This document shows positions 1 to 35,164 of a stretch of DNA of 35,164 nt, one piece after another. Source of the DNA: Pseudomonadota bacterium (GTDB taxonomy: Bacteria; Pseudomonadota; Alphaproteobacteria; HIMB59; GCA-002718135). Each line of letters opens with the position of its first letter. Positions within the stretch are counted from its first letter, which is position 1. The position numbers were made by a program, and so were the translations under genes. The stretch lies in contig JAQBWI010000002.1 of the NCBI GenBank assembly GCA_027625355.1, forward strand, positions 1 to 35,164, in the 5' to 3' direction. A model generated the notes under the pieces. The model was not told the DNA's origin. It worked only from the letters and a program-made list of their open reading frames with translations, and did no database searches.

Positions 1-35
1 ATTATTTGACATTCCACAAGAGTATACAGTAAATA

Positions 36-1007
36 TTAATTATTATAATTTTTAATCGATTTAAAAATTTCATCGAGGTTATTTTTATTTTCATAATATA
101 AATTTTCAGCAGTCTCAATTGATACTTTTTCAAAACTTACTTCTTTTCCAAAAGATAATTGTGCTAATTTAACAAGATCATTTAAAATTACAGTAGCAAT
201 TTTTGGATACCCCCCAATTGTTGGATGATCAACCATTAGTACTATGGGATTTCCATCACCTGGAACTTGAACTGATCCTTTAATAATGCCTTCAGAAGGT
301 ATGTTTCGACTTTGCTTAGAAATAATTTGATTACCATCTAACCGAATACCCATTCTGTCAGCACTTTTGGAAATTGTAAAAGGCGAATTATAAAACTGAT
401 TTATTGTTTCTAATGAAAAAAAATTTTCCTGAGGTCCTTCAATGACTCTTATAACATTACTTTTATCAGTTGTTGGAAAAGATATTTGTTTTAATTTTTC
501 ATTCTGAGATTCTTTATTAAATTCTATCAATTGATTTTCTTGAATTTTTCTACCATCATTTGGCCCAATTTTAGATCTTACTAAAGTTGATCCAGAACTA
601 TTATATTTATTTAATTTAAAACCACCAAGAAGACCAAAATATCCATAAATGGATGACTTTGTAGCTATTATGTCAATTATATCTCCTTCATGTAATTGAT
701 AAGTTTGAAAACACTTGCCTAACGTGTCTGTATAATTTTCAGATTTTTTACTTATTATAAAATGAACATCTCCTGTGATAGCAATTTGCACATTTCCTTT
801 TTCTAATTTAAGTTTTGGACCTTGATACGCAAACTCAATAACAGGTTCATTATCATCATTACCAAGTAATTTATTTGCAGTGCGGAAAAGATTGTTATCT
901 ACAACTCCCCCAGTAGTAACTCCAAAATGCTGTAAAAAATCATAACCAGAATCTTGAAAAGTTGTGTAAATTCCTGCTCTTTCTACTGAAAAATAACAAT
1001 TACTCAT
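36..1007 (-). CDS. pxpC: 5-oxoprolinase subunit C (KipA / allophanate-hydrolase-subunit-2 family)
   Basis: 323-aa ORF with family-typical stretches GIYTTFQDSGY and VDHPTIGGYPKIATVI. Its ATG (1007-1005) overlaps the TAA (1002-1000) of the upstream pxpB-like ORF. A LamB/YcsF gene lies divergently, giving the usual pxpA/pxpBC trio. Confidence 0.8.
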   Translation of the reverse strand: MSNCYFSVERAGIYTTFQDSGYDFLQHFGVTTGGVVDNNLFRTANKLLGNDDNEPVIEFAYQGPKLKLEKGNVQIAITGDVHFIISKKSENYTDTLGKCFQTYQLHEGDIIDIIATKSSIYGYFGLLGGFKLNKYNSSGSTLVRSKIGPNDGRKIQENQLIEFNKESQNEKLKQISFPTTDKSNVIRVIEGPQENFFSLETINQFYNSPFTISKSADRMGIRLDGNQIISKQSRNIPSEGIIKGSVQVPGDGNPIVLMVDHPTIGGYPKIATVILNDLVKLAQLSFGKEVSFEKVSIETAENLYYENKNNLDEIFKSIKNYNN

Positions 1008-1695
1008 TTATTTTTTGTATTTCTAAAAACTCTTTTTTTGAAATTTTGCAAATTTTTACTTTTGACCCAGGATTGAGTAGTGTTGCTTTAATTTTATTTT
1101 TATCAAATAATTTTATTGGTGTTCGACCTATAATATTCCAACCACCAGGACTTTGATTTGGATATATGACACAAAACTTATCTACAATTCCCACGGATCC
1201 AGACGGAACTTGTAAACGGGGAGTCATTAATCTTGGAACATTTAAATTAGTTTCCAAATCTCCCATAAATGGAAGACCGGGCATAAAACCTATCATGTAA
1301 ACAAAAAATTGGGTTGATAAATGTGAATTGATTATCAGATCTTCATTAATCTTAGTTTTTTTTGAAACATCTTTAATATCCAATGCAAACTCTTCATCAT
1401 AACATACTGGTATTTCTACTTCATCAATATTTACACTTGACTCAGTTTGCAAACGCTCAATACCATTTAAAAAATTTATAAGTTCATCTTTGTTTTTTTT
1501 TGAGGGATTAAAATGAATCAGCAGTTTATTATAAGAGGGAACACAATTTTTTAATCCTAACGGATTGTTCTTTTGCATTTTTTTAGAAATAAAATTAAAT
1601 GTATTAATTACATTTTGATTTATTTCTCTGGTTACCTCATCTCCAAAATCTAATAAAAACGCTTGTTCACTTATTTGATTTACATTTTTAATCAT
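1000..1695 (-). CDS. pxpB: 5-oxoprolinase subunit B (KipI / allophanate-hydrolase-subunit-1 family)
   Basis: 231-aa ORF with an ATG start. Motifs GFMPGLPFMG and SPGGWNIIGRTP are typical of the KipI/PxpB cyclophilin-like family. It is translationally coupled to pxpC. Confidence 0.8.
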   Translation of the reverse strand: MIKNVNQISEQAFLLDFGDEVTREINQNVINTFNFISKKMQKNNPLGLKNCVPSYNKLLIHFNPSKKNKDELINFLNGIERLQTESSVNIDEVEIPVCYDEEFALDIKDVSKKTKINEDLIINSHLSTQFFVYMIGFMPGLPFMGDLETNLNVPRLMTPRLQVPSGSVGIVDKFCVIYPNQSPGGWNIIGRTPIKLFDKNKIKATLLNPGSKVKICKISKKEFLEIQKINE

Positions 1696-1719
1696 TATTA
1701 TTGTGATATACTATAATGT

Positions 1720-2493
1720 ATGGAAGCAAATTTAAACTGTGATTTAGGTGAGAAATCTCATCATTATGATGGAAAAAATGATGAAATTTTAATGCAAATA
1801 ATTAATACCGCAAACATCGCTTGTGGTTTCCATGCTGGTGATAATGAAACAATGAGTCAAACTATAAAGTTGGCAAAAATAAATAATATTAGCATTGGTG
1901 CACATCCTAGTTTTGATGATAAAGAAAATTTTGGACGAAAAAGAATATATCTAAGTGAAACAGAAGTAACAAAACTGGTAATTGATCAAATAAATATTTT
2001 GAATGAATTAGCTCAACAAGCAGATATGGAATTGACCCATATCAAACCGCATGGAGCTTTAAATAATATGGCATGTGAAAATTACGAGCTATCTTTAACA
2101 ATTGGCTCCGCTATCAAAGAATGTAATCCTAATCTGATTTATATGGGACTTCCTTTAACAGAAATGGAAAGAGCGGCCAAAAAACTTAACTTAAAATTTG
2201 CTGCAGAAATCTTTGCCGACAGAAATTATGATGATAGCGGATTATTGTTATCTAGAGACAAAGAAAACTCTTTGATAACAGAGCCACAAAAAGCAGTAGA
2301 TAACGTGAAGCGTATGTTAGAACATAAAGCGATATACTGTTATTCTGGTAAAAAAATTTTGTGTGACATTGATACTATTTGTATTCATGGAGATGGTGTA
2401 TCAGCTGTAGAGATAGCTGATTACTTAAATAAAGAATTAATTAAAGATGGTTTTGTAATGAAGAAATTAGATCAATTAAGTAAGTTTAATTAA
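1720..2493 (+). CDS. pxpA: 5-oxoprolinase subunit A (LamB/YcsF family)
   Basis: 257-aa ORF with LamB/YcsF hallmarks NCDLGE, ACGFHAGD and KPHGALNN. It is divergent from pxpBC with only a 24-bp spacer. Confidence 0.85.
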   Translation: MEANLNCDLGEKSHHYDGKNDEILMQIINTANIACGFHAGDNETMSQTIKLAKINNISIGAHPSFDDKENFGRKRIYLSETEVTKLVIDQINILNELAQQADMELTHIKPHGALNNMACENYELSLTIGSAIKECNPNLIYMGLPLTEMERAAKKLNLKFAAEIFADRNYDDSGLLLSRDKENSLITEPQKAVDNVKRMLEHKAIYCYSGKKILCDIDTICIHGDGVSAVEIADYLNKELIKDGFVMKKLDQLSKFN

Positions 2494-2497
2494 AATA

Positions 2498-3571
2498 TTA
2501 TTTAATTACATTAAGACCGTCAGTTAAATTTATTTTACCAATATTCTTTGCCTTGTTAAATTCCTTAATTCTATCAAATACATCAACATTAATTTGCCTG
2601 TAAATATCAAGTAGATCAATTAACACCCAGTTTTCTCTTATTAGTCCATTTTCAACTCTCCAAAAATCTAAACTACGCATCTCTAAAGGTTGTTTTGATG
2701 GCGCTATGCCCATCCATCCATCATTAGTTATTGTTAATCGCATATTAGGCCAGCCTGTTTCACAAACATAATTTCCTTCATGAATCCAATGCGTCTGTAA
2801 ATCTTCCATACCTTCAAAAGCTAATTTTTCATTTGAGGAACCTCCTTTACGATCCGGCATAGCTCGTAAAAAAGGAATTTGATGCCAATGCCTAAAACCA
2901 GCTATGCCTCTTCCTGTTCCTATTCCTGCTGGTCCATACCAATTAACCTGAGGGTGCCAGTATTTTTCTAATTCCATAATTTTTGGATCGGGATTACTTG
3001 GATGTTTAGATAGACCATGAAGCATATCAATTACATGGTCTAAATTTTTTTTTCCATCACCAGTAATTGTTAAGCCATCACCCGTCATAGGAGACGGTGT
3101 GCATAAAAAAGCACCTAATTGAGGAACCATGGGCCAAGAATTTGCTTGCATCATTAATTCTGGTAAATCCCATATAGATTGCATTTCAGTAATTTGATTA
3201 TCTTCAATTTGAAAAAACTCATGATACCGCATATGAATTAAATTACCAGTTGGCGGGATATCTAAAAAAGGCTTAAGAAAAGTACCCATATAATTACCCA
3301 TGGTACCTATCCACTCTTTTCCTTCAGGTGTTGTTCCCGCCATAACAATCATATCTCTTCTTTCTAGATCAGGGATACTTTCAATTAAGGGCAATAAACA
3401 CTTAGATAATAAATTATCTAATCCATTAAAGGTGCCAAATGGATGACAAAAATGAATTAAAGAATTGTTAGAAAAATATTTTTTTAGAGAATTATTAATT
3501 GAGGCTTGATTGCAAGTTTGAAGAGTCAATTGATAATCAACAAAATATTTTTTTAATTCTTCTGAATTCAT
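2498..3571 (-). CDS. Tandem NTF2/SnoaL-like (predicted ester-cyclase type) protein, function unknown (paralogue A)
   Basis: 357-aa ORF. It shares PDLERRD, TGDG, YWHPxxxWYGPxGIGTxRGxxGF..HHQxPF and LIRENWVxID....I.VDVFD.IK blocks with the ORF at 13426-14517. Its ATG overlaps the SDR stop (TAATG at 3573-3569). It is the last gene of the transporter operon. Confidence 0.6.
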   Translation of the reverse strand: MNSEELKKYFVDYQLTLQTCNQASINNSLKKYFSNNSLIHFCHPFGTFNGLDNLLSKCLLPLIESIPDLERRDMIVMAGTTPEGKEWIGTMGNYMGTFLKPFLDIPPTGNLIHMRYHEFFQIEDNQITEMQSIWDLPELMMQANSWPMVPQLGAFLCTPSPMTGDGLTITGDGKKNLDHVIDMLHGLSKHPSNPDPKIMELEKYWHPQVNWYGPAGIGTGRGIAGFRHWHQIPFLRAMPDRKGGSSNEKLAFEGMEDLQTHWIHEGNYVCETGWPNMRLTITNDGWMGIAPSKQPLEMRSLDFWRVENGLIRENWVLIDLLDIYRQINVDVFDRIKEFNKAKNIGKINLTDGLNVIK

Positions 3572-4338
3572 TATTTTGCTGTCCAGCCACCATCTATAAC
3601 AAGTGATGATCCAGTCATCATAGATGAAGCATTAGAAGCTAAATAGACAACGGAAGTAGCAATATCACTATCTGTTGCTAGTCGCCCTAGTGGAATATTA
3701 TTTAACATTGCTTGTTTAAATTTTTTATCTTTAAAGAAATTTTTTACTAAAGGTGTTTCAACAAATGTTGGGCAGATTGAATTTACTCTTATATTTTTTT
3801 TAGCCAAGTCTAATGCCATACCTCGAGTTAAACCCTCAATACCAAATTTAGTCATATTATAGACACTTCGATTAGGTGCTCCCACCTTACCAAGCTGAGA
3901 GGATATATTTATTATAGATCCACCAATAAATTTTCTATTTTTTGATTTTAACATCACTTTTGCGGCCATTTGAGCAACATGAAAAGCAGCCTTGATGTTT
4001 AAATCTACTACATAATCCATATCTTCTTTTTTAATTTTAGTAAAATGCTCTGGTCGATTGGTTCCAGCATTATTAACTAAAATATCAAGCGAGTTTATTT
4101 TTTTAAAAACTGACTTTACTTCTTCAACATTAGAAACATCACATTCAAAGACAGTACATTTTCTTTTCAATTTATTGATATGCTTTTTAACCTTATTTAA
4201 ATCATTAAGTGTTCGACTTAAAATAATCAGATCTGCTCCTGCTTCAGCAAGAGCAATAGCTGAAGCCTTTCCAATTCCCTTCCCTGCTCCCGTTACTAAG
4301 GCGGTTTTGTTTTTGAATTCAAATTTTTGTAAATACAT
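3571..4338 (-). CDS. Short-chain dehydrogenase/reductase (classical SDR)
   Basis: 255 aa. It has the cofactor motif TGAGKGIGKA, NNAG, and the catalytic Ser...YNMTK (YxxxK). Confidence 0.85.
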   Translation of the reverse strand: MYLQKFEFKNKTALVTGAGKGIGKASAIALAEAGADLIILSRTLNDLNKVKKHINKLKRKCTVFECDVSNVEEVKSVFKKINSLDILVNNAGTNRPEHFTKIKKEDMDYVVDLNIKAAFHVAQMAAKVMLKSKNRKFIGGSIINISSQLGKVGAPNRSVYNMTKFGIEGLTRGMALDLAKKNIRVNSICPTFVETPLVKNFFKDKKFKQAMLNNIPLGRLATDSDIATSVVYLASNASSMMTGSSLVIDGGWTAK

Positions 4339-4347
4339 TTCTTCTAT

Positions 4348-4363
4348 ATCAATATTTATTGAT
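4348..4363. promoter_or_regulatory. Palindrome ATCAATA-TT-TATTGAT in the HAD-SDR intercistronic gap
   Basis: 7-bp perfect arms seen directly, 10 nt upstream of the SDR ATG (4338). The half-site TATTGAT resembles the TATTGAAT half-sites of the two operator modules. The role is uncertain. Confidence 0.25.
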
Positions 4364-4373
4364 AACTTTGCAA

Positions 4374-5030
4374 CTAATTAAAAATAGAAGTGTCTAATTT
4401 CAATATTATTTTAGAACAAAAATCAAAATTATCTTCTTCATGAAATAATCCAGGAAAAGCAATACATGAAACTTTTGCATTATGTGCAGACAAGGCGCTT
4501 TCTCTTGAATCTTCAATCGCAATACATTCATTAGGTTCAAGGTTGAGTCTTTTAATTGCCTCGATGTAAATATCAGAATGAGGTTTAGGATTTTGTACCA
4601 TCATATTATTACCAACAAAATCAAAATCCTCTTCGATAAAATAATTTTTTAATGCCAAAAAAACCGAGTTAACATTTTCTTTTGTTGTAGATGTTACAAA
4701 TCCTAACTTTATTTGATTGTTTTTTGCATATTCAATAACATCAATAACGCCTTCCCTTGGCATGAGTTTTTCAGTCATTAATTTTTTATTAAAAATGTGT
4801 GTTTTTCTCTCTCTAATTTTTTGCGCTTCAACTGTTGTGTTATTTTTTTCTGCAAAATCCTCTATTCTTTTTGTGCCACCCGATTGTTTAAGCAATAATC
4901 TATAATCTTCATGATCCCAATACCAATCTAGTCCAGCTTCTTTAAAAGCTTCATTGAAAGATTCTCTTTGTAATTCTGATGTTTCTATAATGGTTCCAAT
5001 TGAACCAAATAATAATGATTTATAGGTCAT
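4374..5030 (-). CDS. CbbY-like HAD-superfamily protein with degenerate motif I (FGSIGT instead of FDxDGT)
   Basis: 218 aa. The N-terminus LLFGSIGTIIETSELQRESFNEAFKEAGLDWYWDHEDYRLLLKQSGGTKRI parallels CbbY (FDVDGTLAETE...AFN..F...G.DW.WD...Y..LL...GGKERI). Motif II (VTSTT), motif III (PKPHSDIY) and motif IV (IEDS) are present, but both motif-I Asp residues are replaced. Confidence 0.7.
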   Translation of the reverse strand: MTYKSLLFGSIGTIIETSELQRESFNEAFKEAGLDWYWDHEDYRLLLKQSGGTKRIEDFAEKNNTTVEAQKIRERKTHIFNKKLMTEKLMPREGVIDVIEYAKNNQIKLGFVTSTTKENVNSVFLALKNYFIEEDFDFVGNNMMVQNPKPHSDIYIEAIKRLNLEPNECIAIEDSRESALSAHNAKVSCIAFPGLFHEEDNFDFCSKIILKLDTSIFN

Positions 5031-5031
5031 A

Positions 5032-6165
5032 TCATCCTTTCACAGATCCTTGGGTTAATCCAGATACTATTTGTTTTTGAAAAAACATAACCAAAATAAA
5101 TAAAGGTAATGTTATTGATGCGGCAGCAGCAATAGACTCTACTAAATCTGTCATTGTTGTTTCCATATTAAAGTATTGCATAATAGCAGGTACCATAGTT
5201 TGTGATTGACCATCAAGTAACAGAGCACATACAAGGTAATCATTATAAGCTAATAAAAAAGAAAAAAGTCCTGTAGTAATAACTCCGGGCCACATTAAAG
5301 GCATAATTATCATCCAGAAGGCTTGAAAAGAATTACATCCATCTATCTGAGCTGCGTCATCTAGGTCTTGAGGAATATTCATAAAAAATGATCTTAACAT
5401 CCAAATCGTAAAAGGCTGGTTAATTGCAACCAACAGAATAATCACAGCTATTTTTTTTCCATAAAGGCCATAATCTATAAACAATTCTAAATAACCAGTG
5501 ACTAAAACTGAATGAGGAAGAGCTCTAAATACTAATGCTGCAACTAACAACCAAAACGCTATCATAGTATTACTTCTTGATAAAGCGTAGCCTGCGAGAG
5601 TACCTACTGTTAATGAAATTGTCACGACACCTAAGGTAACAAAAGCTGTATTTAAAAATTGTTTATAAAATTCATTTTCTGCCCAAACAGCAATAAAATG
5701 CTTAGTAGTAAAGCCTATCAAAGGTTTAGAAAGTATTTTTAAAAAAGGGACATACTCAAAAAAATTATTTAGAAAATTTGCAATATGAGTATTTAAAAAT
5801 AAAAAAAGTGCTAAAAATAAAGCGATGAAAATTAAGATCAATAATAAAAATGATATTAACTTGTTATTAGTTAGATTATTAATTTTCAAAAAATAATTTT
5901 CACGACTTTTGAAAAATTTAAAATAAATATAAATTGATAAACACAAAAACATTAAATTTATGAATGATAGTCCACCTACCTGCTTTAATGTATTAGGGCC
6001 AATAATTACATTCAAGGGATTTGCAGCAAAAGAGTCAACTGGTAACTTAATCGACATTATTAAGACCCACAAAAGAGGAAAAAGTGCTATAAAAGTCCAT
6101 AACATGATGGAAATACCAACTATCACTTTTAAGGTTAACGACAAATTAAACAATTTGCTTTCCAT
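5032..6165 (-). CDS. ABC transporter permease (CUT1 sugar-type, MalG/UgpE-like) with an extra hydrophobic insertion
   Basis: 377 aa, multi-TM. It has the EAA-loop DAAQIDGCNSFQAFWMIIMPL. About 100 extra residues lie between TM1 and the conserved core and contain two hydrophobic helices (LSFINLMFLCLSIYIYFKFF, LISFLLLILIFIALFLALFLFL). Its ATG overlaps the stop of the upstream permease (6167-6163). Confidence 0.85.
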   Translation of the reverse strand: MESKLFNLSLTLKVIVGISIMLWTFIALFPLLWVLIMSIKLPVDSFAANPLNVIIGPNTLKQVGGLSFINLMFLCLSIYIYFKFFKSRENYFLKINNLTNNKLISFLLLILIFIALFLALFLFLNTHIANFLNNFFEYVPFLKILSKPLIGFTTKHFIAVWAENEFYKQFLNTAFVTLGVVTISLTVGTLAGYALSRSNTMIAFWLLVAALVFRALPHSVLVTGYLELFIDYGLYGKKIAVIILLVAINQPFTIWMLRSFFMNIPQDLDDAAQIDGCNSFQAFWMIIMPLMWPGVITTGLFSFLLAYNDYLVCALLLDGQSQTMVPAIMQYFNMETTMTDLVESIAAAASITLPLFILVMFFQKQIVSGLTQGSVKG

Positions 6166-7184
6166 TAATTCCTCTTCTCTTTCTGTTCTTTGAAAACTCT
6201 TCGTAAAACAGGAATTAAAATTATTACAATTCCAATCATAGTAAGCATTGATGTTGCTGATGCCCTTCCAATATATCTACTTCCTGAATCATCTAATCTT
6301 AAAAAATCATATGTCATCCATTGAAGTGAGTTTAAAAACCCCTCTGCACTAAACCCAACTATTTCATCAAATACTCTATAAGCATCCATCAAATGAATAA
6401 GTGTAACAAAAACAATGAGAGGCATAATGTGAGGAATAACTATGTATCTTAATCTCTGAAATCGATTGGCGCCGTCAACAAAAGCTGCTTCTATTCTATC
6501 TTTATCAACAGTTTGTAAAGCCGCGTAAAATATTACAAATGCAAAAGGAGTTGTGTGCCAAATTTTATAAAACAAAACCAAAAGCTCAATTGACCAAGCT
6601 TTGGCAAAAACTGAAATATCTTTTTCTAAAATATATTCCAAAAACGAAGTTATAATACCATCACCAATAAATAACCATTTAATTGATAAAGAACCAATCA
6701 CAGGGGTAATTATGAAGGGTAATAATGTTATAAAAATTACAGGCCCTTTTAATCTATTTACCAAGTTGTTTACACATAATGCTAAACACAAACCAAAAAT
6801 AAGAACAAAAGGTAATGTTATAAATGTAAAAGTTAGTGTAAATCTTAAAGCTTTATAGAAATCAATTGATTGTATTGCAGACCAAGAATAACCATTATTT
6901 TGGATTATCGAATTTAAATCTACAAATTTTAAAATATTTTTATAATTTTCCCAACCAACCCATATATTAATTTTAGACCTATTTCCTTTTTCATCTAGAA
7001 CAGGCACTTTCAGAATTTCTGTTTTGCATCCAAACGGATCACACTTTTCTCTTTCTACAATCTCTAAAATATCTTGTTTGAAATGAAAACTTTGAAAAAA
7101 GACTAAAAATAATGGAATGGCAATAAAAAAAACCATCATTATAAATGATGGCATCGTAAAAATTAAAAAAGTTTTTTTATTCAT
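6165..7184 (-). CDS. ABC transporter permease (CUT1 sugar-type, MalF/UgpA-like)
   Basis: 339 aa, multi-TM. It has the EAA-loop EAAFVDGANRFQRLRYIVIPHIMP and a periplasmic loop after TM1 containing CDPFGC. Confidence 0.85.
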   Translation of the reverse strand: MNKKTFLIFTMPSFIMMVFFIAIPLFLVFFQSFHFKQDILEIVEREKCDPFGCKTEILKVPVLDEKGNRSKINIWVGWENYKNILKFVDLNSIIQNNGYSWSAIQSIDFYKALRFTLTFTFITLPFVLIFGLCLALCVNNLVNRLKGPVIFITLLPFIITPVIGSLSIKWLFIGDGIITSFLEYILEKDISVFAKAWSIELLVLFYKIWHTTPFAFVIFYAALQTVDKDRIEAAFVDGANRFQRLRYIVIPHIMPLIVFVTLIHLMDAYRVFDEIVGFSAEGFLNSLQWMTYDFLRLDDSGSRYIGRASATSMLTMIGIVIILIPVLRRVFKEQKEKRN

Positions 7185-7189
7185 ACAAA

Positions 7190-7226
7190 AATTACCCTCT
7201 ACTGTAATTTAGAGTAGAGGGTAATT
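7190..7226 (-). terminator. Intercistronic stem-loop (14-bp stem, 9-nt loop) plus U-run between the SBP and permease genes; attenuator / RNA-stabiliser type
   Basis: On the minus-strand RNA, AAUUACCCUCUACU (7226-7213) pairs perfectly with AGUAGAGGGUAAUU (7203-7190). It is followed by UUUGU and then the permease AUG (7184). The only SD-like element for the permease (GAGGG) lies inside the 3' arm. Confidence 0.6.
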
Positions 7227-7232
7227 AAATTT

Positions 7233-8447
7233 TTATAAAAGACCTTTTTCTGTTGCAGCAGTAATATAATCTGCCTCTATTTTTTCGAGTGTAGCTTTAG
7301 CTGTTGCTGCACCAGTTAAATAGTCAGGAAGCGTATTACCTAAAACTCCATGCAAAGTACTCATTTTTGCTGAAGCAGGATAAGGAGCAGCTCCTCCTTT
7401 TGCAGTCATAACAGCTCCAATGTTTGAAGGTGCTGGGTCAAAAGCACTTGAAATCCACGGTGCAGCTTCAGGACTTTCACCTAAATTTGAAGGATCTAAA
7501 CCAACCATAGCTAATTTAAATGCAGCTTCCGCTTCTTCATCAGAAATATTTTTTGCAATAACAACTCCATCCCACCAAAGAGTAGAAGCTGGTTTTCCTC
7601 CTCTTATCGTAGTAGGTGCTGATGCAAATTTAACTAATCCGACAACGCTTGATTCTTCTGCGTTATCCATTGCACCTGCTCTAGAAGCCCATAAATTTGC
7701 CATTGCAATTTTACCTTGTTGGAATTGTTGTTGAACGTACGTTGAATCAGAAGTCAAATATTCTGGATCCATATACTCAGTAAGCTTTTTCAACATTTTA
7801 AGTGTTTCGTAACCATTTGCATTATTTACAGCAGGCATATTTTCATCAAAGAAAGTATCAGCATAACCTAAATACATGTTTATAAACTCTTCACCTAAAT
7901 TCCAACCAGCTGCAAATGTACCTCCCAAAGGATAATCTACTACCCCAGCATTTTGTATAATTTTAGCAGCTTTGATCACTTCGTCGTAAGTTGTTGGTAC
8001 ATCAATACCTAGATCATTGAGAATATCTTCTCTATAAAATAAATGTTGAGCATTGGTCATCATGGCAATTGCCATGACCTGTCCATTAATTGTAACTTTT
8101 TGGTTGTCTTGTAAAGCACCACCATGCTTAGCAATCAAATCATCAAGCGGTCTAGTTAATCCAGCATCAAGAACTGAAACATTTGTAGATGCAGATACGC
8201 CTGCTAGAGCATACTGTGATGGATTACTATCCAGTGCTGCTACAATTTTATCTTTGTAATCTTGATCAAGTGTTGGTGTGAAATTACCACATTCTTCCAT
8301 AGCACTTGTAACAACTTTCCAAGCGTCAAATCCAGCACTTAGTGAAGTTAATGGAACATCGTTTTTATTTTCACAAGCTTTTGCAGAGCTAAAACCAATT
8401 AAGGCAAAAGATGCAATAACTGAAAATAATATAAATAATTTTTTCAT
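7233..8447 (-). CDS. Periplasmic substrate-binding protein of a CUT1-type ABC importer
   Basis: 404 aa. It has an N-terminal signal peptide MKKLFILFSVIASFALIGFSSAKA, an extracellular solute-binding family-1-like length and composition, and a strong SD (AGAGGAA) before the ATG. It is the first gene of the transporter operon. Confidence 0.85.
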   Translation of the reverse strand: MKKLFILFSVIASFALIGFSSAKACENKNDVPLTSLSAGFDAWKVVTSAMEECGNFTPTLDQDYKDKIVAALDSNPSQYALAGVSASTNVSVLDAGLTRPLDDLIAKHGGALQDNQKVTINGQVMAIAMMTNAQHLFYREDILNDLGIDVPTTYDEVIKAAKIIQNAGVVDYPLGGTFAAGWNLGEEFINMYLGYADTFFDENMPAVNNANGYETLKMLKKLTEYMDPEYLTSDSTYVQQQFQQGKIAMANLWASRAGAMDNAEESSVVGLVKFASAPTTIRGGKPASTLWWDGVVIAKNISDEEAEAAFKLAMVGLDPSNLGESPEAAPWISSAFDPAPSNIGAVMTAKGGAAPYPASAKMSTLHGVLGNTLPDYLTGAATAKATLEKIEADYITAATEKGLL

Positions 8448-8493
8448 ATGAATTCCTCTATTTATTTAAATATACAATTGATATTACATAAGA

Positions 8494-8534
8494 ATTCAAT
8501 AAAATGAATAATTATTCAATATATTGAATAAAAT
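8494..8534. promoter_or_regulatory. Operator module 1: nested palindromes including the perfect 20-bp TTATTCAATATATTGAATAA (8512-8531)
   Basis: Read directly from the sequence. There is a perfect 20-bp palindrome at 8512-8531, a perfect 14-bp palindrome TGAATAATTATTCA at 8505-8518, and an imperfect ATTCAATAAAATGAAT at 8494-8509. The module sits in the 99-bp divergent gap between the SBP operon and the LacI-family gene. Confidence 0.65.
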
Positions 8535-8546
8535 ATTGGTGGAAAA

Positions 8547-9539
8547 ATGAAAAAAAATGCAACTTCTCAAGAAGTAGCGAAATTAGCTGGAGTTTCTCAA
8601 TCTGCTGTTTCAAGGTGTTTCACAAAAGGTGCCAGTATTTCTAGCAGGACAAAATTAAGAGTTATCGAGGCTGCTAAAAAATTAGGTTACAAACCTCAGT
8701 CCTATTCTACGAGTACTTCTAATTTAGATGAAGGAGGATTGGTCGGAGTAATATTGCCATATATTACTAACAGATATTACCCTGAAGTTTTAATAGAATT
8801 ACATGAGGCACTAAGACATTCAGGATACAGGGTCTTACTAATCACTACAGATGATGGTGAAGAGCTTGATGACAACTTGATACAGCCTTATCTCAAAGAA
8901 AAACTCATTGCTATAGTTTCTGCTACAAAGCCAACAGATTCTTTCGTTGAAAATTGTTTAAATAAGCAGATTCAACTCATTGCCTTTAACAGAAATTGGA
9001 AAATACCAACTTTAAGTTCTGTAACCTGTGATCATAGATACGGAGGGGAGGCGGCTGCTGAACATTTCATTAATAACGGACACACTAAGATTGGAATTAT
9101 AGAAGGCCCAACAGGATCATTTGTGAGTAGCGAGAGATGTAGAGGTTTTAAAAATCCTATAAAAAATTCTAAAAGAATAAAATTATTTTCTGAAAAAGGA
9201 AATTTTACATATGAAGGAGGTTTTGAATCAACAAAAAAACTTTTGGAAAATGATATCACAGCAGTATTTTGTGCTGATGATATAATGGCATTTGGATGTC
9301 TGGATTGCATAAAGCAGCACACAAACTTAAGCGTCCCAAAGCAAATAGAAATTATTGGTTATGATGATATATCAACAGCAAATTGGCACTCCTATAATTT
9401 AACTACAGTAAGACAACCTATTCGAAAAATGTCAAAACTTATTACTCAGATTATTGATGACAATTTAAAAGACCCTGAATTTGAGCCTATTAATTATGTG
9501 ATACAAGGCAAATTTGTTTATCGCAAGACAACAAGATAG
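8547..9539 (+). CDS. LacI-family transcriptional regulator
   Basis: 330 aa. It has the N-terminal HTH ATSQEVAKLAGVSQSAVSRCF followed by a periplasmic-binding-protein-like sugar-binding fold (GYDD near the C-terminus). Confidence 0.9.
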   Translation: MKKNATSQEVAKLAGVSQSAVSRCFTKGASISSRTKLRVIEAAKKLGYKPQSYSTSTSNLDEGGLVGVILPYITNRYYPEVLIELHEALRHSGYRVLLITTDDGEELDDNLIQPYLKEKLIAIVSATKPTDSFVENCLNKQIQLIAFNRNWKIPTLSSVTCDHRYGGEAAAEHFINNGHTKIGIIEGPTGSFVSSERCRGFKNPIKNSKRIKLFSEKGNFTYEGGFESTKKLLENDITAVFCADDIMAFGCLDCIKQHTNLSVPKQIEIIGYDDISTANWHSYNLTTVRQPIRKMSKLITQIIDDNLKDPEFEPINYVIQGKFVYRKTTR

Positions 9540-9542
9540 AAA

Positions 9543-10235
9543 TTGTCTAAAATAATTTTGATTCCAGGATATATGTGTAACAAAACCATTTGGGATGCAC
9601 AAATACCTATTCTAAAAAAAAAATATAGTGTTTCTATTTCTTCTCTTAGGAACATTGCTACAGTAGATGATGCAGTACAAAAAATCATAAACAAAAATAC
9701 AAAAAAATTTTCCGTTATAGGTTTTTCAATGGGTGGATTTATTGCAATAAAATTAGCTATCGAGTATCCTGAAATATTAGATAAATTAGTTTTAATAGGT
9801 ACTAATGCAAGACATATTTCACAAAAAAGAAAGTTGCTTTTAGAAAAGTCATTAACAACTTTAAATAAAAATAACTTTGCAAAATTATTTTATCAAAAAA
9901 ACTATAGTTCCTATTTTTCTGATAAAGATTTGAAAAATACATCATACCAAAATACTGTTTACTCAATGGCTAAACAATTGGGGTATAAAACTTTTTTAAA
10001 TCAAACTAATTTAATTGTAAATAGACCCAATCAACTAACAAAGCTAAATAAGATTGTATCAAAAACTCTTATTATTCGTGGCAAAAACGATAAACTATCC
10101 TCAAATATTATGAACGATGAATTAAATAAGAAAATAAAATATTCAATGTATACAGAAATTAAAAATTCTTCTCATTTTGTAATGATAGAGAAGCCAAAAA
10201 TTTTTAATAAAATTGTTTCTAATTTTTTATCTTAA
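9543..10235 (+). CDS. Small alpha/beta-fold serine hydrolase (esterase/lactonase-type)
   Basis: 230 aa. It has the nucleophile elbow GFSMGG, an acid residue in GKNDKL, and His in SSHFVMIEKP. The start is TTG, 4 nt after the LacI stop. The first beta-strand (IILIPGY) precedes the first in-frame ATG, so the TTG start is needed. Confidence 0.7.
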   Translation: MSKIILIPGYMCNKTIWDAQIPILKKKYSVSISSLRNIATVDDAVQKIINKNTKKFSVIGFSMGGFIAIKLAIEYPEILDKLVLIGTNARHISQKRKLLLEKSLTTLNKNNFAKLFYQKNYSSYFSDKDLKNTSYQNTVYSMAKQLGYKTFLNQTNLIVNRPNQLTKLNKIVSKTLIIRGKNDKLSSNIMNDELNKKIKYSMYTEIKNSSHFVMIEKPKIFNKIVSNFLS

Positions 10236-10236
10236 A

Positions 10237-11367
10237 TCAAATCGTTTTAGATGCTATTTGAGTACCCTTAACTAACGAAACTAGTTTCTCATAACAAATT
10301 TTTTCATCAACTTTTCCAAATCCAGCAAAAGTACTAAAACCACAATCTGTACCAGCCATAATTTGCTCCTTTGGTACAAAAGTAGAAAATTGTTTTAACC
10401 GATCAGCAACAACTTCGGGGTGTTCAACAAAATTTGAAGTTGAGTCAATAACACCAGGCACAATGACTTTATCTTGTGGCAATTTAATCTTTTCAAAAAC
10501 TTTCCATTCATGTGCATGTCTTGGATTTGAAGACTCAATTAATAAATATTTACTTTTTGCCTTAAGTACAATTGGTAAGATTTTTTCCAAACCAATATCA
10601 AAAGTATGAGGTCCCTCATAATTTCCCCAGCAGATATGCATTCTAATTTTGTCATGTGAAACTAATGCCAATGAATGATTAAGAGCTTCAATTTGTTTTT
10701 CAGCCCGCAGCAAAAAACTTTCTTCATCTAATTCTTTAAAACTCATATGCCTTGCTAATGCTAAATCTGGACAATCAACTTGCAAGAATAAATTATTAGA
10801 AGTAATTTGTTGATATTCTTCTGACATAATCACACTAAGCTTATTTAGATACTCGTCATCATTGTTATAAAATTTATTAGGTAAAAAAACATTTATGACT
10901 CCTGGTGAAGCGGCATTCATAAAGCCCTTAGTATGATTATTAGCACTTAAAGCGGAAGATAAATTATTTATATCTTTTAAAAGATCATCATTATTTTTAA
11001 TTGAGAGTTCCCCAGTACAACACGGTCGGGTATAAGTAGGAGTTCCACCACTTTTAGCAATCTTATCTTTATATTCAGGAAATGCATCTAAATCAGCTGG
11101 TGCTCTTCTTTCGCTTTCACCAGAAAAACCATTAATTCTATCTTTAACATATGTAGCATAACTAATTTTACTCATTTCACCATCACTGATAAAATCAATA
11201 CCTATATCAAGTTGTTTTTTGACAACCTCACTTACATTTTTTTTTACAACATTATCAAATTCATTTTCACTAAAACTATCTCCCTTATCTTTTGCAAAAA
11301 GTAATTCTGATAAAGTTTTAGAGCGAGGTAAACTTCCTACATGTGTTGTTAATATTTTCGTGTTCAA
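10237..11367 (-). CDS. Stand-alone MetE catalytic-domain homologue (cobalamin-independent methionine synthase-like, COG0620 type)
   Basis: 376 aa. It has the N-terminal THVGSLPR and Zn-ligand-like positions MHICWGN (H-x-C), LIESSN (E) and GTDCGF (C). The start is TTG. It is the last gene of the bicupin operon. Confidence 0.7.
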   Translation of the reverse strand: MNTKILTTHVGSLPRSKTLSELLFAKDKGDSFSENEFDNVVKKNVSEVVKKQLDIGIDFISDGEMSKISYATYVKDRINGFSGESERRAPADLDAFPEYKDKIAKSGGTPTYTRPCCTGELSIKNNDDLLKDINNLSSALSANNHTKGFMNAASPGVINVFLPNKFYNNDDEYLNKLSVIMSEEYQQITSNNLFLQVDCPDLALARHMSFKELDEESFLLRAEKQIEALNHSLALVSHDKIRMHICWGNYEGPHTFDIGLEKILPIVLKAKSKYLLIESSNPRHAHEWKVFEKIKLPQDKVIVPGVIDSTSNFVEHPEVVADRLKQFSTFVPKEQIMAGTDCGFSTFAGFGKVDEKICYEKLVSLVKGTQIASKTI

Positions 11368-11374
11368 TCTTTAG

Positions 11375-12346
11375 CTATCCTGTTTTCATCAGAATTTGTT
11401 TCCAAATTTCAGTTTCATCAAATAAAATCCATTCATTTTTAATGCCTCGTGGTCCAAATTCAACATGAGATATAGCCATAATATGAACTTCTGCTTGACT
11501 AGGCACTCCAAAATATCCCGAACCAGAATGAACACCATTAAGCGACCATCTGATAGCTGCCTTTCTGTACTGATTTGGTTCATCTAAATAACTCACATGA
11601 TCAACTGAAAATGTTGCATCAGGAAATGATGAAAATAAAGAAGTCCAAAAAGTTTTTACTTCTTCAACTCCGTAAGCTTTTAATCCTCCTGGTAATTCTT
11701 GATTTATTGCCCTATCATATTTTTTATCAACTATATTGATATCTTTATTAAATATAGATTTTAAAACTTCTGCATATTCATAACCTGAGTTTTTTTCAGG
11801 TAAATTTAATTGTGAATATTTTAAATCCAAAGGTGTGTTTTTGTTAAAAGGAACTGCACAATTTTCAATACCCCCTTGATTATCAATTATTTGTTTTGCA
11901 TATTTTTTTGGATCTAAATTAAGTTGTCTTACAATTGCACCCTGATCTCTAACAAGCCATTCATCATACACTTGATTATCCTTGCATGCACAATCTGCAA
12001 TTACTCTATAAATAAGTTTTGCTCCTGTTGCTTTTCCATAAACTCCATCTTTCAAGTGAGTTGCTCTAGTTAAAATTCGATGCGATGATAAATACCCATC
12101 GTTTTCATTACCTATCCATATGACATCTTCACCTAAGAGTTGACGGTCAGGGAATTCTTCTAAAGTTGCATAAGTTGCTTTTACAACTACATCAGGTCCA
12201 TATACAACTCCAGCAGGGGACCTAACTGGAATTCCTTTTGCGTAATATTCTCTTATTGACTCAACATCCTTGTCTTCCCAAATCTGATAAGTAATTTTTA
12301 AAATATAATCAGGTAGATCTCTAAATTTTTGATCAAAACCCTTCAT
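11375..12346 (-). CDS. Tandem NTF2/SnoaL-like (predicted ester-cyclase) protein, function unknown (paralogue B)
   Basis: 323 aa with two SnoaL-like halves (ITYQIWEDKDVESIREYY...FPDRQLLGEDVI and VKTFWTSLFSSFPDATFSVDHV). It is more distant from paralogues A and C. Confidence 0.6.
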   Translation of the reverse strand: MKGFDQKFRDLPDYILKITYQIWEDKDVESIREYYAKGIPVRSPAGVVYGPDVVVKATYATLEEFPDRQLLGEDVIWIGNENDGYLSSHRILTRATHLKDGVYGKATGAKLIYRVIADCACKDNQVYDEWLVRDQGAIVRQLNLDPKKYAKQIIDNQGGIENCAVPFNKNTPLDLKYSQLNLPEKNSGYEYAEVLKSIFNKDINIVDKKYDRAINQELPGGLKAYGVEEVKTFWTSLFSSFPDATFSVDHVSYLDEPNQYRKAAIRWSLNGVHSGSGYFGVPSQAEVHIMAISHVEFGPRGIKNEWILFDETEIWKQILMKTG

Positions 12347-12349
12347 CTT

Positions 12350-13321
12350 TTAATTTTTTTGGCGCACTATATAAATGCTACCTTTATCGCCACTTATATT
12401 TTTAAGGCTTCTTGTAGAGTTTTTTGGAGAGGAGAACGCATCTCTAGGTCCAATTAACACTTTTTTATCATTACATGTAATTTCCCATTCTCCATCCAAA
12501 CATAAATAAACTTCAGATTTTGATGAGGTGTAAGGATGAATATGTGCATTACTACCTTCAAGTAGAGTAAGCCCAAATCCAGTTTTATGACTAATATATG
12601 GTTTAAACTCTTTATTATGAATAGTAAAATCATCTAAATAATTTAAAATAGAATTTGAATTATAATGTTCGTCATCTAGAAAATAATTTTTTTGATCTGC
12701 ATATCGAATTACAAATTTTTCAATTTCTTCAGAAGTATAATGATCAAATTGTGTTAATTCATTATCTGTGATTGGCTCTATAGCTTTTTTACCAACAGGT
12801 ATTTGATTTTTTTCTAAATCAATAAGAGAGTTATCACTTAAAAGAACCATTCCAGTTTCTTTCGCTTTTTTTAACAATGAAGGAGTCCATGTAATTACTC
12901 CCGGATCATTTTCACCTAAAACTACAAACATTAATGCTTGTTGATCACTGACATTTTGGAATCCTCTAAACATATTAGTAGGAAATGAAGCAACATCTCC
13001 TTTATGTAGAATAACCTCACCCTCTTTTCCATCTGATCCCCAATAAAAACGCCACGAACCAGAAAAAATAATAAATACCTCAGCTGTTGTATGACTATGA
13101 AGCCCAGAACCATTCATAGGTGCAGCACTTACTGCCCCAATATTAAACCCATGTTCCTCGGCAATTTTTACATTTTGTTTAGAATCTTCACTTACCCCAG
13201 GTCCCACTAATGAGTAATTCAATCTATCCTGATGTCCTTTTAACTTACCCTCAACAAATGGAACTTTACTTGGTATTAACTCATTAAATCTTGCTACACG
13301 TGTTTCTAAATCTGTTGACAT
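12350..13321 (-). CDS. Bicupin protein (two cupin barrels), function unknown
   Basis: 323 aa. Domain 1 has HSHTTAEVFIIFSG (HxH-x3-E-x6-G). Domain 2 has HIHPYTSSKSEVYLCLDG (HxH-x7-E-x6-G). Both motif-2 regions read P-x-N-x2-R-x3-N (PTNMFRGFQN, PKNSTRSLKN). Confidence 0.7.
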   Translation of the reverse strand: MSTDLETRVARFNELIPSKVPFVEGKLKGHQDRLNYSLVGPGVSEDSKQNVKIAEEHGFNIGAVSAAPMNGSGLHSHTTAEVFIIFSGSWRFYWGSDGKEGEVILHKGDVASFPTNMFRGFQNVSDQQALMFVVLGENDPGVITWTPSLLKKAKETGMVLLSDNSLIDLEKNQIPVGKKAIEPITDNELTQFDHYTSEEIEKFVIRYADQKNYFLDDEHYNSNSILNYLDDFTIHNKEFKPYISHKTGFGLTLLEGSNAHIHPYTSSKSEVYLCLDGEWEITCNDKKVLIGPRDAFSSPKNSTRSLKNISGDKGSIYIVRQKN

Positions 13322-13340
13322 TTCTTTAAAATTATATTTT

Positions 13341-13392
13341 ATTCATTTTTATTGAATAATATTCAAAATATTGAATAAATCAATTCAATATT
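13341..13392. promoter_or_regulatory. Operator module 2: array of TTGAATA/TATTCAA half-sites collinear with module 1
   Basis: TTGAATA-A-TATTCAA is a perfect 15-bp palindrome (13352-13366). TATTCAAAATATTGAATA (13360-13377) differs from the module-1 core by one base. AATATTGAAT-N6-ATTCAATATT (13367-13392) has 10-bp arms. The array lies in the 104-bp divergent gap between the bicupin operon and the NTF2/HisD-like operon. Confidence 0.65.
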
Positions 13393-13425
13393 ATCTCGAC
13401 ATGTGAGTAACTAAATTGATAAAAT

Positions 13426-14517
13426 ATGACAAAAATCGAAAATTTTAAAACCAGCATCCAAGCTAATGATGATGCTGAAATTATAAATATCGAACCTAAA
13501 AGAAACTTAGAGAATAAAAAAAAAATTAGGATATTTTTAAAAAATATTGCTGAATCAAATCTACAAAACTTAGAGCAAAATTTAAGAAATGCATATCATG
13601 AAAATGCAGAAGTGCGAGCATTTCATCCAATAAATGACATAAAGGGGATTGATGAAATAAAAGATAAATTATGGACACCTCTTTTAAAATCTTTTCCAGA
13701 TTTAGAGAGAAGAGATAATTTAATAATTGGCGGAAGTTTTCAAAATAAAATTTTTGTTTCTATTGTTTCTCATTTAACTGGTACATTCAAAAACTCATGG
13801 TTAAATGTGCCTTCCCATAATAAAACAATTCATCTGAGAATTTGTGAAGCTCACGAAATTCAGGATCAAAAAATTATTCGCTCCCATATCCTAATTGACA
13901 CATTAGATTTCATTCGTCAGGCAGGCTTCTGGCCAATAAAAAAATCATTAGGTGTAGAGGGAGTGTGGCCTGGTCCAATTACAGGGGATGGAACAACATT
14001 TGAAAATCATGATCAAGAATTATCAAAACTTTCAATGGATCAATCACTTACGATGCAGAGAAGTTTAAATGTTAAACCAGAAACAGATCCTGGTTCAACA
14101 CATGAATATATTAGAGATAAATTACTAAATCACCCCCAAAAAGAATATTGGCATCCTAAAATGATGTGGTACGGACCTTGCGGTATTGGTACAGCAAGAG
14201 GATTGGAAGGATTTGTTGATCATCATCAATTACCTTTCAGACTTACATTCAAAGAGAGAGATTACTGGAAAATTGGTCATTATATTGAAATAGCTGATGG
14301 TAATTATTCAATGACATCAGGTTGGCATAGTATTGAGTGTATACATGGTTCAAGTGAGTGGCTTGGATATGAAGCAACAAATAAATCAGTAACAATGAGA
14401 GTTATGGATTTCTATTTACATCATGAAGGTTTGATAAGAGAAAATTGGGTCCCAATAGACATAGCTCATATCTTAAATCAAATAGGTATAGATGTTTTTG
14501 ATCTAATAAAAAAATAA
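13426..14517 (+). CDS. Tandem NTF2/SnoaL-like protein, function unknown (paralogue C)
   Basis: 363 aa. It is a clear paralogue of 2498-3571, sharing PDLERRD, ITGDG, YWHPKMMWYGPCGIGTARGLEGF..HHQLPF and LIRENWVPID...IGIDVFDLIK. Confidence 0.6.
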   Translation: MTKIENFKTSIQANDDAEIINIEPKRNLENKKKIRIFLKNIAESNLQNLEQNLRNAYHENAEVRAFHPINDIKGIDEIKDKLWTPLLKSFPDLERRDNLIIGGSFQNKIFVSIVSHLTGTFKNSWLNVPSHNKTIHLRICEAHEIQDQKIIRSHILIDTLDFIRQAGFWPIKKSLGVEGVWPGPITGDGTTFENHDQELSKLSMDQSLTMQRSLNVKPETDPGSTHEYIRDKLLNHPQKEYWHPKMMWYGPCGIGTARGLEGFVDHHQLPFRLTFKERDYWKIGHYIEIADGNYSMTSGWHSIECIHGSSEWLGYEATNKSVTMRVMDFYLHHEGLIRENWVPIDIAHILNQIGIDVFDLIKK

Positions 14518-14578
14518 CAGATTTAATTGATGTTATTAGATAATTATATATACGTAGAAAATTAATTTAGAGGAAAAA

Positions 14579-15865
14579 ATGACAATTTCATATATCAAAA
14601 AAGCAAATAAAACTGCCTCTTCTGATGAGGTTGAAACGAGACAACGAGTTCAAGAAGTTCTCAATGAAATAGAATCTAAAAGAGACAAAGGTATTAAAGA
14701 AATTTCTCGCAAGTTTGATAAATATGAAGGTGATGTTATTGTTACCCAAGAAAAAATTGAAGAAGTAATAAAATCATTAGATCAAAAAGTAAAAGATGAT
14801 GTGCAGTTCTCCTATGATAGAGTTCGTAGTTTTGCAGAGCATCAACTAAAACATTTGAATAATGATTTTGAAGTTGAATTATCTCCAGGTCTTTTTGCTG
14901 GTCAAAAGTTAATACCTGTTAATAGTGTTGGTTGTTATGTTCCTGGTGGAAGATATAATAATATTGCCTCCGCTATAATGAGTATTACTACAGCAAAAGT
15001 TGCAGGTGTCAAAAATGTTATTGCTGCTAGTCCTCCAAAAGATGAAAATGGTGCTAATCGTATTATTATTTACACTGCAAATTTATGTGGAGCTGATGTC
15101 ATTATGAACTGTGGTGGTATTGGAGCGATTGGTGCTTTTGCTTATGGATGTTTTGGTAATCCAGAAGTTGATATGATTGTTGGTCCAGGAAATCAATACG
15201 TAGCAGAGGCAAAGAGAATTTTATATGGAAAAGTTGGAATTGATTTATTTGCAGGGCCAACAGAAATTGGCATTATTGCAGATCATACTGCTGATAAAGA
15301 AATGATTGCTGTTGATCTTGTTGGTCAAGCAGAGCACGGTCCAAATTCTCCAGCTTGGCTTTATACAACTGACAAAGAATTGTGTGATTATGTCATGAAG
15401 CGAGTTCCAGAATTAATCGCTGAACTACCTGAAACATCAAGAAATAACGCTGATGCTGCTTGGCGTGATTACGGTGAAGTTATTCTATGCGATACGAATG
15501 AAGAATTATGTGAGATCAGTGATAACTATGCTCCTGAACATTTAGAAGTTCAAGCTGAAAACTTAGATTGGTGGCTTGATAAACTAAAAAATTATGGATC
15601 ATTATTTTTAGGTGAAGAAACAACTGTTGCCTATGGTGATAAATGCTCTGGTACAAATCATATACTACCCACAAAAGGTGCTGCTAAATATACAGGCGGT
15701 TTATTTGTAGGTAAGTTTATTAAAACTGTTACTTTTCAACGCATGACCAAAGAATCAAACAAGGAAGTGGGCGCAGCCGCAGCAAGAATTTCAAGATTGG
15801 AAGGAATGGAAGCACATGCGCGAACAGGTGATGCTCGTTTAAGAAAATATGGTTTTCAAAATTAG
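14579..15865 (+). CDS. Histidinol-dehydrogenase-family NAD-dependent 4-electron alcohol dehydrogenase (catabolic paralogue, possibly HpsN-like)
   Basis: 428 aa with HisD-family blocks VPGG, GPGNQYVAEAK, GQAEHGPNS, APEHLEV and SGTNHILPT. It has a GAGGA SD. The context is not a his operon. Confidence 0.8.
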   Translation: MTISYIKKANKTASSDEVETRQRVQEVLNEIESKRDKGIKEISRKFDKYEGDVIVTQEKIEEVIKSLDQKVKDDVQFSYDRVRSFAEHQLKHLNNDFEVELSPGLFAGQKLIPVNSVGCYVPGGRYNNIASAIMSITTAKVAGVKNVIAASPPKDENGANRIIIYTANLCGADVIMNCGGIGAIGAFAYGCFGNPEVDMIVGPGNQYVAEAKRILYGKVGIDLFAGPTEIGIIADHTADKEMIAVDLVGQAEHGPNSPAWLYTTDKELCDYVMKRVPELIAELPETSRNNADAAWRDYGEVILCDTNEELCEISDNYAPEHLEVQAENLDWWLDKLKNYGSLFLGEETTVAYGDKCSGTNHILPTKGAAKYTGGLFVGKFIKTVTFQRMTKESNKEVGAAAARISRLEGMEAHARTGDARLRKYGFQN

Positions 15866-17736
15866 ATAATTTTCTTTGATTGTAAAAAATTAATAATCTG
15901 ATCAGTTAACTCTTCCGCATTACTTGATGTAGTATCTAAAATAAGATCAGGATTTTCTGGCTCTTCATATAAAGAGTCTATACCTGTAAAGTTTTTTAAT
16001 TCACCTGCTCTTGCTTTTTTATAAAGTCCTTTTGGATCTCTCTTTTCACATTCTTCTAATGGTGTGTTTACAAAAATTTCAAAAAACTCATCTGAAGATA
16101 ATAAATCTCTAGCCATTTGTCTTTCTGATTTGAAAGGTGAAATAAATGAAACCAATGTTATTAATCCAGCATCAGCCATTAGCTTTGATACTTCTGCAAC
16201 ACGACGAATATTTTCTACCCTATCAGGGTCTGTGAAACCTAAATCCTTATTCAATCCATGACGAACGTTATCACCATCTAATAAATAAGTTCTCTTGCCT
16301 ATAGTGTGTAATTTTTGTTCTAAAATATTAGCAATTGTTGATTTACCAGAACCTGATAATCCGGTAAACCACACAACACATGGCTTTTGAGAATTTAACT
16401 CAGATCGAGTTTTCTTATTGATTGACATTTTGTGCCAAGAAATATTGCTAGATCGACGAAGAGCGTGATCAATCATGCCAACCCCAATTGTTTTATTATT
16501 ATAAGGATCAATTATAACAAAGCTTCCCAACTTTTGATTGTTAGAGTACGAACTAATAGCATGCGTTTTATTAATGGCGACTTTACAATAAGCAATATCA
16601 TTTAAATTTAGTTTTTTAGAGGCCACTTCTTCGTAAGAATTAACATTTATACTGTGCACTAAATCAGTTATTTTTCCATTAATGTAAGCGTTATTAAAAC
16701 GAAAAATATAATTTCTCTCAGGCAACATTGGCTCTTGATCCATCCAAATTAAATGGGAGGCAAACTGATCTGCCTTTATTATCTGATCATTTTTTTTTGA
16801 AAGAATAACATCTCCTCGTGAAATATCTAATTCGTCACTTAAAGTTAATGTAATTGCTTGTCCGGAGTATGCTTCACTTAATTCTCCTTTAGGTCCGTAG
16901 ATATTTTTCACTGAAGTTAGCGTATTACTGGATGCAGTGGTTATTAAATCACCTCTTGCAATTTTACCATCAGCTATCGTACCTGAATAACCTCTGAAAT
17001 TTGCACTTGATCTATTTACCCATTGGACTGGGAAACTTAATTCATTGTTTTGGCTTGAATCCAAAACATCGACTTTTTCTAATGTTTCAATTAATGTTAA
17101 TCCCTTATACCATTTCGTATTTTCAAAATTTGAAAATACATTATCCCCTTTTAAGGCTGACAATGGAATAAAATTTATAGATGTAAAAGTAAAATTTTTA
17201 ATTAATTCCTTATACTCATCAACAATTCTCTCAAAAATATTTTCTTTATAATTAACTAGATCCATCTTATTTATTGCAACTACAATATGTTTAATGCCCA
17301 AAAGATTAACAATAAAACTATGTCTTTTTGTTTGCTCTAATAATCCTTTTTCTGCATCTATTAATATTATCGCCACATCAGAATTTGAGGCTCCCGTTGC
17401 CATATTCCGTGTATATTGTTCGTGACCAGGTGTATCGGCAATGATAAATTTACAATTTGATGTTTCAAAATAACGATACGCTACATCTATAGTAATTCCC
17501 TGTTCCCGCTCTGCTTGTAAGCCATCAACAAGTAAAGCTAGATCAATTTCTTTACCTTGAGTTCCATATTTTTCACTTTCTATTTTTGTCTGATCTATCT
17601 GATCTAGAAAAATATTTTGAGAATCAAATAGCAATCTTCCTAATAAAGTAGATTTTCCATCATCAACCGAACCACAGGTTAAAATTTTAACTTGTTTTTT
17701 TTTATTTTGAGCTTGAAAGAATTTATTTAAATCCAC
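15862..17736 (-). CDS. cysNC: Bifunctional sulfate adenylyltransferase subunit 1 / adenylylsulfate (APS) kinase
   Basis: 624 aa. The GTPase motifs are GSVDDGKST, DTPGHEQY and NKMD. The C-terminal APS kinase has the P-loop GLSGSGKST and LDGDNVRHGLN. The GTG start overlaps the cysD stop by 1 nt. Confidence 0.9.
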   Translation of the reverse strand: MDLNKFFQAQNKKKQVKILTCGSVDDGKSTLLGRLLFDSQNIFLDQIDQTKIESEKYGTQGKEIDLALLVDGLQAEREQGITIDVAYRYFETSNCKFIIADTPGHEQYTRNMATGASNSDVAIILIDAEKGLLEQTKRHSFIVNLLGIKHIVVAINKMDLVNYKENIFERIVDEYKELIKNFTFTSINFIPLSALKGDNVFSNFENTKWYKGLTLIETLEKVDVLDSSQNNELSFPVQWVNRSSANFRGYSGTIADGKIARGDLITTASSNTLTSVKNIYGPKGELSEAYSGQAITLTLSDELDISRGDVILSKKNDQIIKADQFASHLIWMDQEPMLPERNYIFRFNNAYINGKITDLVHSINVNSYEEVASKKLNLNDIAYCKVAINKTHAISSYSNNQKLGSFVIIDPYNNKTIGVGMIDHALRRSSNISWHKMSINKKTRSELNSQKPCVVWFTGLSGSGKSTIANILEQKLHTIGKRTYLLDGDNVRHGLNKDLGFTDPDRVENIRRVAEVSKLMADAGLITLVSFISPFKSERQMARDLLSSDEFFEIFVNTPLEECEKRDPKGLYKKARAGELKNFTGIDSLYEEPENPDLILDTTSSNAEELTDQIINFLQSKKII

Positions 17737-18635
17737 TAAAAGTAACCCTCTTGTTTCTTTTTTTCCATTGAGCCAATTTGATCTTTGTCAATTGCCCTGC
17801 CTTCTCTTTCAGAATTTTTACTTTTAATTAACTCTAAAATAATCTCTTCAACTGATTTTGCACTAGACTCAATTGCACCAGTTAGAGGATAACATCCTAA
17901 AGTTCTAAAGCGAACTAACTTATTCTCAATAGTTTCATGTTCTTTGACATCCAATCTTTTATCATCAACCATAAGAAGAAGATTATCTCTTTCAATAACT
18001 GGGCGAATAGCAGCTAAATATAAAGGAACAATTTCAATTTTTTCTTCATAGATATATTGCCATACATCTAATTCAGTCCAATTTGATAAAGGGAAAACTC
18101 TTACACTCTCTCCTTTGTCTATTTTTGTATTATATAAGTTCCATAACTCTGGTCTTTGGTTTTTTGGATCCCAATGATGATGCTGATCTCGAAAAGAAAA
18201 AATTCTTTCTTTAGCTCTTGATTTTTCTTCATCTCTTCTAGCGCCACCAAATGCTGCGTCAAACTTATATTTGTTCAAAGCCTGTTTAAGCGCTTGCGTC
18301 TTCATAACATCGGTGTGAAGTTTTGATCCATGTGTAATTGGACCAATATTATTTTTTACTCCTTCATTATTTATATGAACTAATAAATCTAAATCATATT
18401 TTTTTTTGATTACATCACGAAACTTAATCATTTCTTTAAACTTCCATGTTGTATCTACATGTAATAATTTAAATGGAAGTTTTCCTGGTAAAAATGCCTT
18501 TAATGCTAAATGAAGCATAACAGCAGAGTCCTTACCAATAGAGTATAACATAACAGGATTTTCAAATTCTGATGCTACCTCTCGAATTATATGTATGCTC
18601 TCAGATTCTAATTTTTCCAGATGTGATAAATTCAT
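17736..18635 (-). CDS. cysD: Sulfate adenylyltransferase subunit 2
   Basis: 299 aa with the PAPS-reductase/ATP-PPase fold motif SIGKDSAV. It is typical CysD in length and in its coupling to cysN. Confidence 0.9.
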
Positions 18636-18641
18636 AGCTCT

Positions 18642-19433
18642 TTATAGTTTATAGTTTCCTATAGCATAAAATTGAGGATTGAGCAGATCCACTTTTGAGT
18701 TATAATTTATCTCATTATTTTCAAATGTACTAACTCTACCTCCAGCCTCATCAACAATGATATGACCGGCAGCAATATCCCATTCTGAAGTTGGACCAAA
18801 GCGAGGGTAAATATCTGCAACACCCTCAGCAATTAAGCAAAATTTTAAAGAACTTCCTGCTTGAACAATTACTGGATTAGGAAAATTTTTATTTACCCAA
18901 CTATCAAAATCTTGATTTGAATGCGATCGACTACCAATAATTCTTTTTATACTTGAATGGTTAGATACAAATATTTTCTTTGCTTCTTTTAAGTCAATTA
19001 ATTTAGAACTAGAATTAATTTTGAACGATCCATAATTTTTCTGTGCAAAATATAAGTCAGATTTAACAGGAGTATAAATAACTCCTAAAATTGATTTATT
19101 ATTTTCAATCAAAGCAATATTGACAGTAAATTCTCCATTTTTTTTTATAAATTCTTTTGTTCCATCTAATGGATCAACTAACCAGTATGTAGTCCAATTT
19201 TTTCGTTGATTCCATTCCACAAGTGACTCTTCACTTAAAATTGGAATAGTTCTGTCTAACTCATGTAAAGCATTAAGGATCATTTTATTAGAAGCTAAAT
19301 CAGCTTTTGTTAAAGGAGAGGAGTCATCTTTATGTGTAACTTCAATATCATCGTTATAGTATTTAAGAATTTCTTCTCCAGCTTGTATTGCAATATTACA
19401 AACCTTAAGCAACAAATTATTATTCTCAATCAT
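18642..19433 (-). CDS. cysQ: 3'(2'),5'-bisphosphate nucleotidase (inositol monophosphatase family)
   Basis: 263 aa with IMPase-family motifs LSEES, WLVDPLDGTKEF and WDIAAGH. It is the first gene of the cysQ-cysD-cysNC unit. Confidence 0.8.
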   Translation of the reverse strand: MIENNNLLLKVCNIAIQAGEEILKYYNDDIEVTHKDDSSPLTKADLASNKMILNALHELDRTIPILSEESLVEWNQRKNWTTYWLVDPLDGTKEFIKKNGEFTVNIALIENNKSILGVIYTPVKSDLYFAQKNYGSFKINSSSKLIDLKEAKKIFVSNHSSIKRIIGSRSHSNQDFDSWVNKNFPNPVIVQAGSSLKFCLIAEGVADIYPRFGPTSEWDIAAGHIIVDEAGGRVSTFENNEINYNSKVDLLNPQFYAIGNYKL

Positions 19434-19480
19434 TTTAATTTGACTTTTATAGAACCTAAATTAGTGTTTTATAGATTTTT

Positions 19481-20680
19481 ATGGAAAAAGAAATTTATAA
19501 AATTATTGATAAAGAAAAGTTGAACATTGTTAATGATACAATAGAAAACGCCCACGGACTACCAAATGAATGTTATTTAAGTGGACCTTATAATAACATT
19601 GAGCGCAAGAAGATATTTGAAGACAAGTGGGTTACAATTGGCGTAGCAAGTTCTGTACCAAATCCAGGAGATACAAAGCCGTTTGATTTATTGGGGATTC
19701 CACTAATCATAATAAGAGATAAAAAACATAAAGTTCGCGTTTTTCATAATGTGTGCAGTCACCGAGGATATAAATTAGTTCAAGAAACTTGTTCACTTAA
19801 ACATGTTTTAAGATGTCCGTATCACTCATGGTCATATGACTTTGAGGGTAATTTAGTTGCCACACCTCATTTAGGAGGAATTAACAAACATGAACATGAT
19901 GATTTTGATAAATCTAAAAGCAGCCTTAAGGAAGTGCGAACATCTATTTGGTTGGATTTAATAATGGTTAATATTTCAGAAAATGAATTACCTTTTACAG
20001 AGTACATTAAGCCTCTAGAAGACAGATGGTCTGCATTTTGGACTAAAGAAGATCAAAAATTAATTGTTCACGCTGAAGATTATGGCTATTTTAATTTAGA
20101 GGCAAAATGCAATTGGAAGTTTGCAATAGAAAATTATTGTGAAAGTTATCACTTACCTTTTGTTCACCCTGGCTTGAATGCCTATTCAAAAATTGATGAT
20201 CATTATCATATTCAGGGATTACCTAATCGTTTCGCAGGTCAAGGCACACTTGTGTATAATCCTAAGTTTGAAAATAATGAAAAATTTCCGACTTTTCCTG
20301 GGTGGTCCAAAGAAAAAGAAGAACACGCTGAGTATGTAGCGTTATTTCCAAATGTTATGCTAGGTATTCACAAAGATCACTATTATGCTTACTGGTTAGA
20401 GCCTATTTCACATGATTTCACAAAAGAGCATATGGAAATTTATTACGTTGGTGAAGAAGCAGCGCTAAGTGATACTTTTAAATCACTAAGAAAACAAAAT
20501 TATGAACAATGGTATAGTATTCAAACAGAAGATTTAAATATTATTGAAGGGATGCAAGAAGGAAGAAATTCTCCTGCTTATAATGGTGGGAACTTTTCAC
20601 CAGTCTTGGATAATCCAACACATCACTTTAATAAATGGATTGCTAATTCATTAACTGATAATGAATTTTCTACTACATAA
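19481..20680 (+). CDS. Rieske [2Fe-2S] non-haem-iron oxygenase, alpha-subunit-only type (Stc2/GbcA/CntA-like demethylase class)
   Basis: 399 aa. It has the canonical Rieske C-x-H-x17-C-x2-H (CSHRG...CPYHSW) and the mononuclear-iron-like motif ENYCESYHLPFVH. No beta subunit is present. Confidence 0.85.
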   Translation: MEKEIYKIIDKEKLNIVNDTIENAHGLPNECYLSGPYNNIERKKIFEDKWVTIGVASSVPNPGDTKPFDLLGIPLIIIRDKKHKVRVFHNVCSHRGYKLVQETCSLKHVLRCPYHSWSYDFEGNLVATPHLGGINKHEHDDFDKSKSSLKEVRTSIWLDLIMVNISENELPFTEYIKPLEDRWSAFWTKEDQKLIVHAEDYGYFNLEAKCNWKFAIENYCESYHLPFVHPGLNAYSKIDDHYHIQGLPNRFAGQGTLVYNPKFENNEKFPTFPGWSKEKEEHAEYVALFPNVMLGIHKDHYYAYWLEPISHDFTKEHMEIYYVGEEAALSDTFKSLRKQNYEQWYSIQTEDLNIIEGMQEGRNSPAYNGGNFSPVLDNPTHHFNKWIANSLTDNEFSTT

Positions 20681-20687
20681 AATATAA

Positions 20688-22727
20688 ATGGCAGATCCTT
20701 TATTACAATCTTTTCAACTCAAACATTTACATTTAAAAAACCGTATTATCACCACCAGTCATGAACCAGCTTACAATGAAGATGGATTTCCAAAAGATAG
20801 ATATATCGCTTATCATTTAGAAAGAGCAAAAGGGGGAATAGCAATGACAATGACTGCAGGATCAGCAGTCGTATCAAAAGACAGCCCACCTTCCTTTGAT
20901 AACATTCATGCGTATAAAGATGAAGTAGTTCCATGGATTAAAAAACTTACAGATACTATCCATGATCACGATTGTAAGATTATGATTCAATTAACACATC
21001 TTGGAAGAAGAACTTCATGGAGCAAAGGAGATTGGTTACCTTCACTATCATCAGGTAAACATAGAGAACCAGCCCATAAAGCTTTTCCAAAAGTAATGGA
21101 GAGCTGGGATATCGAGAGGATTATAAAAGAATACGGTGATGCAGCAGCAAGAATGAAAGAAGGAGGAATGGATGGTGTTGAACTTGAAGGGCAAGGCCAT
21201 TTAATAGGTCAATTTCTATCTCCTCTAACTAATGAATTAAGTACAGAGTATGGCGGTAGTCTAGAAAATAGATTACGATTTACAATTGATGTGCTGTCTG
21301 ACATTAGAAAAAAAGTTGGTCAGGATTTTATTGTAGGAATAAGATGTGTATTTGATGAAGTGGAAGAAGGCGGCATTACTAAATCACAAGGTTTAAAAAT
21401 TGCAAAAATCTTATCTGACTCAGGCTTGGTAGATTATCTAAATGTCAATAAAGGCAGAATTCATACTGATCCAATATTAACAAAACATATACCTATACAA
21501 GGAATGAAAAGTGCTCCCCATCTTGAGTTTGCAGGTGAAATAAAAAAGGAAATACAATTACCAATATTTCATGCTTCAAAAATTTCTGATGTAGCTACTG
21601 CGAGGTATGCAATTTCAAATGGGTTAGTTGATATGATAGGAATGACTAGAGGTCATTTAGCAGATCCACATATAGTTACTAAAATAAAAGAAAAAAGAGA
21701 AGAAGATATTAGACCTTGCGTTGGGGCTACTTATTGTTTGGATAGAATATATCAAGGTGAAGAAGCATTATGTATACATAACGCTGCTACAGGAAGAGAA
21801 TTAAAGTTTCCAAATATTATATCTCCTTCAACAGTCAAAAAGAAAATTGTAGTTGTTGGTGCTGGACCAGCTGGACTTGAAGCAGCAAGAATAGCTGGAG
21901 AAAGAGGTCATGAGGTTATCGTTTTTGAAGCAGCTCGAGATCCTGGTGGTCAGATAAGATTATGTGCAAAATCTGAGAGACGAAGAGATATGCTTGGTAT
22001 TATTGATTGGCGAATGCAACAATGCGCTAAAAATGTTAAATTTAATTTTAATGTAGTTGCAGAAAGTCAAGATGTTATTGGTGAAAAACCTCACACGGTT
22101 ATTATTGCAACGGGAGGAATGCCTAACCTTGAACTTTTTGAAACAAAGAAAGATTTAGAAAATGTCTATACAAGTTGGGATATAATTTCTGGAGATATTA
22201 AATTAAGTGACAATATTTTAATTTACGATGAAGCAGGAGATCACACTGGAATGCAATCAGCTGAAATTGCAATAAAAGAAGGTTCAACTGTTGAATTCAT
22301 GACACCAGATAGATTAATTTCCTCTGAAATAATGGGGATGAATTTAACTCCTTATTTAAAAAATCTTCAAGATAAAAAAATTACATATTCTATTGCTAAA
22401 AGATTATTAGACGTATCAATTAAAGGTAATAAATTAAATGCTTTAATTGGATCTGACTATGATGAGAACTTTAAATATAATTCATCGTATGATCAGGTTT
22501 TTTTAAACTACGGAATTAAACCATTGGATGAATTGTACTTCAGCCTAGTTCCTTTCTCCAAAAACAAAGGAGAGGTTGATTACAATAAATTTATTAATGG
22601 CGATGAACAAGATATAATAAAAATTGATAACAATAAATTTAATTTATTTAGGATAGGTGATGCAGTTTCTTCTAGAAATATACATGCAGCAATATACGAT
22701 GCTTTAAGATTAGTTATTAACTTATAA
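20688..22727 (+). CDS. OYE/trimethylamine-dehydrogenase-family FMN + Fe-S + NAD(P)/FAD flavoprotein (N-methylproline demethylase StcD-like)
   Basis: 679 aa. It has an N-terminal TIM-barrel FMN domain (LKNRIITTSH, QLTHLGRR), a Cys cluster CVGATYC-x11-C, and a C-terminal Rossmann fold VVVGAGPAGLEAA. It starts 7 nt after the Rieske gene. Confidence 0.8.
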   Translation: MADPLLQSFQLKHLHLKNRIITTSHEPAYNEDGFPKDRYIAYHLERAKGGIAMTMTAGSAVVSKDSPPSFDNIHAYKDEVVPWIKKLTDTIHDHDCKIMIQLTHLGRRTSWSKGDWLPSLSSGKHREPAHKAFPKVMESWDIERIIKEYGDAAARMKEGGMDGVELEGQGHLIGQFLSPLTNELSTEYGGSLENRLRFTIDVLSDIRKKVGQDFIVGIRCVFDEVEEGGITKSQGLKIAKILSDSGLVDYLNVNKGRIHTDPILTKHIPIQGMKSAPHLEFAGEIKKEIQLPIFHASKISDVATARYAISNGLVDMIGMTRGHLADPHIVTKIKEKREEDIRPCVGATYCLDRIYQGEEALCIHNAATGRELKFPNIISPSTVKKKIVVVGAGPAGLEAARIAGERGHEVIVFEAARDPGGQIRLCAKSERRRDMLGIIDWRMQQCAKNVKFNFNVVAESQDVIGEKPHTVIIATGGMPNLELFETKKDLENVYTSWDIISGDIKLSDNILIYDEAGDHTGMQSAEIAIKEGSTVEFMTPDRLISSEIMGMNLTPYLKNLQDKKITYSIAKRLLDVSIKGNKLNALIGSDYDENFKYNSSYDQVFLNYGIKPLDELYFSLVPFSKNKGEVDYNKFINGDEQDIIKIDNNKFNLFRIGDAVSSRNIHAAIYDALRLVINL

Positions 22728-22747
22728 AAAGTTAAATTTTATCCAAG

Positions 22748-22776
22748 GTGACAAAGTAATTATTATTGATTATAAT
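22748..22776 (+). promoter_or_regulatory. Candidate sigma-70 promoter (GTGACA-N17-TATAAT) for the CMD-family gene
   Basis: GTGACA lies at 22748-22753 and TATAAT at 22771-22776, with a 17-nt spacer. A GGGGA SD and the ATG at 22810 follow. AT-rich DNA makes chance hexamers likely. Confidence 0.35.
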
Positions 22777-22809
22777 TCACGTAAAATAGAAGGGGAAAGA
22801 AGAGAAAAA

Positions 22810-23187
22810 ATGGATGAGGAATTATTTAAAAAAGGATTAGAAAAAAGAAAAGCAACGTTGGGAAAAGAGTACGTTGAAAAAAATTTAGAACAAGCAGATG
22901 ATTTCACGCTCCCTTTTCAAAAAGCAATGACAGAATGGTGCTGGGGTTTTGGCTGGGGTGATGATGTAATTGATATGAAAACACGATCAATGATGAACCT
23001 TTCTATGATTGGTGCTTTAGGTAAAATGCAAGAATGGGAAATACATTGCAGAGGAGCAATAACTAACGGAGTTTCAAAAGAAGAAATTCGTGCGATAATT
23101 CATGTGATTGGAATCTATTGTGGGGTACCTCAAGCATTAGAATGTTTTAGAGTTGCAAAAAAAGTTTTAGAAGAACAAAACCTCTAA
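22810..23187 (+). CDS. Carboxymuconolactone decarboxylase (CMD/PcaC-like) family protein
   Basis: 125 aa. The pattern EWEIHCRGAITNGVSKEEIRAIIHVIGIYCGVPQALECF matches the CMD-family helix pattern (H...A...G.s.eEi.e...h...Y.G.P.a). Confidence 0.7.
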   Translation: MDEELFKKGLEKRKATLGKEYVEKNLEQADDFTLPFQKAMTEWCWGFGWGDDVIDMKTRSMMNLSMIGALGKMQEWEIHCRGAITNGVSKEEIRAIIHVIGIYCGVPQALECFRVAKKVLEEQNL

Positions 23188-23194
23188 AATATTT

Positions 23195-24115
23195 TTAATT
23201 AAAAACATAAACTATATAACCAACGTATAATAGTAAGCCTATAGACCCATAGGTTCTTCCTATTCTTTTCAAGAAGATCATAAACCCTAAAATCATCAAA
23301 GTTACAAAAAGCATAAAGAATAAATCAACAGACCCTATAACTCTAGGTATGCTAAAGTTAACAAAGAAAGAAGAGACACCTAGAACACCGAGGACATTAT
23401 AAATGTTTGAGCCCAAAACATTACCAAGAGCAAAGTCAACTTTTCTTCTAATGGCAGATAATATTCCTACCACTAATTCAGGCAAAGAAGTTCCAAACGC
23501 AACTAAAGATACACCTATTATTGCTTCAGGAATATTTAATTGATTTGCAATATTAATTGCAGACTCTACAAAAAGATCCGAGCCATAAATAAGTAATATT
23601 ATTCCACCCACTATAAATGTTATTGAGATGAAAAGAGAATAATCACCCTTTTCTTCAACTTCAGAAACATCGAGTGAACCCTGCTGTATCTGTATAAACA
23701 TAATAATGAACAATAAACAAATCGATAAAATGCCAAAGAGATAGTTAAAAGGTAAAATAAAATAACTCATGAAAATTAAAATGATACCTAAACCAATATT
23801 AATCCAAGCTTGGTTAATTTGATTTTGATTTATGTTACTAATAGGTATTAGAAAAGATGTAGCGGCCATAACTAGAATTAAATTTACAATATTGCTTCCA
23901 ATCACAGCACCAACGGCTAGGTCAGAATGATTTGTAATAACAGCATTAATACTACTTGCTAATTCAGGTAGAGACGTCCCTCCAGCAACGATAACAACAC
24001 CTATGGCAAATAAAGAAACTTTTAATTTTTTTCCAAGGCTTATAGATCCTCTAATAATTATCTCTGCCCCAAAAATAAGTAAAGCCAAACCTATAAACAA
24101 TAAAATTAAATTCAC
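23195..24115 (-). CDS. CaCA-family cation/Ca2+ exchanger (YrbG-like)
   Basis: 306 aa and polytopic. It carries two alpha-repeats with GTSLPEL (GGTSLPELASS and FGTSLPELVVG). The start is GTG. Confidence 0.8.
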   Translation of the reverse strand: MNLILLFIGLALLIFGAEIIIRGSISLGKKLKVSLFAIGVVIVAGGTSLPELASSINAVITNHSDLAVGAVIGSNIVNLILVMAATSFLIPISNINQNQINQAWINIGLGIILIFMSYFILPFNYLFGILSICLLFIIMFIQIQQGSLDVSEVEEKGDYSLFISITFIVGGIILLIYGSDLFVESAINIANQLNIPEAIIGVSLVAFGTSLPELVVGILSAIRRKVDFALGNVLGSNIYNVLGVLGVSSFFVNFSIPRVIGSVDLFFMLFVTLMILGFMIFLKRIGRTYGSIGLLLYVGYIVYVFN

Positions 24116-24163
24116 CTCTTCTTAATAATTAAATTTTTTAAAAAAAGATATAAACAAAGGTAA

Positions 24164-25762
24164 ATGGATGTGTTTGATTATATAATAATTGGTGCAGGCT
24201 CAGCTGGTTGTGTTCTTGCAAATAGGCTTAGTGAAAATTCTAAACACAAAGTACTTTTATTAGAAGCAGGAGGTAAGGATACTTACCCATGGATTCATAT
24301 TCCTGTTGGGTATTACAAAACAATGCATAATCCAAAAACAGATTGGTGCTTTAAAACAGAGCCTGATGAAAATTTAAATGGAAGATCAATAAATTATCCA
24401 CGAGGTAAAACTTTGGGAGGTAGTTCTTCAATTAATGGACTTCTATATATCAGAGGTCAATCGCGTGATTATGATATTTGGCGTCAACAAGGTAATACTG
24501 GATGGGGGTGGGATGATGTTCTTCCTTACTTTCTTAAATCGGAAAATCAAGAAAGAGGAGCAAATGAATTCCATGGTGTGGGTGGACCCTTGTCAGTTTC
24601 TGATATTAGAGTTAAACTAGATATTTTAGATGAGTTTCAAAAAGCTGCAGCGGAAATAGGCATTCCTAAAACTAACGATTTTAATACAGGTGATAATTTT
24701 GGCTGTGATTATTTTCAAGTAACTGAAAAAAATGGTTTACGATGTAGTACAGCTGTTGCTTATCTCAATCCCGCCAAAAAAAGATCAAATTTAAAAGTTG
24801 AAGTAAAAGCTCATGTTAAGCAAATAAATTTTGATGGTAAAAAAGCTATTGGCATTTCTTATTGGAAAAATGATGAGTTAATTACCGTAAAAGGTAATAA
24901 AGAAGTTATTTTATCTGCAGGATCAATTGGGTCCCCTCATATTTTACAAACATCTGGCATTGGTGATGAAAAAAAACTAAGAAATTTAGGTGTGCCTGTA
25001 ATTCATCATAACGCTAACATTGGTAAAAACTTACAAGATCACTTAATGTTACGTCCAGTCTATAAAGTAAAGAATATCAAAACTTTAAATAAAACTATCA
25101 ATAGTTTTTTTGGAAAAATGATGATTGGAATGGAATTTGTTTTTTTTAGAAGAGGTGTCATGACCATGGGTGCAAGTCAATTATGTGGATTTGCTAAAAG
25201 TGATGAAAGCCGAGAAACTCCAAATTTGCAATTTCATGTTCAGCCAATTAGTACCGACAGGTTGGGTGGAGCTAATCTTCATAATTTTAATGCCTTTACA
25301 CCAACAGTTGCAAATATTAGACCAACCAGCAGAGGGGAAGTATATATCACCTCAAAAGATAGTCGGGATTATCCAAAAATTAAAATGAATTATCTATCTA
25401 CTGATGATGACCGGCAAGTATCTGCAGCAGGTATAAAATTGGTTAGAAAAATTATTTTTGAAAGTGAAACATTTAAGAAATATGAGCCAGAAGAATTTAG
25501 ACCAGGAATAAATAATCAAAGTGATGATGAAATAATTCAAGCAGCAAGTGAGCATGCGCAAACAATTTTTCATCCTGTTGGAACTTGTAAGATGGGGAAT
25601 GACAGCAATTCAGTAGTTAGTGACAAACTAAAAGTTCATGATATTGAAAACTTACGTGTTGTTGATGCTTCCATTATGCCAAATATAACTTCCGGCAATA
25701 CTAATGCTCCAACAATTATGATCGCGGAAAAAGCTGCAGATTTGATCATTGCTGATCAGTAA
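24164..25762 (+). CDS. GMC-family FAD oxidoreductase (choline/alcohol dehydrogenase-like)
   Basis: 532 aa. It has the N-terminal FAD fold DYIIIGAGSAGCVLANRLSE, the GMC signature region GGSSSINGLLYIRG, and the C-terminal catalytic region HPVGTCKMG...DASIMP. Confidence 0.9.
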   Translation: MDVFDYIIIGAGSAGCVLANRLSENSKHKVLLLEAGGKDTYPWIHIPVGYYKTMHNPKTDWCFKTEPDENLNGRSINYPRGKTLGGSSSINGLLYIRGQSRDYDIWRQQGNTGWGWDDVLPYFLKSENQERGANEFHGVGGPLSVSDIRVKLDILDEFQKAAAEIGIPKTNDFNTGDNFGCDYFQVTEKNGLRCSTAVAYLNPAKKRSNLKVEVKAHVKQINFDGKKAIGISYWKNDELITVKGNKEVILSAGSIGSPHILQTSGIGDEKKLRNLGVPVIHHNANIGKNLQDHLMLRPVYKVKNIKTLNKTINSFFGKMMIGMEFVFFRRGVMTMGASQLCGFAKSDESRETPNLQFHVQPISTDRLGGANLHNFNAFTPTVANIRPTSRGEVYITSKDSRDYPKIKMNYLSTDDDRQVSAAGIKLVRKIIFESETFKKYEPEEFRPGINNQSDDEIIQAASEHAQTIFHPVGTCKMGNDSNSVVSDKLKVHDIENLRVVDASIMPNITSGNTNAPTIMIAEKAADLIIADQ

Positions 25763-25764
25763 AT

Positions 25765-27534
25765 TTATTGAACGACTGTATCCCTACTATCAATACCAGC
25801 AACTTCGACAGGTGCTTTCATAGCATCTCTTCTAAATGGCTCACCTAATTCTTGATTTAGGATAACTTCAATAAAAGTTGTTACACCATTCATTTGATCC
25901 ACGCATGATGTTTTAAGCGCTTCTGTCAACTCTGATTGAGTTGTAACTTTAACTCCTTTAAATCCACACGCTTCTGCTATCTTTGCATAACTTAATTTTG
26001 GATCAAGCTCTGTTCCTATAAAATTATTATCATACCAAAGAGTTGTGTTTCTCTTCTCTGCTCCCCATTGATAATTTCGAAATATAACCATCGTGATATT
26101 TGGCCATTCTTCTCGGCTGCATGATGTCATTTCACTCATACTAATTCCAAAAGCACCATCTCCAGAAAAACCAACTACAGGCGTGTCAGGACATCCAATT
26201 TTTGCTCCTAAAACTGAAGGAAAGCCATATCCACATGGTCCAAATAAACCTGGGGCTAAATATTTTCTTCCCTGTTCAAATGTAGGGTATGCATTTCCAA
26301 TGGCACAGTTATTACCAATATCGCTAGAGATAATTGCATTATCTGGTAATCCGGCTTGAATAGCTCTCCACGCCATACGAGGTGACATTCTATCTGGATC
26401 TCTTTCTCGAGAATCTTTATTCCAAGATGTTCCTTCATCATCTTCTTCATGATCAAGACTTGTTAATGTTTGAAGCCACGCAGACTTAGTTTGATGTATT
26501 AATGCTTTTCTGTCTTCTCTTCCTTCATCACCAGCACTAGATGATAATTTGTTTAAAATTTGTTCAGCAACTAACTTAGCATCACCACAAATTCCTACTG
26601 ATATTTTTTTTGCTAAACCTATTCTATCTGAATTAATATCAACCTGAATAATCTTTGCCTCTTTTGGCCAGTAATCAATTCCATATCCAGGTAAAGTAGA
26701 GAATGGATTTAATCTTGTTCCCAAAGCAAGAACAACATCAGCTTTTGAGATAATTTCCATCGCAGCTTTAGAGCCATTATAGCCAAGAGGACCAACAGCT
26801 AAAGGATGCTTTCCTGGAAAGCTATCATTATGTTGATATCCACAGGCCACTGGAGCATCTAGTTTTTCAGCAATTTTTTTACAGTCTTCAATTGCGTCAG
26901 CAAGAACAACACCAGCACCTGATAATATTACTGGAAATTTTGCATTCGATAAAAGATTCGCAGCTTCACTTATTGCTGCTGAACCCCCAGCAGGTCTTTC
27001 GAATTCTATAATAGAAGGTAATTCAATATCTACTACTTGCGTCCAAAAATCTCTTGGTACATTTATTTGAGCAGGAGCTGAACCTCTCTTTGCTTTCAAA
27101 ATTACTCTATTTAATACTTCAGCCATTCTTGATGCGTCACGAACCTCTTCTTGATAACAAACCATGTCTTTAAATAAGTTCATTTGTTCAACTTCTTGAA
27201 AACCGCCTTGACCCATTGTTTTATTTGCTGCTTGAGGTGTAACTAAAAGCATTGGCGTGTGATTCCAATATGCTGTTTTAATAGGTGTTACTAAACCAGT
27301 AATCCCAGGACCATTTTGCGCTATACACATCGACATTTTTCCAGTTGATCTTGTATATCCATCGGCAATTAATCCACCATTCGACTCATGAGCAACATCC
27401 CAGAAAGTAATACCAGCTTTAGGAAAAAGATCTGAAATTGGCATAAAAGCTGAGCCAATTATTCCAAAAGAATGTTGAATTCCGTGCATTTGTAGAACTT
27501 TTACAAAAGCTTCCTCAGTAGTCATTTTAGCCAT
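25765..27534 (-). CDS. xsc: Sulfoacetaldehyde acetyltransferase (thiamine-diphosphate enzyme)
   Basis: The N-terminus MAKMTTEEAFVKVLQMHGIQHSFGIIGSAFMPISD matches Xsc N-termini as I remember them. The TPP motif is GDGAFG...N. The ORF-track start (27540) is TTG. I prefer the ATG at 27534, which has GGAG 8 nt upstream. Confidence 0.8.
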   Translation of the reverse strand: MAKMTTEEAFVKVLQMHGIQHSFGIIGSAFMPISDLFPKAGITFWDVAHESNGGLIADGYTRSTGKMSMCIAQNGPGITGLVTPIKTAYWNHTPMLLVTPQAANKTMGQGGFQEVEQMNLFKDMVCYQEEVRDASRMAEVLNRVILKAKRGSAPAQINVPRDFWTQVVDIELPSIIEFERPAGGSAAISEAANLLSNAKFPVILSGAGVVLADAIEDCKKIAEKLDAPVACGYQHNDSFPGKHPLAVGPLGYNGSKAAMEIISKADVVLALGTRLNPFSTLPGYGIDYWPKEAKIIQVDINSDRIGLAKKISVGICGDAKLVAEQILNKLSSSAGDEGREDRKALIHQTKSAWLQTLTSLDHEEDDEGTSWNKDSRERDPDRMSPRMAWRAIQAGLPDNAIISSDIGNNCAIGNAYPTFEQGRKYLAPGLFGPCGYGFPSVLGAKIGCPDTPVVGFSGDGAFGISMSEMTSCSREEWPNITMVIFRNYQWGAEKRNTTLWYDNNFIGTELDPKLSYAKIAEACGFKGVKVTTQSELTEALKTSCVDQMNGVTTFIEVILNQELGEPFRRDAMKAPVEVAGIDSRDTVVQ

Positions 27535-27597
27535 CTTCAAATCTCCAATTAATATATTATGTTAATTATTTAGACTTATTTATTTAAATTCAAATTT

Positions 27598-27626
27598 TTG
27601 ACTATAATAAATTAAGATCATAATCT
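27598..27626 (+). promoter_or_regulatory. Candidate promoter TTGACT-N17-TAATCT upstream of uvrC
   Basis: The hexamers lie at 27598-27603 and 27621-27626, with the ATG at 27644. An overlapping perfect TATAAT (27603-27608) is an alternative -10. The call is ambiguous in AT-rich DNA. Confidence 0.3.
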
Positions 27627-27643
27627 AGGAAATTAATTCGATA

Positions 27644-29530
27644 ATGAGTAAAAAAGAGATAAAAACTAATATTCAACTTACTAACATTACGCCAAATCTA
27701 AATGGACAAGAAATAATTAAATTTATAGCCAAAACGTTACCTCACCAACCAGGTGTATATCAAATGGAAGATGAGGATGGTCAAATACTATATATTGGTA
27801 AAGCAAAAAATCTTGCGAAGAGAGTCATCAATTATACGTCTCTTAATAACTTAACTCGCCGTTTACAAAGAATGGTTAGTTTAACAAAACAAATGAATTT
27901 TTTTGTCACTAACACTGAGATTGAAGCATTACTTTTAGAGTGTAATTTAATTAAGAGACACAAACCACGTTTTAATATAATTTTAAGAGATGATAAATCC
28001 TTTCCATATATTCTCATAAATAAAGAACATAAATATCCTCGTTTACAAAAATATCGCGGTAGCAAAAAAATTAAAGGAGATTATTTTGGTCCTTTTGTCT
28101 CTCCATCGGTAGCTGATTATACTCTCATAGCACTTCAAAAAGCCTTTTTATTACGAAGTTGCTCAGACGGTGTTTTCAGTAACAGATCTCGCCCTTGTCT
28201 TCTTTATGATATCAAAAGATGCAGTGGTCCTTGTGTGAATTCAATTAATGAGACAAAATATAAAGAGAGTATAGATGATGCCAAAAAATTTTTAAAAGGT
28301 AACACAAAAAAAATTGAAAAAAAACTAAATGCCAAAATGCTATCCGCTAGTAAAAATCAAATGTTTGAAGAAGCTGGACGATTACGTGATAGAATCAAGT
28401 CAATAAATCAGATTCAAAAATATCAATCTGTTTATATTAAAGAAATGAGAAACATTGATATTTTTGCTATCAAAATTATTGATAACAAAAGTTGTATCCA
28501 TGGAAAGTTTTATAGAAATGGAAGTAATTATGGTAACAAATCTTTTTTTCCAACTCATGAAGATACAACAGAAGATGTTGAAATCTTAGAGTCTTTCTTA
28601 TATCAATTTTATGCTAATAAAGATGTTCCTCCTAAGATACTAGTTAACGTTGAAGAAAAGTTTTTTAAAGAAGTTGAAATAACTCTCAACAAAAAAAATA
28701 AATTAAAAACTAAAATAATGAAACCTAAATCTGGTGAAAAATTACAGCATATCTTATTAGCTGAAAAAAATGCTTTGGAGAGTATAAAGCTTAAAAAGAC
28801 AAGTTTAGAAGCTCATCATTCTGCACTAAACTCATTATCTCAACTTCTCAATATAGAATATGAAATAAACAGAGTAGAAGCTTATGATAACAGTCATACC
28901 TCTGGCAAAAATTCTGTAGGGGTTATGGTTGTGGCGGATAAAGAAGGCTTAAGCCCAAGACATTACAGAAAATTTAATATTCGCTATGATATGCAAGAAA
29001 AAAAGATTTCGACTGTAGATGATTATTATATGATGGAAGAAGTCTTAAGTAGACGTCTTAGTAAAATTAATCAAAGTAATGAACCTTCTGTTCCTGATGT
29101 TATTATTATTGACGGAGGCAGAGGACAGTACAACAGTGTTTTAAAAATTATAAAAAAATATCAATTAGAAGATATTAAATTATTAAGTGTTTCAAAAGGA
29201 CCAGAAAGAAATGCAGGGAGAGAAATTGTTCACCTTGAAAACAAAAATGTAAATCTAAAACCTAATGATGTTTTACTTAATTTTATTCAGAGACTAAGAG
29301 ATGAAGCCCACAGATTTGCTATTACTGCCCATCGCTCTAGAAGATCTAAAGCCTCTATAAAGTCAGTATTTGATGAAATTAAAGGTATTGGTACAAAAAG
29401 AAAAAAAGAATTGTTGTTACATTTTGGAACTATTAAAAAAATCAAATCAGCATCTTTAGAGGAACTAAAAAAGATAAAAACTATTCCAAAAAAGAAACTT
29501 GAAGAATTATATGAATTTTTTAATAGCTAA
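27644..29530 (+). CDS. uvrC: Excinuclease ABC subunit C
   Basis: 628 aa. It has a GIY-YIG domain (PGVYQMEDEDGQILYIGKAKNLAKRV), a UVR-type helix region (MFEEAGRLRDRI), an Endo-V-like domain and a C-terminal helix-hairpin-helix (IKGIGTKRKKELL). Confidence 0.95.
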   Translation: MSKKEIKTNIQLTNITPNLNGQEIIKFIAKTLPHQPGVYQMEDEDGQILYIGKAKNLAKRVINYTSLNNLTRRLQRMVSLTKQMNFFVTNTEIEALLLECNLIKRHKPRFNIILRDDKSFPYILINKEHKYPRLQKYRGSKKIKGDYFGPFVSPSVADYTLIALQKAFLLRSCSDGVFSNRSRPCLLYDIKRCSGPCVNSINETKYKESIDDAKKFLKGNTKKIEKKLNAKMLSASKNQMFEEAGRLRDRIKSINQIQKYQSVYIKEMRNIDIFAIKIIDNKSCIHGKFYRNGSNYGNKSFFPTHEDTTEDVEILESFLYQFYANKDVPPKILVNVEEKFFKEVEITLNKKNKLKTKIMKPKSGEKLQHILLAEKNALESIKLKKTSLEAHHSALNSLSQLLNIEYEINRVEAYDNSHTSGKNSVGVMVVADKEGLSPRHYRKFNIRYDMQEKKISTVDDYYMMEEVLSRRLSKINQSNEPSVPDVIIIDGGRGQYNSVLKIIKKYQLEDIKLLSVSKGPERNAGREIVHLENKNVNLKPNDVLLNFIQRLRDEAHRFAITAHRSRRSKASIKSVFDEIKGIGTKRKKELLLHFGTIKKIKSASLEELKKIKTIPKKKLEELYEFFNS

Positions 29531-29558
29531 TAAGGTTAACTTAATCTAAAAAAAATTT

Positions 29559-30107
29559 ATGAAATTAAATATTTCAAATTTACTTACTTTATTAAGGATC
29601 CTTGTTATACCTGTTATTGTGTTGTGTATTTACATGAACAACCCTTTTTATAGCTGGGTTGCCCTAATACTTTTTTGTGTGGCAAGTATTACAGATTATT
29701 TTGATGGATATATTGCACGCATTAGAAATGAAGTTACTAACTTTGGAACTTTTCTTGATCCAATAGCTGATAAATTATTAGTTTCAGCAGTAATTTTAAT
29801 TTTAACCTCCAAAGAAGTAATTGCAGATTGGGAAACCATACCAGCATTAATTATTCTATTAAGAGAAATAGCTGTATCAGGGCTCAGAGAATATTTAGCT
29901 AAAATTAAAGTTAGTGTTCCAGTTTCACGTATTTCAAAGATTAAAACATCACTTCAACTGATTGCGCTTGCTTTCTTAATTTTAAGTGAGAGTGGAATAA
30001 CAATTATTCCTATTTTATCAATTGGTAAAATGGCACTATGGATTGCAGGGATACTTACTTTATATACTGGGTATGATTATCTAAAGTCAGGATTAAAGCA
30101 TTTTTAA
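29559..30107 (+). CDS. pgsA: CDP-diacylglycerol--glycerol-3-phosphate 3-phosphatidyltransferase
   Basis: 182 aa and membrane-embedded. The CDP-alcohol phosphatidyltransferase motif is DYFDGYIAR-x8-G-x3-DPIADK. Confidence 0.9.
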   Translation: MKLNISNLLTLLRILVIPVIVLCIYMNNPFYSWVALILFCVASITDYFDGYIARIRNEVTNFGTFLDPIADKLLVSAVILILTSKEVIADWETIPALIILLREIAVSGLREYLAKIKVSVPVSRISKIKTSLQLIALAFLILSESGITIIPILSIGKMALWIAGILTLYTGYDYLKSGLKHF

Positions 30108-30352
30108 TGAAAATAATATATTTTGCATGGATCAAAGATATAACAAATTTTCATCAAGAGCTTTTAGATTCAAATGAAATAAAAAATCTAGATGAATTAA
30201 AAAAATATATAATATCTAAATATCCTGATTTAAAAAAACATCTAGATCAAGAAATCCTTAGATTTGCTGTTAACCAAGAATACATTATTGAAAATATTGA
30301 TTTAAAAAAAAATGATGAAATTGCAGTTTTTCCACCTGTAAGTGGAGGATAA
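30107..30352 (+). CDS. moaD: Molybdopterin synthase sulfur-carrier subunit
   Basis: 81 aa with a ubiquitin-like size and a C-terminal Gly-Gly (VSGG). There are TAATG overlaps with pgsA upstream and moaE downstream. Confidence 0.8.
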   Translation: MKIIYFAWIKDITNFHQELLDSNEIKNLDELKKYIISKYPDLKKHLDQEILRFAVNQEYIIENIDLKKNDEIAVFPPVSGG

Positions 30353-30768
30353 TGATTAAAATTCAAAAAGAAGATTTTAATTCAGATGAAGAAATTCATA
30401 ACATAAAAAAATTACATTCTAATATAGGAGCAGTAACATCTTTTATAGGATACGTTAGAGATAATAATAATGATAAAAATGTTCAATCTATAAATTTAGA
30501 AGTCTATGAGGAAATGGCTTATAAACAATTAAAGAGAATTATTAATAAGGCTTATTCAAAATGGAAACTCATAGATTGCTTAATTATTCACAGATATGGA
30601 GAGTTAACAGTTAACAGTAAAATTGTTTTAGTTACTTGCTTCTCAGAACATCGTAAAGATAGTTTTGATTCCTGCAATTATATAATGGATTATCTTAAAA
30701 AAGATGCACCTTTTTGGAAAAATGAGTTTTATAAAAATCAAAATGAATGGTTAAGTAATTCTAATTAG
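30352..30768 (+). CDS. moaE: Molybdopterin synthase catalytic subunit
   Basis: 138 aa with the MoaE-like block GAVTSFIGYVRD and C-terminal APFWKNE. It is coupled to moaD. Confidence 0.85.
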   Translation: MIKIQKEDFNSDEEIHNIKKLHSNIGAVTSFIGYVRDNNNDKNVQSINLEVYEEMAYKQLKRIINKAYSKWKLIDCLIIHRYGELTVNSKIVLVTCFSEHRKDSFDSCNYIMDYLKKDAPFWKNEFYKNQNEWLSNSN

Positions 30769-31645
30769 AATTATTAACTAGCTCACTAAAATCACTCATA
30801 AATTTAAAAGTGGTTGTGTTATCACCTGTTGTGTAATTCACACTATCTATGGATCTTATTGGGGTAATTTCTGCAGCAGTACCTGTTAAAAAAGCTTCAT
30901 CATAATTTTTAATTTCATCTGGTAATATGTGTCTTACTGTAATTTTAAAGCCTTGCTCTGTTGCCATTTTAATAACTGCTTGACGTGTAATTCCATTCAA
31001 AAAACAATCTGGTATTGGTGTGTGAATATCATTATCTTTTATAAAAAAAATATTAGCTCCAGTACCCTCAGCTACATAACCTCTATAATCTAACATTAAT
31101 GCATCATGATATCCTCTTGATTCTGCAAATTCTTTTGACATAGTGCAGATTATATACGGGCCAGAAGCTTTTGCCTCGTATGGGGCAGTATCTGGGGCTG
31201 GTCTTTTCCAAGGAGATGTAATTAGCTTTAATCCAGCTTTGCGATCTTCTATTTTAAAATAAGATGCCCAGTCATCCCAAACAGCAATTGCAACATTAAT
31301 ATTGGATTGAGTTGTAGAAATTCCCATTTGATGTCCACCTCTCCATGCTAATGGTCTAACATAGCAATCATTATATTTCATTTTTTTAATTAGCTCTTTT
31401 TTTGCAGAGTTTAATTCTTGTTCAGAATAAGGTATTTTAATTCCAATTATATCAGCAGATTTAAAAAATCTTTTTGTATGTTCCTCAGATTTAAATATTT
31501 TTCCATTATATGCTCTTTCTCCTTCAAAAACTGCACTAGCATAATGCAAGCCCTGTGACACAATATGTGAAGTAGCATTTTTCCATGGTATAAAATTACC
31601 ATTCATCCAAATCCATCCTTCTCTATCTTCAAAAGATTTAGCCAT
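30761..31645 (-). CDS. ilvE: Branched-chain-amino-acid aminotransferase (fold-type IV)
   Basis: It has the class-IV aminotransferase blocks (YASAVFEGERAY, EGTGANIFF, FLTGTAAEITPI). The ORF-track start at 31678 is TTG. The ATG at 31645 is preceded by AGGAG 5 nt upstream and gives MAKSFEDREGWIW, so it is preferred. Confidence 0.85.
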   Translation of the reverse strand: MAKSFEDREGWIWMNGNFIPWKNATSHIVSQGLHYASAVFEGERAYNGKIFKSEEHTKRFFKSADIIGIKIPYSEQELNSAKKELIKKMKYNDCYVRPLAWRGGHQMGISTTQSNINVAIAVWDDWASYFKIEDRKAGLKLITSPWKRPAPDTAPYEAKASGPYIICTMSKEFAESRGYHDALMLDYRGYVAEGTGANIFFIKDNDIHTPIPDCFLNGITRQAVIKMATEQGFKITVRHILPDEIKNYDEAFLTGTAAEITPIRSIDSVNYTTGDNTTTFKFMSDFSELVNNSN

Positions 31646-31709
31646 TAAAACTCCTATAAAGTCTTTTTTTAATGACAATTGACTATCAGTGATGCATAAT
31701 TAAGTCAAT

Positions 31710-32195
31710 ATGGCTGACCTAAATAATTTAATATCGCCTTTTTTCTTAAATGAAAAAGAAATAAGAAAAATTATAGAACTAGTTTTCTTTTCCTATAGGG
31801 ATTTTACAGCAGGACCTGATCAAATTCTGGAAAAATTAAATTTTGGACGAGCTCATCATAGGGTGATTTACTTTGTAGGAAAAAAAGACAAAATTACAAT
31901 TAAAGAGCTTTTGAGGGTTTTGAAGATAACAAAACAAAGCTTATCAAGAGTGTTAAACCAGTTAGTAAAAGAAGGTTTTATATTAGTTTCAACTGGATCA
32001 GATAAAAGAACAAAAAACCTTTCATTGACCACCAGCGGTCTAAGCTTAGAAAATGAACTATCCACTATTCAAATAACAAAAATTAAGAAAGTTATAAGTA
32101 ATTTTAATAAAGAAGATATCGATGGTTTTATAAAAATTTTATATGAAATGATTGAGGCTGATAATAAAGCAACTTTTCAACATTTAAATGAATAA
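31710..32195 (+). CDS. MarR-family winged-helix regulator (PetP-like position upstream of an OmpR-type regulator)
   Basis: 161 aa. The wHTH is ITKQSLSRVLNQLVKEGFILVSTGSDKRTKNLSLTTSG. Its stop overlaps the response-regulator ATG. Confidence 0.7.
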   Translation: MADLNNLISPFFLNEKEIRKIIELVFFSYRDFTAGPDQILEKLNFGRAHHRVIYFVGKKDKITIKELLRVLKITKQSLSRVLNQLVKEGFILVSTGSDKRTKNLSLTTSGLSLENELSTIQITKIKKVISNFNKEDIDGFIKILYEMIEADNKATFQHLNE

Positions 32196-32878
32196 TGATC
32201 AAAAAATCTATTCTTTTAGTTGATGATGATCAAAGATTAAGAGTATTATTAAAAGATTATTTAAATGAAAAAAATTTTCGAGTTTTTACATCTGAAGATT
32301 TTAATGAAACTAAAGAAATATTAGAATTTTTTATATTTGTTTTAATTATTTTAGATAGATTGATGCCATCTGGAGATGGAGTTGATTTAATTCAAGATAT
32401 AAAAAAAACATCAAAAACACCAATTATAATGTTAACTGCTATGAGCGAAAATAATGATAAAATAGATGGATTGAAAAAAGGAACTGATGATTACCTATCA
32501 AAACCATTTGAGCCGGAAGAATTATTTCTTCGTATTAATAATTTACTAAAACTATATGAAAATATTAATCAGCAAGAATTACTTTTTAGTTTTGGAAGTT
32601 TTATTTACAACACAAAAACTAACTCACTAACATTAAATGACGAAGAAATATATCTTACTGAGGGGGAAAATAACCTCTTATTAAAACTTATAAATAATAG
32701 GAATAATACCCTTTCAAGAGAACAATTAGCAGAAAAAGAATTTGATGAAAGTGAATTGAGGAAAGTTGATGTAGGAATAACTAGACTAAGACAAAAAATT
32801 GAAAACACACCTAAACACCCACAGCATATAAAAACTATTAGAGGAAAAGGTTATATGCTTATATGTAAAGAGATATGA
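32195..32878 (+). CDS. OmpR/PhoB-family response regulator
   Basis: 227 aa. The receiver has an acidic pocket (VDDD), the phospho-acceptor ILD, MLTA and KPF. The C-terminal winged helix is TRLRQKIE...IKTIRGKGYML. Confidence 0.9.
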   Translation: MIKKSILLVDDDQRLRVLLKDYLNEKNFRVFTSEDFNETKEILEFFIFVLIILDRLMPSGDGVDLIQDIKKTSKTPIIMLTAMSENNDKIDGLKKGTDDYLSKPFEPEELFLRINNLLKLYENINQQELLFSFGSFIYNTKTNSLTLNDEEIYLTEGENNLLLKLINNRNNTLSREQLAEKEFDESELRKVDVGITRLRQKIENTPKHPQHIKTIRGKGYMLICKEI

Positions 32879-34170
32879 TTTTTAAAAAAATTCTTCCCGT
32901 ATCATTATTGGGTCGTTCTATAATTATTATATTTGTTCCTATTTTTTTATTAGTAATTATCACATCACTTATTTTTTATCAGACATCTTGGAACATAATA
33001 TCTAAAAGATTAACAGAGTCTGTAGTGGCTGATATCAATGTAATTGTTAAATTAATAAAACAGGATTTAGAAACTGAGGCAATTAAGATTGCTGAACAAG
33101 ATTTTAAAATGAAAATCAATATTCAAAAAAACTCCAAGGTTGGTAATATTATTTTCATTGATCAGCGTGGAATATTATCTAAAAGACTTAATCAGGCATT
33201 AATTAATATTAATAAACCTTTTACGTATGATCTAAATAATATTGATAAAGGTGTTAAAATAGTTATTCAATTAGATAAAGATTTGCTTGTAGTAAATGTT
33301 GATAAAGATAGATTGTACAGTGAAACAGCCTTTGTCTTTTTATTATGGATGATTTTTGCATCGATTATACTTCTTATAATATCATATTTTTTAATGAGTA
33401 AACAAATAAGACCTCTGAAAAGATTGTCAATTATTGCAGAAACATTTGGCAGAGGATTAGATGCTCCAGAATTACAGTCAGCTGGTGCTTCAGAAATTAG
33501 ACAAACCGCAAATGCATTTAATCAAATGCGAACACGTATTAAAAGATTTTTAAAACAAAGAACTGATATGCTTGCAGGAGTTAGTCATGATTTAAGAACG
33601 CCATTGACAAGAATGAAACTTCAATTATCTCTTTTAAAAGATGAAAAAGCCAAAAAAGAGCTTGAACTTGATATAAATGAAATGACGGCAATGCTTGATA
33701 GTTATTTAAGCTTTGTAAGATCTGAAGCACCAGAACCCATAGAAAGTATAAATTTAAATAAATTTTTAAAAGAGATAATTAGCAATGTAAACAAAGAAAA
33801 ATTTAAGATAAATTTAAATGAAAAGAATGTTGTCAAAACTTCTGGGAGACCTTTACAATTAAAAAGAGCATTTCAAAATATTATTGATAATTCAATACGG
33901 TATTCAAATAAATTAGAGATAAAAATTTTTACAAATAACGAAGGATGTAGTATTTTATTTGAAGACAATGGTCCCGGAATACCGAATAAAAATTACGAAG
34001 ATGTATTCAAGCCATTTTTTACAATTGATCCCTCACGTAACAAACTAAAAGGTGAAAGTGGATTAGGATTAGCTATTACAAGAGATATTATAAGATCACA
34101 CGGAGGAGAGATTAAGCTTGGCGAGTCAAAATTTGGGGGGCTGAAGTCAATATTACAACTTCCAATTTAA
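32875..34170 (+). CDS. EnvZ-type sensor histidine kinase
   Basis: 431 aa. Two TM segments flank a periplasmic region. It has the H-box SHDLRTPLTRM, N-box IIDNSIRYS, G1 EDNGPGIP and G2 GESGLGLAI. There is an ATGA overlap with the regulator gene. Confidence 0.9.
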   Translation: MIFKKILPVSLLGRSIIIIFVPIFLLVIITSLIFYQTSWNIISKRLTESVVADINVIVKLIKQDLETEAIKIAEQDFKMKINIQKNSKVGNIIFIDQRGILSKRLNQALININKPFTYDLNNIDKGVKIVIQLDKDLLVVNVDKDRLYSETAFVFLLWMIFASIILLIISYFLMSKQIRPLKRLSIIAETFGRGLDAPELQSAGASEIRQTANAFNQMRTRIKRFLKQRTDMLAGVSHDLRTPLTRMKLQLSLLKDEKAKKELELDINEMTAMLDSYLSFVRSEAPEPIESINLNKFLKEIISNVNKEKFKINLNEKNVVKTSGRPLQLKRAFQNIIDNSIRYSNKLEIKIFTNNEGCSILFEDNGPGIPNKNYEDVFKPFFTIDPSRNKLKGESGLGLAITRDIIRSHGGEIKLGESKFGGLKSILQLPI

Positions 34171-34508
34171 TAGATCTGACCTCCATCTACTAACTTTTTA
34201 TCGGGGCTAAATAAAATAGGTTCATTATTATCATCAGGAAAGCCAAGCACTAATACATCTGATATTAAATCTCCTATTTGTTTTTTAGGAAAGTTTATGA
34301 CAGCTGCTATTTGTTTATGAAGTAGTTGATCTACTTTGTAATTTCTAGTTAATTGAGCAGAGCTTTTTTTAACCCCAATTTCATCTCCAAAGTTAATTTT
34401 TAATACATAAGAGGGTTTACGTAATTTATTATTTAATTCTGCTGAGATTATTGTTCCTAATCTAATCTCTATTTTTGCAAAATCAGAATAACTAATTAAG
34501 TCTTTCAT
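34167..34508 (-). CDS. csaA: tRNA-binding-domain protein (CsaA/Trbp111-type OB fold)
   Basis: 113 aa. FAKIEIRLGTIISAE...YVLKINFGDEIGVKKSSAQL...VINFPKKQIGDLISDVLVLG matches the CsaA/EMAP-like tRNA-binding fold pattern. Confidence 0.75.
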   Translation of the reverse strand: MKDLISYSDFAKIEIRLGTIISAELNNKLRKPSYVLKINFGDEIGVKKSSAQLTRNYKVDQLLHKQIAAVINFPKKQIGDLISDVLVLGFPDDNNEPILFSPDKKLVDGGQIY

Positions 34509-35050
34509 AAAAATATTTTACTCAATTTTTCTGCTTGATCTAAATTTTTATCTAGTGCAGTCATTGTTTTTTCTAATGAGGAATCTTTATCCTCCATCCA
34601 TTGGAAAAAAGTAATAAAATATACTAACATTAAACCTTTTAATCGTATCGTACCCTTTAAACCATTCACTTTATATTTGGATAATTCTGCAGTTATAATC
34701 ATACTTTCAAGAAATGTTGGAAGTAGTTTTATAAATTGTTGAGGTTTTTTTTTTAAAATTTTATAAATTTCTATAAAAGCTTTTCTGTTTTCTTCCAATA
34801 TATCAAATCTTGCCATTAAAACTTCAAACAACATATCTTTAGAAGATGATTTTTCGAGAGATTTAGTTTTATCTATTAATAGATTGTCAACATATTTGCT
34901 AATAAGTTTAAGTACATCAAATTTTGTTTTAATATAAGTTTTTTTCAATTTAACATTTTTAAAAACTTGCTCTAAAGAAAATGTATTCCATGATTTTTTT
35001 TTTAAAATATTTAAAGTTTGTTGAGCAATTTTTTTTTCGTAATCAATCAT
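34505..35050 (-). CDS. COQ9-like / TetR-fold-like helical protein (tentative)
   Basis: It is all-helical and Lys-rich. The C-terminal LMLVYFITFFQWMEDKDSSLEKTMTALDKNL resembles the COQ9-family tail (recollection only). The ORF-track start at 35062 is TTG. The ATG at 35050 overlaps the proC stop (ATGATTGA), so it is preferred. Confidence 0.4.
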   Translation of the reverse strand: MIDYEKKIAQQTLNILKKKSWNTFSLEQVFKNVKLKKTYIKTKFDVLKLISKYVDNLLIDKTKSLEKSSSKDMLFEVLMARFDILEENRKAFIEIYKILKKKPQQFIKLLPTFLESMIITAELSKYKVNGLKGTIRLKGLMLVYFITFFQWMEDKDSSLEKTMTALDKNLDQAEKLSKIFL

Positions 35051-35164
35051 TGATTTTTCCAAGCTTAGATGCTCTTTTATAGGCTGCCAAAAAAGTATTG
35101 TACATTATCTTATTAGGTTTGTATTTTTGCAAAATTTTTATTCCAGCTTCTGTTGTTCCACCTT
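35043..35164 (-). CDS. proC: Pyrroline-5-carboxylate reductase, 3' end only (truncated by window edge)
   Basis: This is not in the ORF track. The minus-strand frame from 35162 reads GGTTEAGIKILQKYKPNKIMYNTFLAAYKRASKLGKIND*. GGTTEAG...L......A..AA..RA.EL is the conserved ProC C-terminus. The stop TGA lies at 35045-35043. Confidence 0.55.
   Translation of the reverse strand, partial: GGTTEAGIKILQKYKPNKIMYNTFLAAYKRASKLGKIND

What the first reader, a model, noticed from the sequence alone, without database searches (positions are those of the whole stretch)
2498..15865. Twelve-gene LacI-centred transport/catabolic island whose enzyme set matches no pathway I can name
Four transcription units radiate from two divergent control regions. 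(a) 8447->2498 (minus): CUT1-type SBP, two permeases, a nucleophile-less CbbY-like HAD protein, an SDR and tandem-NTF2 protein A. (b) 8547->10235: LacI regulator plus a small serine hydrolase. (c) 13321->10237 (minus): bicupin, tandem-NTF2 protein B and a stand-alone MetE-catalytic-domain homologue. (d) 13426->15865: tandem-NTF2 protein C plus a HisD-family 4-electron alcohol dehydrogenase. Genes within units abut or overlap (junctions at 3571, 5030/5032, 6165, 12346/12350). Both control regions carry the same ~40-bp operator module (reported separately). A sugar-type importer is present. I see none of the usual sugar-catabolic enzymes: no kinase, isomerase, aldolase, glycoside hydrolase or dehydratase. 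The catalytic complement is instead NTF2/SnoaL folds (isomerase/cyclase/hydrolase chemistry), a metal cupin, a Zn alkyl-transferase fold, and two dehydrogenases. That argues for a dedicated route for a small polar compound, such as a polyol, an amino-alcohol or a sulfonated C3 unit. I cannot assign it to described biochemistry.
Basis: partly seen in the sequence, partly recalled or inferred. Interest (0 to 1): 0.8.

Follow-up and report, generated by a model that had tools for sequence, protein, structure and literature searches.

The report
Conserved SAR11 catabolic island, substrate unknown
This is a real, repressor-controlled uptake-and-breakdown gene island, conserved across the ocean's most abundant bacteria and present in several other bacterial groups; what it degrades is unknown, and one of its genes is the one usually counted as a sulfonate-degradation marker (hpsN).

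Summary
Both control regions carry the palindrome ATTCAA-N4-TTGAAT (2 hits in the window, 0.03 expected by chance).

The island is co-conserved. A five-gene core (HisD-family gene, SnoC, bicupin, SnoB, MetE-like) is present in 71-80 of 80 SAR11 loci. Related clusters occur in Ruegeria, Octadecabacter, Sinorhizobium, Mesorhizobium, Deinococcus, Klebsiella and Vibrio.

New points:
- The HisD-family gene here is HpsN-like: 522 bits to DHPS-3-dehydrogenase against about 250 to true HisD. It lacks the HpsN signature histidine (GRYNN instead of GRY[A/S]H).
- It occupies the slot that most relatives fill with a different HisD subfamily, which I call HisD-X (motif GKFPM).
- The transporter and the accessory genes are mosaic between genomes.
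- Relatives add RraA- or HpcH-type aldolases and amide hydrolases.
- I found no publication describing the cluster.

Best reading: an inducible pathway that imports a small polar metabolite, oxidises a C(OH)-CH2OH end to an acid, and cleaves the product with an iron-type cupin. The substrate is not identified. Candidates are a mycosporine/gadusol-type cyclic enol ether (about 0.2-0.25), a C3 sulfonate or sulfosugar (about 0.2), and a sugar, polyol or glyceryl conjugate (about 0.2).

The parts
2498..3571 (-). Tandem SnoaL/NTF2 protein A (357 aa), last gene of the transporter operon.
   Evidence: Pfam SnoaL 72 bits in two stretches. Falls in the same family as SnoC in the ORF clustering. That family is present in 75 of 80 SAR11 loci, in Vibrio and in Octadecabacter.
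3571..4338 (-). Classical SDR oxidoreductase (255 aa), probably NADP-type.
   Evidence: adh_short_C2 207 bits. Catalytic Tyr160 and Lys164 are invariant. The Ser-Arg pair after beta-2 is kept in 51 of 52 homologues. An SDR is present in the Ruegeria, Octadecabacter, Sinorhizobium, Deinococcus, Klebsiella and Mesorhizobium clusters. PDB hits are generic.
4374..5030 (-). HAD-fold protein (218 aa) lacking both catalytic aspartates.
   Evidence: HAD_2 97 bits. Motif I reads FGSIGT here and in all 50 SAR11 homologues, while motifs II-IV are kept.
5032..7184 (-). Two CUT1-type ABC permeases (377 aa and 339 aa).
   Evidence: BPD_transp_1. Weak hits to GlcU/MalG and UgpA models. Only 42-55% identical to the common SAR11 cassette, but 92-93% identical in L055.
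7233..8447 (-). Periplasmic solute-binding protein (404 aa) with a signal peptide.
   Evidence: SBP_bac_1. Best PDB hits are MalE3, 5iai and SmoF, at E-values of 1e-13 to 1e-10. The SAR11 glucose-binding protein 8HQQ is not among the hits. 50% identical to the Vibrio pelagius cluster SBP, 36-41% to other cluster SBPs, 24% to SmoF.
8494..8532 (.). Operator module 1 in the SBP/LacI divergent spacer. The core palindrome ATTCAATATATTGAAT lies at 8514-8529.
   Evidence: It overlaps promoter-like hexamers on both strands. The equivalent site sits in the LacI/SBP spacer of many SAR11 loci.
8547..9539 (+). LacI-family repressor (330 aa).
   Evidence: LacI HTH domain plus Peripla_BP_3. All NCBIfam equivalogs are below their cut-offs. 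A LacI gene is present in 40 of 80 SAR11 loci and in most non-SAR11 clusters.
9543..10235 (+). Small alpha/beta-fold serine hydrolase (230 aa from the TTG start; gene callers on sister contigs start 10 codons later).
   Evidence: Abhydrolase_1. Weak hits to PcaD, MenH, BioH and RutD models. Ser62, Asp183 and His211 are conserved. Found in only 14 of 80 SAR11 loci, but in all of the non-SAR11 clusters examined that carry a cupin (Ruegeria, Octadecabacter, Sinorhizobium, Deinococcus, Klebsiella, Mesorhizobium).
10237..11367 (-). Stand-alone homologue of the MetE catalytic domain (376 aa), a zinc enzyme.
   Evidence: Meth_synt_2 59 bits with no Meth_synt_1 domain. All NCBIfam models fall far below their cut-offs. 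Zinc ligands His244, Cys246, Glu278 and Cys342 are invariant in 78 of 78 homologues, including Ruegeria and Octadecabacter.
11375..12346 (-). Tandem SnoaL/NTF2 protein B (323 aa).
   Evidence: Pfam SnoaL. Present in 78 of 80 SAR11 loci. 46-51% identical orthologues occur in Roseobacter, Rhizobiales and Vibrio replicons. At least 7233 database clusters match. No close solved structure. In the AlphaFold model the C-terminal domain matches SnoaL-like folds only generically.
12350..13321 (-). Two-domain cupin (323 aa). The metal site is probably in the N-terminal domain.
   Evidence: Cupin_2 in two stretches. Present in 80 of 80 SAR11 loci. His75, His77, Glu81 and Arg119 are invariant from SAR11 to Klebsiella and Deinococcus. 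The C-terminal domain is not conserved and is absent in Deinococcus. AlphaFold pLDDT is 82. Foldseek finds generic bicupins (quercetinase YxaG, OxdC, MncA, vicilins) at TM 0.5-0.57.
13341..13379 (.). Operator module 2 in the bicupin/SnoC divergent spacer. The core palindrome ATTCAAAATATTGAAT lies at 13361-13376.
   Evidence: In SAR11 loci the site lies about 40-55 bp upstream of the bicupin start. It was not found in the LacI-less loci.
13426..14517 (+). Tandem SnoaL/NTF2 protein C (363 aa).
   Evidence: Pfam SnoaL and SnoaL_2. Always directly upstream of the HisD-family gene in SAR11 loci.
14579..15865 (+). HisD-family Zn/NAD four-electron alcohol dehydrogenase of the HpsN (DHPS-3-dehydrogenase) type (428 aa).
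   Evidence: 8v35 CpHpsN E=1e-155, 522 bits; true HisD about 210-250 bits. The catalytic Glu-His pair and the Asp352 equivalent are conserved, but the signature motif reads GRYNN, not GRY[A/S]H (PMC11382572). It sits in the slot held in most relatives by HisD-X (GKFPM), to which it is 44-48% identical. The top 120 database hits are at least 97% identical, and the two contexts inspected are both this cluster.

Best explanation
The island is a substrate-inducible system for taking up and breaking down a small, polar, probably algal metabolite.

Shown:
- A LacI repressor gene sits between two divergent control regions. Each region carries the palindrome ATTCAA-N4-TTGAAT, overlapping promoter-like elements.
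- The island encodes a binding-protein-dependent CUT1-type ABC importer, with no ATPase gene found nearby.
- The enzyme genes are co-inherited across SAR11 and occur in related clusters in other phyla.

Inferred steps:
1. Without inducer, LacI shuts all four transcription units.
2. The imported compound is first worked on by the cofactor-free tandem SnoaL/NTF2 proteins (three here, up to five in relatives). Their chemistry would be acid-base: hydrolysis of C-N or C-O bonds, tautomerisation, or retro-aldol ring opening.
3. The HisD-family Zn/NAD enzyme oxidises a -C(OH or NH2)-CH2OH end to the carboxylic acid. In this genome an HpsN-type paralogue does this job.
4. The cupin binds the oxidised, anionic intermediate and cleaves it. 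Its site is a 2-His-1-Glu metal site with a conserved Arg. I think oxygenolytic cleavage most likely.
5. The MetE-like zinc enzyme removes a methyl group, and/or the alpha/beta hydrolase removes an ester or acyl group.
6. The NADP-type SDR adjusts a carbonyl.
7. In relatives, an RraA- or HpcH-type aldolase releases pyruvate.

The substrate is not identified. My leading candidate, at about 0.2-0.25, is a hydroxymethyl-bearing cyclic enol ether, such as the 4-deoxygadusol core of mycosporine-like amino acids. A C3 sulfonate or sulfosugar and a glyceryl, polyol or sugar conjugate each stand at about 0.2.

The confidence value of 0.5 is for the stepwise scheme taken as a whole. That it is one inducible catabolic unit is about 0.9.
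For: - Operator statistics, and the operator's co-occurrence with LacI in relatives.
- Promoter-like overlaps with the operators.
- Co-conservation: bicupin 80, SnoB 78, SnoA/C 75, MetE-like 75, HisD-family 71, SBP 63 and permeases 60-63 of 80 SAR11 loci.
- The same gene set occurs in Ruegeria conchae and Octadecabacter arcticus, together with an ABC ATPase and an RraA gene.
- Partial clusters behave like separable modules. Klebsiella has LacI, hisD, SDR, MFS, alpha/beta hydrolase, HpcH aldolase and cupin, without SnoaL genes or an ABC system. Vibrio pelagius has only the ABC system plus four SnoaL genes. Deinococcus and Sinorhizobium add a carbon-nitrogen hydrolase, an amidase and an M20 hydrolase.
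- Catalytic residues are conserved: cupin His75/His77/Glu81/Arg119; MetE-like zinc ligands in 78 of 78; hydrolase triad; SDR Tyr/Lys and the NADP-type Ser-Arg; HisD-family Glu-His and Asp.
- The HpsN-like and HisD-X genes occupy the same slot. This argues that the step acts on an X-C-C(OH)-CH2OH type substrate.
- For the candidate substrate: bacterial (Vibrio) conversion of shinorine and porphyra-334 to mycosporine-glycine and 4-deoxygadusol is on record, with no enzymes known (PMC3083659). By inference only, oxidising the CH2OH and cleaving C2=C3 of that core would give 4-carboxy-4-hydroxy-2-oxoadipate, the substrate class of RraA-fold aldolases.
Against: - No enzyme activity or ligand has been measured for any protein of the cluster.
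- Fold and sequence searches place the cupin, the SnoaL proteins and the SDR only in generic superfamilies.
- The RraA-like proteins score only 28-29 bits on the LigK/CHA-aldolase model, whose cut-off is 304.
- This window and 50 of the 80 SAR11 loci examined have no aldolase gene in the cluster.
- The conserved nucleophile-less HAD has no role in the scheme.
- LacI regulators and CUT1 binding proteins usually handle sugars, not amino-acid conjugates.
- The only biochemically anchored member is closest to a sulfonate dehydrogenase. The island also lies near Xsc and PAPS-metabolism genes.
Confidence: 0.5

Rival explanations
1. The island is an organosulfonate route. A C3 sulfonate (DHPS, cysteinolate) or a sulfosugar (sulfoquinovose or its glyceryl glycoside) is imported. 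The HpsN-like enzyme makes sulfolactate or cysteate. The cupin, SnoaL and MetE-like proteins are a new way of processing or desulfonating it, with sulfite handled by nearby genes.
For: - The HisD-family protein scores 522 bits and about 58% identity to DHPS-3-dehydrogenase, against about 250 bits to HisD. One source annotates it as sulfopropanediol 3-dehydrogenase.
- HpsN homologues also oxidise L-cysteinolate (PMC12814064).
- Xsc (946 bits, above cut-off) and a choline-dehydrogenase/IseJ-like GMC enzyme lie about 10 kb away and are syntenic in about 20 SAR11 loci. CysNC, CysD and CysQ abut the island.
- SmoF, which binds sulfoquinovosyl glycerol, is the third-best PDB hit for the SBP, and the residue aligned with SmoF Thr220 is Thr or Ser.
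- A HAD protein without its nucleophile could bind a sulfosugar as a phosphosugar mimic (inference).
Against: - The HpsN signature histidine that hydrogen-bonds the sulfonate is Asn here (PMC11382572).
- Most cluster copies, including all non-SAR11 ones examined, carry HisD-X (GKFPM), which has neither signature.
- None of the following is in the island: SuyAB, CuyA, sulfoquinovosidase, SQ isomerase, kinase, transaldolase, transketolase, sulfogluconate dehydratase, SmoC or SqoD.
- SAR11 takes up DHPS through a TRAP system (PMC13335735).
- The SBP is only 24% identical to SmoF.
- Amidase, M20 and carbon-nitrogen hydrolase genes in relatives are unexplained.
Confidence: 0.2
2. The island is a non-phosphorylative oxidative pathway for an uncommon sugar, deoxy or methyl sugar, polyol or glyceryl glycoside. 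The SDR acts as a 1-dehydrogenase. The alpha/beta hydrolase (or the amidohydrolase in Ruegeria) acts as a lactonase. The cupin or the SnoaL proteins act as isomerase or dehydratase. The aldolase gives pyruvate. The HisD-family enzyme oxidises the remaining alcohol or aldehyde fragment.
For: - LacI and a CUT1 importer are the usual sugar signature.
- The SDR just reaches the NCBIfam glucose 1-dehydrogenase subfamily cut-off (217.9 against 215).
- The Ruegeria cluster has an amidohydrolase resembling L-fucono-1,5-lactonase (123 bits, below cut-off). Deinococcus and Klebsiella have HpaI/GarL/RhmA-like aldolases.
- The permeases resemble UgpA and UgpE, which import glycerol-linked compounds.
Against: - There is no enolase-superfamily or IlvD-type dehydratase and no glycoside hydrolase.
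- A four-electron HisD-type enzyme is not part of any such pathway I know of (my own knowledge).
- Three to five tandem SnoaL proteins, the zinc MetE-like enzyme and the amide hydrolases have no role.
- The SDR's NADP-type motif suggests a reductase rather than a catabolic dehydrogenase (inference).
- The SBP is not related to the SAR11 glucose-binding protein.
Confidence: 0.2
3. The 12 genes are an accidental neighbourhood of unrelated housekeeping and accessory genes in a compact genome, not one system.
For: - SAR11 genomes are very compact, so abutting genes are common.
- Gene content around the core is mosaic.
- The alpha/beta hydrolase, HAD, SDR and LacI genes are each missing from many loci.
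Against: - The same operator occurs in both control regions, at 2 hits against 0.03 expected.
- The same families cluster together in Alpha- and Gammaproteobacteria and in Deinococcota, on plasmids and chromids.
- The core is present in 71-80 of 80 loci with fixed order and orientation.
Confidence: 0.02

Closest known systems
DHPS catabolic clusters (hpsN with hpsO/hpsP, a transporter, and suyAB, xsc or cuyA) of Cupriavidus pinatubonensis and Roseobacters
   Same: - A HisD-family Zn/NAD enzyme that turns X-CH2-CH(OH)-CH2OH into the acid. The window protein is about 58% identical to CpHpsN and has the same catalytic residues.
- An SDR is present.
- A regulator and a transporter are in the same cluster.
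- Xsc is in the wider neighbourhood.
   Different: - The signature His126 is missing.
- There is no sulfolyase in the island.
- The transporter is a CUT1 ABC system rather than TRAP or MFS.
- There are three tandem SnoaL proteins, a cupin, a MetE-like enzyme and a pseudo-HAD that DHPS clusters do not have.
- Most relatives use a different HisD subfamily.
Ring-cleavage lower pathways (cupin dioxygenase such as quercetinase, gentisate or acireductone dioxygenase, then an alpha/beta-fold hydrolase, then an HpcH- or RraA/LigK-type aldolase giving pyruvate)
   Same: - The trio of cupin, alpha/beta hydrolase and pyruvate-forming aldolase recurs in the Ruegeria, Octadecabacter, Sinorhizobium, Deinococcus and Klebsiella clusters.
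- The hydrolase gives weak hits to PcaD-type enol-lactonase models.
- The cupin has a metal site of oxygenase type.
   Different: - Control is by LacI with a sugar-type importer, not the usual aromatic-pathway regulators and porters.
- There is no ring-hydroxylating step.
- The cupin has 2 His + Glu + Arg rather than 3 His (+Glu).
- The RraA-likes are far from LigK.
- This window has no aldolase.
Sulfoquinovose monooxygenase (sulfo-SMO) cluster of Agrobacterium tumefaciens (smoA-I)
   Same: - A CUT1 ABC importer whose binding protein (SmoF) is among the closest solved relatives of the window SBP.
- An oxidoreductase and a regulator are clustered with the transporter (PMC8795539).
   Different: - There is no sulfoquinovosidase, no flavin monooxygenase SmoC and no flavin reductase.
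- The SBP is only 24% identical to SmoF.
SnoaL/AknH polyketide 'ester cyclases' (NTF2-like fold)
   Same: - The same fold, by Pfam and Foldseek.
- These enzymes do cofactor-free aldol-type chemistry that forms a tertiary alcohol beta to a ketone. This is a plausible model, run in reverse, for ring opening (my own knowledge, inference).
   Different: - Here the domains are fused in tandem (323-363 aa), present as 3-5 paralogues, and sit in an importer-linked, LacI-controlled cluster rather than a polyketide biosynthetic cluster.
- No tandem member has a solved structure.

Membership tests
HpsN (R-DHPS 3-dehydrogenase) | HisD fold, with sequence closer to characterised HpsN than to histidinol dehydrogenase | tested here: met
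   PF00815 449 bits. 8v35 and 8wwe score 507-522 bits, against 210-250 bits for HisD structures.
HpsN (R-DHPS 3-dehydrogenase) | Catalytic Glu318/His319 and zinc-switch Asp352 (CpHpsN numbering) | tested here: met
   APEHLEV and AYGDKCSG align with ASEHLEV and AFGDKTSG.
HpsN (R-DHPS 3-dehydrogenase) | Signature motif G-R-Y-A/S-H, whose final His126 contacts zinc and the sulfonate (PMC11382572) | tested here: not met
   The window protein has G-R-Y-N-N. The common cluster allele (HisD-X) has G-K-F-P-M.
HpsN (R-DHPS 3-dehydrogenase) | Clustered with a sulfolactate-processing enzyme (SuyAB, Xsc or CuyA) and a DHPS transporter | tested here: inconclusive
   None is in the island. Xsc lies at 25765-27540, about 10 kb away and separated by unrelated genes. 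The transporter is CUT1, not HpsKLM or HpsU.
HpsN (R-DHPS 3-dehydrogenase) | NAD-dependent oxidation of R-DHPS to R-sulfolactate with physiological kinetics | not testable with these tools
   A SAR11 homologue from strain HTCC1002 was reported with a Km of 106 mM for R-DHPS (PMC11131964). Which allele that protein represents could not be established.
LacI-controlled catabolic regulon | LacI-type HTH plus a periplasmic-binding-protein-like effector domain | tested here: met
   PF00356 and PF13377.
LacI-controlled catabolic regulon | A palindromic operator shared by the regulated promoters and co-occurring with the regulator | tested here: met
   ATTCAA-N4-TTGAAT gives 2 hits against 0.03 expected, both in the divergent spacers. 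It occupies equivalent positions in SAR11 loci that have LacI and was not found in the LacI-less loci. Binding itself was not tested.
CUT1 binding-protein-dependent ABC importer | Family-1 SBP plus two MalF/MalG-type permeases | tested here: met
CUT1 binding-protein-dependent ABC importer | A dedicated ATPase subunit in the locus | tested here: not met
   No ABC_tran protein was found among the window ORFs scanned, which is most but not all of them. The Ruegeria, Octadecabacter, Vibrio, Sinorhizobium and Mesorhizobium clusters encode a UgpC/MalK-like ATPase. CUT1 systems often share an ATPase (my own knowledge).
Known sulfoquinovose pathways (sulfo-EMP, -ED, -TAL, -TK, -SMO, -ASDO) | Presence of the pathway-defining enzymes: sulfoquinovosidase; SQ isomerase with kinase and aldolase; sulfogluconate dehydratase; transaldolase or transketolase; SmoC; SqoD | tested here: not met
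   No matching Pfam or NCBIfam domains in the 12 proteins.
MetE (cobalamin-independent methionine synthase) | C-terminal catalytic barrel with His-Cys-Glu-Cys zinc site | tested here: met
   PF01717. His244, Cys246, Glu278 and Cys342 are invariant in 78 of 78 homologues.
MetE (cobalamin-independent methionine synthase) | N-terminal folate-binding domain, and a score above the equivalog cut-offs | tested here: not met
   No Meth_synt_1 domain. The best NCBIfam score is 103 bits against a cut-off of 406.
HAD phosphatase / beta-phosphoglucomutase | Motif I DxD, with the aspartate nucleophile | tested here: not met
   FGSIGT in 50 of 50 SAR11 homologues.
3-His(+Glu) cupin dioxygenases and oxalate decarboxylases (bicupins) | Bicupin fold | tested here: met
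   AlphaFold pLDDT 82. Foldseek E-values of about 1e-15 to YxaG, OxdC and MncA.
3-His(+Glu) cupin dioxygenases and oxalate decarboxylases (bicupins) | Full 3-His-1-Glu metal site | tested here: not met
   The N-terminal domain keeps His75, His77 and Glu81, but the fourth ligand position is an invariant Arg119. The C-terminal site is not conserved outside SAR11.
LigK/GalC 4-carboxy-4-hydroxy-2-oxoadipate aldolase (relevant to relatives only) | Score above the equivalog cut-off | tested here: not met
   The Ruegeria and Octadecabacter RraA-likes score 28-29 bits against a cut-off of 304. The SAR11 RraA-like matches only the Pfam RraA-like family.

The most novel reading that the evidence does not exclude
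The cluster family is the first catabolic pathway for mycosporine-like amino acids and gadusol-type sunscreens.

The proposed route is:
1. The tandem SnoaL proteins strip the amino acids (glycine, serine, threonine) from the cyclohexenimine core.
2. The HisD-family enzyme oxidises the ring hydroxymethyl group.
3. The methoxy group is removed, either by the MetE-like methyltransferase or, after cleavage, by the esterase.
4. The cupin opens the enol ring to 4-carboxy-4-hydroxy-2-oxoadipate.
5. An aldolase yields pyruvate and oxaloacetate.

This would give SAR11 glycine or serine, pyruvate and a methyl group from one abundant surface-ocean compound. Nothing I found excludes this, and nothing tests it directly.
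Probability: 0.2. Interest if true: 0.9.

Novelty: new variant of a known kind. Interest (0 to 1): 0.66.

Why it matters
- SAR11 is the most abundant heterotroph in the surface ocean and has very few regulated operons. A repressor-controlled 12-gene island found in at least 125 species-level genomes points to a substrate that matters in the sea but is missing from current carbon and sulfur budgets.
- The island's HisD-family gene is annotated as hpsN, a marker used for DHPS turnover in ocean omics. Here it lacks the sulfonate-contacting histidine. It also sits in a cluster with no known link to DHPS.
- SAR11 'hpsN' read counts may therefore report a different process.
- The cluster family also offers tandem SnoaL proteins, a stand-alone zinc MetE-like enzyme and a conserved nucleophile-less HAD as catabolic parts with no known function.
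- Culturable hosts exist in which this can be tested: Octadecabacter arcticus 238, Ruegeria conchae and Klebsiella michiganensis.

Tried and rejected
**Sequence and structure searches that gave only generic answers**
- NCBIfam gave no above-cut-off equivalog for any of the 12 proteins. The exceptions are the hisD domain model and a borderline glucose-1-dehydrogenase subfamily hit for the SDR.
- PDB sequence searches found nothing for the bicupin and nothing useful for SnoB, and only generic hits for the SDR and the MetE-like protein.
- AlphaFold plus Foldseek returned only generic superfamily neighbours for the bicupin and SnoB. The N-terminal domain of the SnoB model was of low confidence.
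- Rfam found no riboswitch, and in particular no SAM element near the MetE-like gene.
- The promoter and terminator scan was not above the shuffle background.

**Literature**
None turned up a description of the cluster, of tandem SnoaL catabolic enzymes, or of a mycosporine catabolic pathway.
- The SAR11 Genome Atlas preprint mentions none of these genes.
- I tried to tie the SBP to the unassigned HTCC1062 binding proteins SAR11_0266 and SAR11_0271 (PMC11485210). No supplementary text or sequences were available, so this remains open.

**Ideas rejected**
- The SBP being the SAR11 glucose-binding protein (8HQQ is absent).
- The HisD gene being housekeeping hisD.
- The RraA-likes being bona fide LigK.
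- The island being a biosynthetic cluster: it has an importer and a LacI repressor, and no synthase-type genes.

**Error**
- One call failed through my own mistake, a wrong reference.

Full report
**1. The observation**

The six-frame ORF list reproduces all twelve genes at the stated coordinates. This includes the one-base overlaps at 3571 and 6165, the near-abutting pairs 5030/5032 and 12346/12350, and the convergent ends at 10235/10237. G+C content is about 30% throughout.

Pfam confirms the domain calls:
- Three two-domain SnoaL proteins.
- A classical SDR.
- A HAD-fold protein.
- Two BPD_transp_1 permeases.
- A family-1 solute-binding protein.
- A LacI repressor.
- A small alpha/beta hydrolase.
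- A protein with only the catalytic Meth_synt_2 domain.
- A two-domain cupin.
- A Histidinol_dh protein.

The HAD protein lacks both motif-I aspartates (FGSIGT). This loss is conserved in all 50 SAR11 homologues, while motifs II-IV are kept.

None of the twelve proteins is a kinase, glycoside hydrolase, aldolase or known dehydratase. I found no ABC ATPase among the window ORFs I scanned, which is most but not all of them.

**2. Regulation**

The two divergent spacers share a roughly 39-nt module, 74% identical. Its core is the palindrome ATTCAA-N4-TTGAAT.

That pattern occurs exactly twice in the 35-kb window, at 8514-8529 and 13361-13376. The expectation is 0.03, and no shuffle out of 100 reached two hits.

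In related SAR11 loci the same pattern lies about 40-55 bp upstream of the bicupin gene and in the LacI/binding-protein spacer. It was not found in the loci that lack LacI. Promoter-like hexamers overlap both sites, but the promoter scan as a whole is not above background. LacI binding itself is inferred, not shown.

**3. Origin and co-conservation**

A scan of one genome per species found relatives of the bicupin in 125 genomes. The best 80 (71-97% identical) are almost all SAR11 single-cell genomes or MAGs, some labelled Pelagibacteraceae.

A tblastn matrix and an ORF-family clustering of these loci show a constant core with fixed order and orientation. Counts are out of 80 loci, and many loci are truncated by contig ends.

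| Gene family | SAR11 loci (of 80) |
|---|---|
| Bicupin | 80 |
| SnoB | 78 |
| SnoA/C family | 75 |
| MetE-like | 75 |
| HisD-family | 71 |
| Binding protein | 63 |
| Permeases | 60-63 |
| A fourth tandem SnoaL (334 aa) | 53 |
| A single-domain SnoaL (139 aa) | 50 |
| HAD | 48 |
| SDR | 45 |
| LacI | 40 |
| RraA-like | 30 |
| Alpha/beta hydrolase | 14 |

The RraA-like identity of that family is confirmed by Pfam.

So the twelve genes are one of at least three architectures of a mosaic cluster, not a fixed unit. The window type lacks the two extra SnoaL genes and the RraA gene, and has the hydrolase and SnoA instead.

**4. The cluster outside SAR11**

tblastn against plasmids and chromids found bicupin homologues (31-33% identical) and SnoB homologues (46-51% identical), lying next to each other in the several replicons whose regions I inspected.

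- **Ruegeria conchae and Octadecabacter arcticus 238.** The annotated regions contain an ABC ATPase, the binding protein, two permeases, four to six 'ester cyclases', hisD, an SDR, LacI, the cupin, a 'cobalamin-independent methionine synthase II family protein', an alpha/beta hydrolase and an RraA-family protein.
- **Deinococcus sp. QL22.** SDR, LacI, two hisD genes, an HpcH-type aldolase, an alpha/beta hydrolase, a single-domain cupin, the ABC genes, four ester cyclases and a carbon-nitrogen hydrolase.
- **Sinorhizobium medicae.** Adds an amidase within the cluster and an M20 hydrolase just upstream of the binding protein.
- **Mesorhizobium.** Adds a GMC oxidoreductase.
- **Klebsiella michiganensis plasmid.** Only LacI, hisD, SDR, an MFS transporter, an alpha/beta hydrolase, an HpcH aldolase and a cupin.
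- **Vibrio pelagius.** Only the ABC system and four SnoaL proteins, next to sarcosine oxidase and purU.

This suggests two separable modules. One is the importer plus the SnoaL proteins. The other is the HisD-family enzyme, SDR, cupin, hydrolase and aldolase.

**5. The HisD-family gene**

Against solved structures, the window protein scores 522 bits (E=1e-155) to Cupriavidus DHPS-3-dehydrogenase HpsN and 507 bits to the Ruegeria enzyme. True histidinol dehydrogenases score about 210-250 bits.

The catalytic Glu-His pair and the Asp352 equivalent are conserved. The HpsN signature G-R-Y-A/S-H is not: its last histidine binds zinc and then the sulfonate (PMC11382572), and here the motif reads G-R-Y-N-N.

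In most SAR11 loci, the gene in the same slot downstream of SnoC is only 44-48% identical to the window protein. It is, however, 73-76% identical to the Ruegeria and Octadecabacter cluster hisD genes, 74% to the Mesorhizobium one and 63% to the Klebsiella one. It carries G-K-F-P-M at the signature position. I call this subfamily HisD-X. It still scores higher to HpsN (397 bits) than to HisD (261 bits).

The window therefore carries a paralogue swapped into the native slot. About ten other loci do the same.

This HpsN-like allele is 89-100% identical across loci whose neighbouring genes are only 56-84% identical. The best 120 database hits are all at least 97% identical. For both proteins whose encoding contigs I looked up, every contig shown carries this cluster. 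This points either to very strong constraint or to spread of the allele by recombination.

One source names the gene sulfopropanediol 3-dehydrogenase. Published surveys count SAR11 hpsN homologues as DHPS markers, and one paper notes that in SAR11 these genes are not in a DHPS operon (PMC11131964). HpsN homologues can also oxidise L-cysteinolate (PMC12814064).

**6. The other parts**

- **Binding protein.** Its best solved relatives are MalE3, an Agrobacterium sugar-binding protein and SmoF, the sulfoquinovosyl-glycerol-binding protein, at E-values of 1e-13 to 1e-10. The SAR11 glucose-binding protein is not among the hits.
- **Binding-protein family.** The cluster SBPs form one family that is 36-51% identical internally and 21-24% identical to SmoF. 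There are at least three subtypes within SAR11. The window subtype, together with its unusually long permease, is closest to the Vibrio cassette at 50%.
- **MetE-like protein.** It keeps the His-Cys-Glu-Cys zinc site in 78 of 78 homologues. It has no folate-binding domain and no model above cut-off.
- **Cupin.** His75, His77, Glu81 and Arg119 in the N-terminal domain are invariant from SAR11 to Deinococcus. The C-terminal domain is variable and dispensable. The model (pLDDT 82) matches only generic bicupins.
- **SnoB.** It has no close solved relative. Only its C-terminal domain was modelled with confidence.
- **SDR.** It keeps an NADP-type Ser-Arg motif. The hydrolase keeps its Ser-Asp-His triad.

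**7. Neighbourhood**

- CysNC, CysD and CysQ abut the island, all above their model cut-offs.
- A Rieske oxygenase, an OYE/FMN flavoenzyme and a CMD-family protein follow.
- Next come a choline-dehydrogenase-like GMC enzyme (597 bits, cut-off 605) and Xsc, sulfoacetaldehyde acetyltransferase (946 bits, cut-off 676).
- The Xsc, GMC, exchanger and CysQ arrangement is syntenic in about 20 SAR11 loci.

This gives the region a sulfur flavour. None of these genes shares the operator or is part of the cluster outside SAR11.

**8. How it most likely works**

Shown:
- One regulator gene.
- One operator type at both control regions.
- An importer.
- A co-inherited enzyme set with intact catalytic residues.

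Inferred: LacI represses all four units until the imported compound, or a product of it, binds. The sequence of steps would then be:
1. The SnoaL proteins carry out the first, cofactor-free steps.
2. The HisD-family enzyme makes a carboxylate from a -C(OH/NH2)-CH2OH group.
3. The 2-His-1-Glu cupin, using its conserved arginine, binds that anion and cleaves it.
4. The MetE-like enzyme and/or the hydrolase remove a methyl or ester group.
5. The SDR reduces or oxidises a carbonyl.
6. An aldolase, where present, releases pyruvate.

Two paralogues from the HpsN side of the family can fill the same slot. This suggests the substrate of that step offers zinc a hydroxyl group plus a second, probably anionic, oxygen three bonds away, as DHPS does (inference from PMC11382572).

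**9. Which substrate**

I could not identify it. There are three classes of candidate.

*(a) A hydroxymethyl-bearing cyclic enol ether, such as the 4-deoxygadusol core of mycosporine-like amino acids.*
- It would use most of the parts. The SnoaL proteins and the amide hydrolases of relatives would remove the amino acids. The HisD-type enzyme would oxidise the ring CH2OH. The methoxy group would be removed by methyl transfer or ester hydrolysis. Enol cleavage by the cupin would follow.
- On paper the product is 4-carboxy-4-hydroxy-2-oxoadipate, which RraA-fold aldolases split into pyruvate and oxaloacetate (my own knowledge and inference).
- It also fits the partial clusters. Vibrio was reported to convert shinorine and porphyra-334 to mycosporine-glycine and 4-deoxygadusol (PMC3083659). 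The Vibrio locus has only the importer and the SnoaL genes.
- No catabolic genes for these compounds turned up in my searches.
- Against it: there is no direct test, the RraA-likes are far from LigK, and neither the HAD nor the SDR has a clear role.

*(b) A C3 sulfonate or sulfosugar.* See the first rival explanation.

*(c) An unusual sugar, polyol or glyceryl conjugate.* See the second rival explanation.

I put these at roughly 0.2-0.25, 0.2 and 0.2, with the remainder for something not considered here.

**10. Comparison with known systems, and novelty**

The island works like a classical repressor-controlled catabolic operon with a CUT1 importer. One gene is HpsN-like but fails the signature-motif test.

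No other part meets the defining features of a characterised family:
- The MetE-like protein lacks the folate domain.
- The HAD lacks its nucleophile.
- The cupin lacks the 3-His site.
- The SnoaL proteins are not in a polyketide context.

None of the six described sulfoquinovose pathways is present, nor is a standard DHPS pathway.

I therefore rate it a new variant of a known kind: a catabolic island whose route is undescribed. Interest is fairly high. The cluster is widespread in the most abundant marine bacterium. It contains a gene annotated as hpsN, a marker used in ocean surveys. And it can be tested in culturable relatives.

Noticed in passing
window 15862-19433 (-): CysNC (bifunctional sulfate adenylyltransferase/APS kinase), CysD and CysQ all score above their NCBIfam cut-offs. 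They directly abut the island and overlap the stop codon of the hpsN-like gene. In other SAR11 loci CysDNC is replaced by a short APS-kinase-like ORF plus a 131-aa ORF with no Pfam match. A PAPS-making module in a SAR11-type genome is unexpected (my own knowledge), and its purpose is unknown.
   Followed up: partly
window 24164-27540: A GMC oxidoreductase just below the choline dehydrogenase cut-off (597 against 605) sits next to a clear Xsc sulfoacetaldehyde acetyltransferase (946 bits, cut-off 676). This looks like an isethionate/taurine-type desulfonation pair. It is syntenic with the island in about 20 SAR11 loci.
   Followed up: partly
window 19481-23187 (+); L001, L003-L006: A Rieske oxygenase (distantly GbcA-like), a 679-aa OYE/FMN plus Pyr_redox flavoenzyme and a CMD-family protein together look like an N-demethylase set. 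In sister contigs carrying an identical hpsN-like protein, the Rieske gene is split into 105-aa and 238-aa ORFs. This is either a pseudogene or an assembly error.
   Followed up: no
window 14579-15865 versus loci L010, L021-L024, L055, L064, L073: The HpsN-like allele is 89-100% identical between loci whose adjacent cluster genes are only 56-84% identical. The top 120 database hits are all at least 97% identical. This suggests gene-specific spread by recombination or unusually strong constraint.
   Followed up: partly
window 5032-8447 versus L094 (Vibrio pelagius plasmid): The window's transporter cassette (404-aa SBP, long 377-aa permease) is closer to the Vibrio cassette (SBP 50% identical, 410-aa permease) than to the common SAR11 cassettes (38-41%). 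In long-read contigs with a 97% identical hpsN-like gene, either cassette can be present (L101 against L099, L100 and L102).
   Followed up: partly
L011 and L062: Short contigs (4-5 kb) labelled as Flavobacteriaceae and Neomarinimicrobiota MAGs carry cluster genes 74-97% identical to the SAR11 window. They are probably mis-binned SAR11 contigs.
   Followed up: no
window 36-2493: Genes for 5-oxoprolinase subunits PxpC, PxpB and PxpA lie immediately upstream of the island. They are unrelated to it in other loci.
   Followed up: no
L025, L044 and similar SAR11 loci: The LacI-less architecture ends with a 284-aa PRK/uridine-kinase-like P-loop protein after the permeases. It lies next to a LivFGHM-type branched-chain amino-acid ABC system. 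This is the only kinase-like gene seen in any version of the cluster.
   Followed up: no

Follow-up and report, generated by a model that had tools for sequence, protein, structure and literature searches.

A block of nested palindromes lies between two divergent genes in the 35,164-nt stretch of DNA analysed here (the window), and raises the question of whether it is an operator, which protein would read it, and through which of its several symmetries. The gap, 99 bp long, separates the gene for a CUT1-type solute-binding protein (SBP; 7233–8447, minus strand) from that of a 330-amino-acid LacI/GalR-family regulator (8547–9539, plus strand). The initial annotation described three palindromes and four half-sites in this gap, and direct reading of the block (8494–8531, ATTCAATAAAATGAATAATTATTCAATATATTGAATAA) confirms each of these elements: a perfect 20-bp palindrome at 8512–8531 (TTATTCAATATATTGAATAA), a perfect 14-bp palindrome at 8505–8518 (TGAATAATTATTCA) and an imperfect dyad with 5-bp arms at 8494–8509 (ATTCAATAAAATGAAT). 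The centre of the 20-mer, placed about 25 nt upstream of the LacI ATG in that annotation, measures 25.5 nt from it.

The overlapping palindromes resolve into a four-half-site array (8494–8529) comprising H1 (ATTCAA, 8494–8499), H2 (ATGAAT, 8504–8509), H3 (ATTCAA, 8514–8519) and H4 (TTGAAT, 8524–8529), with TKCA/TGMA cores exactly 10 bp apart. H1 and H2 make up site 1, the weaker 16-mer, which starts 20 bp before site 2; the latter is formed by H3 and H4, and its 16-bp core (8514–8529) is contained in the 20-mer. Site 2 has the CytR-like geometry ATKCAA-N4-TTGMAT, and the junction-centred register of H2 and H3 (8504–8519, ATGAATAATTATTCAA), which includes the 14-bp palindrome, reads TTGMAT-N4-ATKCAA. 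With a constant distance of about 10 bp from one core to the next, every array holds three overlapping dyads, and this period puts all four half-sites on one face of the helix. In size, the 16-bp cores and the single perfect 20-mer fall within the even palindromes of 16–22 bp typical of LacI-family operators, with one 17-bp site in each second-gap array (described below) as the exception.

Taken alone, the palindromes are weak evidence. The G+C content of the window is about 30%, which makes palindromes cheap: perfect palindromes whose arms measure 10 bp or more arise in about 14% of Markov-1 simulations of the whole window and in about 2% of those of its 2.2-kb intergenic pool, while 14-bp palindromes are common and at chance level (10 observed versus 5.5 expected). 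The 20-mer is thus weakly unusual and the 14-mer is not. The 20-bp palindrome, the headline of the initial annotation, is indeed perfect, but the signal is carried by the four-half-site array. The pattern TKCA-N6-TGMA-N6-TKCA-N6-TGMA matches the window exactly once, where chance would give 0.07 matches even if one mismatch were tolerated, and a variant with N7/N5 spacers likewise matches exactly once (13342–13375; 0.06 expected). Both exact matches fall in divergent intergenic gaps of a single gene cluster. The functional unit is therefore the array with its 10-bp core period rather than the lone 20-mer.

The second array (13341–13376) occupies the gap between a bicupin gene and a SnoaL-like gene, 19 nt from the bicupin ATG. 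Its half-sites are H1 ATTCAT (13341–13346), H2 TTGAAT (13352–13357), H3 ATTCAA (13361–13366) and H4 TTGAAT (13371–13376). A shift of H2 by +1, giving core spacings of 11/9/10, is the sole difference from the first array. A motif search of the window finds its site 2 (13361–13376, ATTCAAAATATTGAAT), and its junction (13352–13366, TTGAATAATATTCAA) is a perfect 15-bp odd palindrome.

Both arrays are flanked by probable target operons. The first faces a minus-strand unit (2498–8447) that runs from the SBP gene through two permeases (6165–7184 and 5032–6165), a HAD hydrolase (4374–5030) and an SDR (3571–4338) to a double SnoaL-like protein (2498–3571), all on the minus strand. On the regulator side, an alpha/beta-hydrolase gene (9543–10235, plus strand) starts 4 nt past the LacI stop codon and, given this proximity, is probably co-transcribed with it. 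The second array separates a minus-strand operon (10237–13321; MetE-like 10237–11367, double SnoaL-like 11375–12346, bicupin 12350–13321) from one on the plus strand (13426–15865; double SnoaL-like 13426–14517, histidinol-dehydrogenase-family, HisD-like, 14579–15865). The cluster contains no further regulator gene; a gene of the MarR family and those of a two-component pair are 18 kb away. In PDB sequence searches, the SBP retrieved distant sugar and sulfoquinovosyl-glycerol binders only, and nothing was retrieved with the bicupin or with a SnoaL protein. A literature search found no paper on the SAR11 regulator or its cluster.

We then asked whether the array persists where the surrounding DNA does not. 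With each species represented by a single genome, a scan yielded about 30 SAR11-like loci with a LacI orthologue of 70–95% identity; nearly all are single-cell or metagenome-assembled genomes labelled uncultured Alphaproteobacteria, and a protein search identifies the close homologues of the regulator as Pelagibacteraceae. Synteny is kept around both gaps, even where a 38%-identical paralogue replaces the SBP. All ten distinct orthologous SBP–LacI gaps carry the four cores at fixed spacing between flanks that cannot be aligned; conservation of the dyad upstream of orthologous LacI/SBP pairs, on which the initial annotation had staked its operator proposal, is thus borne out. The same holds for the orthologous bicupin–SnoaL gaps (7/7 distinct gaps, flanks again unalignable). 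Some genomes have a third divergent gap, between two SnoaL genes, which was reached via contigs of more distant homologues; its three examples keep all four cores, as two 16-mers 20 bp apart. In all there are at least 27 distinct arrays, including 11 metagenome-scan loci (7 distinct arrays) retrieved with a pattern in which the core positions are fixed beforehand, and the phylogenetic relatedness of the conserved loci means that such counts overstate independence. The arrays accordingly lie upstream of regulator and target genes and are conserved across orthologous loci, as operators are expected to be.

The consensus of these arrays is (T)ATKCAA-N4-TTGMAT(A), twice, and the 20 bp between the two starts is constant throughout. 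Conservation is highest at H3 and H4, where a flanking T precedes H3 in 20/20 arrays and an A follows H4 in 18/20. The N4 centres of the 16-mers vary freely (TATA, TAAA, TGTA, CAGT, GCAT, AAAC and others), and the 4-bp stretch separating the two 16-mers is A/T in 100% of arrays. Neither register places a CG at the palindrome centre: the 16-mer centres are varied and the junction reads WWWW. The TATA centre pointed out in the initial annotation is real for the 20-mer but is not a shared trait, as the centre differs among arrays. A CG operator centre was found for 1173 of 1303 LacI-family factors, with 49 different and 29 degenerate (PMC4052901).

The motif is also restricted to the cluster. A scoring matrix built from 27 sites, with the window and its closest relative (L001) left out, ranks three array sites at the top of the window, at 8514 (20.8 bits), 13361 (20.1 bits) and 8494 (17.4 bits). 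The next-best match reaches 10.5 bits, and the maximum in simulated windows averages 13.7 ± 2.7 bits. Candidate extra sites at 27588 (10.5 bits) and at 8970 inside the LacI gene (9.1 bits) were rejected as below this null maximum. The in-gene LacI site is strong in clade B only. Across 268 kb of related loci, matches of at least 14 bits are confined to these gaps with two exceptions, a site inside the clade-B LacI gene (16.9 bits) and one at a gene start. The expectation that the motif would be scarce in other intergenic DNA therefore holds in the window, where it recurs only in the second divergent gap of the same cluster. Specificity of the core pattern does not extend beyond SAR11-like DNA, since most of the matches listed in a metagenome-wide pattern scan are unrelated: 11 of the 80 listed belong to the cluster, and the others include rplP coding sequence, ARG boxes and tandem repeats.

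The regulator has the two parts that define the LacI/GalR family, a LacI-type helix-turn-helix (AGVSQSAVSRCF; Pfam LacI PF00356 at 45 bits) and a periplasmic-binding-protein-like core (PF13377, PF00532 and PF13407, of the Peripla_BP type, also match). Its PDB relatives are RbsR, CcpA and PurR (E = 1e-32 to 1e-25), and it scores under the cut-off of every NCBIfam equivalog. The SAR11 family is isolated, with the next relatives at most 38% identical in a search of the whole protein library. A subset of these relatives nevertheless has the helix AGVSQSAVSR[TAS]F in common with it, in Brucella, Mesorhizobium, Shinella, Bradyrhizobium and two GC-rich contigs (L163 and L164); on the inspected contigs, the proteins are 30–37% identical to the window protein. 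Eight such contigs were inspected, and all six that have intergenic DNA beside the gene carry palindromes of the same half-site: GTGCATAGCTATGCAA in Brucella, TTGCATAGCTATTCAA/T in Mesorhizobium, two copies of TTGCATAGCAATGCAA in Shinella, TTGCATATGCTATGCAA in Bradyrhizobium, TTGCAAAACTATGCAA in L164, and TTGCATGCGAATTCAA, with a canonical CG centre, in the SnoaL–SBP divergent gap of L163. Because same-helix relatives carry the half-site beside their own genes, it can be tied to this LacI subfamily; on comparison of these sequences, the half-site and this DNA-binding-domain type go together in genomes that differ greatly.

From this comparative evidence, the block is probably an operator array of the adjacent LacI/GalR-family repressor, in support of the autoregulated operator for both promoters that had been put forward at the outset; the computational checks suggested with that proposal all turned out in its favour. 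We infer that the effector-free repressor would occupy the array, and our preferred arrangement has two side-by-side dimers, one on H1 and H2 and the other on H3 and H4. The array ends 17 nt from the LacI ATG and, on the other side, lies 46 nt (RBS included) from the SBP ATG, and for this reason must overlap both divergent promoters. Its occupancy would silence the regulator's own gene, as autoregulation, together with the transporter operon; autoregulation is found for 72% of LacI-family factors (Ravcheev 2014, PMC4052901). The array at 13341–13376 would likewise repress the bicupin/SnoaL/MetE-like and SnoaL/HisD-like operons, so that RNA polymerase should be kept from all four transcription units while the arrays are occupied. 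A small-molecule effector, probably the cargo of the ABC transporter, would release the repressor. Metatranscriptome contigs end on either side of the block, at 8446–8458 on the SBP side and at 8541/8542 on the LacI side, positions that are imprecise as transcript starts, and none of these contigs crosses the block, a pattern consistent with this mechanism. A promoter scan gave hexamer matches of 9–10/12, with no more sites than in shuffled sequence.

The half-sites could pair in more than one way, and the "cooperative or alternative-register binding" of the initial annotation describes this choice accurately. The same regulator could instead place one dimer on H2 and H3 (8504–8519), with H1 and H4 as auxiliary half-sites that recruit further dimers or tune affinity. 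This is the orientation seen in all six relatives with intergenic DNA, mostly with an N4 spacer (for example TTGCATAGCTATGCAA and TTGCATGCGAATTCAA), and it is also the usual geometry of the LacI family. The 14-bp palindrome, treated as secondary in the initial annotation, does exist, but its geometry is that of the regulator's distant relatives. LacI-family linkers sit at the dyad centre. The N4 of the junction is made up of A/T (100%) in every array, and the second-gap junction is a perfect odd palindrome (N3) in every clade. The A/T junction can, however, be accounted for by the TA flanks of the half-sites, and the arrangement leaves H4 partnerless even though H4 and its flank are conserved like H3 and better than H2. 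The spacing from H3 to H4 is invariant in 27/27 distinct arrays (7 of them from the core-forcing pattern), and H2 is the half-site that shifts, as seen in the N3 junction of the second gap. The stoichiometry is also simpler if the four half-sites take two dimers. We thus lean slightly towards pairing H1 with H2 and H3 with H4, since all four half-sites are then used, the H3–H4 spacing is invariant and the flanks are symmetric; a single dimer on H2 and H3 is the somewhat less probable arrangement, with about one chance in three.

The protein, too, has an unusual feature. Canonical LacI/GalR proteins have a YxPxxxAxxL linker that forms a hinge helix, whose Leu inserts at the central CG. This motif (YPAL) is present in 111/149 top library representatives and is missing from the window regulator, where the linker (residues 50–63, PQSYSTSTSNLDEG) reads YKPQSYSTST and a Thr aligns to the hinge Leu of RbsR and CcpA. 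Among the SAR11 orthologues, residues 5–49 of the DNA-binding domain are invariant and residues 50–63 are hypervariable. The AF2 model shows no helix at residues 51–61 (pLDDT <50) and is mediocre as a whole (mean pLDDT 65.9). LacI-family hinge helices fold only on DNA, and a disordered linker in the model therefore proves little.

In the proposed mechanism, the hinge-helix motif would have been lost and a hypervariable linker would take its place. The lack of a conserved hinge motif may explain why the dyad centre is unconserved and not CG, and the hypervariable linker may explain how half-site spacing can differ by 1 bp; an N6/N7 spacing variation exists between the gaps, alongside the missing YPAL motif. 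A bolder version, which we offer tentatively and regard as doubtful, is that of a hinge-less, SAR11-specific lineage whose tethered domains act on four-half-site arrays as "back to back" dimers (ATKCAA-N4-TTGMAT), opposite to the hinge-bearing relatives, in a CRP-independent, CytR-like mode. CRP sites (TGTGA-N6-TCACA, ≤2 mismatches) occur in neither gap, and their count in the window (18) equals that expected by chance (18.1); with no flanking CRP sites, the arrays give no sign of CRP-dependent anti-activation. Palindromes of the form TGTGA...TCACA are present in three of the related loci (L032–L034), with N3 rather than N6 spacing.

Explanations in which the LacI protein has no part fare much worse. 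The hexamers could be overlapping −35/−10 elements (TTGAAT, TATATT, TAAAAT) or sites for nucleoid or global proteins, leaving the LacI protein without a specific role here. Sigma-70-like hexamers do fit inside the block, TTGAAT resembles TTGACA, and the short gaps force promoters into it. Promoter-like matches are, however, no commoner than in shuffled sequence, and promoters would not account for strict dyads with a 10-bp period, four copies of which recur in three divergent gaps and barely elsewhere in 268 kb. Nor would they account for a half-site that follows the DNA-binding-domain type into GC-rich genomes, and we regard this explanation as improbable.

Still less probable is that the junction palindrome is an ARG box, read by an arginine repressor of the ArgR/AhrC type instead of the LacI protein. 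The resemblance is close: 8503–8520 (AATGAATAATTATTCAAT) agrees with the ARG-box consensus (TNTGAATWWWWATTCANW, PMC5291005) at 17/18 positions. The core TGMAT-WWWW-ATKCA and a periodicity of about 20 bp are common to both, the Bacillus and Streptomyces consensi have the same K/M degeneracy, and the metagenome pattern scan includes matches on GC-rich contigs between ORFs that are, by their translations, arginine-repressor-like and argC-like. ArgR operators consist of paired 18-bp boxes 2–3 bp apart, whereas each region here holds a single box with only half-boxes as neighbours, and the array lacks a complete box pair. The second-gap junction is odd (N3) in all clades, H1 and H4 are left unexplained, and the cluster contains no arg genes. 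The window shows no excess of the ARG-box core (4 versus 3.06 expected), and GC-rich LacI relatives have the same half-sites around AGCT or GCGA centres, unlike ARG boxes. ArgR is not known from SAR11. For these reasons (lone box, odd junction, orphan half-sites, non-arginine genes, lack of enrichment and G/C centres in the relatives), the likeness is judged a coincidence.

That the palindromes act in RNA, as a leader or attenuator hairpin, or as a cruciform in the DNA is scarcely credible: the RNA fold of 8490–8546 reaches −8.1 kcal/mol (z = −2.0), but its stems are all A-U save a single G-C pair each, the spacers vary freely, the metatranscriptome contigs do not cover the block, Rfam and tRNA searches gave no matches, and the K/M positions lack covariation between the arms (11/20 within site 2 and 9/20 for H1–H4, by hand count), which argues for recognition by a protein rather than an RNA stem.

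Marine SAR11 bacteria reach extremely high numbers and have very few transcription factors. On the bolder, hinge-less reading, the regulator would count among the few dedicated transcriptional switches of a streamlined SAR11 genome, in control of an uncharacterised uptake and catabolic pathway that includes double-SnoaL, bicupin and MetE-like enzymes. The array also draws attention to a conserved, function-orphan cluster (CUT1 ABC transporter, HAD, SDR, three double-SnoaL proteins, bicupin, MetE-like and HisD-like), and the repressor, used as a sensor, might reveal the substrate of this cluster. Together, the confidently predicted repressor, the operator and the two or three divergent gene pairs of the regulon would provide a handle on regulated carbon use in SAR11. 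For the LacI/GalR field, the system would be a natural case in which loss of the hinge goes together with loss of the CG centre and a layout of four half-sites, so that the hinge's contribution to operator geometry becomes testable.

Among the closest described systems are local LacI-family regulators with tandem sites, such as those of the RafR and ScrR regulogs (PMC4052901), where sites at helical-turn spacing have been read as cooperative binding. These systems likewise have a regulator divergent from a transporter operon, autoregulation, even palindromes of 16–20 bp, two sites about two helical turns apart and a small local regulon. The window array differs in its unconserved, non-CG centre, in a spacing of 20 bp versus 21–22 bp, in sites that abut to create a third dyad at the junction, and in a protein without a conserved hinge. 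The Hyphomicrobiales and GC-rich relatives (L159–L164) share the recognition helix and the half-site TATKCAA, and their sites adjoin the regulator gene and sugar-type ABC transporters; in L163 the neighbours are a double-SnoaL gene and an SBP_bac_1 gene. In contrast to the window, these relatives have single or loosely tandem 16–17-bp sites (TTGCAT-N4/5-ATKCAA) with AGCT or CG centres, and their own linker is conserved (Y[RQ]PSxIPRIM or YQPNAIARSM).

Another parallel is E. coli CytR, a LacI/GalR member without YPAL whose flexible linker has been credited with relaxed half-site spacing (PMC3505978). The CytR half-site has the core TGCAA/TTGCA, and the optimal CytR site, AATGCAAC-GC-GTTGCATT (PMC3454398), is ATGCAA-N4-TTGCAT, with the same core and spacing as ATKCAA-N4-TTGMAT. 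CytR tolerates varied half-site spacings and orientations, and the SAR11 protein, in which the YPAL motif is likewise missing, may resemble it in this. The two are nonetheless only 26% identical, the NCBIfam CytR model scores the window protein at 138 bits against a 436-bit cut-off, the recognition helices read QSAVSR in the window and TATVSR in CytR, and the predicted regulon comprises an ABC transporter, SnoaL, bicupin and MetE-like genes rather than nucleoside-related ones. Its identity, score and regulon rule out a CytR orthologue. The SAR11 system would otherwise be a conventional local repressor–operator pair, set apart by the loss of its hinge, an unconserved operator centre and an array of four half-sites.

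The operator array and its LacI-family regulator are both kept in clades in which the adjacent transporter has been swapped. In several clades (related loci L002, L012 and L027), the transporter beside the regulator is a different paralogue from that of the window, whose SBP gene lies at 7233-8447; the two SBPs are 38% identical and the permeases 41-55%. Downstream of the second array, a gene of the histidinol-dehydrogenase family exists in two versions, only about 46% identical, with one or the other filling this position depending on the clade (window 14579-15865, L002 15966-17285, L015 7910-9232), and the window's version clears the TIGR00069 hisD cut-off. The contigs of L022, another related locus, and of L027 have SAR11-like gene content and G+C, yet are binned as 'Methanobacteriota archaeon' and 'Gammaproteobacteria', labels that are probably binning errors.

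The flanks of the second array, in the divergent gap between the bicupin and double-SnoaL genes, contain two further conserved elements. Abutting the right side of the array, AAATCAATT (13377-13385) is unchanged in all seven distinct bicupin|SnoaL gaps. Its minus-strand reading, TTGATT, could be the -35 element of a bicupin operon promoter, in which case the third and fourth half-sites of the array (H3 and H4) would sit in the promoter spacer. Closer to the SnoaL gene, 12-25 nt upstream of its ATG, TGTGAGTAACT (13403-13413) is kept in most clades (the window, L001, L002, L012, L032 and L035) amid variable DNA, and could belong to a leader, provide the context of a ribosome-binding site, or be a site of another kind.

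A 16-mer resembling the array motif lies about 420 nt past the ATG of the LacI gene, within its coding sequence. This site is weak in the window (ATTCAACTCATTGCCT, 8970-8985, 9.1 bits against the matrix built from the array 16-mers) and perfect in clade B, which comprises L002 and its relatives (ATTCAACTTATTGCAT, L002 10409-10424, 16.9 bits). It could serve as an auxiliary operator in clade B or be a by-product of coding constraint.

Other repeats occupy the SBP|LacI gaps of related loci. A separate palindrome of the form TGTGA-N3-TCACA, GTGTGAAA(A/T)TCACA(T), is located at approximately 7920-7935 in L032 and in the same gap of L033 and L034, some 25 nt away from the start of the SBP gene. Clade B instead carries the inverted repeat TACGTATAAAAAAC-AATTTTTTTACGCGTA, and the window lacks both elements. 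Only three palindromes with arms of at least 9 occur in the window, among them the perfect 18-bp TCATGGCAATTGCCATGA within the SBP coding sequence (8060-8077). Another perfect 18-bp palindrome, TAATTCTAATTAGAATTA (30756-30773), lies at the 3′ end of a class-IV aminotransferase gene (30761-31678, minus strand) and edges a 653-bp ORF-free gap (30108-30760). Two other gaps, 22728-23194 (467 bp) and 34171-34504 (334 bp), contain no ORF of at least 150 aa, tRNA or Rfam match.

The region directly adjoining the cluster (15862-19433) encodes CysNC, in which sulfate adenylyltransferase is fused to APS kinase, along with CysD and a CysQ-like phosphatase. These genes suggest that PAPS is formed and turned over, and that there may be a link to sulfated or sulfonated substrates. 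In the distant, GC-rich relative L163 (4494-4671, 66% GC), the regulator's neighbours are a double-SnoaL gene, an SBP_bac_1 transporter and genes with B12-binding domains, with two putative CG-centred operators 24 bp apart; this locus may be a functional counterpart of the SAR11 cluster.

Follow-up and report, generated by a model that had tools for sequence, protein, structure and literature searches.

Paired dyads in two divergent spacers as likely operators of a local LacI-family regulon in a Pelagibacteraceae genome

LacI-family operators and the locus

PurR from E. coli governs a global regulon and recognizes the operator ACGCAA-ACGT-TTGCGT, i.e. a PurR box of the form xGCAA-N4-TTGCx, the central CpG of which is contacted by Leu54 of the hinge helix. 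In general, the motifs of LacI-family regulators are overwhelmingly even palindromes of 16-22 nt with a central CG, the latter being found for 1173 of 1303 family members (~90%), while 49 members have another centre and 29 a degenerate one (PMC4052901). 72% of the LacI-family regulators are autoregulated, and their sites are mostly located 30-140 nt upstream of start codons (PMC4052901). CytR from E. coli has the consensus TGCAA-N2-3-TTGCA, its relaxed spacing having been ascribed to an unstructured linker (PMC3454398).

The window analysed here is a stretch of 35,164 nt with a G+C content of ~30%, whose lineage is read in this analysis as Pelagibacteraceae, i.e. a SAR11-type marine bacterium; a relative of its LacI-family regulator with 69% identity is labelled 'Pelagibacteraceae bacterium' by one source. 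SAR11 genomes contain very few transcription factors, and in a literature search we found no description of the regulon discussed below or of a SAR11 LacI regulon. The window contains two divergent control regions, termed site 1 (upstream of the regulator gene) and site 2. Based on sequence comparison we consider it likely that a LacI-family repressor controls a local regulon that includes its own gene, with positions 13340-13377 as the second operator. The genes between 2498 and 15865 would then form four transcription units, and as the same pair of dyads occurs in both divergent promoter regions and is kept in relatives, the cluster, which comprises 15 genes for uptake and breakdown, is very probably one regulon joined by this common operator module:

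2498-8447, minus strand: operon for a solute-binding protein (CUT1-type), two permeases, a HAD hydrolase, an SDR and a tandem-SnoaL protein (Pfam assignments), divergent from the regulator gene
8547-9539, plus strand: gene of the LacI-family regulator (Pfam LacI HTH and Peripla_BP_3/1), presumed binder of the dyads and presumably autoregulated
9543-10235, plus strand: alpha/beta-hydrolase gene (Pfam Abhydrolase_1), 3 nt past the regulator stop codon and presumably co-transcribed with the regulator gene
10237-13321, minus strand: operon left of site 2 for a bicupin, a tandem-SnoaL protein and a MetE-like (Meth_synt_2) protein
13426-15865, plus strand: presumed operon right of site 2 for a tandem-SnoaL protein and an HpsN-type sulfopropanediol 3-dehydrogenase

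The arrangement resembles local LacI/GalR regulons of sugar catabolism (RegPrecise-type regulogs; Ravcheev et al. 2014, PMC4052901) in that a regulator combining an HTH with a periplasmic-binding-protein domain is encoded divergently from an ABC transporter operon, and in that conserved, even 18-bp palindromes are found at the regulator gene and at catabolic operons. The 18-mer TATTCAATATATTGAATA is a perfect palindrome within the 16-22-bp range, its copy at 13360-13377 deviates by one mismatch, and the sites, located before the regulator gene and the adjacent operons, are kept in orthologous loci. Unlike in those LacI/GalR regulons (PMC4052901), the dyads have an A/T centre here, the regulator has a hypervariable hinge without the Leu seen in RbsR and CcpA, there are two dyads at a distance of exactly 20 nt in each control region, and the host is a streamlined SAR11 bacterium. 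In place of a central CG, the sites of the window and of the related lineages show TATA, AATA, ATTA, TATT, GCAT, CAGT, GAAA and other centres. The encoded enzymes (SnoaL/NTF2, bicupin, MetE-like and HpsN) also set the cluster apart from LacI/GalR sugar regulons, as they form no recognisable sugar pathway.

The dyads share the register of the PurR operator (xKCAA-N4-TTGMx) and the even 16-18-bp palindrome that accommodates a dimer, but differ from it by the variable A/T centre, the missing hinge Leu and the restriction to a local cluster. With E. coli CytR (PMC3454398) they have in common the inverted TGCAA/TTGCA half-sites in the same orientation, found here as TKCAA-N4-TTGMA, and an interdomain linker that appears unstructured or variable; a tolerance of more than one half-site spacing (N4 and a conserved N5) may be a further common trait. 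Unlike for CytR, the spacing is almost always N4 rather than N2-3 or N10-13, and the regulator is not a CytR orthologue. Taken together, the operator probably works like a canonical LacI-family operator with a CytR-like indifference to the centre; as a regulatory mechanism it is ordinary.

The paired dyads of the two spacers

The elements of the two spacers are as follows:

8493-8510: site 1 secondary dyad AATTCAA-TAAA-ATGAATA, a 3-mismatch match, 20 nt upstream of the primary dyad
8513-8530: site 1 primary dyad TATTCAA-TATA-TTGAATA, a perfect 18-bp palindrome ending 16 nt before the ATG of the LacI-family gene
13340-13358: site 2 secondary dyad TATTCAT-TTTTA-TTGAATA with N5, starting 20 nt before the primary dyad
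13360-13377: site 2 primary dyad TATTCAA-AATA-TTGAATA, one position off the perfect palindrome of site 1 (8513-8530)
13378-13385, minus strand: AATCAATT, adjoining the site 2 primary dyad, invariant in all lineages, containing a candidate -35 element TTGATT
13383-13392: orphan fifth half-site (ATTCAA at 13383-13388), right arm ATTCAATATT of a palindrome with 10-bp arms

The site 2 stretch 13341-13381, ATTCATTTTTATTGAATAATATTCAAAATATTGAATAAATC, is located on the same strand as 8494-8534 and collinear with it (39 nt at 74% identity in a repeat search). The cores of the primary dyads read TATTCAAAATATTGAATA at 13360-13377 and TATTCAATATATTGAATA at 8513-8530, and the 20-mers TATTCAATATATTGAATAAA (8513-8532) and TATTCAAAATATTGAATAAA (13360-13379) are a single base apart. 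The collinearity of the two stretches, the 20-nt cores and the core dyad 13360-13377 had already been described in an earlier note on this DNA, and all its sequences and coordinates proved exact on recheck.

In both control regions the operator module consists of two dyads of the form TKCAW-N4(5)-WTGMA that are 20 nt apart, the half-site core, as derived from the two window spacers and 47 related loci, being TKCA(A)/(T)TGMA. The primary dyad reads ATTCAA-N4-TTGAAT at 8514-8529 as well as at 13361-13376, and the secondary dyad is ATTCAA-N4-ATGAAT at site 1 and ATTCAT-N5-TTGAAT at site 2. Five of the six dyad positions have N4 spacing and the sixth, the site 2 secondary dyad, has a conserved N5; only the primary dyad keeps one geometry at both sites in every lineage. 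Judged from these sequences, the functional unit is the pair of N4/N5 dyads and not a set of three overlapping palindromes.

The other palindromes reported for site 2 are real as sequences, yet their status differs from that proposed in the earlier note. TTGAATA-A-TATTCAA at 13352-13366 is a perfect 7+1+7 palindrome of 15 bp, but as its site 1 counterpart TGAATAATTATTCA (8504-8517) has another spacing we regard it not as a separate element but as a by-product, formed where the right arm of the secondary dyad meets the left arm of the primary dyad. The TGAAT...ATTCA junction palindromes were also considered as the true LacI-type 'TG...CA' sites and were rejected on account of their unequal spacing at the two sites. 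The arms of the 10-bp-arm palindrome AATATTGAAT-N6-ATTCAATATT (13367-13392) match perfectly, but the right arm is kept in only four of seven lineages. The same holds for the statement that the array is longer at site 2: the fifth half-site is present at 13383-13388, but only four of the seven lineages retain it, as ATTCAA in the window and in the related loci L001 and L162 and as ATTCAT in L163, and it is replaced in L002 (ATTAAA), L012 (ATTTAA) and L015 (ATTAAT). Finally, the site 2 spacer, delimited by the minus-strand ATG at 13321 and the plus-strand ATG at 13426, does measure 104 nt, but the array was said to fill it, and the conserved block extends from ~13334 to 13385, i.e. over about half of the spacer.

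The module is rare within the window. When up to three mismatches are allowed, the primary 18-mer matches only at 8493, 8513 and 13360 in the 35,164 nt, the expectation being 0.26, and three or more matches are reached in none of 100 dinucleotide shuffles, which bears out the earlier view that the repeat is not compositional noise. The shorter form TTCAA-N4-TTGAA occurs three times, the third occurrence being coding. The hexamer TTGAAT/ATTCAA is rarer across the window than expected (56 copies vs ~80 in shuffles); intergenic DNA makes up 2.5% of the window, and seven of the eight intergenic copies fall in the two spacers, which account for 203 of 888 intergenic nt. A module scan, which asked for two relaxed dyads with starts 19-21 nt apart, found exactly two such pairs ~20 nt apart in the window, at 8495/8515 and 13342/13362, compared with a mean of 0.004 in 500 dinucleotide shuffles, none of which had two or more. 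As the relaxed pattern was defined post hoc from these very sites, this shuffle statistic is partly circular; therefore, the strongest evidence is a pattern-independent third copy of the module in the related loci L162-L164, which is described below.

Conservation of the module and alternative readings of the block

The spacers were compared with those of 47 related Pelagibacteraceae loci, the regulators of which are 67-100% identical to that of the window. Thirty of the loci stem from species-representative genomes, ten carry an identical regulator, three are more distant and four were obtained via two other proteins of the window. The module is present in every one of these loci that reaches either spacer. 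Phylogenetic footprinting, for which absence from orthologous loci had been named in the earlier note as the outcome that would speak against a common regulon, thus argues in favour of such a regulon. A comparison of seven lineage representatives, with the primary dyad as anchor, shows 37 invariant positions among the 45 of the site 2 block (13341-13385), compared with 5 of 59 in the flanks of the same spacer (3 of 19 on the left and 2 of 40 on the right). Within the block, variation is found at dyad centres, at the junction and at K/W positions.

Site 2 primary half-sites are invariant in the seven lineage representatives and the N4 centre varies (AATA, ATTA, TATT); in L001 and L152 the left arm of this dyad reads TTCAT. 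The secondary dyad of site 2 is kept as ATKCAT-N5-WTGAAT in all lineages. For site 1 the primary dyad is likewise kept in all lineages, as ATKCAA-N4-WTGMAT, and the secondary dyad retains its 20-nt phasing and its core TKCA/TGAA throughout. Pure TGCAA...TTGCA forms of the half-sites occur in L015 and L163. The population variants L153-L161, which have an identical regulator and ~98.5% DNA identity, contain one SNP in a spacer, located outside the block, and are unsuited to footprinting because they are too close.

Within 43 related loci, covering 781 kb, all modules lie in divergent spacers of the cluster. The module was not found in the other intergenic regions of the window, in the sequence on either side of the window (~8.3 kb on the left, 1.3 kb on the right), as represented by a metagenome scaffold 99.98% identical to the window, or in 120 control contigs (758 kb), each of which has one exact TATTCAA-N4-TTGAATA. 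These contigs, from soil, gut, freshwater and other biomes, are the matches listed (at least 120) in a metagenome scan for TATTCAANNNNTTGAATA. Among the listed matches none is orthologous or near a gene of the cluster, and for this reason the scan itself is uninformative on the regulon.

In L162, L163 and L164, the regulators of which are 67-69% identical to that of the window, the cluster contains an additional divergent pair of SnoaL genes. The ~120-nt spacer of this pair bears a third two-dyad module with the same 20-nt phasing, e.g. TTCAATACAATGAA at 10615 and TGCAAAAATTTGAA at 10635 in L163, and outside the dyads this spacer does not visibly resemble sites 1 and 2. As far as sequences can tell, the third copy is an independent confirmation of the module. 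Hence, the proposed co-regulation of the genes from 2498 to 15865 is supported by the conservation of the module, its specificity and its third copy.

The conserved block might nevertheless be read in other ways. IHF has the consensus WATCAANNNNTTR, an asymmetric site, and the FNR box is TTGAT-N4-ATCAA. It is conceivable, albeit improbable, that another DNA-binding protein of this kind, i.e. IHF or a Crp/Fnr-type regulator, occupies the dyads and that the LacI-family protein binds elsewhere. The element TTCAA-N4-TTG is one base off the IHF consensus, but many orthologous half-sites are TGCAA, which breaks the core TCAA, and all the sites show symmetry across 7-bp arms, a feature that IHF can do without. 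Likewise, the junction palindromes TTGAAT-N3/4-ATTCAA resemble the FNR box, but they are spaced by N4 at 8504-8517 and by N3 at 13352-13366, which does not agree with a fixed spacing, whereas the N4 geometry of the dyads is constant. Moreover, in every lineage the module is confined to the cluster with the LacI-family gene, which argues against such another binder.

We regard it as highly unlikely that the block merely consists of overlapping divergent promoters, with TTGAAT serving as -35 element on both strands and the A/T-rich spacers providing the -10 elements, so that there would be no repressor site. TTGAAT agrees with TTGACA at four of six positions, promoters are likewise conserved in spacers, and a pair resembling -35 and -10 elements on the minus strand, TTGATT-16-TATTAT (13383-13378 / 13361-13356; 9 of 12 consensus matches), overlaps the block and brackets the site 2 primary dyad. 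This pair, which may be the promoter of the bicupin operon, is the only one among the promoter-like matches that is both conserved and plausible. Scans with the sigma-70 consensus place no plus-strand promoter convincingly, and the promoter-like matches they return are no commoner than in shuffles, in contrast to what promoters as the sole content of the block would suggest. L163 and L164 have, in their third region, an extended -10 element that is near-perfect, TGGTATAAT, ~22 nt past the dyad with its TTGAAT. This distance does not correspond to the spacing of a -35 element, and owing to it the operator of this region would overlap the -35 region or sit just upstream of it rather than in the core promoter. 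In the remaining 685 intergenic nt of the window, with three divergent spacers among them, there is one TTGAAT and no dyad, and the alternation of TTCAA and TGCAA as well as the exact 20-nt phasing in three unrelated spacers are not properties of promoters. That the motif is a generic promoter element, a possibility raised in the earlier note, is also countered by the absence of the module from the other intergenic DNA of the window, from the remainder of the 781 kb of related loci and from the 758 kb of controls.

Finally, that the palindromes act as RNA hairpins in 5' leaders (in attenuation, stability or translation) and not as DNA operators is exceedingly unlikely: if transcribed, the inverted repeats would form short hairpins, and the minus-strand fold of 13322-13425 has z = -2.0, but the other three of the four folds (both spacers, both strands) are within the range of shuffles (z = -0.4 to -1.1), the stems have just 7 A/U-rich pairs, an Rfam search of the whole window returned no family, the arm sequence itself is conserved with no compensatory changes while the loops and centres vary, and one module serves both strands of divergent spacers.

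The presumed regulator, its proposed action and its presumed target genes

The LacI-family protein encoded at 8547-9539 (330 aa) is the putative binder of the dyads, an assignment based on adjacency and co-occurrence, its gene adjoining site 1 in all loci. It is composed of an N-terminal LacI-type HTH and a type-I periplasmic-binding-protein-like effector domain (PF00356, E = 9.5e-12; PF13377, 9.9e-22; PF00532, 1e-17) and has full-length matches to RbsR, CcpA and PurR in the PDB. The closest NCBIfam models are RbsR, CytR and PurR, all of which score under their cut-off; for the CytR model NF008269 the score is 138.3 bits vs a cut-off of 436, by which the regulator is not a CytR orthologue. In the HTH, residues 6-49 show essentially no variation among 32 orthologues, in agreement with the invariant half-sites. 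The hinge (residues 50-63), on the other hand, is hypervariable, with no invariant column in the same 32 sequences, and pairwise alignments place a Thr in PQSYSTST where RbsR (ALARSL) and CcpA (AVARGL) have the hinge Leu. As the hinge is devoid of this canonical Leu, the canonical insertion into the minor groove may not be assumed. In an AlphaFold2 model from a shallow alignment of 32 sequences residues 52-61 are non-helical with pLDDT <50, a result of little weight since the whole model is of low confidence (mean pLDDT 64.7, pTM 0.44). The C-terminus is located about where the LacI core ends; the C-terminal tetramerisation extension of LacI thus appears to be missing and the regulator is probably dimeric.

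Based on these properties we propose that the HTHs of a regulator dimer would read the half-sites TKCA(A)/(T)TGMA in the form ATKCAA-N4-TTGMAT, leaving the 4-bp centre unread. Two dimers may be accommodated on the paired dyads, covering ~38 bp of a spacer of ~100 bp, and as the dyad starts are 20 nt apart, corresponding to about two helical turns, both dimers would face the same side of the double helix. The primary dyad of site 2 is positioned between the candidate -35 and -10 elements, so that its occupation may occlude the bicupin promoter, and that of site 1 ends 16 nt before the regulator ATG. Occupancy might keep RNA polymerase from the two divergent promoters in either spacer and shut off the units ABC transporter-HAD-SDR-SnoaL, regulator-hydrolase, bicupin-SnoaL-MetE-like and SnoaL-HpsN, the repression lasting until an effector binds to the periplasmic-binding-protein-like domain. 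Repression as opposed to activation, the promoter positions, cooperativity and induction by a ligand are features that we infer. The predicted direct repression of divergent promoters would differ from CytR, which acts by anti-activation of CRP, and no CRP site (TGTGA-N6-TCACA) is evident next to the dyads in the spacers of the window; a TGTGA-N3-TCACA palindrome is present near site 1 in L162 and L164 only.

On the gene level, each run of genes on the same strand would give rise to a single transcript. The operon 2498-8447 is syntenic in all related loci, and the bicupin/SnoaL/MetE-like operon (10237-13321) is syntenic in related loci as well. In the unit 13426-15865 a 61-nt gap (14518-14578) precedes the second gene, and co-transcription can for this reason only be presumed. 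The product of this second gene, termed HisD-like in the earlier note, does belong to the HisD family, but it is rather an HpsN-type DHPS dehydrogenase, given that it matches the sulfopropanediol (R-DHPS) 3-dehydrogenase HpsN (PDB 8v35) with E = 1e-155 and true histidinol dehydrogenases with only ~1e-70. The gene xsc is located at 25765-27540, and pta is found immediately beyond the left end of the window, on the 99.98% identical metagenome scaffold. A search of the PDB found no relative of the bicupin and weak matches only for the MetE-like protein and the solute-binding protein, the latter matching SmoF, a sulfoquinovosyl-glycerol binding protein, with E = 3e-10. One may speculate that the HpsN-type enzyme and the weak similarity to SmoF point loosely to a sulfonated sugar or polyol as effector.

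As a tentative extension, the regulator may represent a CytR-like branch of the LacI family that has no hinge helix, recognizes nothing but 5-bp half-sites, binds with two phased dimers to paired A/T-centred dyads and switches a widely distributed SAR11 pathway (CUT1 transporter, several tandem NTF2/SnoaL proteins, bicupin, MetE-like enzyme) ending in the HpsN-type DHPS dehydrogenase. If this was true, an organism thought to have little transcriptional regulation would be able to induce a pathway for a sulfonated sugar or polyol. The additional interest of the regulon is modest and comes from the SAR11 host, from the unusual centre of the operator and hinge of the regulator, and from the pathway, which is uncharacterised. 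The boundary of the regulon groups ~15 genes of this pathway as one functional unit, which holds three tandem SnoaL/NTF2 proteins, the bicupin, the MetE-like protein and the HpsN-type DHPS dehydrogenase in the vicinity of xsc and pta, and the operator together with its cognate regulator would offer a practical handle for finding the substrate. The locus may serve as a testable case of how the most abundant marine heterotroph induces a catabolic route; the closest genomes are single-cell assemblies from the tropical ocean.

Apparent exchange of genes under conserved control regions

The HisD-family gene at 14579-15865, the last of its operon and labelled HisD-like in the earlier note, is an HpsN-type sulfopropanediol (R-DHPS) 3-dehydrogenase (PDB 8v35, E = 1e-155). 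In the related loci L001 and L012 the corresponding gene is 94-97% identical to that of the window. The HisD-family genes that occupy the same slot in L002 (15966-17249) and L015 (7910-9193), i.e. in lineages with a regulator 83% or 70% identical, share only about 46% identity with the HpsN-type gene of the window. In these lineages the operon seems to have exchanged its last gene for another. Upstream of the regulator, L002, L012, and L027 have a divergent ABC operon whose binding protein and permeases are only 38-55% identical to those encoded by 5032-8447. These lineages retain the regulator (83%), the operators, and the enzymes (up to 96%); the transporter appears to have been exchanged beneath the same control region.

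Organosulfonate and sulfur genes in and beside the regulon

The following genes flank the regulon or lie close to it (window coordinates unless a locus is named).

15862-19433: cysNC (sulfate adenylyltransferase subunit fused to APS kinase), cysD, and cysQ
within 19481-25762: Rieske oxygenase (weak GbcA-like match)
within 19481-25762: large OYE/FMN-FAD oxidoreductase
within 19481-25762: CMD-family protein
within 19481-25762: GMC oxidoreductase (choline-dehydrogenase-like)
25765-27540: xsc, sulfoacetaldehyde acetyltransferase (NCBIfam, 1027 bits)
L167 6469-7380: pta, immediately left of the window

Together with xsc, located at a distance of 10 kb, and pta, the HpsN-type gene looks like part of an organosulfonate island. 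The genes cysNC, cysD, and cysQ directly adjoin the regulon, and their presence is notable in a lineage known to lack assimilatory sulfate reduction; they may be linked to the handling of sulfite or sulfonate. The genes of 19481-25762, near which no operator module lies, look like a catabolic set for methylated amines or of the betaine type.

Further elements in the spacers

In the stretch from the operator block to the plus-strand ATG, TGTGAGTAACT (13403-13413) is kept in six of seven lineages; the spacer around it, by contrast, is not conserved. Neither a promoter nor any other role could be assigned to TGTGAGTAACT. A second type of palindrome is present in the spacer between the regulator and the ABC operon, only in the distant relatives L162-L164, where it may be the site of another factor.

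L162 7920-7934: TGTGA-N3-TCACA
L164 about 7897-7911: TGTGA-N3-TCACA
L163 about 7905-7920: GTGCA-N3-TGCAC

Duplications, insertions, and mosaic contigs

L001 carries an additional HAD-like gene (11690-12440) inserted after the hydrolase; a duplicate of the MetE-like gene's 3' end flanks it. At the MetE-like/hydrolase junction of the window, a 31-nt stretch (10228-10258) matches the 3' end of the tandem-SnoaL gene (14469-14499) with 84% identity.

L022 and L027, labelled as a Methanobacteriota and a Gammaproteobacteria MAG, respectively, show synteny with the Pelagibacteraceae cluster and encode a regulator of about 70% identity; the contigs are probably mis-binned. The metagenome contig L152, in which the regulator is identical and many genes are fragmented, is a mosaic, its identity to the window being 90.5% up to 15979 and 98.2% beyond, and at site 2 it carries the TTCAT arm of the L001 type.

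What the first reader, a model, noticed from the sequence alone, without database searches (positions are those of the whole stretch)
14579..15865. HisD-family dehydrogenase in a catabolic context: candidate HpsN-like enzyme linking the island to xsc (DHPS/sulfonate hypothesis)
HisD catalytic blocks are intact (GQAEHGPNS, APEHLEV, SGTNHILPT), so a 4-electron oxidation of a primary alcohol to an acid is expected. The gene is the second cistron of an operator-controlled unit with no his genes nearby. Established knowledge: HpsN, the (R)-2,3-dihydroxypropane-1-sulfonate (DHPS) dehydrogenase, is a HisD-family paralogue. HpsO and HpsP are SDRs. C2/C3 sulfonate degradation can converge on sulfoacetaldehyde acetyltransferase (Xsc). 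The window contains an SDR (3571-4338) and xsc (25765-27534). Its importer belongs to the CUT1 family, which includes the glycerol-3-phosphate system UgpBAE, and DHPS is the sulfonate isostere of glycerol-3-phosphate. I see no sulfolactate dehydrogenase, sulfopyruvate decarboxylase (ComDE) or sulfolactate sulfo-lyase (SuyAB). If DHPS is the substrate, the middle steps would have to be done by the unassigned bicupin, NTF2 and MetE-like proteins, which would be new chemistry.
Basis: partly seen in the sequence, partly recalled or inferred. Interest (0 to 1): 0.6.

Follow-up and report, generated by a model that had tools for sequence, protein, structure and literature searches.

The report
HpsN-type dehydrogenase lacking its sulfonate histidine
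The gene encodes a real relative of the enzyme that marine bacteria use to oxidise the algal sulfonate DHPS, not a histidine-biosynthesis enzyme, but it lacks the histidine that holds the sulfonate and was swapped in for a different family member, so calling it a DHPS enzyme is plausible but unproven.

Summary
The ORF at 14579-15865 is real and intact. It is a HisD-fold enzyme that belongs to the HpsN clade (DHPS/sulfopropanediol 3-dehydrogenase), not to housekeeping HisD. It is 56-57% identical to characterised-type HpsN and 32-34% to HisD, and the predicted fold matches CpHpsN at TM 0.95. The N-terminus of a separate housekeeping hisD sits at the end of contig C126 of the same genome.

- The family-defining loop G-R-Y-A/S-H reads G-R-Y-N-N, so the sulfonate- and zinc-binding His126 is Asn. 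This His-less subtype is conserved in 65 sequences and is nested inside SAR11-type hpsN.
- In this order (HIMB59/AEGEAN-169), the slot after the SnoaL gene normally holds a different HisD-family paralogue ("type B", 46-50% identical). Our gene replaced it as a cassette with its own 70-nt leader. It also persists, under purifying selection, in relatives that have lost the island.

The island with type B also occurs in a sister genus where neither Xsc nor ComD was found. The canonical middle steps (ComDE) are on another contig of this genome. The "island enzymes do new chemistry toward Xsc" idea is therefore not supported.

Earlier runs of this scan flagged His-less HpsN-like genes on other DNA.

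The parts
14579..15865 (+). HpsN-clade (His126-less, 'N-N' subtype) HisD-fold dehydrogenase, 428 aa
   Evidence: 522 bits to CpHpsN 8v35, at most 250 bits to HisD; tree; TM 0.95 to 9cp7.
14948..14962 (+). Codons for residues 124-128, G-R-Y-N-N. This is the position of the HpsN signature loop G-R-Y-A/S-H, so His126 of CpHpsN is Asn128 here.
   Evidence: Alignments. The motif definition comes from PMC11382572.
14510..14578 (+). Leader of about 70 nt that travels with the gene. It is nearly identical in genomes with the island (G081) and without it (G079). It holds no island operator half-site.
13426..14517 (+). Tandem-SnoaL gene ('SnoaL_C'). In most relatives it is followed by the type-B HisD paralogue rather than by this gene.
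13322..13425 (.). Divergent control region of the island, with TTGAATA/TATTCAA-type palindromes.
   Evidence: Earlier notes e1-4765625 and e1-4765624 read these as LacI operators.
3571..4338 (-). SDR. It stays as the divergent neighbour of this gene in island-less relatives (89% identical in G079). It is not an HpsO orthologue (28-31% identical).
25765..27540 (-). xsc, sulfoacetaldehyde acetyltransferase
   Evidence: TIGR03457 946 bits; NF005713 1027 bits.
24164..25762 (+). GMC oxidoreductase next to xsc. By position it is a candidate isethionate dehydrogenase. Relatives carry a TRAP transporter beside it; the window does not.
   Evidence: The isethionate reading is an inference from known ise clusters.
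15862..17736 (-). cysNC, the fixed right-hand flank of the gene in every arrangement seen in this genus

Best explanation
The gene encodes an NAD+- and divalent-metal-dependent dehydrogenase of the SAR11-type HpsN clade, a subtype in which the loop G-R-Y-A/S-H has become G-R-Y-N-N.

Shown by homology: it keeps every catalytic and zinc residue. It should therefore carry out the family's four-electron oxidation of a primary alcohol, next to a C2-OH or C2-NH2, to a carboxylate.

Inferred: the substrate is a small C3 sulfonate alcohol. Candidates are R-DHPS (giving sulfolactate), L-cysteinolate (giving cysteate) or a close analogue. The product would pass through sulfopyruvate to sulfopyruvate decarboxylase ComDE (contig C5). 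It would then go to Xsc (window) and phosphotransacetylase (contig C82).

History: the His-less subtype arose once inside SAR11 (Pelagibacteraceae) hpsN. It was probably transferred into about 15 species of this HIMB59/AEGEAN-169-order lineage. There it replaced, as a cassette with its own leader, the type-B HisD paralogue that normally ends the SnoaL/bicupin island.
For: Family placement:
- phmmer gives 522 and 507 bits to solved HpsN (8v35, 8wwe) against at most 250 bits to HisD.
- The AF2 model (pLDDT 91) matches closed CpHpsN complexes at TM 0.95, rmsd 1.6 A, 56% identity.
- In trees it sits inside the clade of CpHpsN and Roseobacter-type HpsN (SH-aLRT 98-100). Within that clade it falls in a SAR11-type subclade; the His-less group is nested there with support 96-98.

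Residues:
- Zinc ligands Gln/His (QAEHG), Asp352 and His411, catalytic Glu318-His319, NAD-specifying Asp46, and the sulfonate-binding Lys353 (GDK, against GDY in HisD) are all kept (roles from PMC11382572).
- It keeps 18 of 23 columns that are specific to His-bearing HpsN, and only 1 of 41 type-B-specific columns.

Context:
- In the 50 N-N loci and 19 of 20 His-type loci of Pelagibacteraceae examined, the orthologous gene lies next to pta.
- In genomes G079 and G011 of this genus, the gene and the SDR lie beside pta, a class-III aminotransferase and alanine dehydrogenase, with no island.
- No bicupin or SnoaL_C was found anywhere in G079, G011 or G036. The gene still shows purifying selection there: 160 synonymous against 30 non-synonymous codon differences between G079 and G011.
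- The own genome has ComD above cut-off and ComE 0.1 bit below its cut-off (221.4 against 221.5), plus xsc, pta, tpa and ald.

Experiment on a relative: a SAR11 enzyme of this clade, HTCC1002 'CuHpsN' (57% identical to RpHpsN), oxidised R-DHPS stereospecifically in vitro (PMC11131964).
Against: - His126, described as conserved in all HpsN homologues and as the residue that recognises the sulfonate, is Asn. The neighbouring Ala/Ser is also Asn. This holds in all 65 sequences of the subtype, which points to changed substrate or metal handling.
- The only SAR11-clade enzyme assayed still has the His (inferred). It had Km 106 mM for R-DHPS and only 2.2-fold preference over histidinol.
- The gene and type B were never found in the same genome: 0 of 15 type-A genomes hold type B, although about 110 of 187 genomes in the order do. 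It also sits in type B's slot, so it may do type B's unknown job.
- There is no HpsO or HpsP partner.
- The TRAP transporter that relatives keep beside xsc is absent from the window's syntenic site and was not found in this 64%-complete assembly.
- No sulfolactate dehydrogenase has been proven. The candidates are a D-2-hydroxyacid dehydrogenase beside ComDE and an FMN-type homologue on C2.
Confidence: 0.5

Rival explanations
1. The enzyme is functionally interchangeable with the island's type-B HisD paralogue. It oxidises an intermediate of the still unknown, probably non-DHPS, substrate of the SnoaL/bicupin/MetE-like island. Loss of His126 marks its recruitment away from free DHPS.
For: - It occupies exactly type B's position after SnoaL_C. 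In 10 of 13 loci of this genus the island carries it in place of type B.
- Types A and B were never found together.
- Type B also lacks the His (G-K-F-P-M) while keeping Lys353.
- In Pelagibacteraceae no second match reached E 1e-100, the level at which type B scores. The single HpsN-clade gene often lies beside the SnoaL/bicupin module.
- The type-B island exists in Rhizobiales plasmids at 77% identity, and in a genus where neither Xsc nor ComD was found.
Against: - There is no convergence on type B: it shares 1 of 41 type-B signature columns but keeps 18 of 23 HpsN ones.
- The gene persists intact and under purifying selection where the island is gone.
- Its most constant neighbour across two orders is pta, not the island.
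Confidence: 0.3
2. DHPS enters through the island's CUT1 transporter and is oxidised by this enzyme. The bicupin, NTF2 and MetE-like proteins then carry the product to sulfoacetaldehyde for Xsc by new chemistry.
For: The gene, the island and xsc share one 35-kb window. The classical hps clusters fetched also have LacI-family regulators.
Against: - The canonical middle enzymes ComDE are in the genome, so no new chemistry is needed.
- The island occurs where Xsc and ComD were not found in any of 71 genomes.
- The binding protein comes in two forms, about 40% identical, that do not track the dehydrogenase type.
- xsc is 10 kb away behind unrelated genes and has its own GMC partner.
Confidence: 0.07
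3. It is the housekeeping histidinol dehydrogenase.
For: It is the only full PF00815 gene in this 64%-complete assembly. It passes the TIGR00069 cut-off.
Against: - It is 32-34% identical to the housekeeping HisD of relatives, which carry both genes.
- It has GDK where HisD has GDY.
- The first 48 residues of the true hisD are at the end of contig C126, behind the same two upstream genes as in relatives.
Confidence: 0.01

Closest known systems
HpsN, (R)-DHPS 3-dehydrogenase / sulfopropanediol 3-dehydrogenase (EC 1.1.1.308): Cupriavidus pinatubonensis (PDB 8v35, 9cp7) and Ruegeria pomeroyi (8wwe)
   Same: Same fold (TM 0.95). 56-57% identity to the C. pinatubonensis and Leisingera (Roseobacter) HpsN sequences fetched here. 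Same zinc ligands, Glu-His catalytic pair, NAD-specifying Asp and sulfonate-binding Lys353. Same clade in trees.
   Different: The signature loop G-R-Y-A/S-H reads G-R-Y-N-N, so His126 is missing. There is no adjacent hpsO or hpsP, and no TRAP or MFS DHPS transporter. It sits after a SnoaL gene in an island of unknown function.
SAR11 (Pelagibacteraceae) hpsN, e.g. 'CuHpsN' of Ca. Pelagibacter ubique HTCC1002, assayed by Liu et al. 2024 (PMC11131964)
   Same: Nearest relatives, at 72-74% identity. The His-less subtype is nested within them. A His-less copy in Pelagibacteraceae is 80-84% identical and lies in the same regulator-SBF-pta-hpsN position.
   Different: Most SAR11 copies keep G-R-Y-A-H, including the one in the 1,308,759-bp genome. 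I take that genome to be HTCC1062 by its size alone. Per that paper's supplement, SAR11 has a SuyB homologue (66-68% identical) and no ComDE, whereas this genome has ComDE and only a 28-32% SuyB-like protein.
L-cysteinolate dehydrogenase ('HpsN' of Bilophila sp. 4_1_30; PMC12814064)
   Same: Same clade and chemistry. It shows that HpsN-type pockets accept the 2-amino analogue.
   Different: The paper reports that the Bilophila enzyme has the same substrate-binding residues as CpHpsN, and it sits with cuyABC genes. No CuyA search was run here.
'Type B' HisD-family paralogue of the SnoaL/bicupin/CUT1 island (uncharacterised; HIMB59 order, Martelella, Sinorhizobium medicae plasmids)
   Same: Same genomic slot, same GDK pair, also lacks His126, and the two are mutually exclusive.
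   Different: Only 46-50% identical, in a separate well-supported clade, with loop G-K-F-P-M. The two share 1 of 41 signature columns.
Histidinol dehydrogenase HisD (EC 1.1.1.23)
   Same: Same fold and catalytic machinery.
   Different: 32-34% identity, GDY instead of GDK, and a different loop (G-S/R-A-x-Y). A separate copy exists in this genome.

Membership tests
HpsN (DHPS 3-dehydrogenase) | HisD fold (PF00815), closest in structure to solved HpsN | tested here: met
   PF00815 scores 448.8 bits. The AF2 model best matches 9cp7/9cp9 (TM 0.95); HisD structures reach TM 0.90 at most.
HpsN (DHPS 3-dehydrogenase) | Zinc ligands Gln248, His251, Asp352 and His411*, and catalytic Glu318-His319 (CpHpsN numbering) | tested here: met
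   All are conserved in the alignment. Their roles come from PMC11382572.
HpsN (DHPS 3-dehydrogenase) | Lys353 contacting the sulfonate (G-D-K, where HisD has G-D-Y) | tested here: met
   The protein reads GDKCSG.
HpsN (DHPS 3-dehydrogenase) | Signature loop G-R-Y-A/S-H, whose terminal His126 binds zinc at rest and the sulfonate in the complex | tested here: not met
   The loop reads G-R-Y-N-N (residues 124-128) in all 65 sequences of this subtype. One relative (G031) reads G-R-N-N-Y.
HpsN (DHPS 3-dehydrogenase) | Phylogenetic placement with biochemically characterised HpsN, apart from HisD | tested here: met
   Quick ML trees give SH-aLRT 98-100 for the HpsN clade. The His-less group is nested in SAR11-type HpsN.
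HpsN (DHPS 3-dehydrogenase) | Gene neighbourhood with hpsO/hpsP and a DHPS transporter (hpsKLM or hpsU) | tested here: not met
   The SDR is 28-31% identical to HpsO. There is no HpsP. The TRAP system present beside xsc in relatives is absent here.
HpsN (DHPS 3-dehydrogenase) | NAD+-dependent oxidation of R-DHPS to R-sulfolactate with sub- to low-millimolar Km | not testable with these tools
   Only an assay can tell. The nearest assayed relative (HTCC1002) had Km 106 mM.
Housekeeping HisD | G-D-Y pair, HisD-type loop, and being the genome's only copy | tested here: not met
   The protein has GDK. It is 32-34% identical to the relatives' HisD. A separate hisD N-terminus lies at the end of C126.
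Type-B island paralogue | Loop G-K-F-P-M and 41 clade-specific columns | tested here: not met
   It shares 1 of 41 columns and is 46-50% identical.

The most novel reading that the evidence does not exclude
Loss of His126 marks a real change of substrate. On this reading the His-less HpsN and the type-B paralogue are interchangeable entry enzymes of a widespread, undescribed pathway (tandem-SnoaL, bicupin and MetE-like enzymes) that acts on a DHPS-like diol moiety of a larger or different metabolite. A sizeable share of the 'hpsN' reads counted in ocean surveys, from part of SAR11 and from AEGEAN-169, would then not report DHPS oxidation.
Probability: 0.25. Interest if true: 0.65.

Novelty: new variant of a known kind. 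Interest (0 to 1): 0.45.

Why it matters
hpsN is used as a marker gene for DHPS turnover, a major carbon and sulfur currency between phytoplankton and bacteria. This subtype is abundant. More than 100 near-identical proteins (97% identity or more) were returned from metagenomes. It occurs in about a tenth of the Pelagibacteraceae species genomes that carry an HpsN-clade gene, and in AEGEAN-169 relatives.

If the His-less enzyme still oxidises DHPS, the 'defining' histidine is dispensable, and this AEGEAN-169 genus joins the DHPS consumers through a ComDE-Xsc route. If it does not, marker-based budgets overcount. Either way, the in-situ swap between two HisD-family paralogues gives a natural experiment for working out the substrate of a widespread orphan catabolic island.

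Tried and rejected
1. I first thought the assayed SAR11 'CuHpsN' was a promiscuous housekeeping HisD because of its 106 mM Km. Rejected: the paper's supplement gives 57% identity to RpHpsN. The 1,308,759-bp genome has a single HpsN-clade gene with G-R-Y-A-H next to pta.
2. From the first 80 loci I read a clean split: His-type with TRAP and hpsP, against N-N type with pta and SnoaL. Rejected after sampling 20 more genomes. Most His-type SAR11 genes are also next to pta, and one also lies beside the SnoaL module.
3. The island SDR as HpsO. Rejected at 28-31% identity.
4. Convergence of the N-N subtype on type B. Not seen.
5. A SuyAB route in this genome. The best SuyB-like hit is 28-32% identical in a 477-513-aa frame, probably another UxaA-family dehydratase.
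6. An island operator upstream of the gene. None found.
7. Literature searches found no substrate for the SnoaL/bicupin/HisD-like island and no mention of sulfonate metabolism in AEGEAN-169.
8. The first tree run did not finish its careful search. All trees are quick searches with SH-aLRT support only. One row (L107) was frameshifted and distorted the tree, so it was left out.

Full report
**Observation.** It scores 448.8 bits on PF00815 and 436.7 bits on TIGR00069. Its surroundings are as described.
- Upstream lies an island at 2498-14517: three tandem-SnoaL proteins, an SDR, a HAD protein, a CUT1-type binding protein with two permeases, a LacI regulator, an alpha/beta hydrolase, a MetE-like protein and a bicupin.
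- Downstream lie convergent cysNC-cysD-cysQ, a Rieske/OYE pair, a GMC oxidoreductase and a true xsc (TIGR03457, 946 bits).

**What the protein is.**
- Against solved structures it scores 522 and 507 bits to HpsN of Cupriavidus pinatubonensis (8v35) and Ruegeria pomeroyi (8wwe). It scores 250 bits or less to any HisD.
- An AF2 model (pLDDT 91.2) best matches the closed CpHpsN complexes 9cp7 and 9cp9 at TM 0.95, rmsd 1.6 A and 56% identity.
- JGI already labels near-identical metagenomic proteins as sulfopropanediol 3-dehydrogenase.
- In a tree of 87 family members, the HisD family splits by the pair after the zinc-binding Asp. HisD has G-D-Y. A well-supported clade has G-D-K, where Lys353 contacts the sulfonate in CpHpsN (PMC11382572). 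Our protein lies in the subclade that holds CpHpsN and a Roseobacter HpsN (SH-aLRT 98).

**Housekeeping hisD.**
- The 64%-complete assembly has only this full PF00815 gene.
- Same-genus relatives usually carry two: one of about 510 bits (housekeeping, 32-34% identical to ours) and one of about 445 bits.
- In the own genome, the two genes that precede housekeeping hisD in relatives lie on contig C126. The last 150 nt of that contig encode the first 48 residues of a housekeeping-type HisD.

**The missing histidine.**
- The structural paper defines HpsN against HisD by the loop G-R-Y-A/S-H. His126 is the axial zinc ligand at rest and hydrogen-bonds the sulfonate in the product complex. The paper reports it as conserved among HpsN homologues.
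- Here the loop is G-R-Y-N-N (residues 124-128). All other listed ligands are kept.
- The change is not noise. All 65 sequences of the subtype have it: those of this lineage and about 50 Pelagibacteraceae single-cell genomes at 80-84% identity. The next relatives, at 72-74% identity, have G-R-Y/F-A-H.
- A focused tree puts the His-less group (support 96) inside a SAR11-type HpsN clade (support 100), with a His-bearing SAR11 sequence as sister (support 98). This implies a single loss.
- Of 23 columns conserved only in His-bearing HpsN, the subtype keeps 18. Of 41 type-B-only columns it shares 1.

**Organism.** Record titles of the nearest loci read 'uncultured Alphaproteobacteria AG-447...' and 'HIMB59-LRMED-199'. 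The order's one complete 1.4-Mb genome has only a housekeeping HisD. The Liu et al. supplement likewise lists only a 33% HpsN match for HIMB59. The lineage is therefore the HIMB59/AEGEAN-169 order, not Pelagibacterales proper. The AEGEAN-169 genomics paper does not mention sulfonates.

**A swap at the locus.**
- Across 187 genomes of the order there are three classes: housekeeping HisD, a 'type B' paralogue and our 'type A'.
  - Type B is 46-50% identical to ours, has the loop G-K-F-P-M with G-D-K kept, and occurs in about 110 genomes.
  - Type A occurs in 15 genomes.
- No genome was found with both A and B.
- Type B sits exactly where our gene sits, after SnoaL_C. Genome G006 shares 91-95% identical flanks (cysNC, cysD, OYE) yet has type B.
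- Type B is 77% identical to genes in Martelella and Sinorhizobium medicae plasmids. Those genes lie in islands with the same CUT1 transporter, LacI regulator, bicupin, tandem-SnoaL 'ester cyclase', alpha/beta hydrolase and SDR.
- The binding protein and permeases also come in two forms, about 40% identical, that do not track A or B.
- The roughly 70 nt upstream of type A are nearly identical in genomes with and without the island. They contain no island operator half-site.

**Life without the island.**
- In G079 and G011, type A faces the SDR across a 110-nt spacer and lies beside pta, a class-III aminotransferase and alanine dehydrogenase. G036 shows the same pta, EamA and SDR neighbours. 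This layout looks like an internal deletion of the island.
- No bicupin or SnoaL_C was found anywhere in those three assemblies, which are 66-84% complete.
- The gene stays under purifying selection there: 160 synonymous against 30 non-synonymous codon differences between G079 and G011.

**Link to Xsc.**
- The own genome encodes ComD (155 bits, cut-off 148) and ComE (221.4 bits, cut-off 221.5) on contig C5. They sit among a D-2-hydroxyacid dehydrogenase, a PfkB kinase, an aldose epimerase and an SftI-like sulfoquinovose isomerase fragment.
- pta, a tpa-like aminotransferase and ald are on contig C82.
- In relatives with longer contigs, comD, type A and xsc lie within about 45 kb of one another.
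- A standard route from sulfolactate to acetyl-CoA therefore exists without new chemistry. The sulfolactate dehydrogenase step is only a candidate assignment.
- The island itself is not tied to Xsc. In the sister genus (71 genomes, 11 of them at least 90% complete) neither Xsc nor ComD was found, yet about half carry the island with type B.
- In G085 and G079, xsc's own neighbours are a GMC oxidoreductase and a TRAP transporter 83% identical to the one beside SAR11 hpsN. G081 and G076 have the same TRAP binding-protein gene near xsc. The window lacks that TRAP.

**SAR11 context and published biochemistry.**
- Of 359 Pelagibacteraceae genomes (at least 85% complete), 277 gave exactly one match at E 1e-100 or better. 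About 26 of these are the N-N kind. No genome gave a second match at that threshold, which is where type B would score.
- Both kinds usually sit in a regulator-SBF-pta-hpsN arrangement. Some lie beside a SnoaL/bicupin module, and some His-type copies sit in a TRAP-hpsN-hpsP cluster.
- Liu et al. 2024 assayed the HTCC1002 enzyme, which is 57% identical to RpHpsN. It was R-DHPS-specific but had Km 106 mM and only 2.2-fold better efficiency than with histidinol. I infer, but could not verify by sequence, that this is the His-type gene I see in the 1,308,759-bp genome.
- A Bilophila HpsN prefers L-cysteinolate.

**Verdict.**
- Family and chemistry are secure. This is an HpsN-clade, four-electron alcohol-to-acid dehydrogenase, not HisD.
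- The substrate is open. I put about 0.5 on a C3 sulfonate alcohol (DHPS, cysteinolate or a close analogue) feeding ComDE-Xsc-Pta.
- I put about 0.3 on it doing type B's unknown job in the island.
- It is a new variant of a known kind. Earlier runs of this scan reached similar 'HpsN-like but His-less' readings on other DNA.
- New here are the A/B swap, the island-less survivors, the nesting within SAR11 hpsN, and the ComDE route in the same genome.

Noticed in passing
Own genome contig C5 (locus L044:1-7000); same cluster in G079 (L043:4298-14220): A sulfoquinovose-type sulfoglycolysis cluster is joined to sulfopyruvate decarboxylase. It holds an SftI-like isomerase (NF048012, 227 bits, below cut-off), a Gfo/Idh/MocA oxidoreductase, a D-2-hydroxyacid dehydrogenase, a PfkB kinase, ComE, ComD, an aldose-1-epimerase and an EamA transporter. 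In G079 it also has a DeoC/LacD-type aldolase and a CUT1 ABC transporter. ComD was found in 84 of 104 genomes of this genus and 0 of 71 of the sister genus. I found no paper describing this for AEGEAN-169.
   Followed up: partly
window:24164-27540; relatives L126 and L127: xsc is paired with a GMC oxidoreductase, a candidate isethionate dehydrogenase. In G085 and G079 a TRAP DctPQM system sits between the GMC gene and the Na/Ca-exchanger gene. It is 83/67/82% identical to the one beside SAR11 hpsN. In the window those two genes are only 48 nt apart, so the TRAP is absent.
   Followed up: partly
window:5032-8447 versus L021, L034, L037: The island's binding protein and permeases exist in two forms, about 38-42% and 42-55% identical. 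The enzymes between them stay 70-85% identical. The two forms assort independently of the dehydrogenase type.
   Followed up: partly
L041 (Martelella pMM170) and L125 (Sinorhizobium medicae pSMED01): Rhizobiales plasmids carry the same island architecture with type B at 77% identity to the marine copies. They add an amidase and an RraA-family protein, and in Martelella a second HisD-family gene. That identity is unusually high for such distant hosts.
   Followed up: partly
L038:2029-4695 (G011): In G011 the cysNC-cysD pair next to the gene is replaced by a 619-aa flavoprotein (FAD_binding_2 plus Succ_DH_flav_C) followed by a 156-aa ORF. The pair looks like AprA and AprB (APS reductase), but this was not tested.
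   Followed up: no
L058:4313-6883 (Pelagibacteraceae): In about 15 of the 50 N-N loci of Pelagibacteraceae the SnoaL module is not directly adjacent. In the one such locus examined (L058), an OpuA-type transporter (fused permease plus OpuAC binding protein) lies between the gene and the SnoaL module.
   Followed up: no
G187:C7:25960-27132, G190:C1:62204-63391, G189:C1:144004-145209: In three Pelagibacteraceae genomes the match to the housekeeping HisD is reported with two in-frame TAA stops. I did not check whether this is an artefact of the match running past the gene ends.
   Followed up: no
L036:13571-14854 (G031, another genus of the family): This copy is 83% identical and sits in an island. 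Its loop reads G-R-N-N-Y instead of G-R-Y-N-N, so the His-less loop itself varies. ComD was not found in that 84%-complete genome.
   Followed up: no
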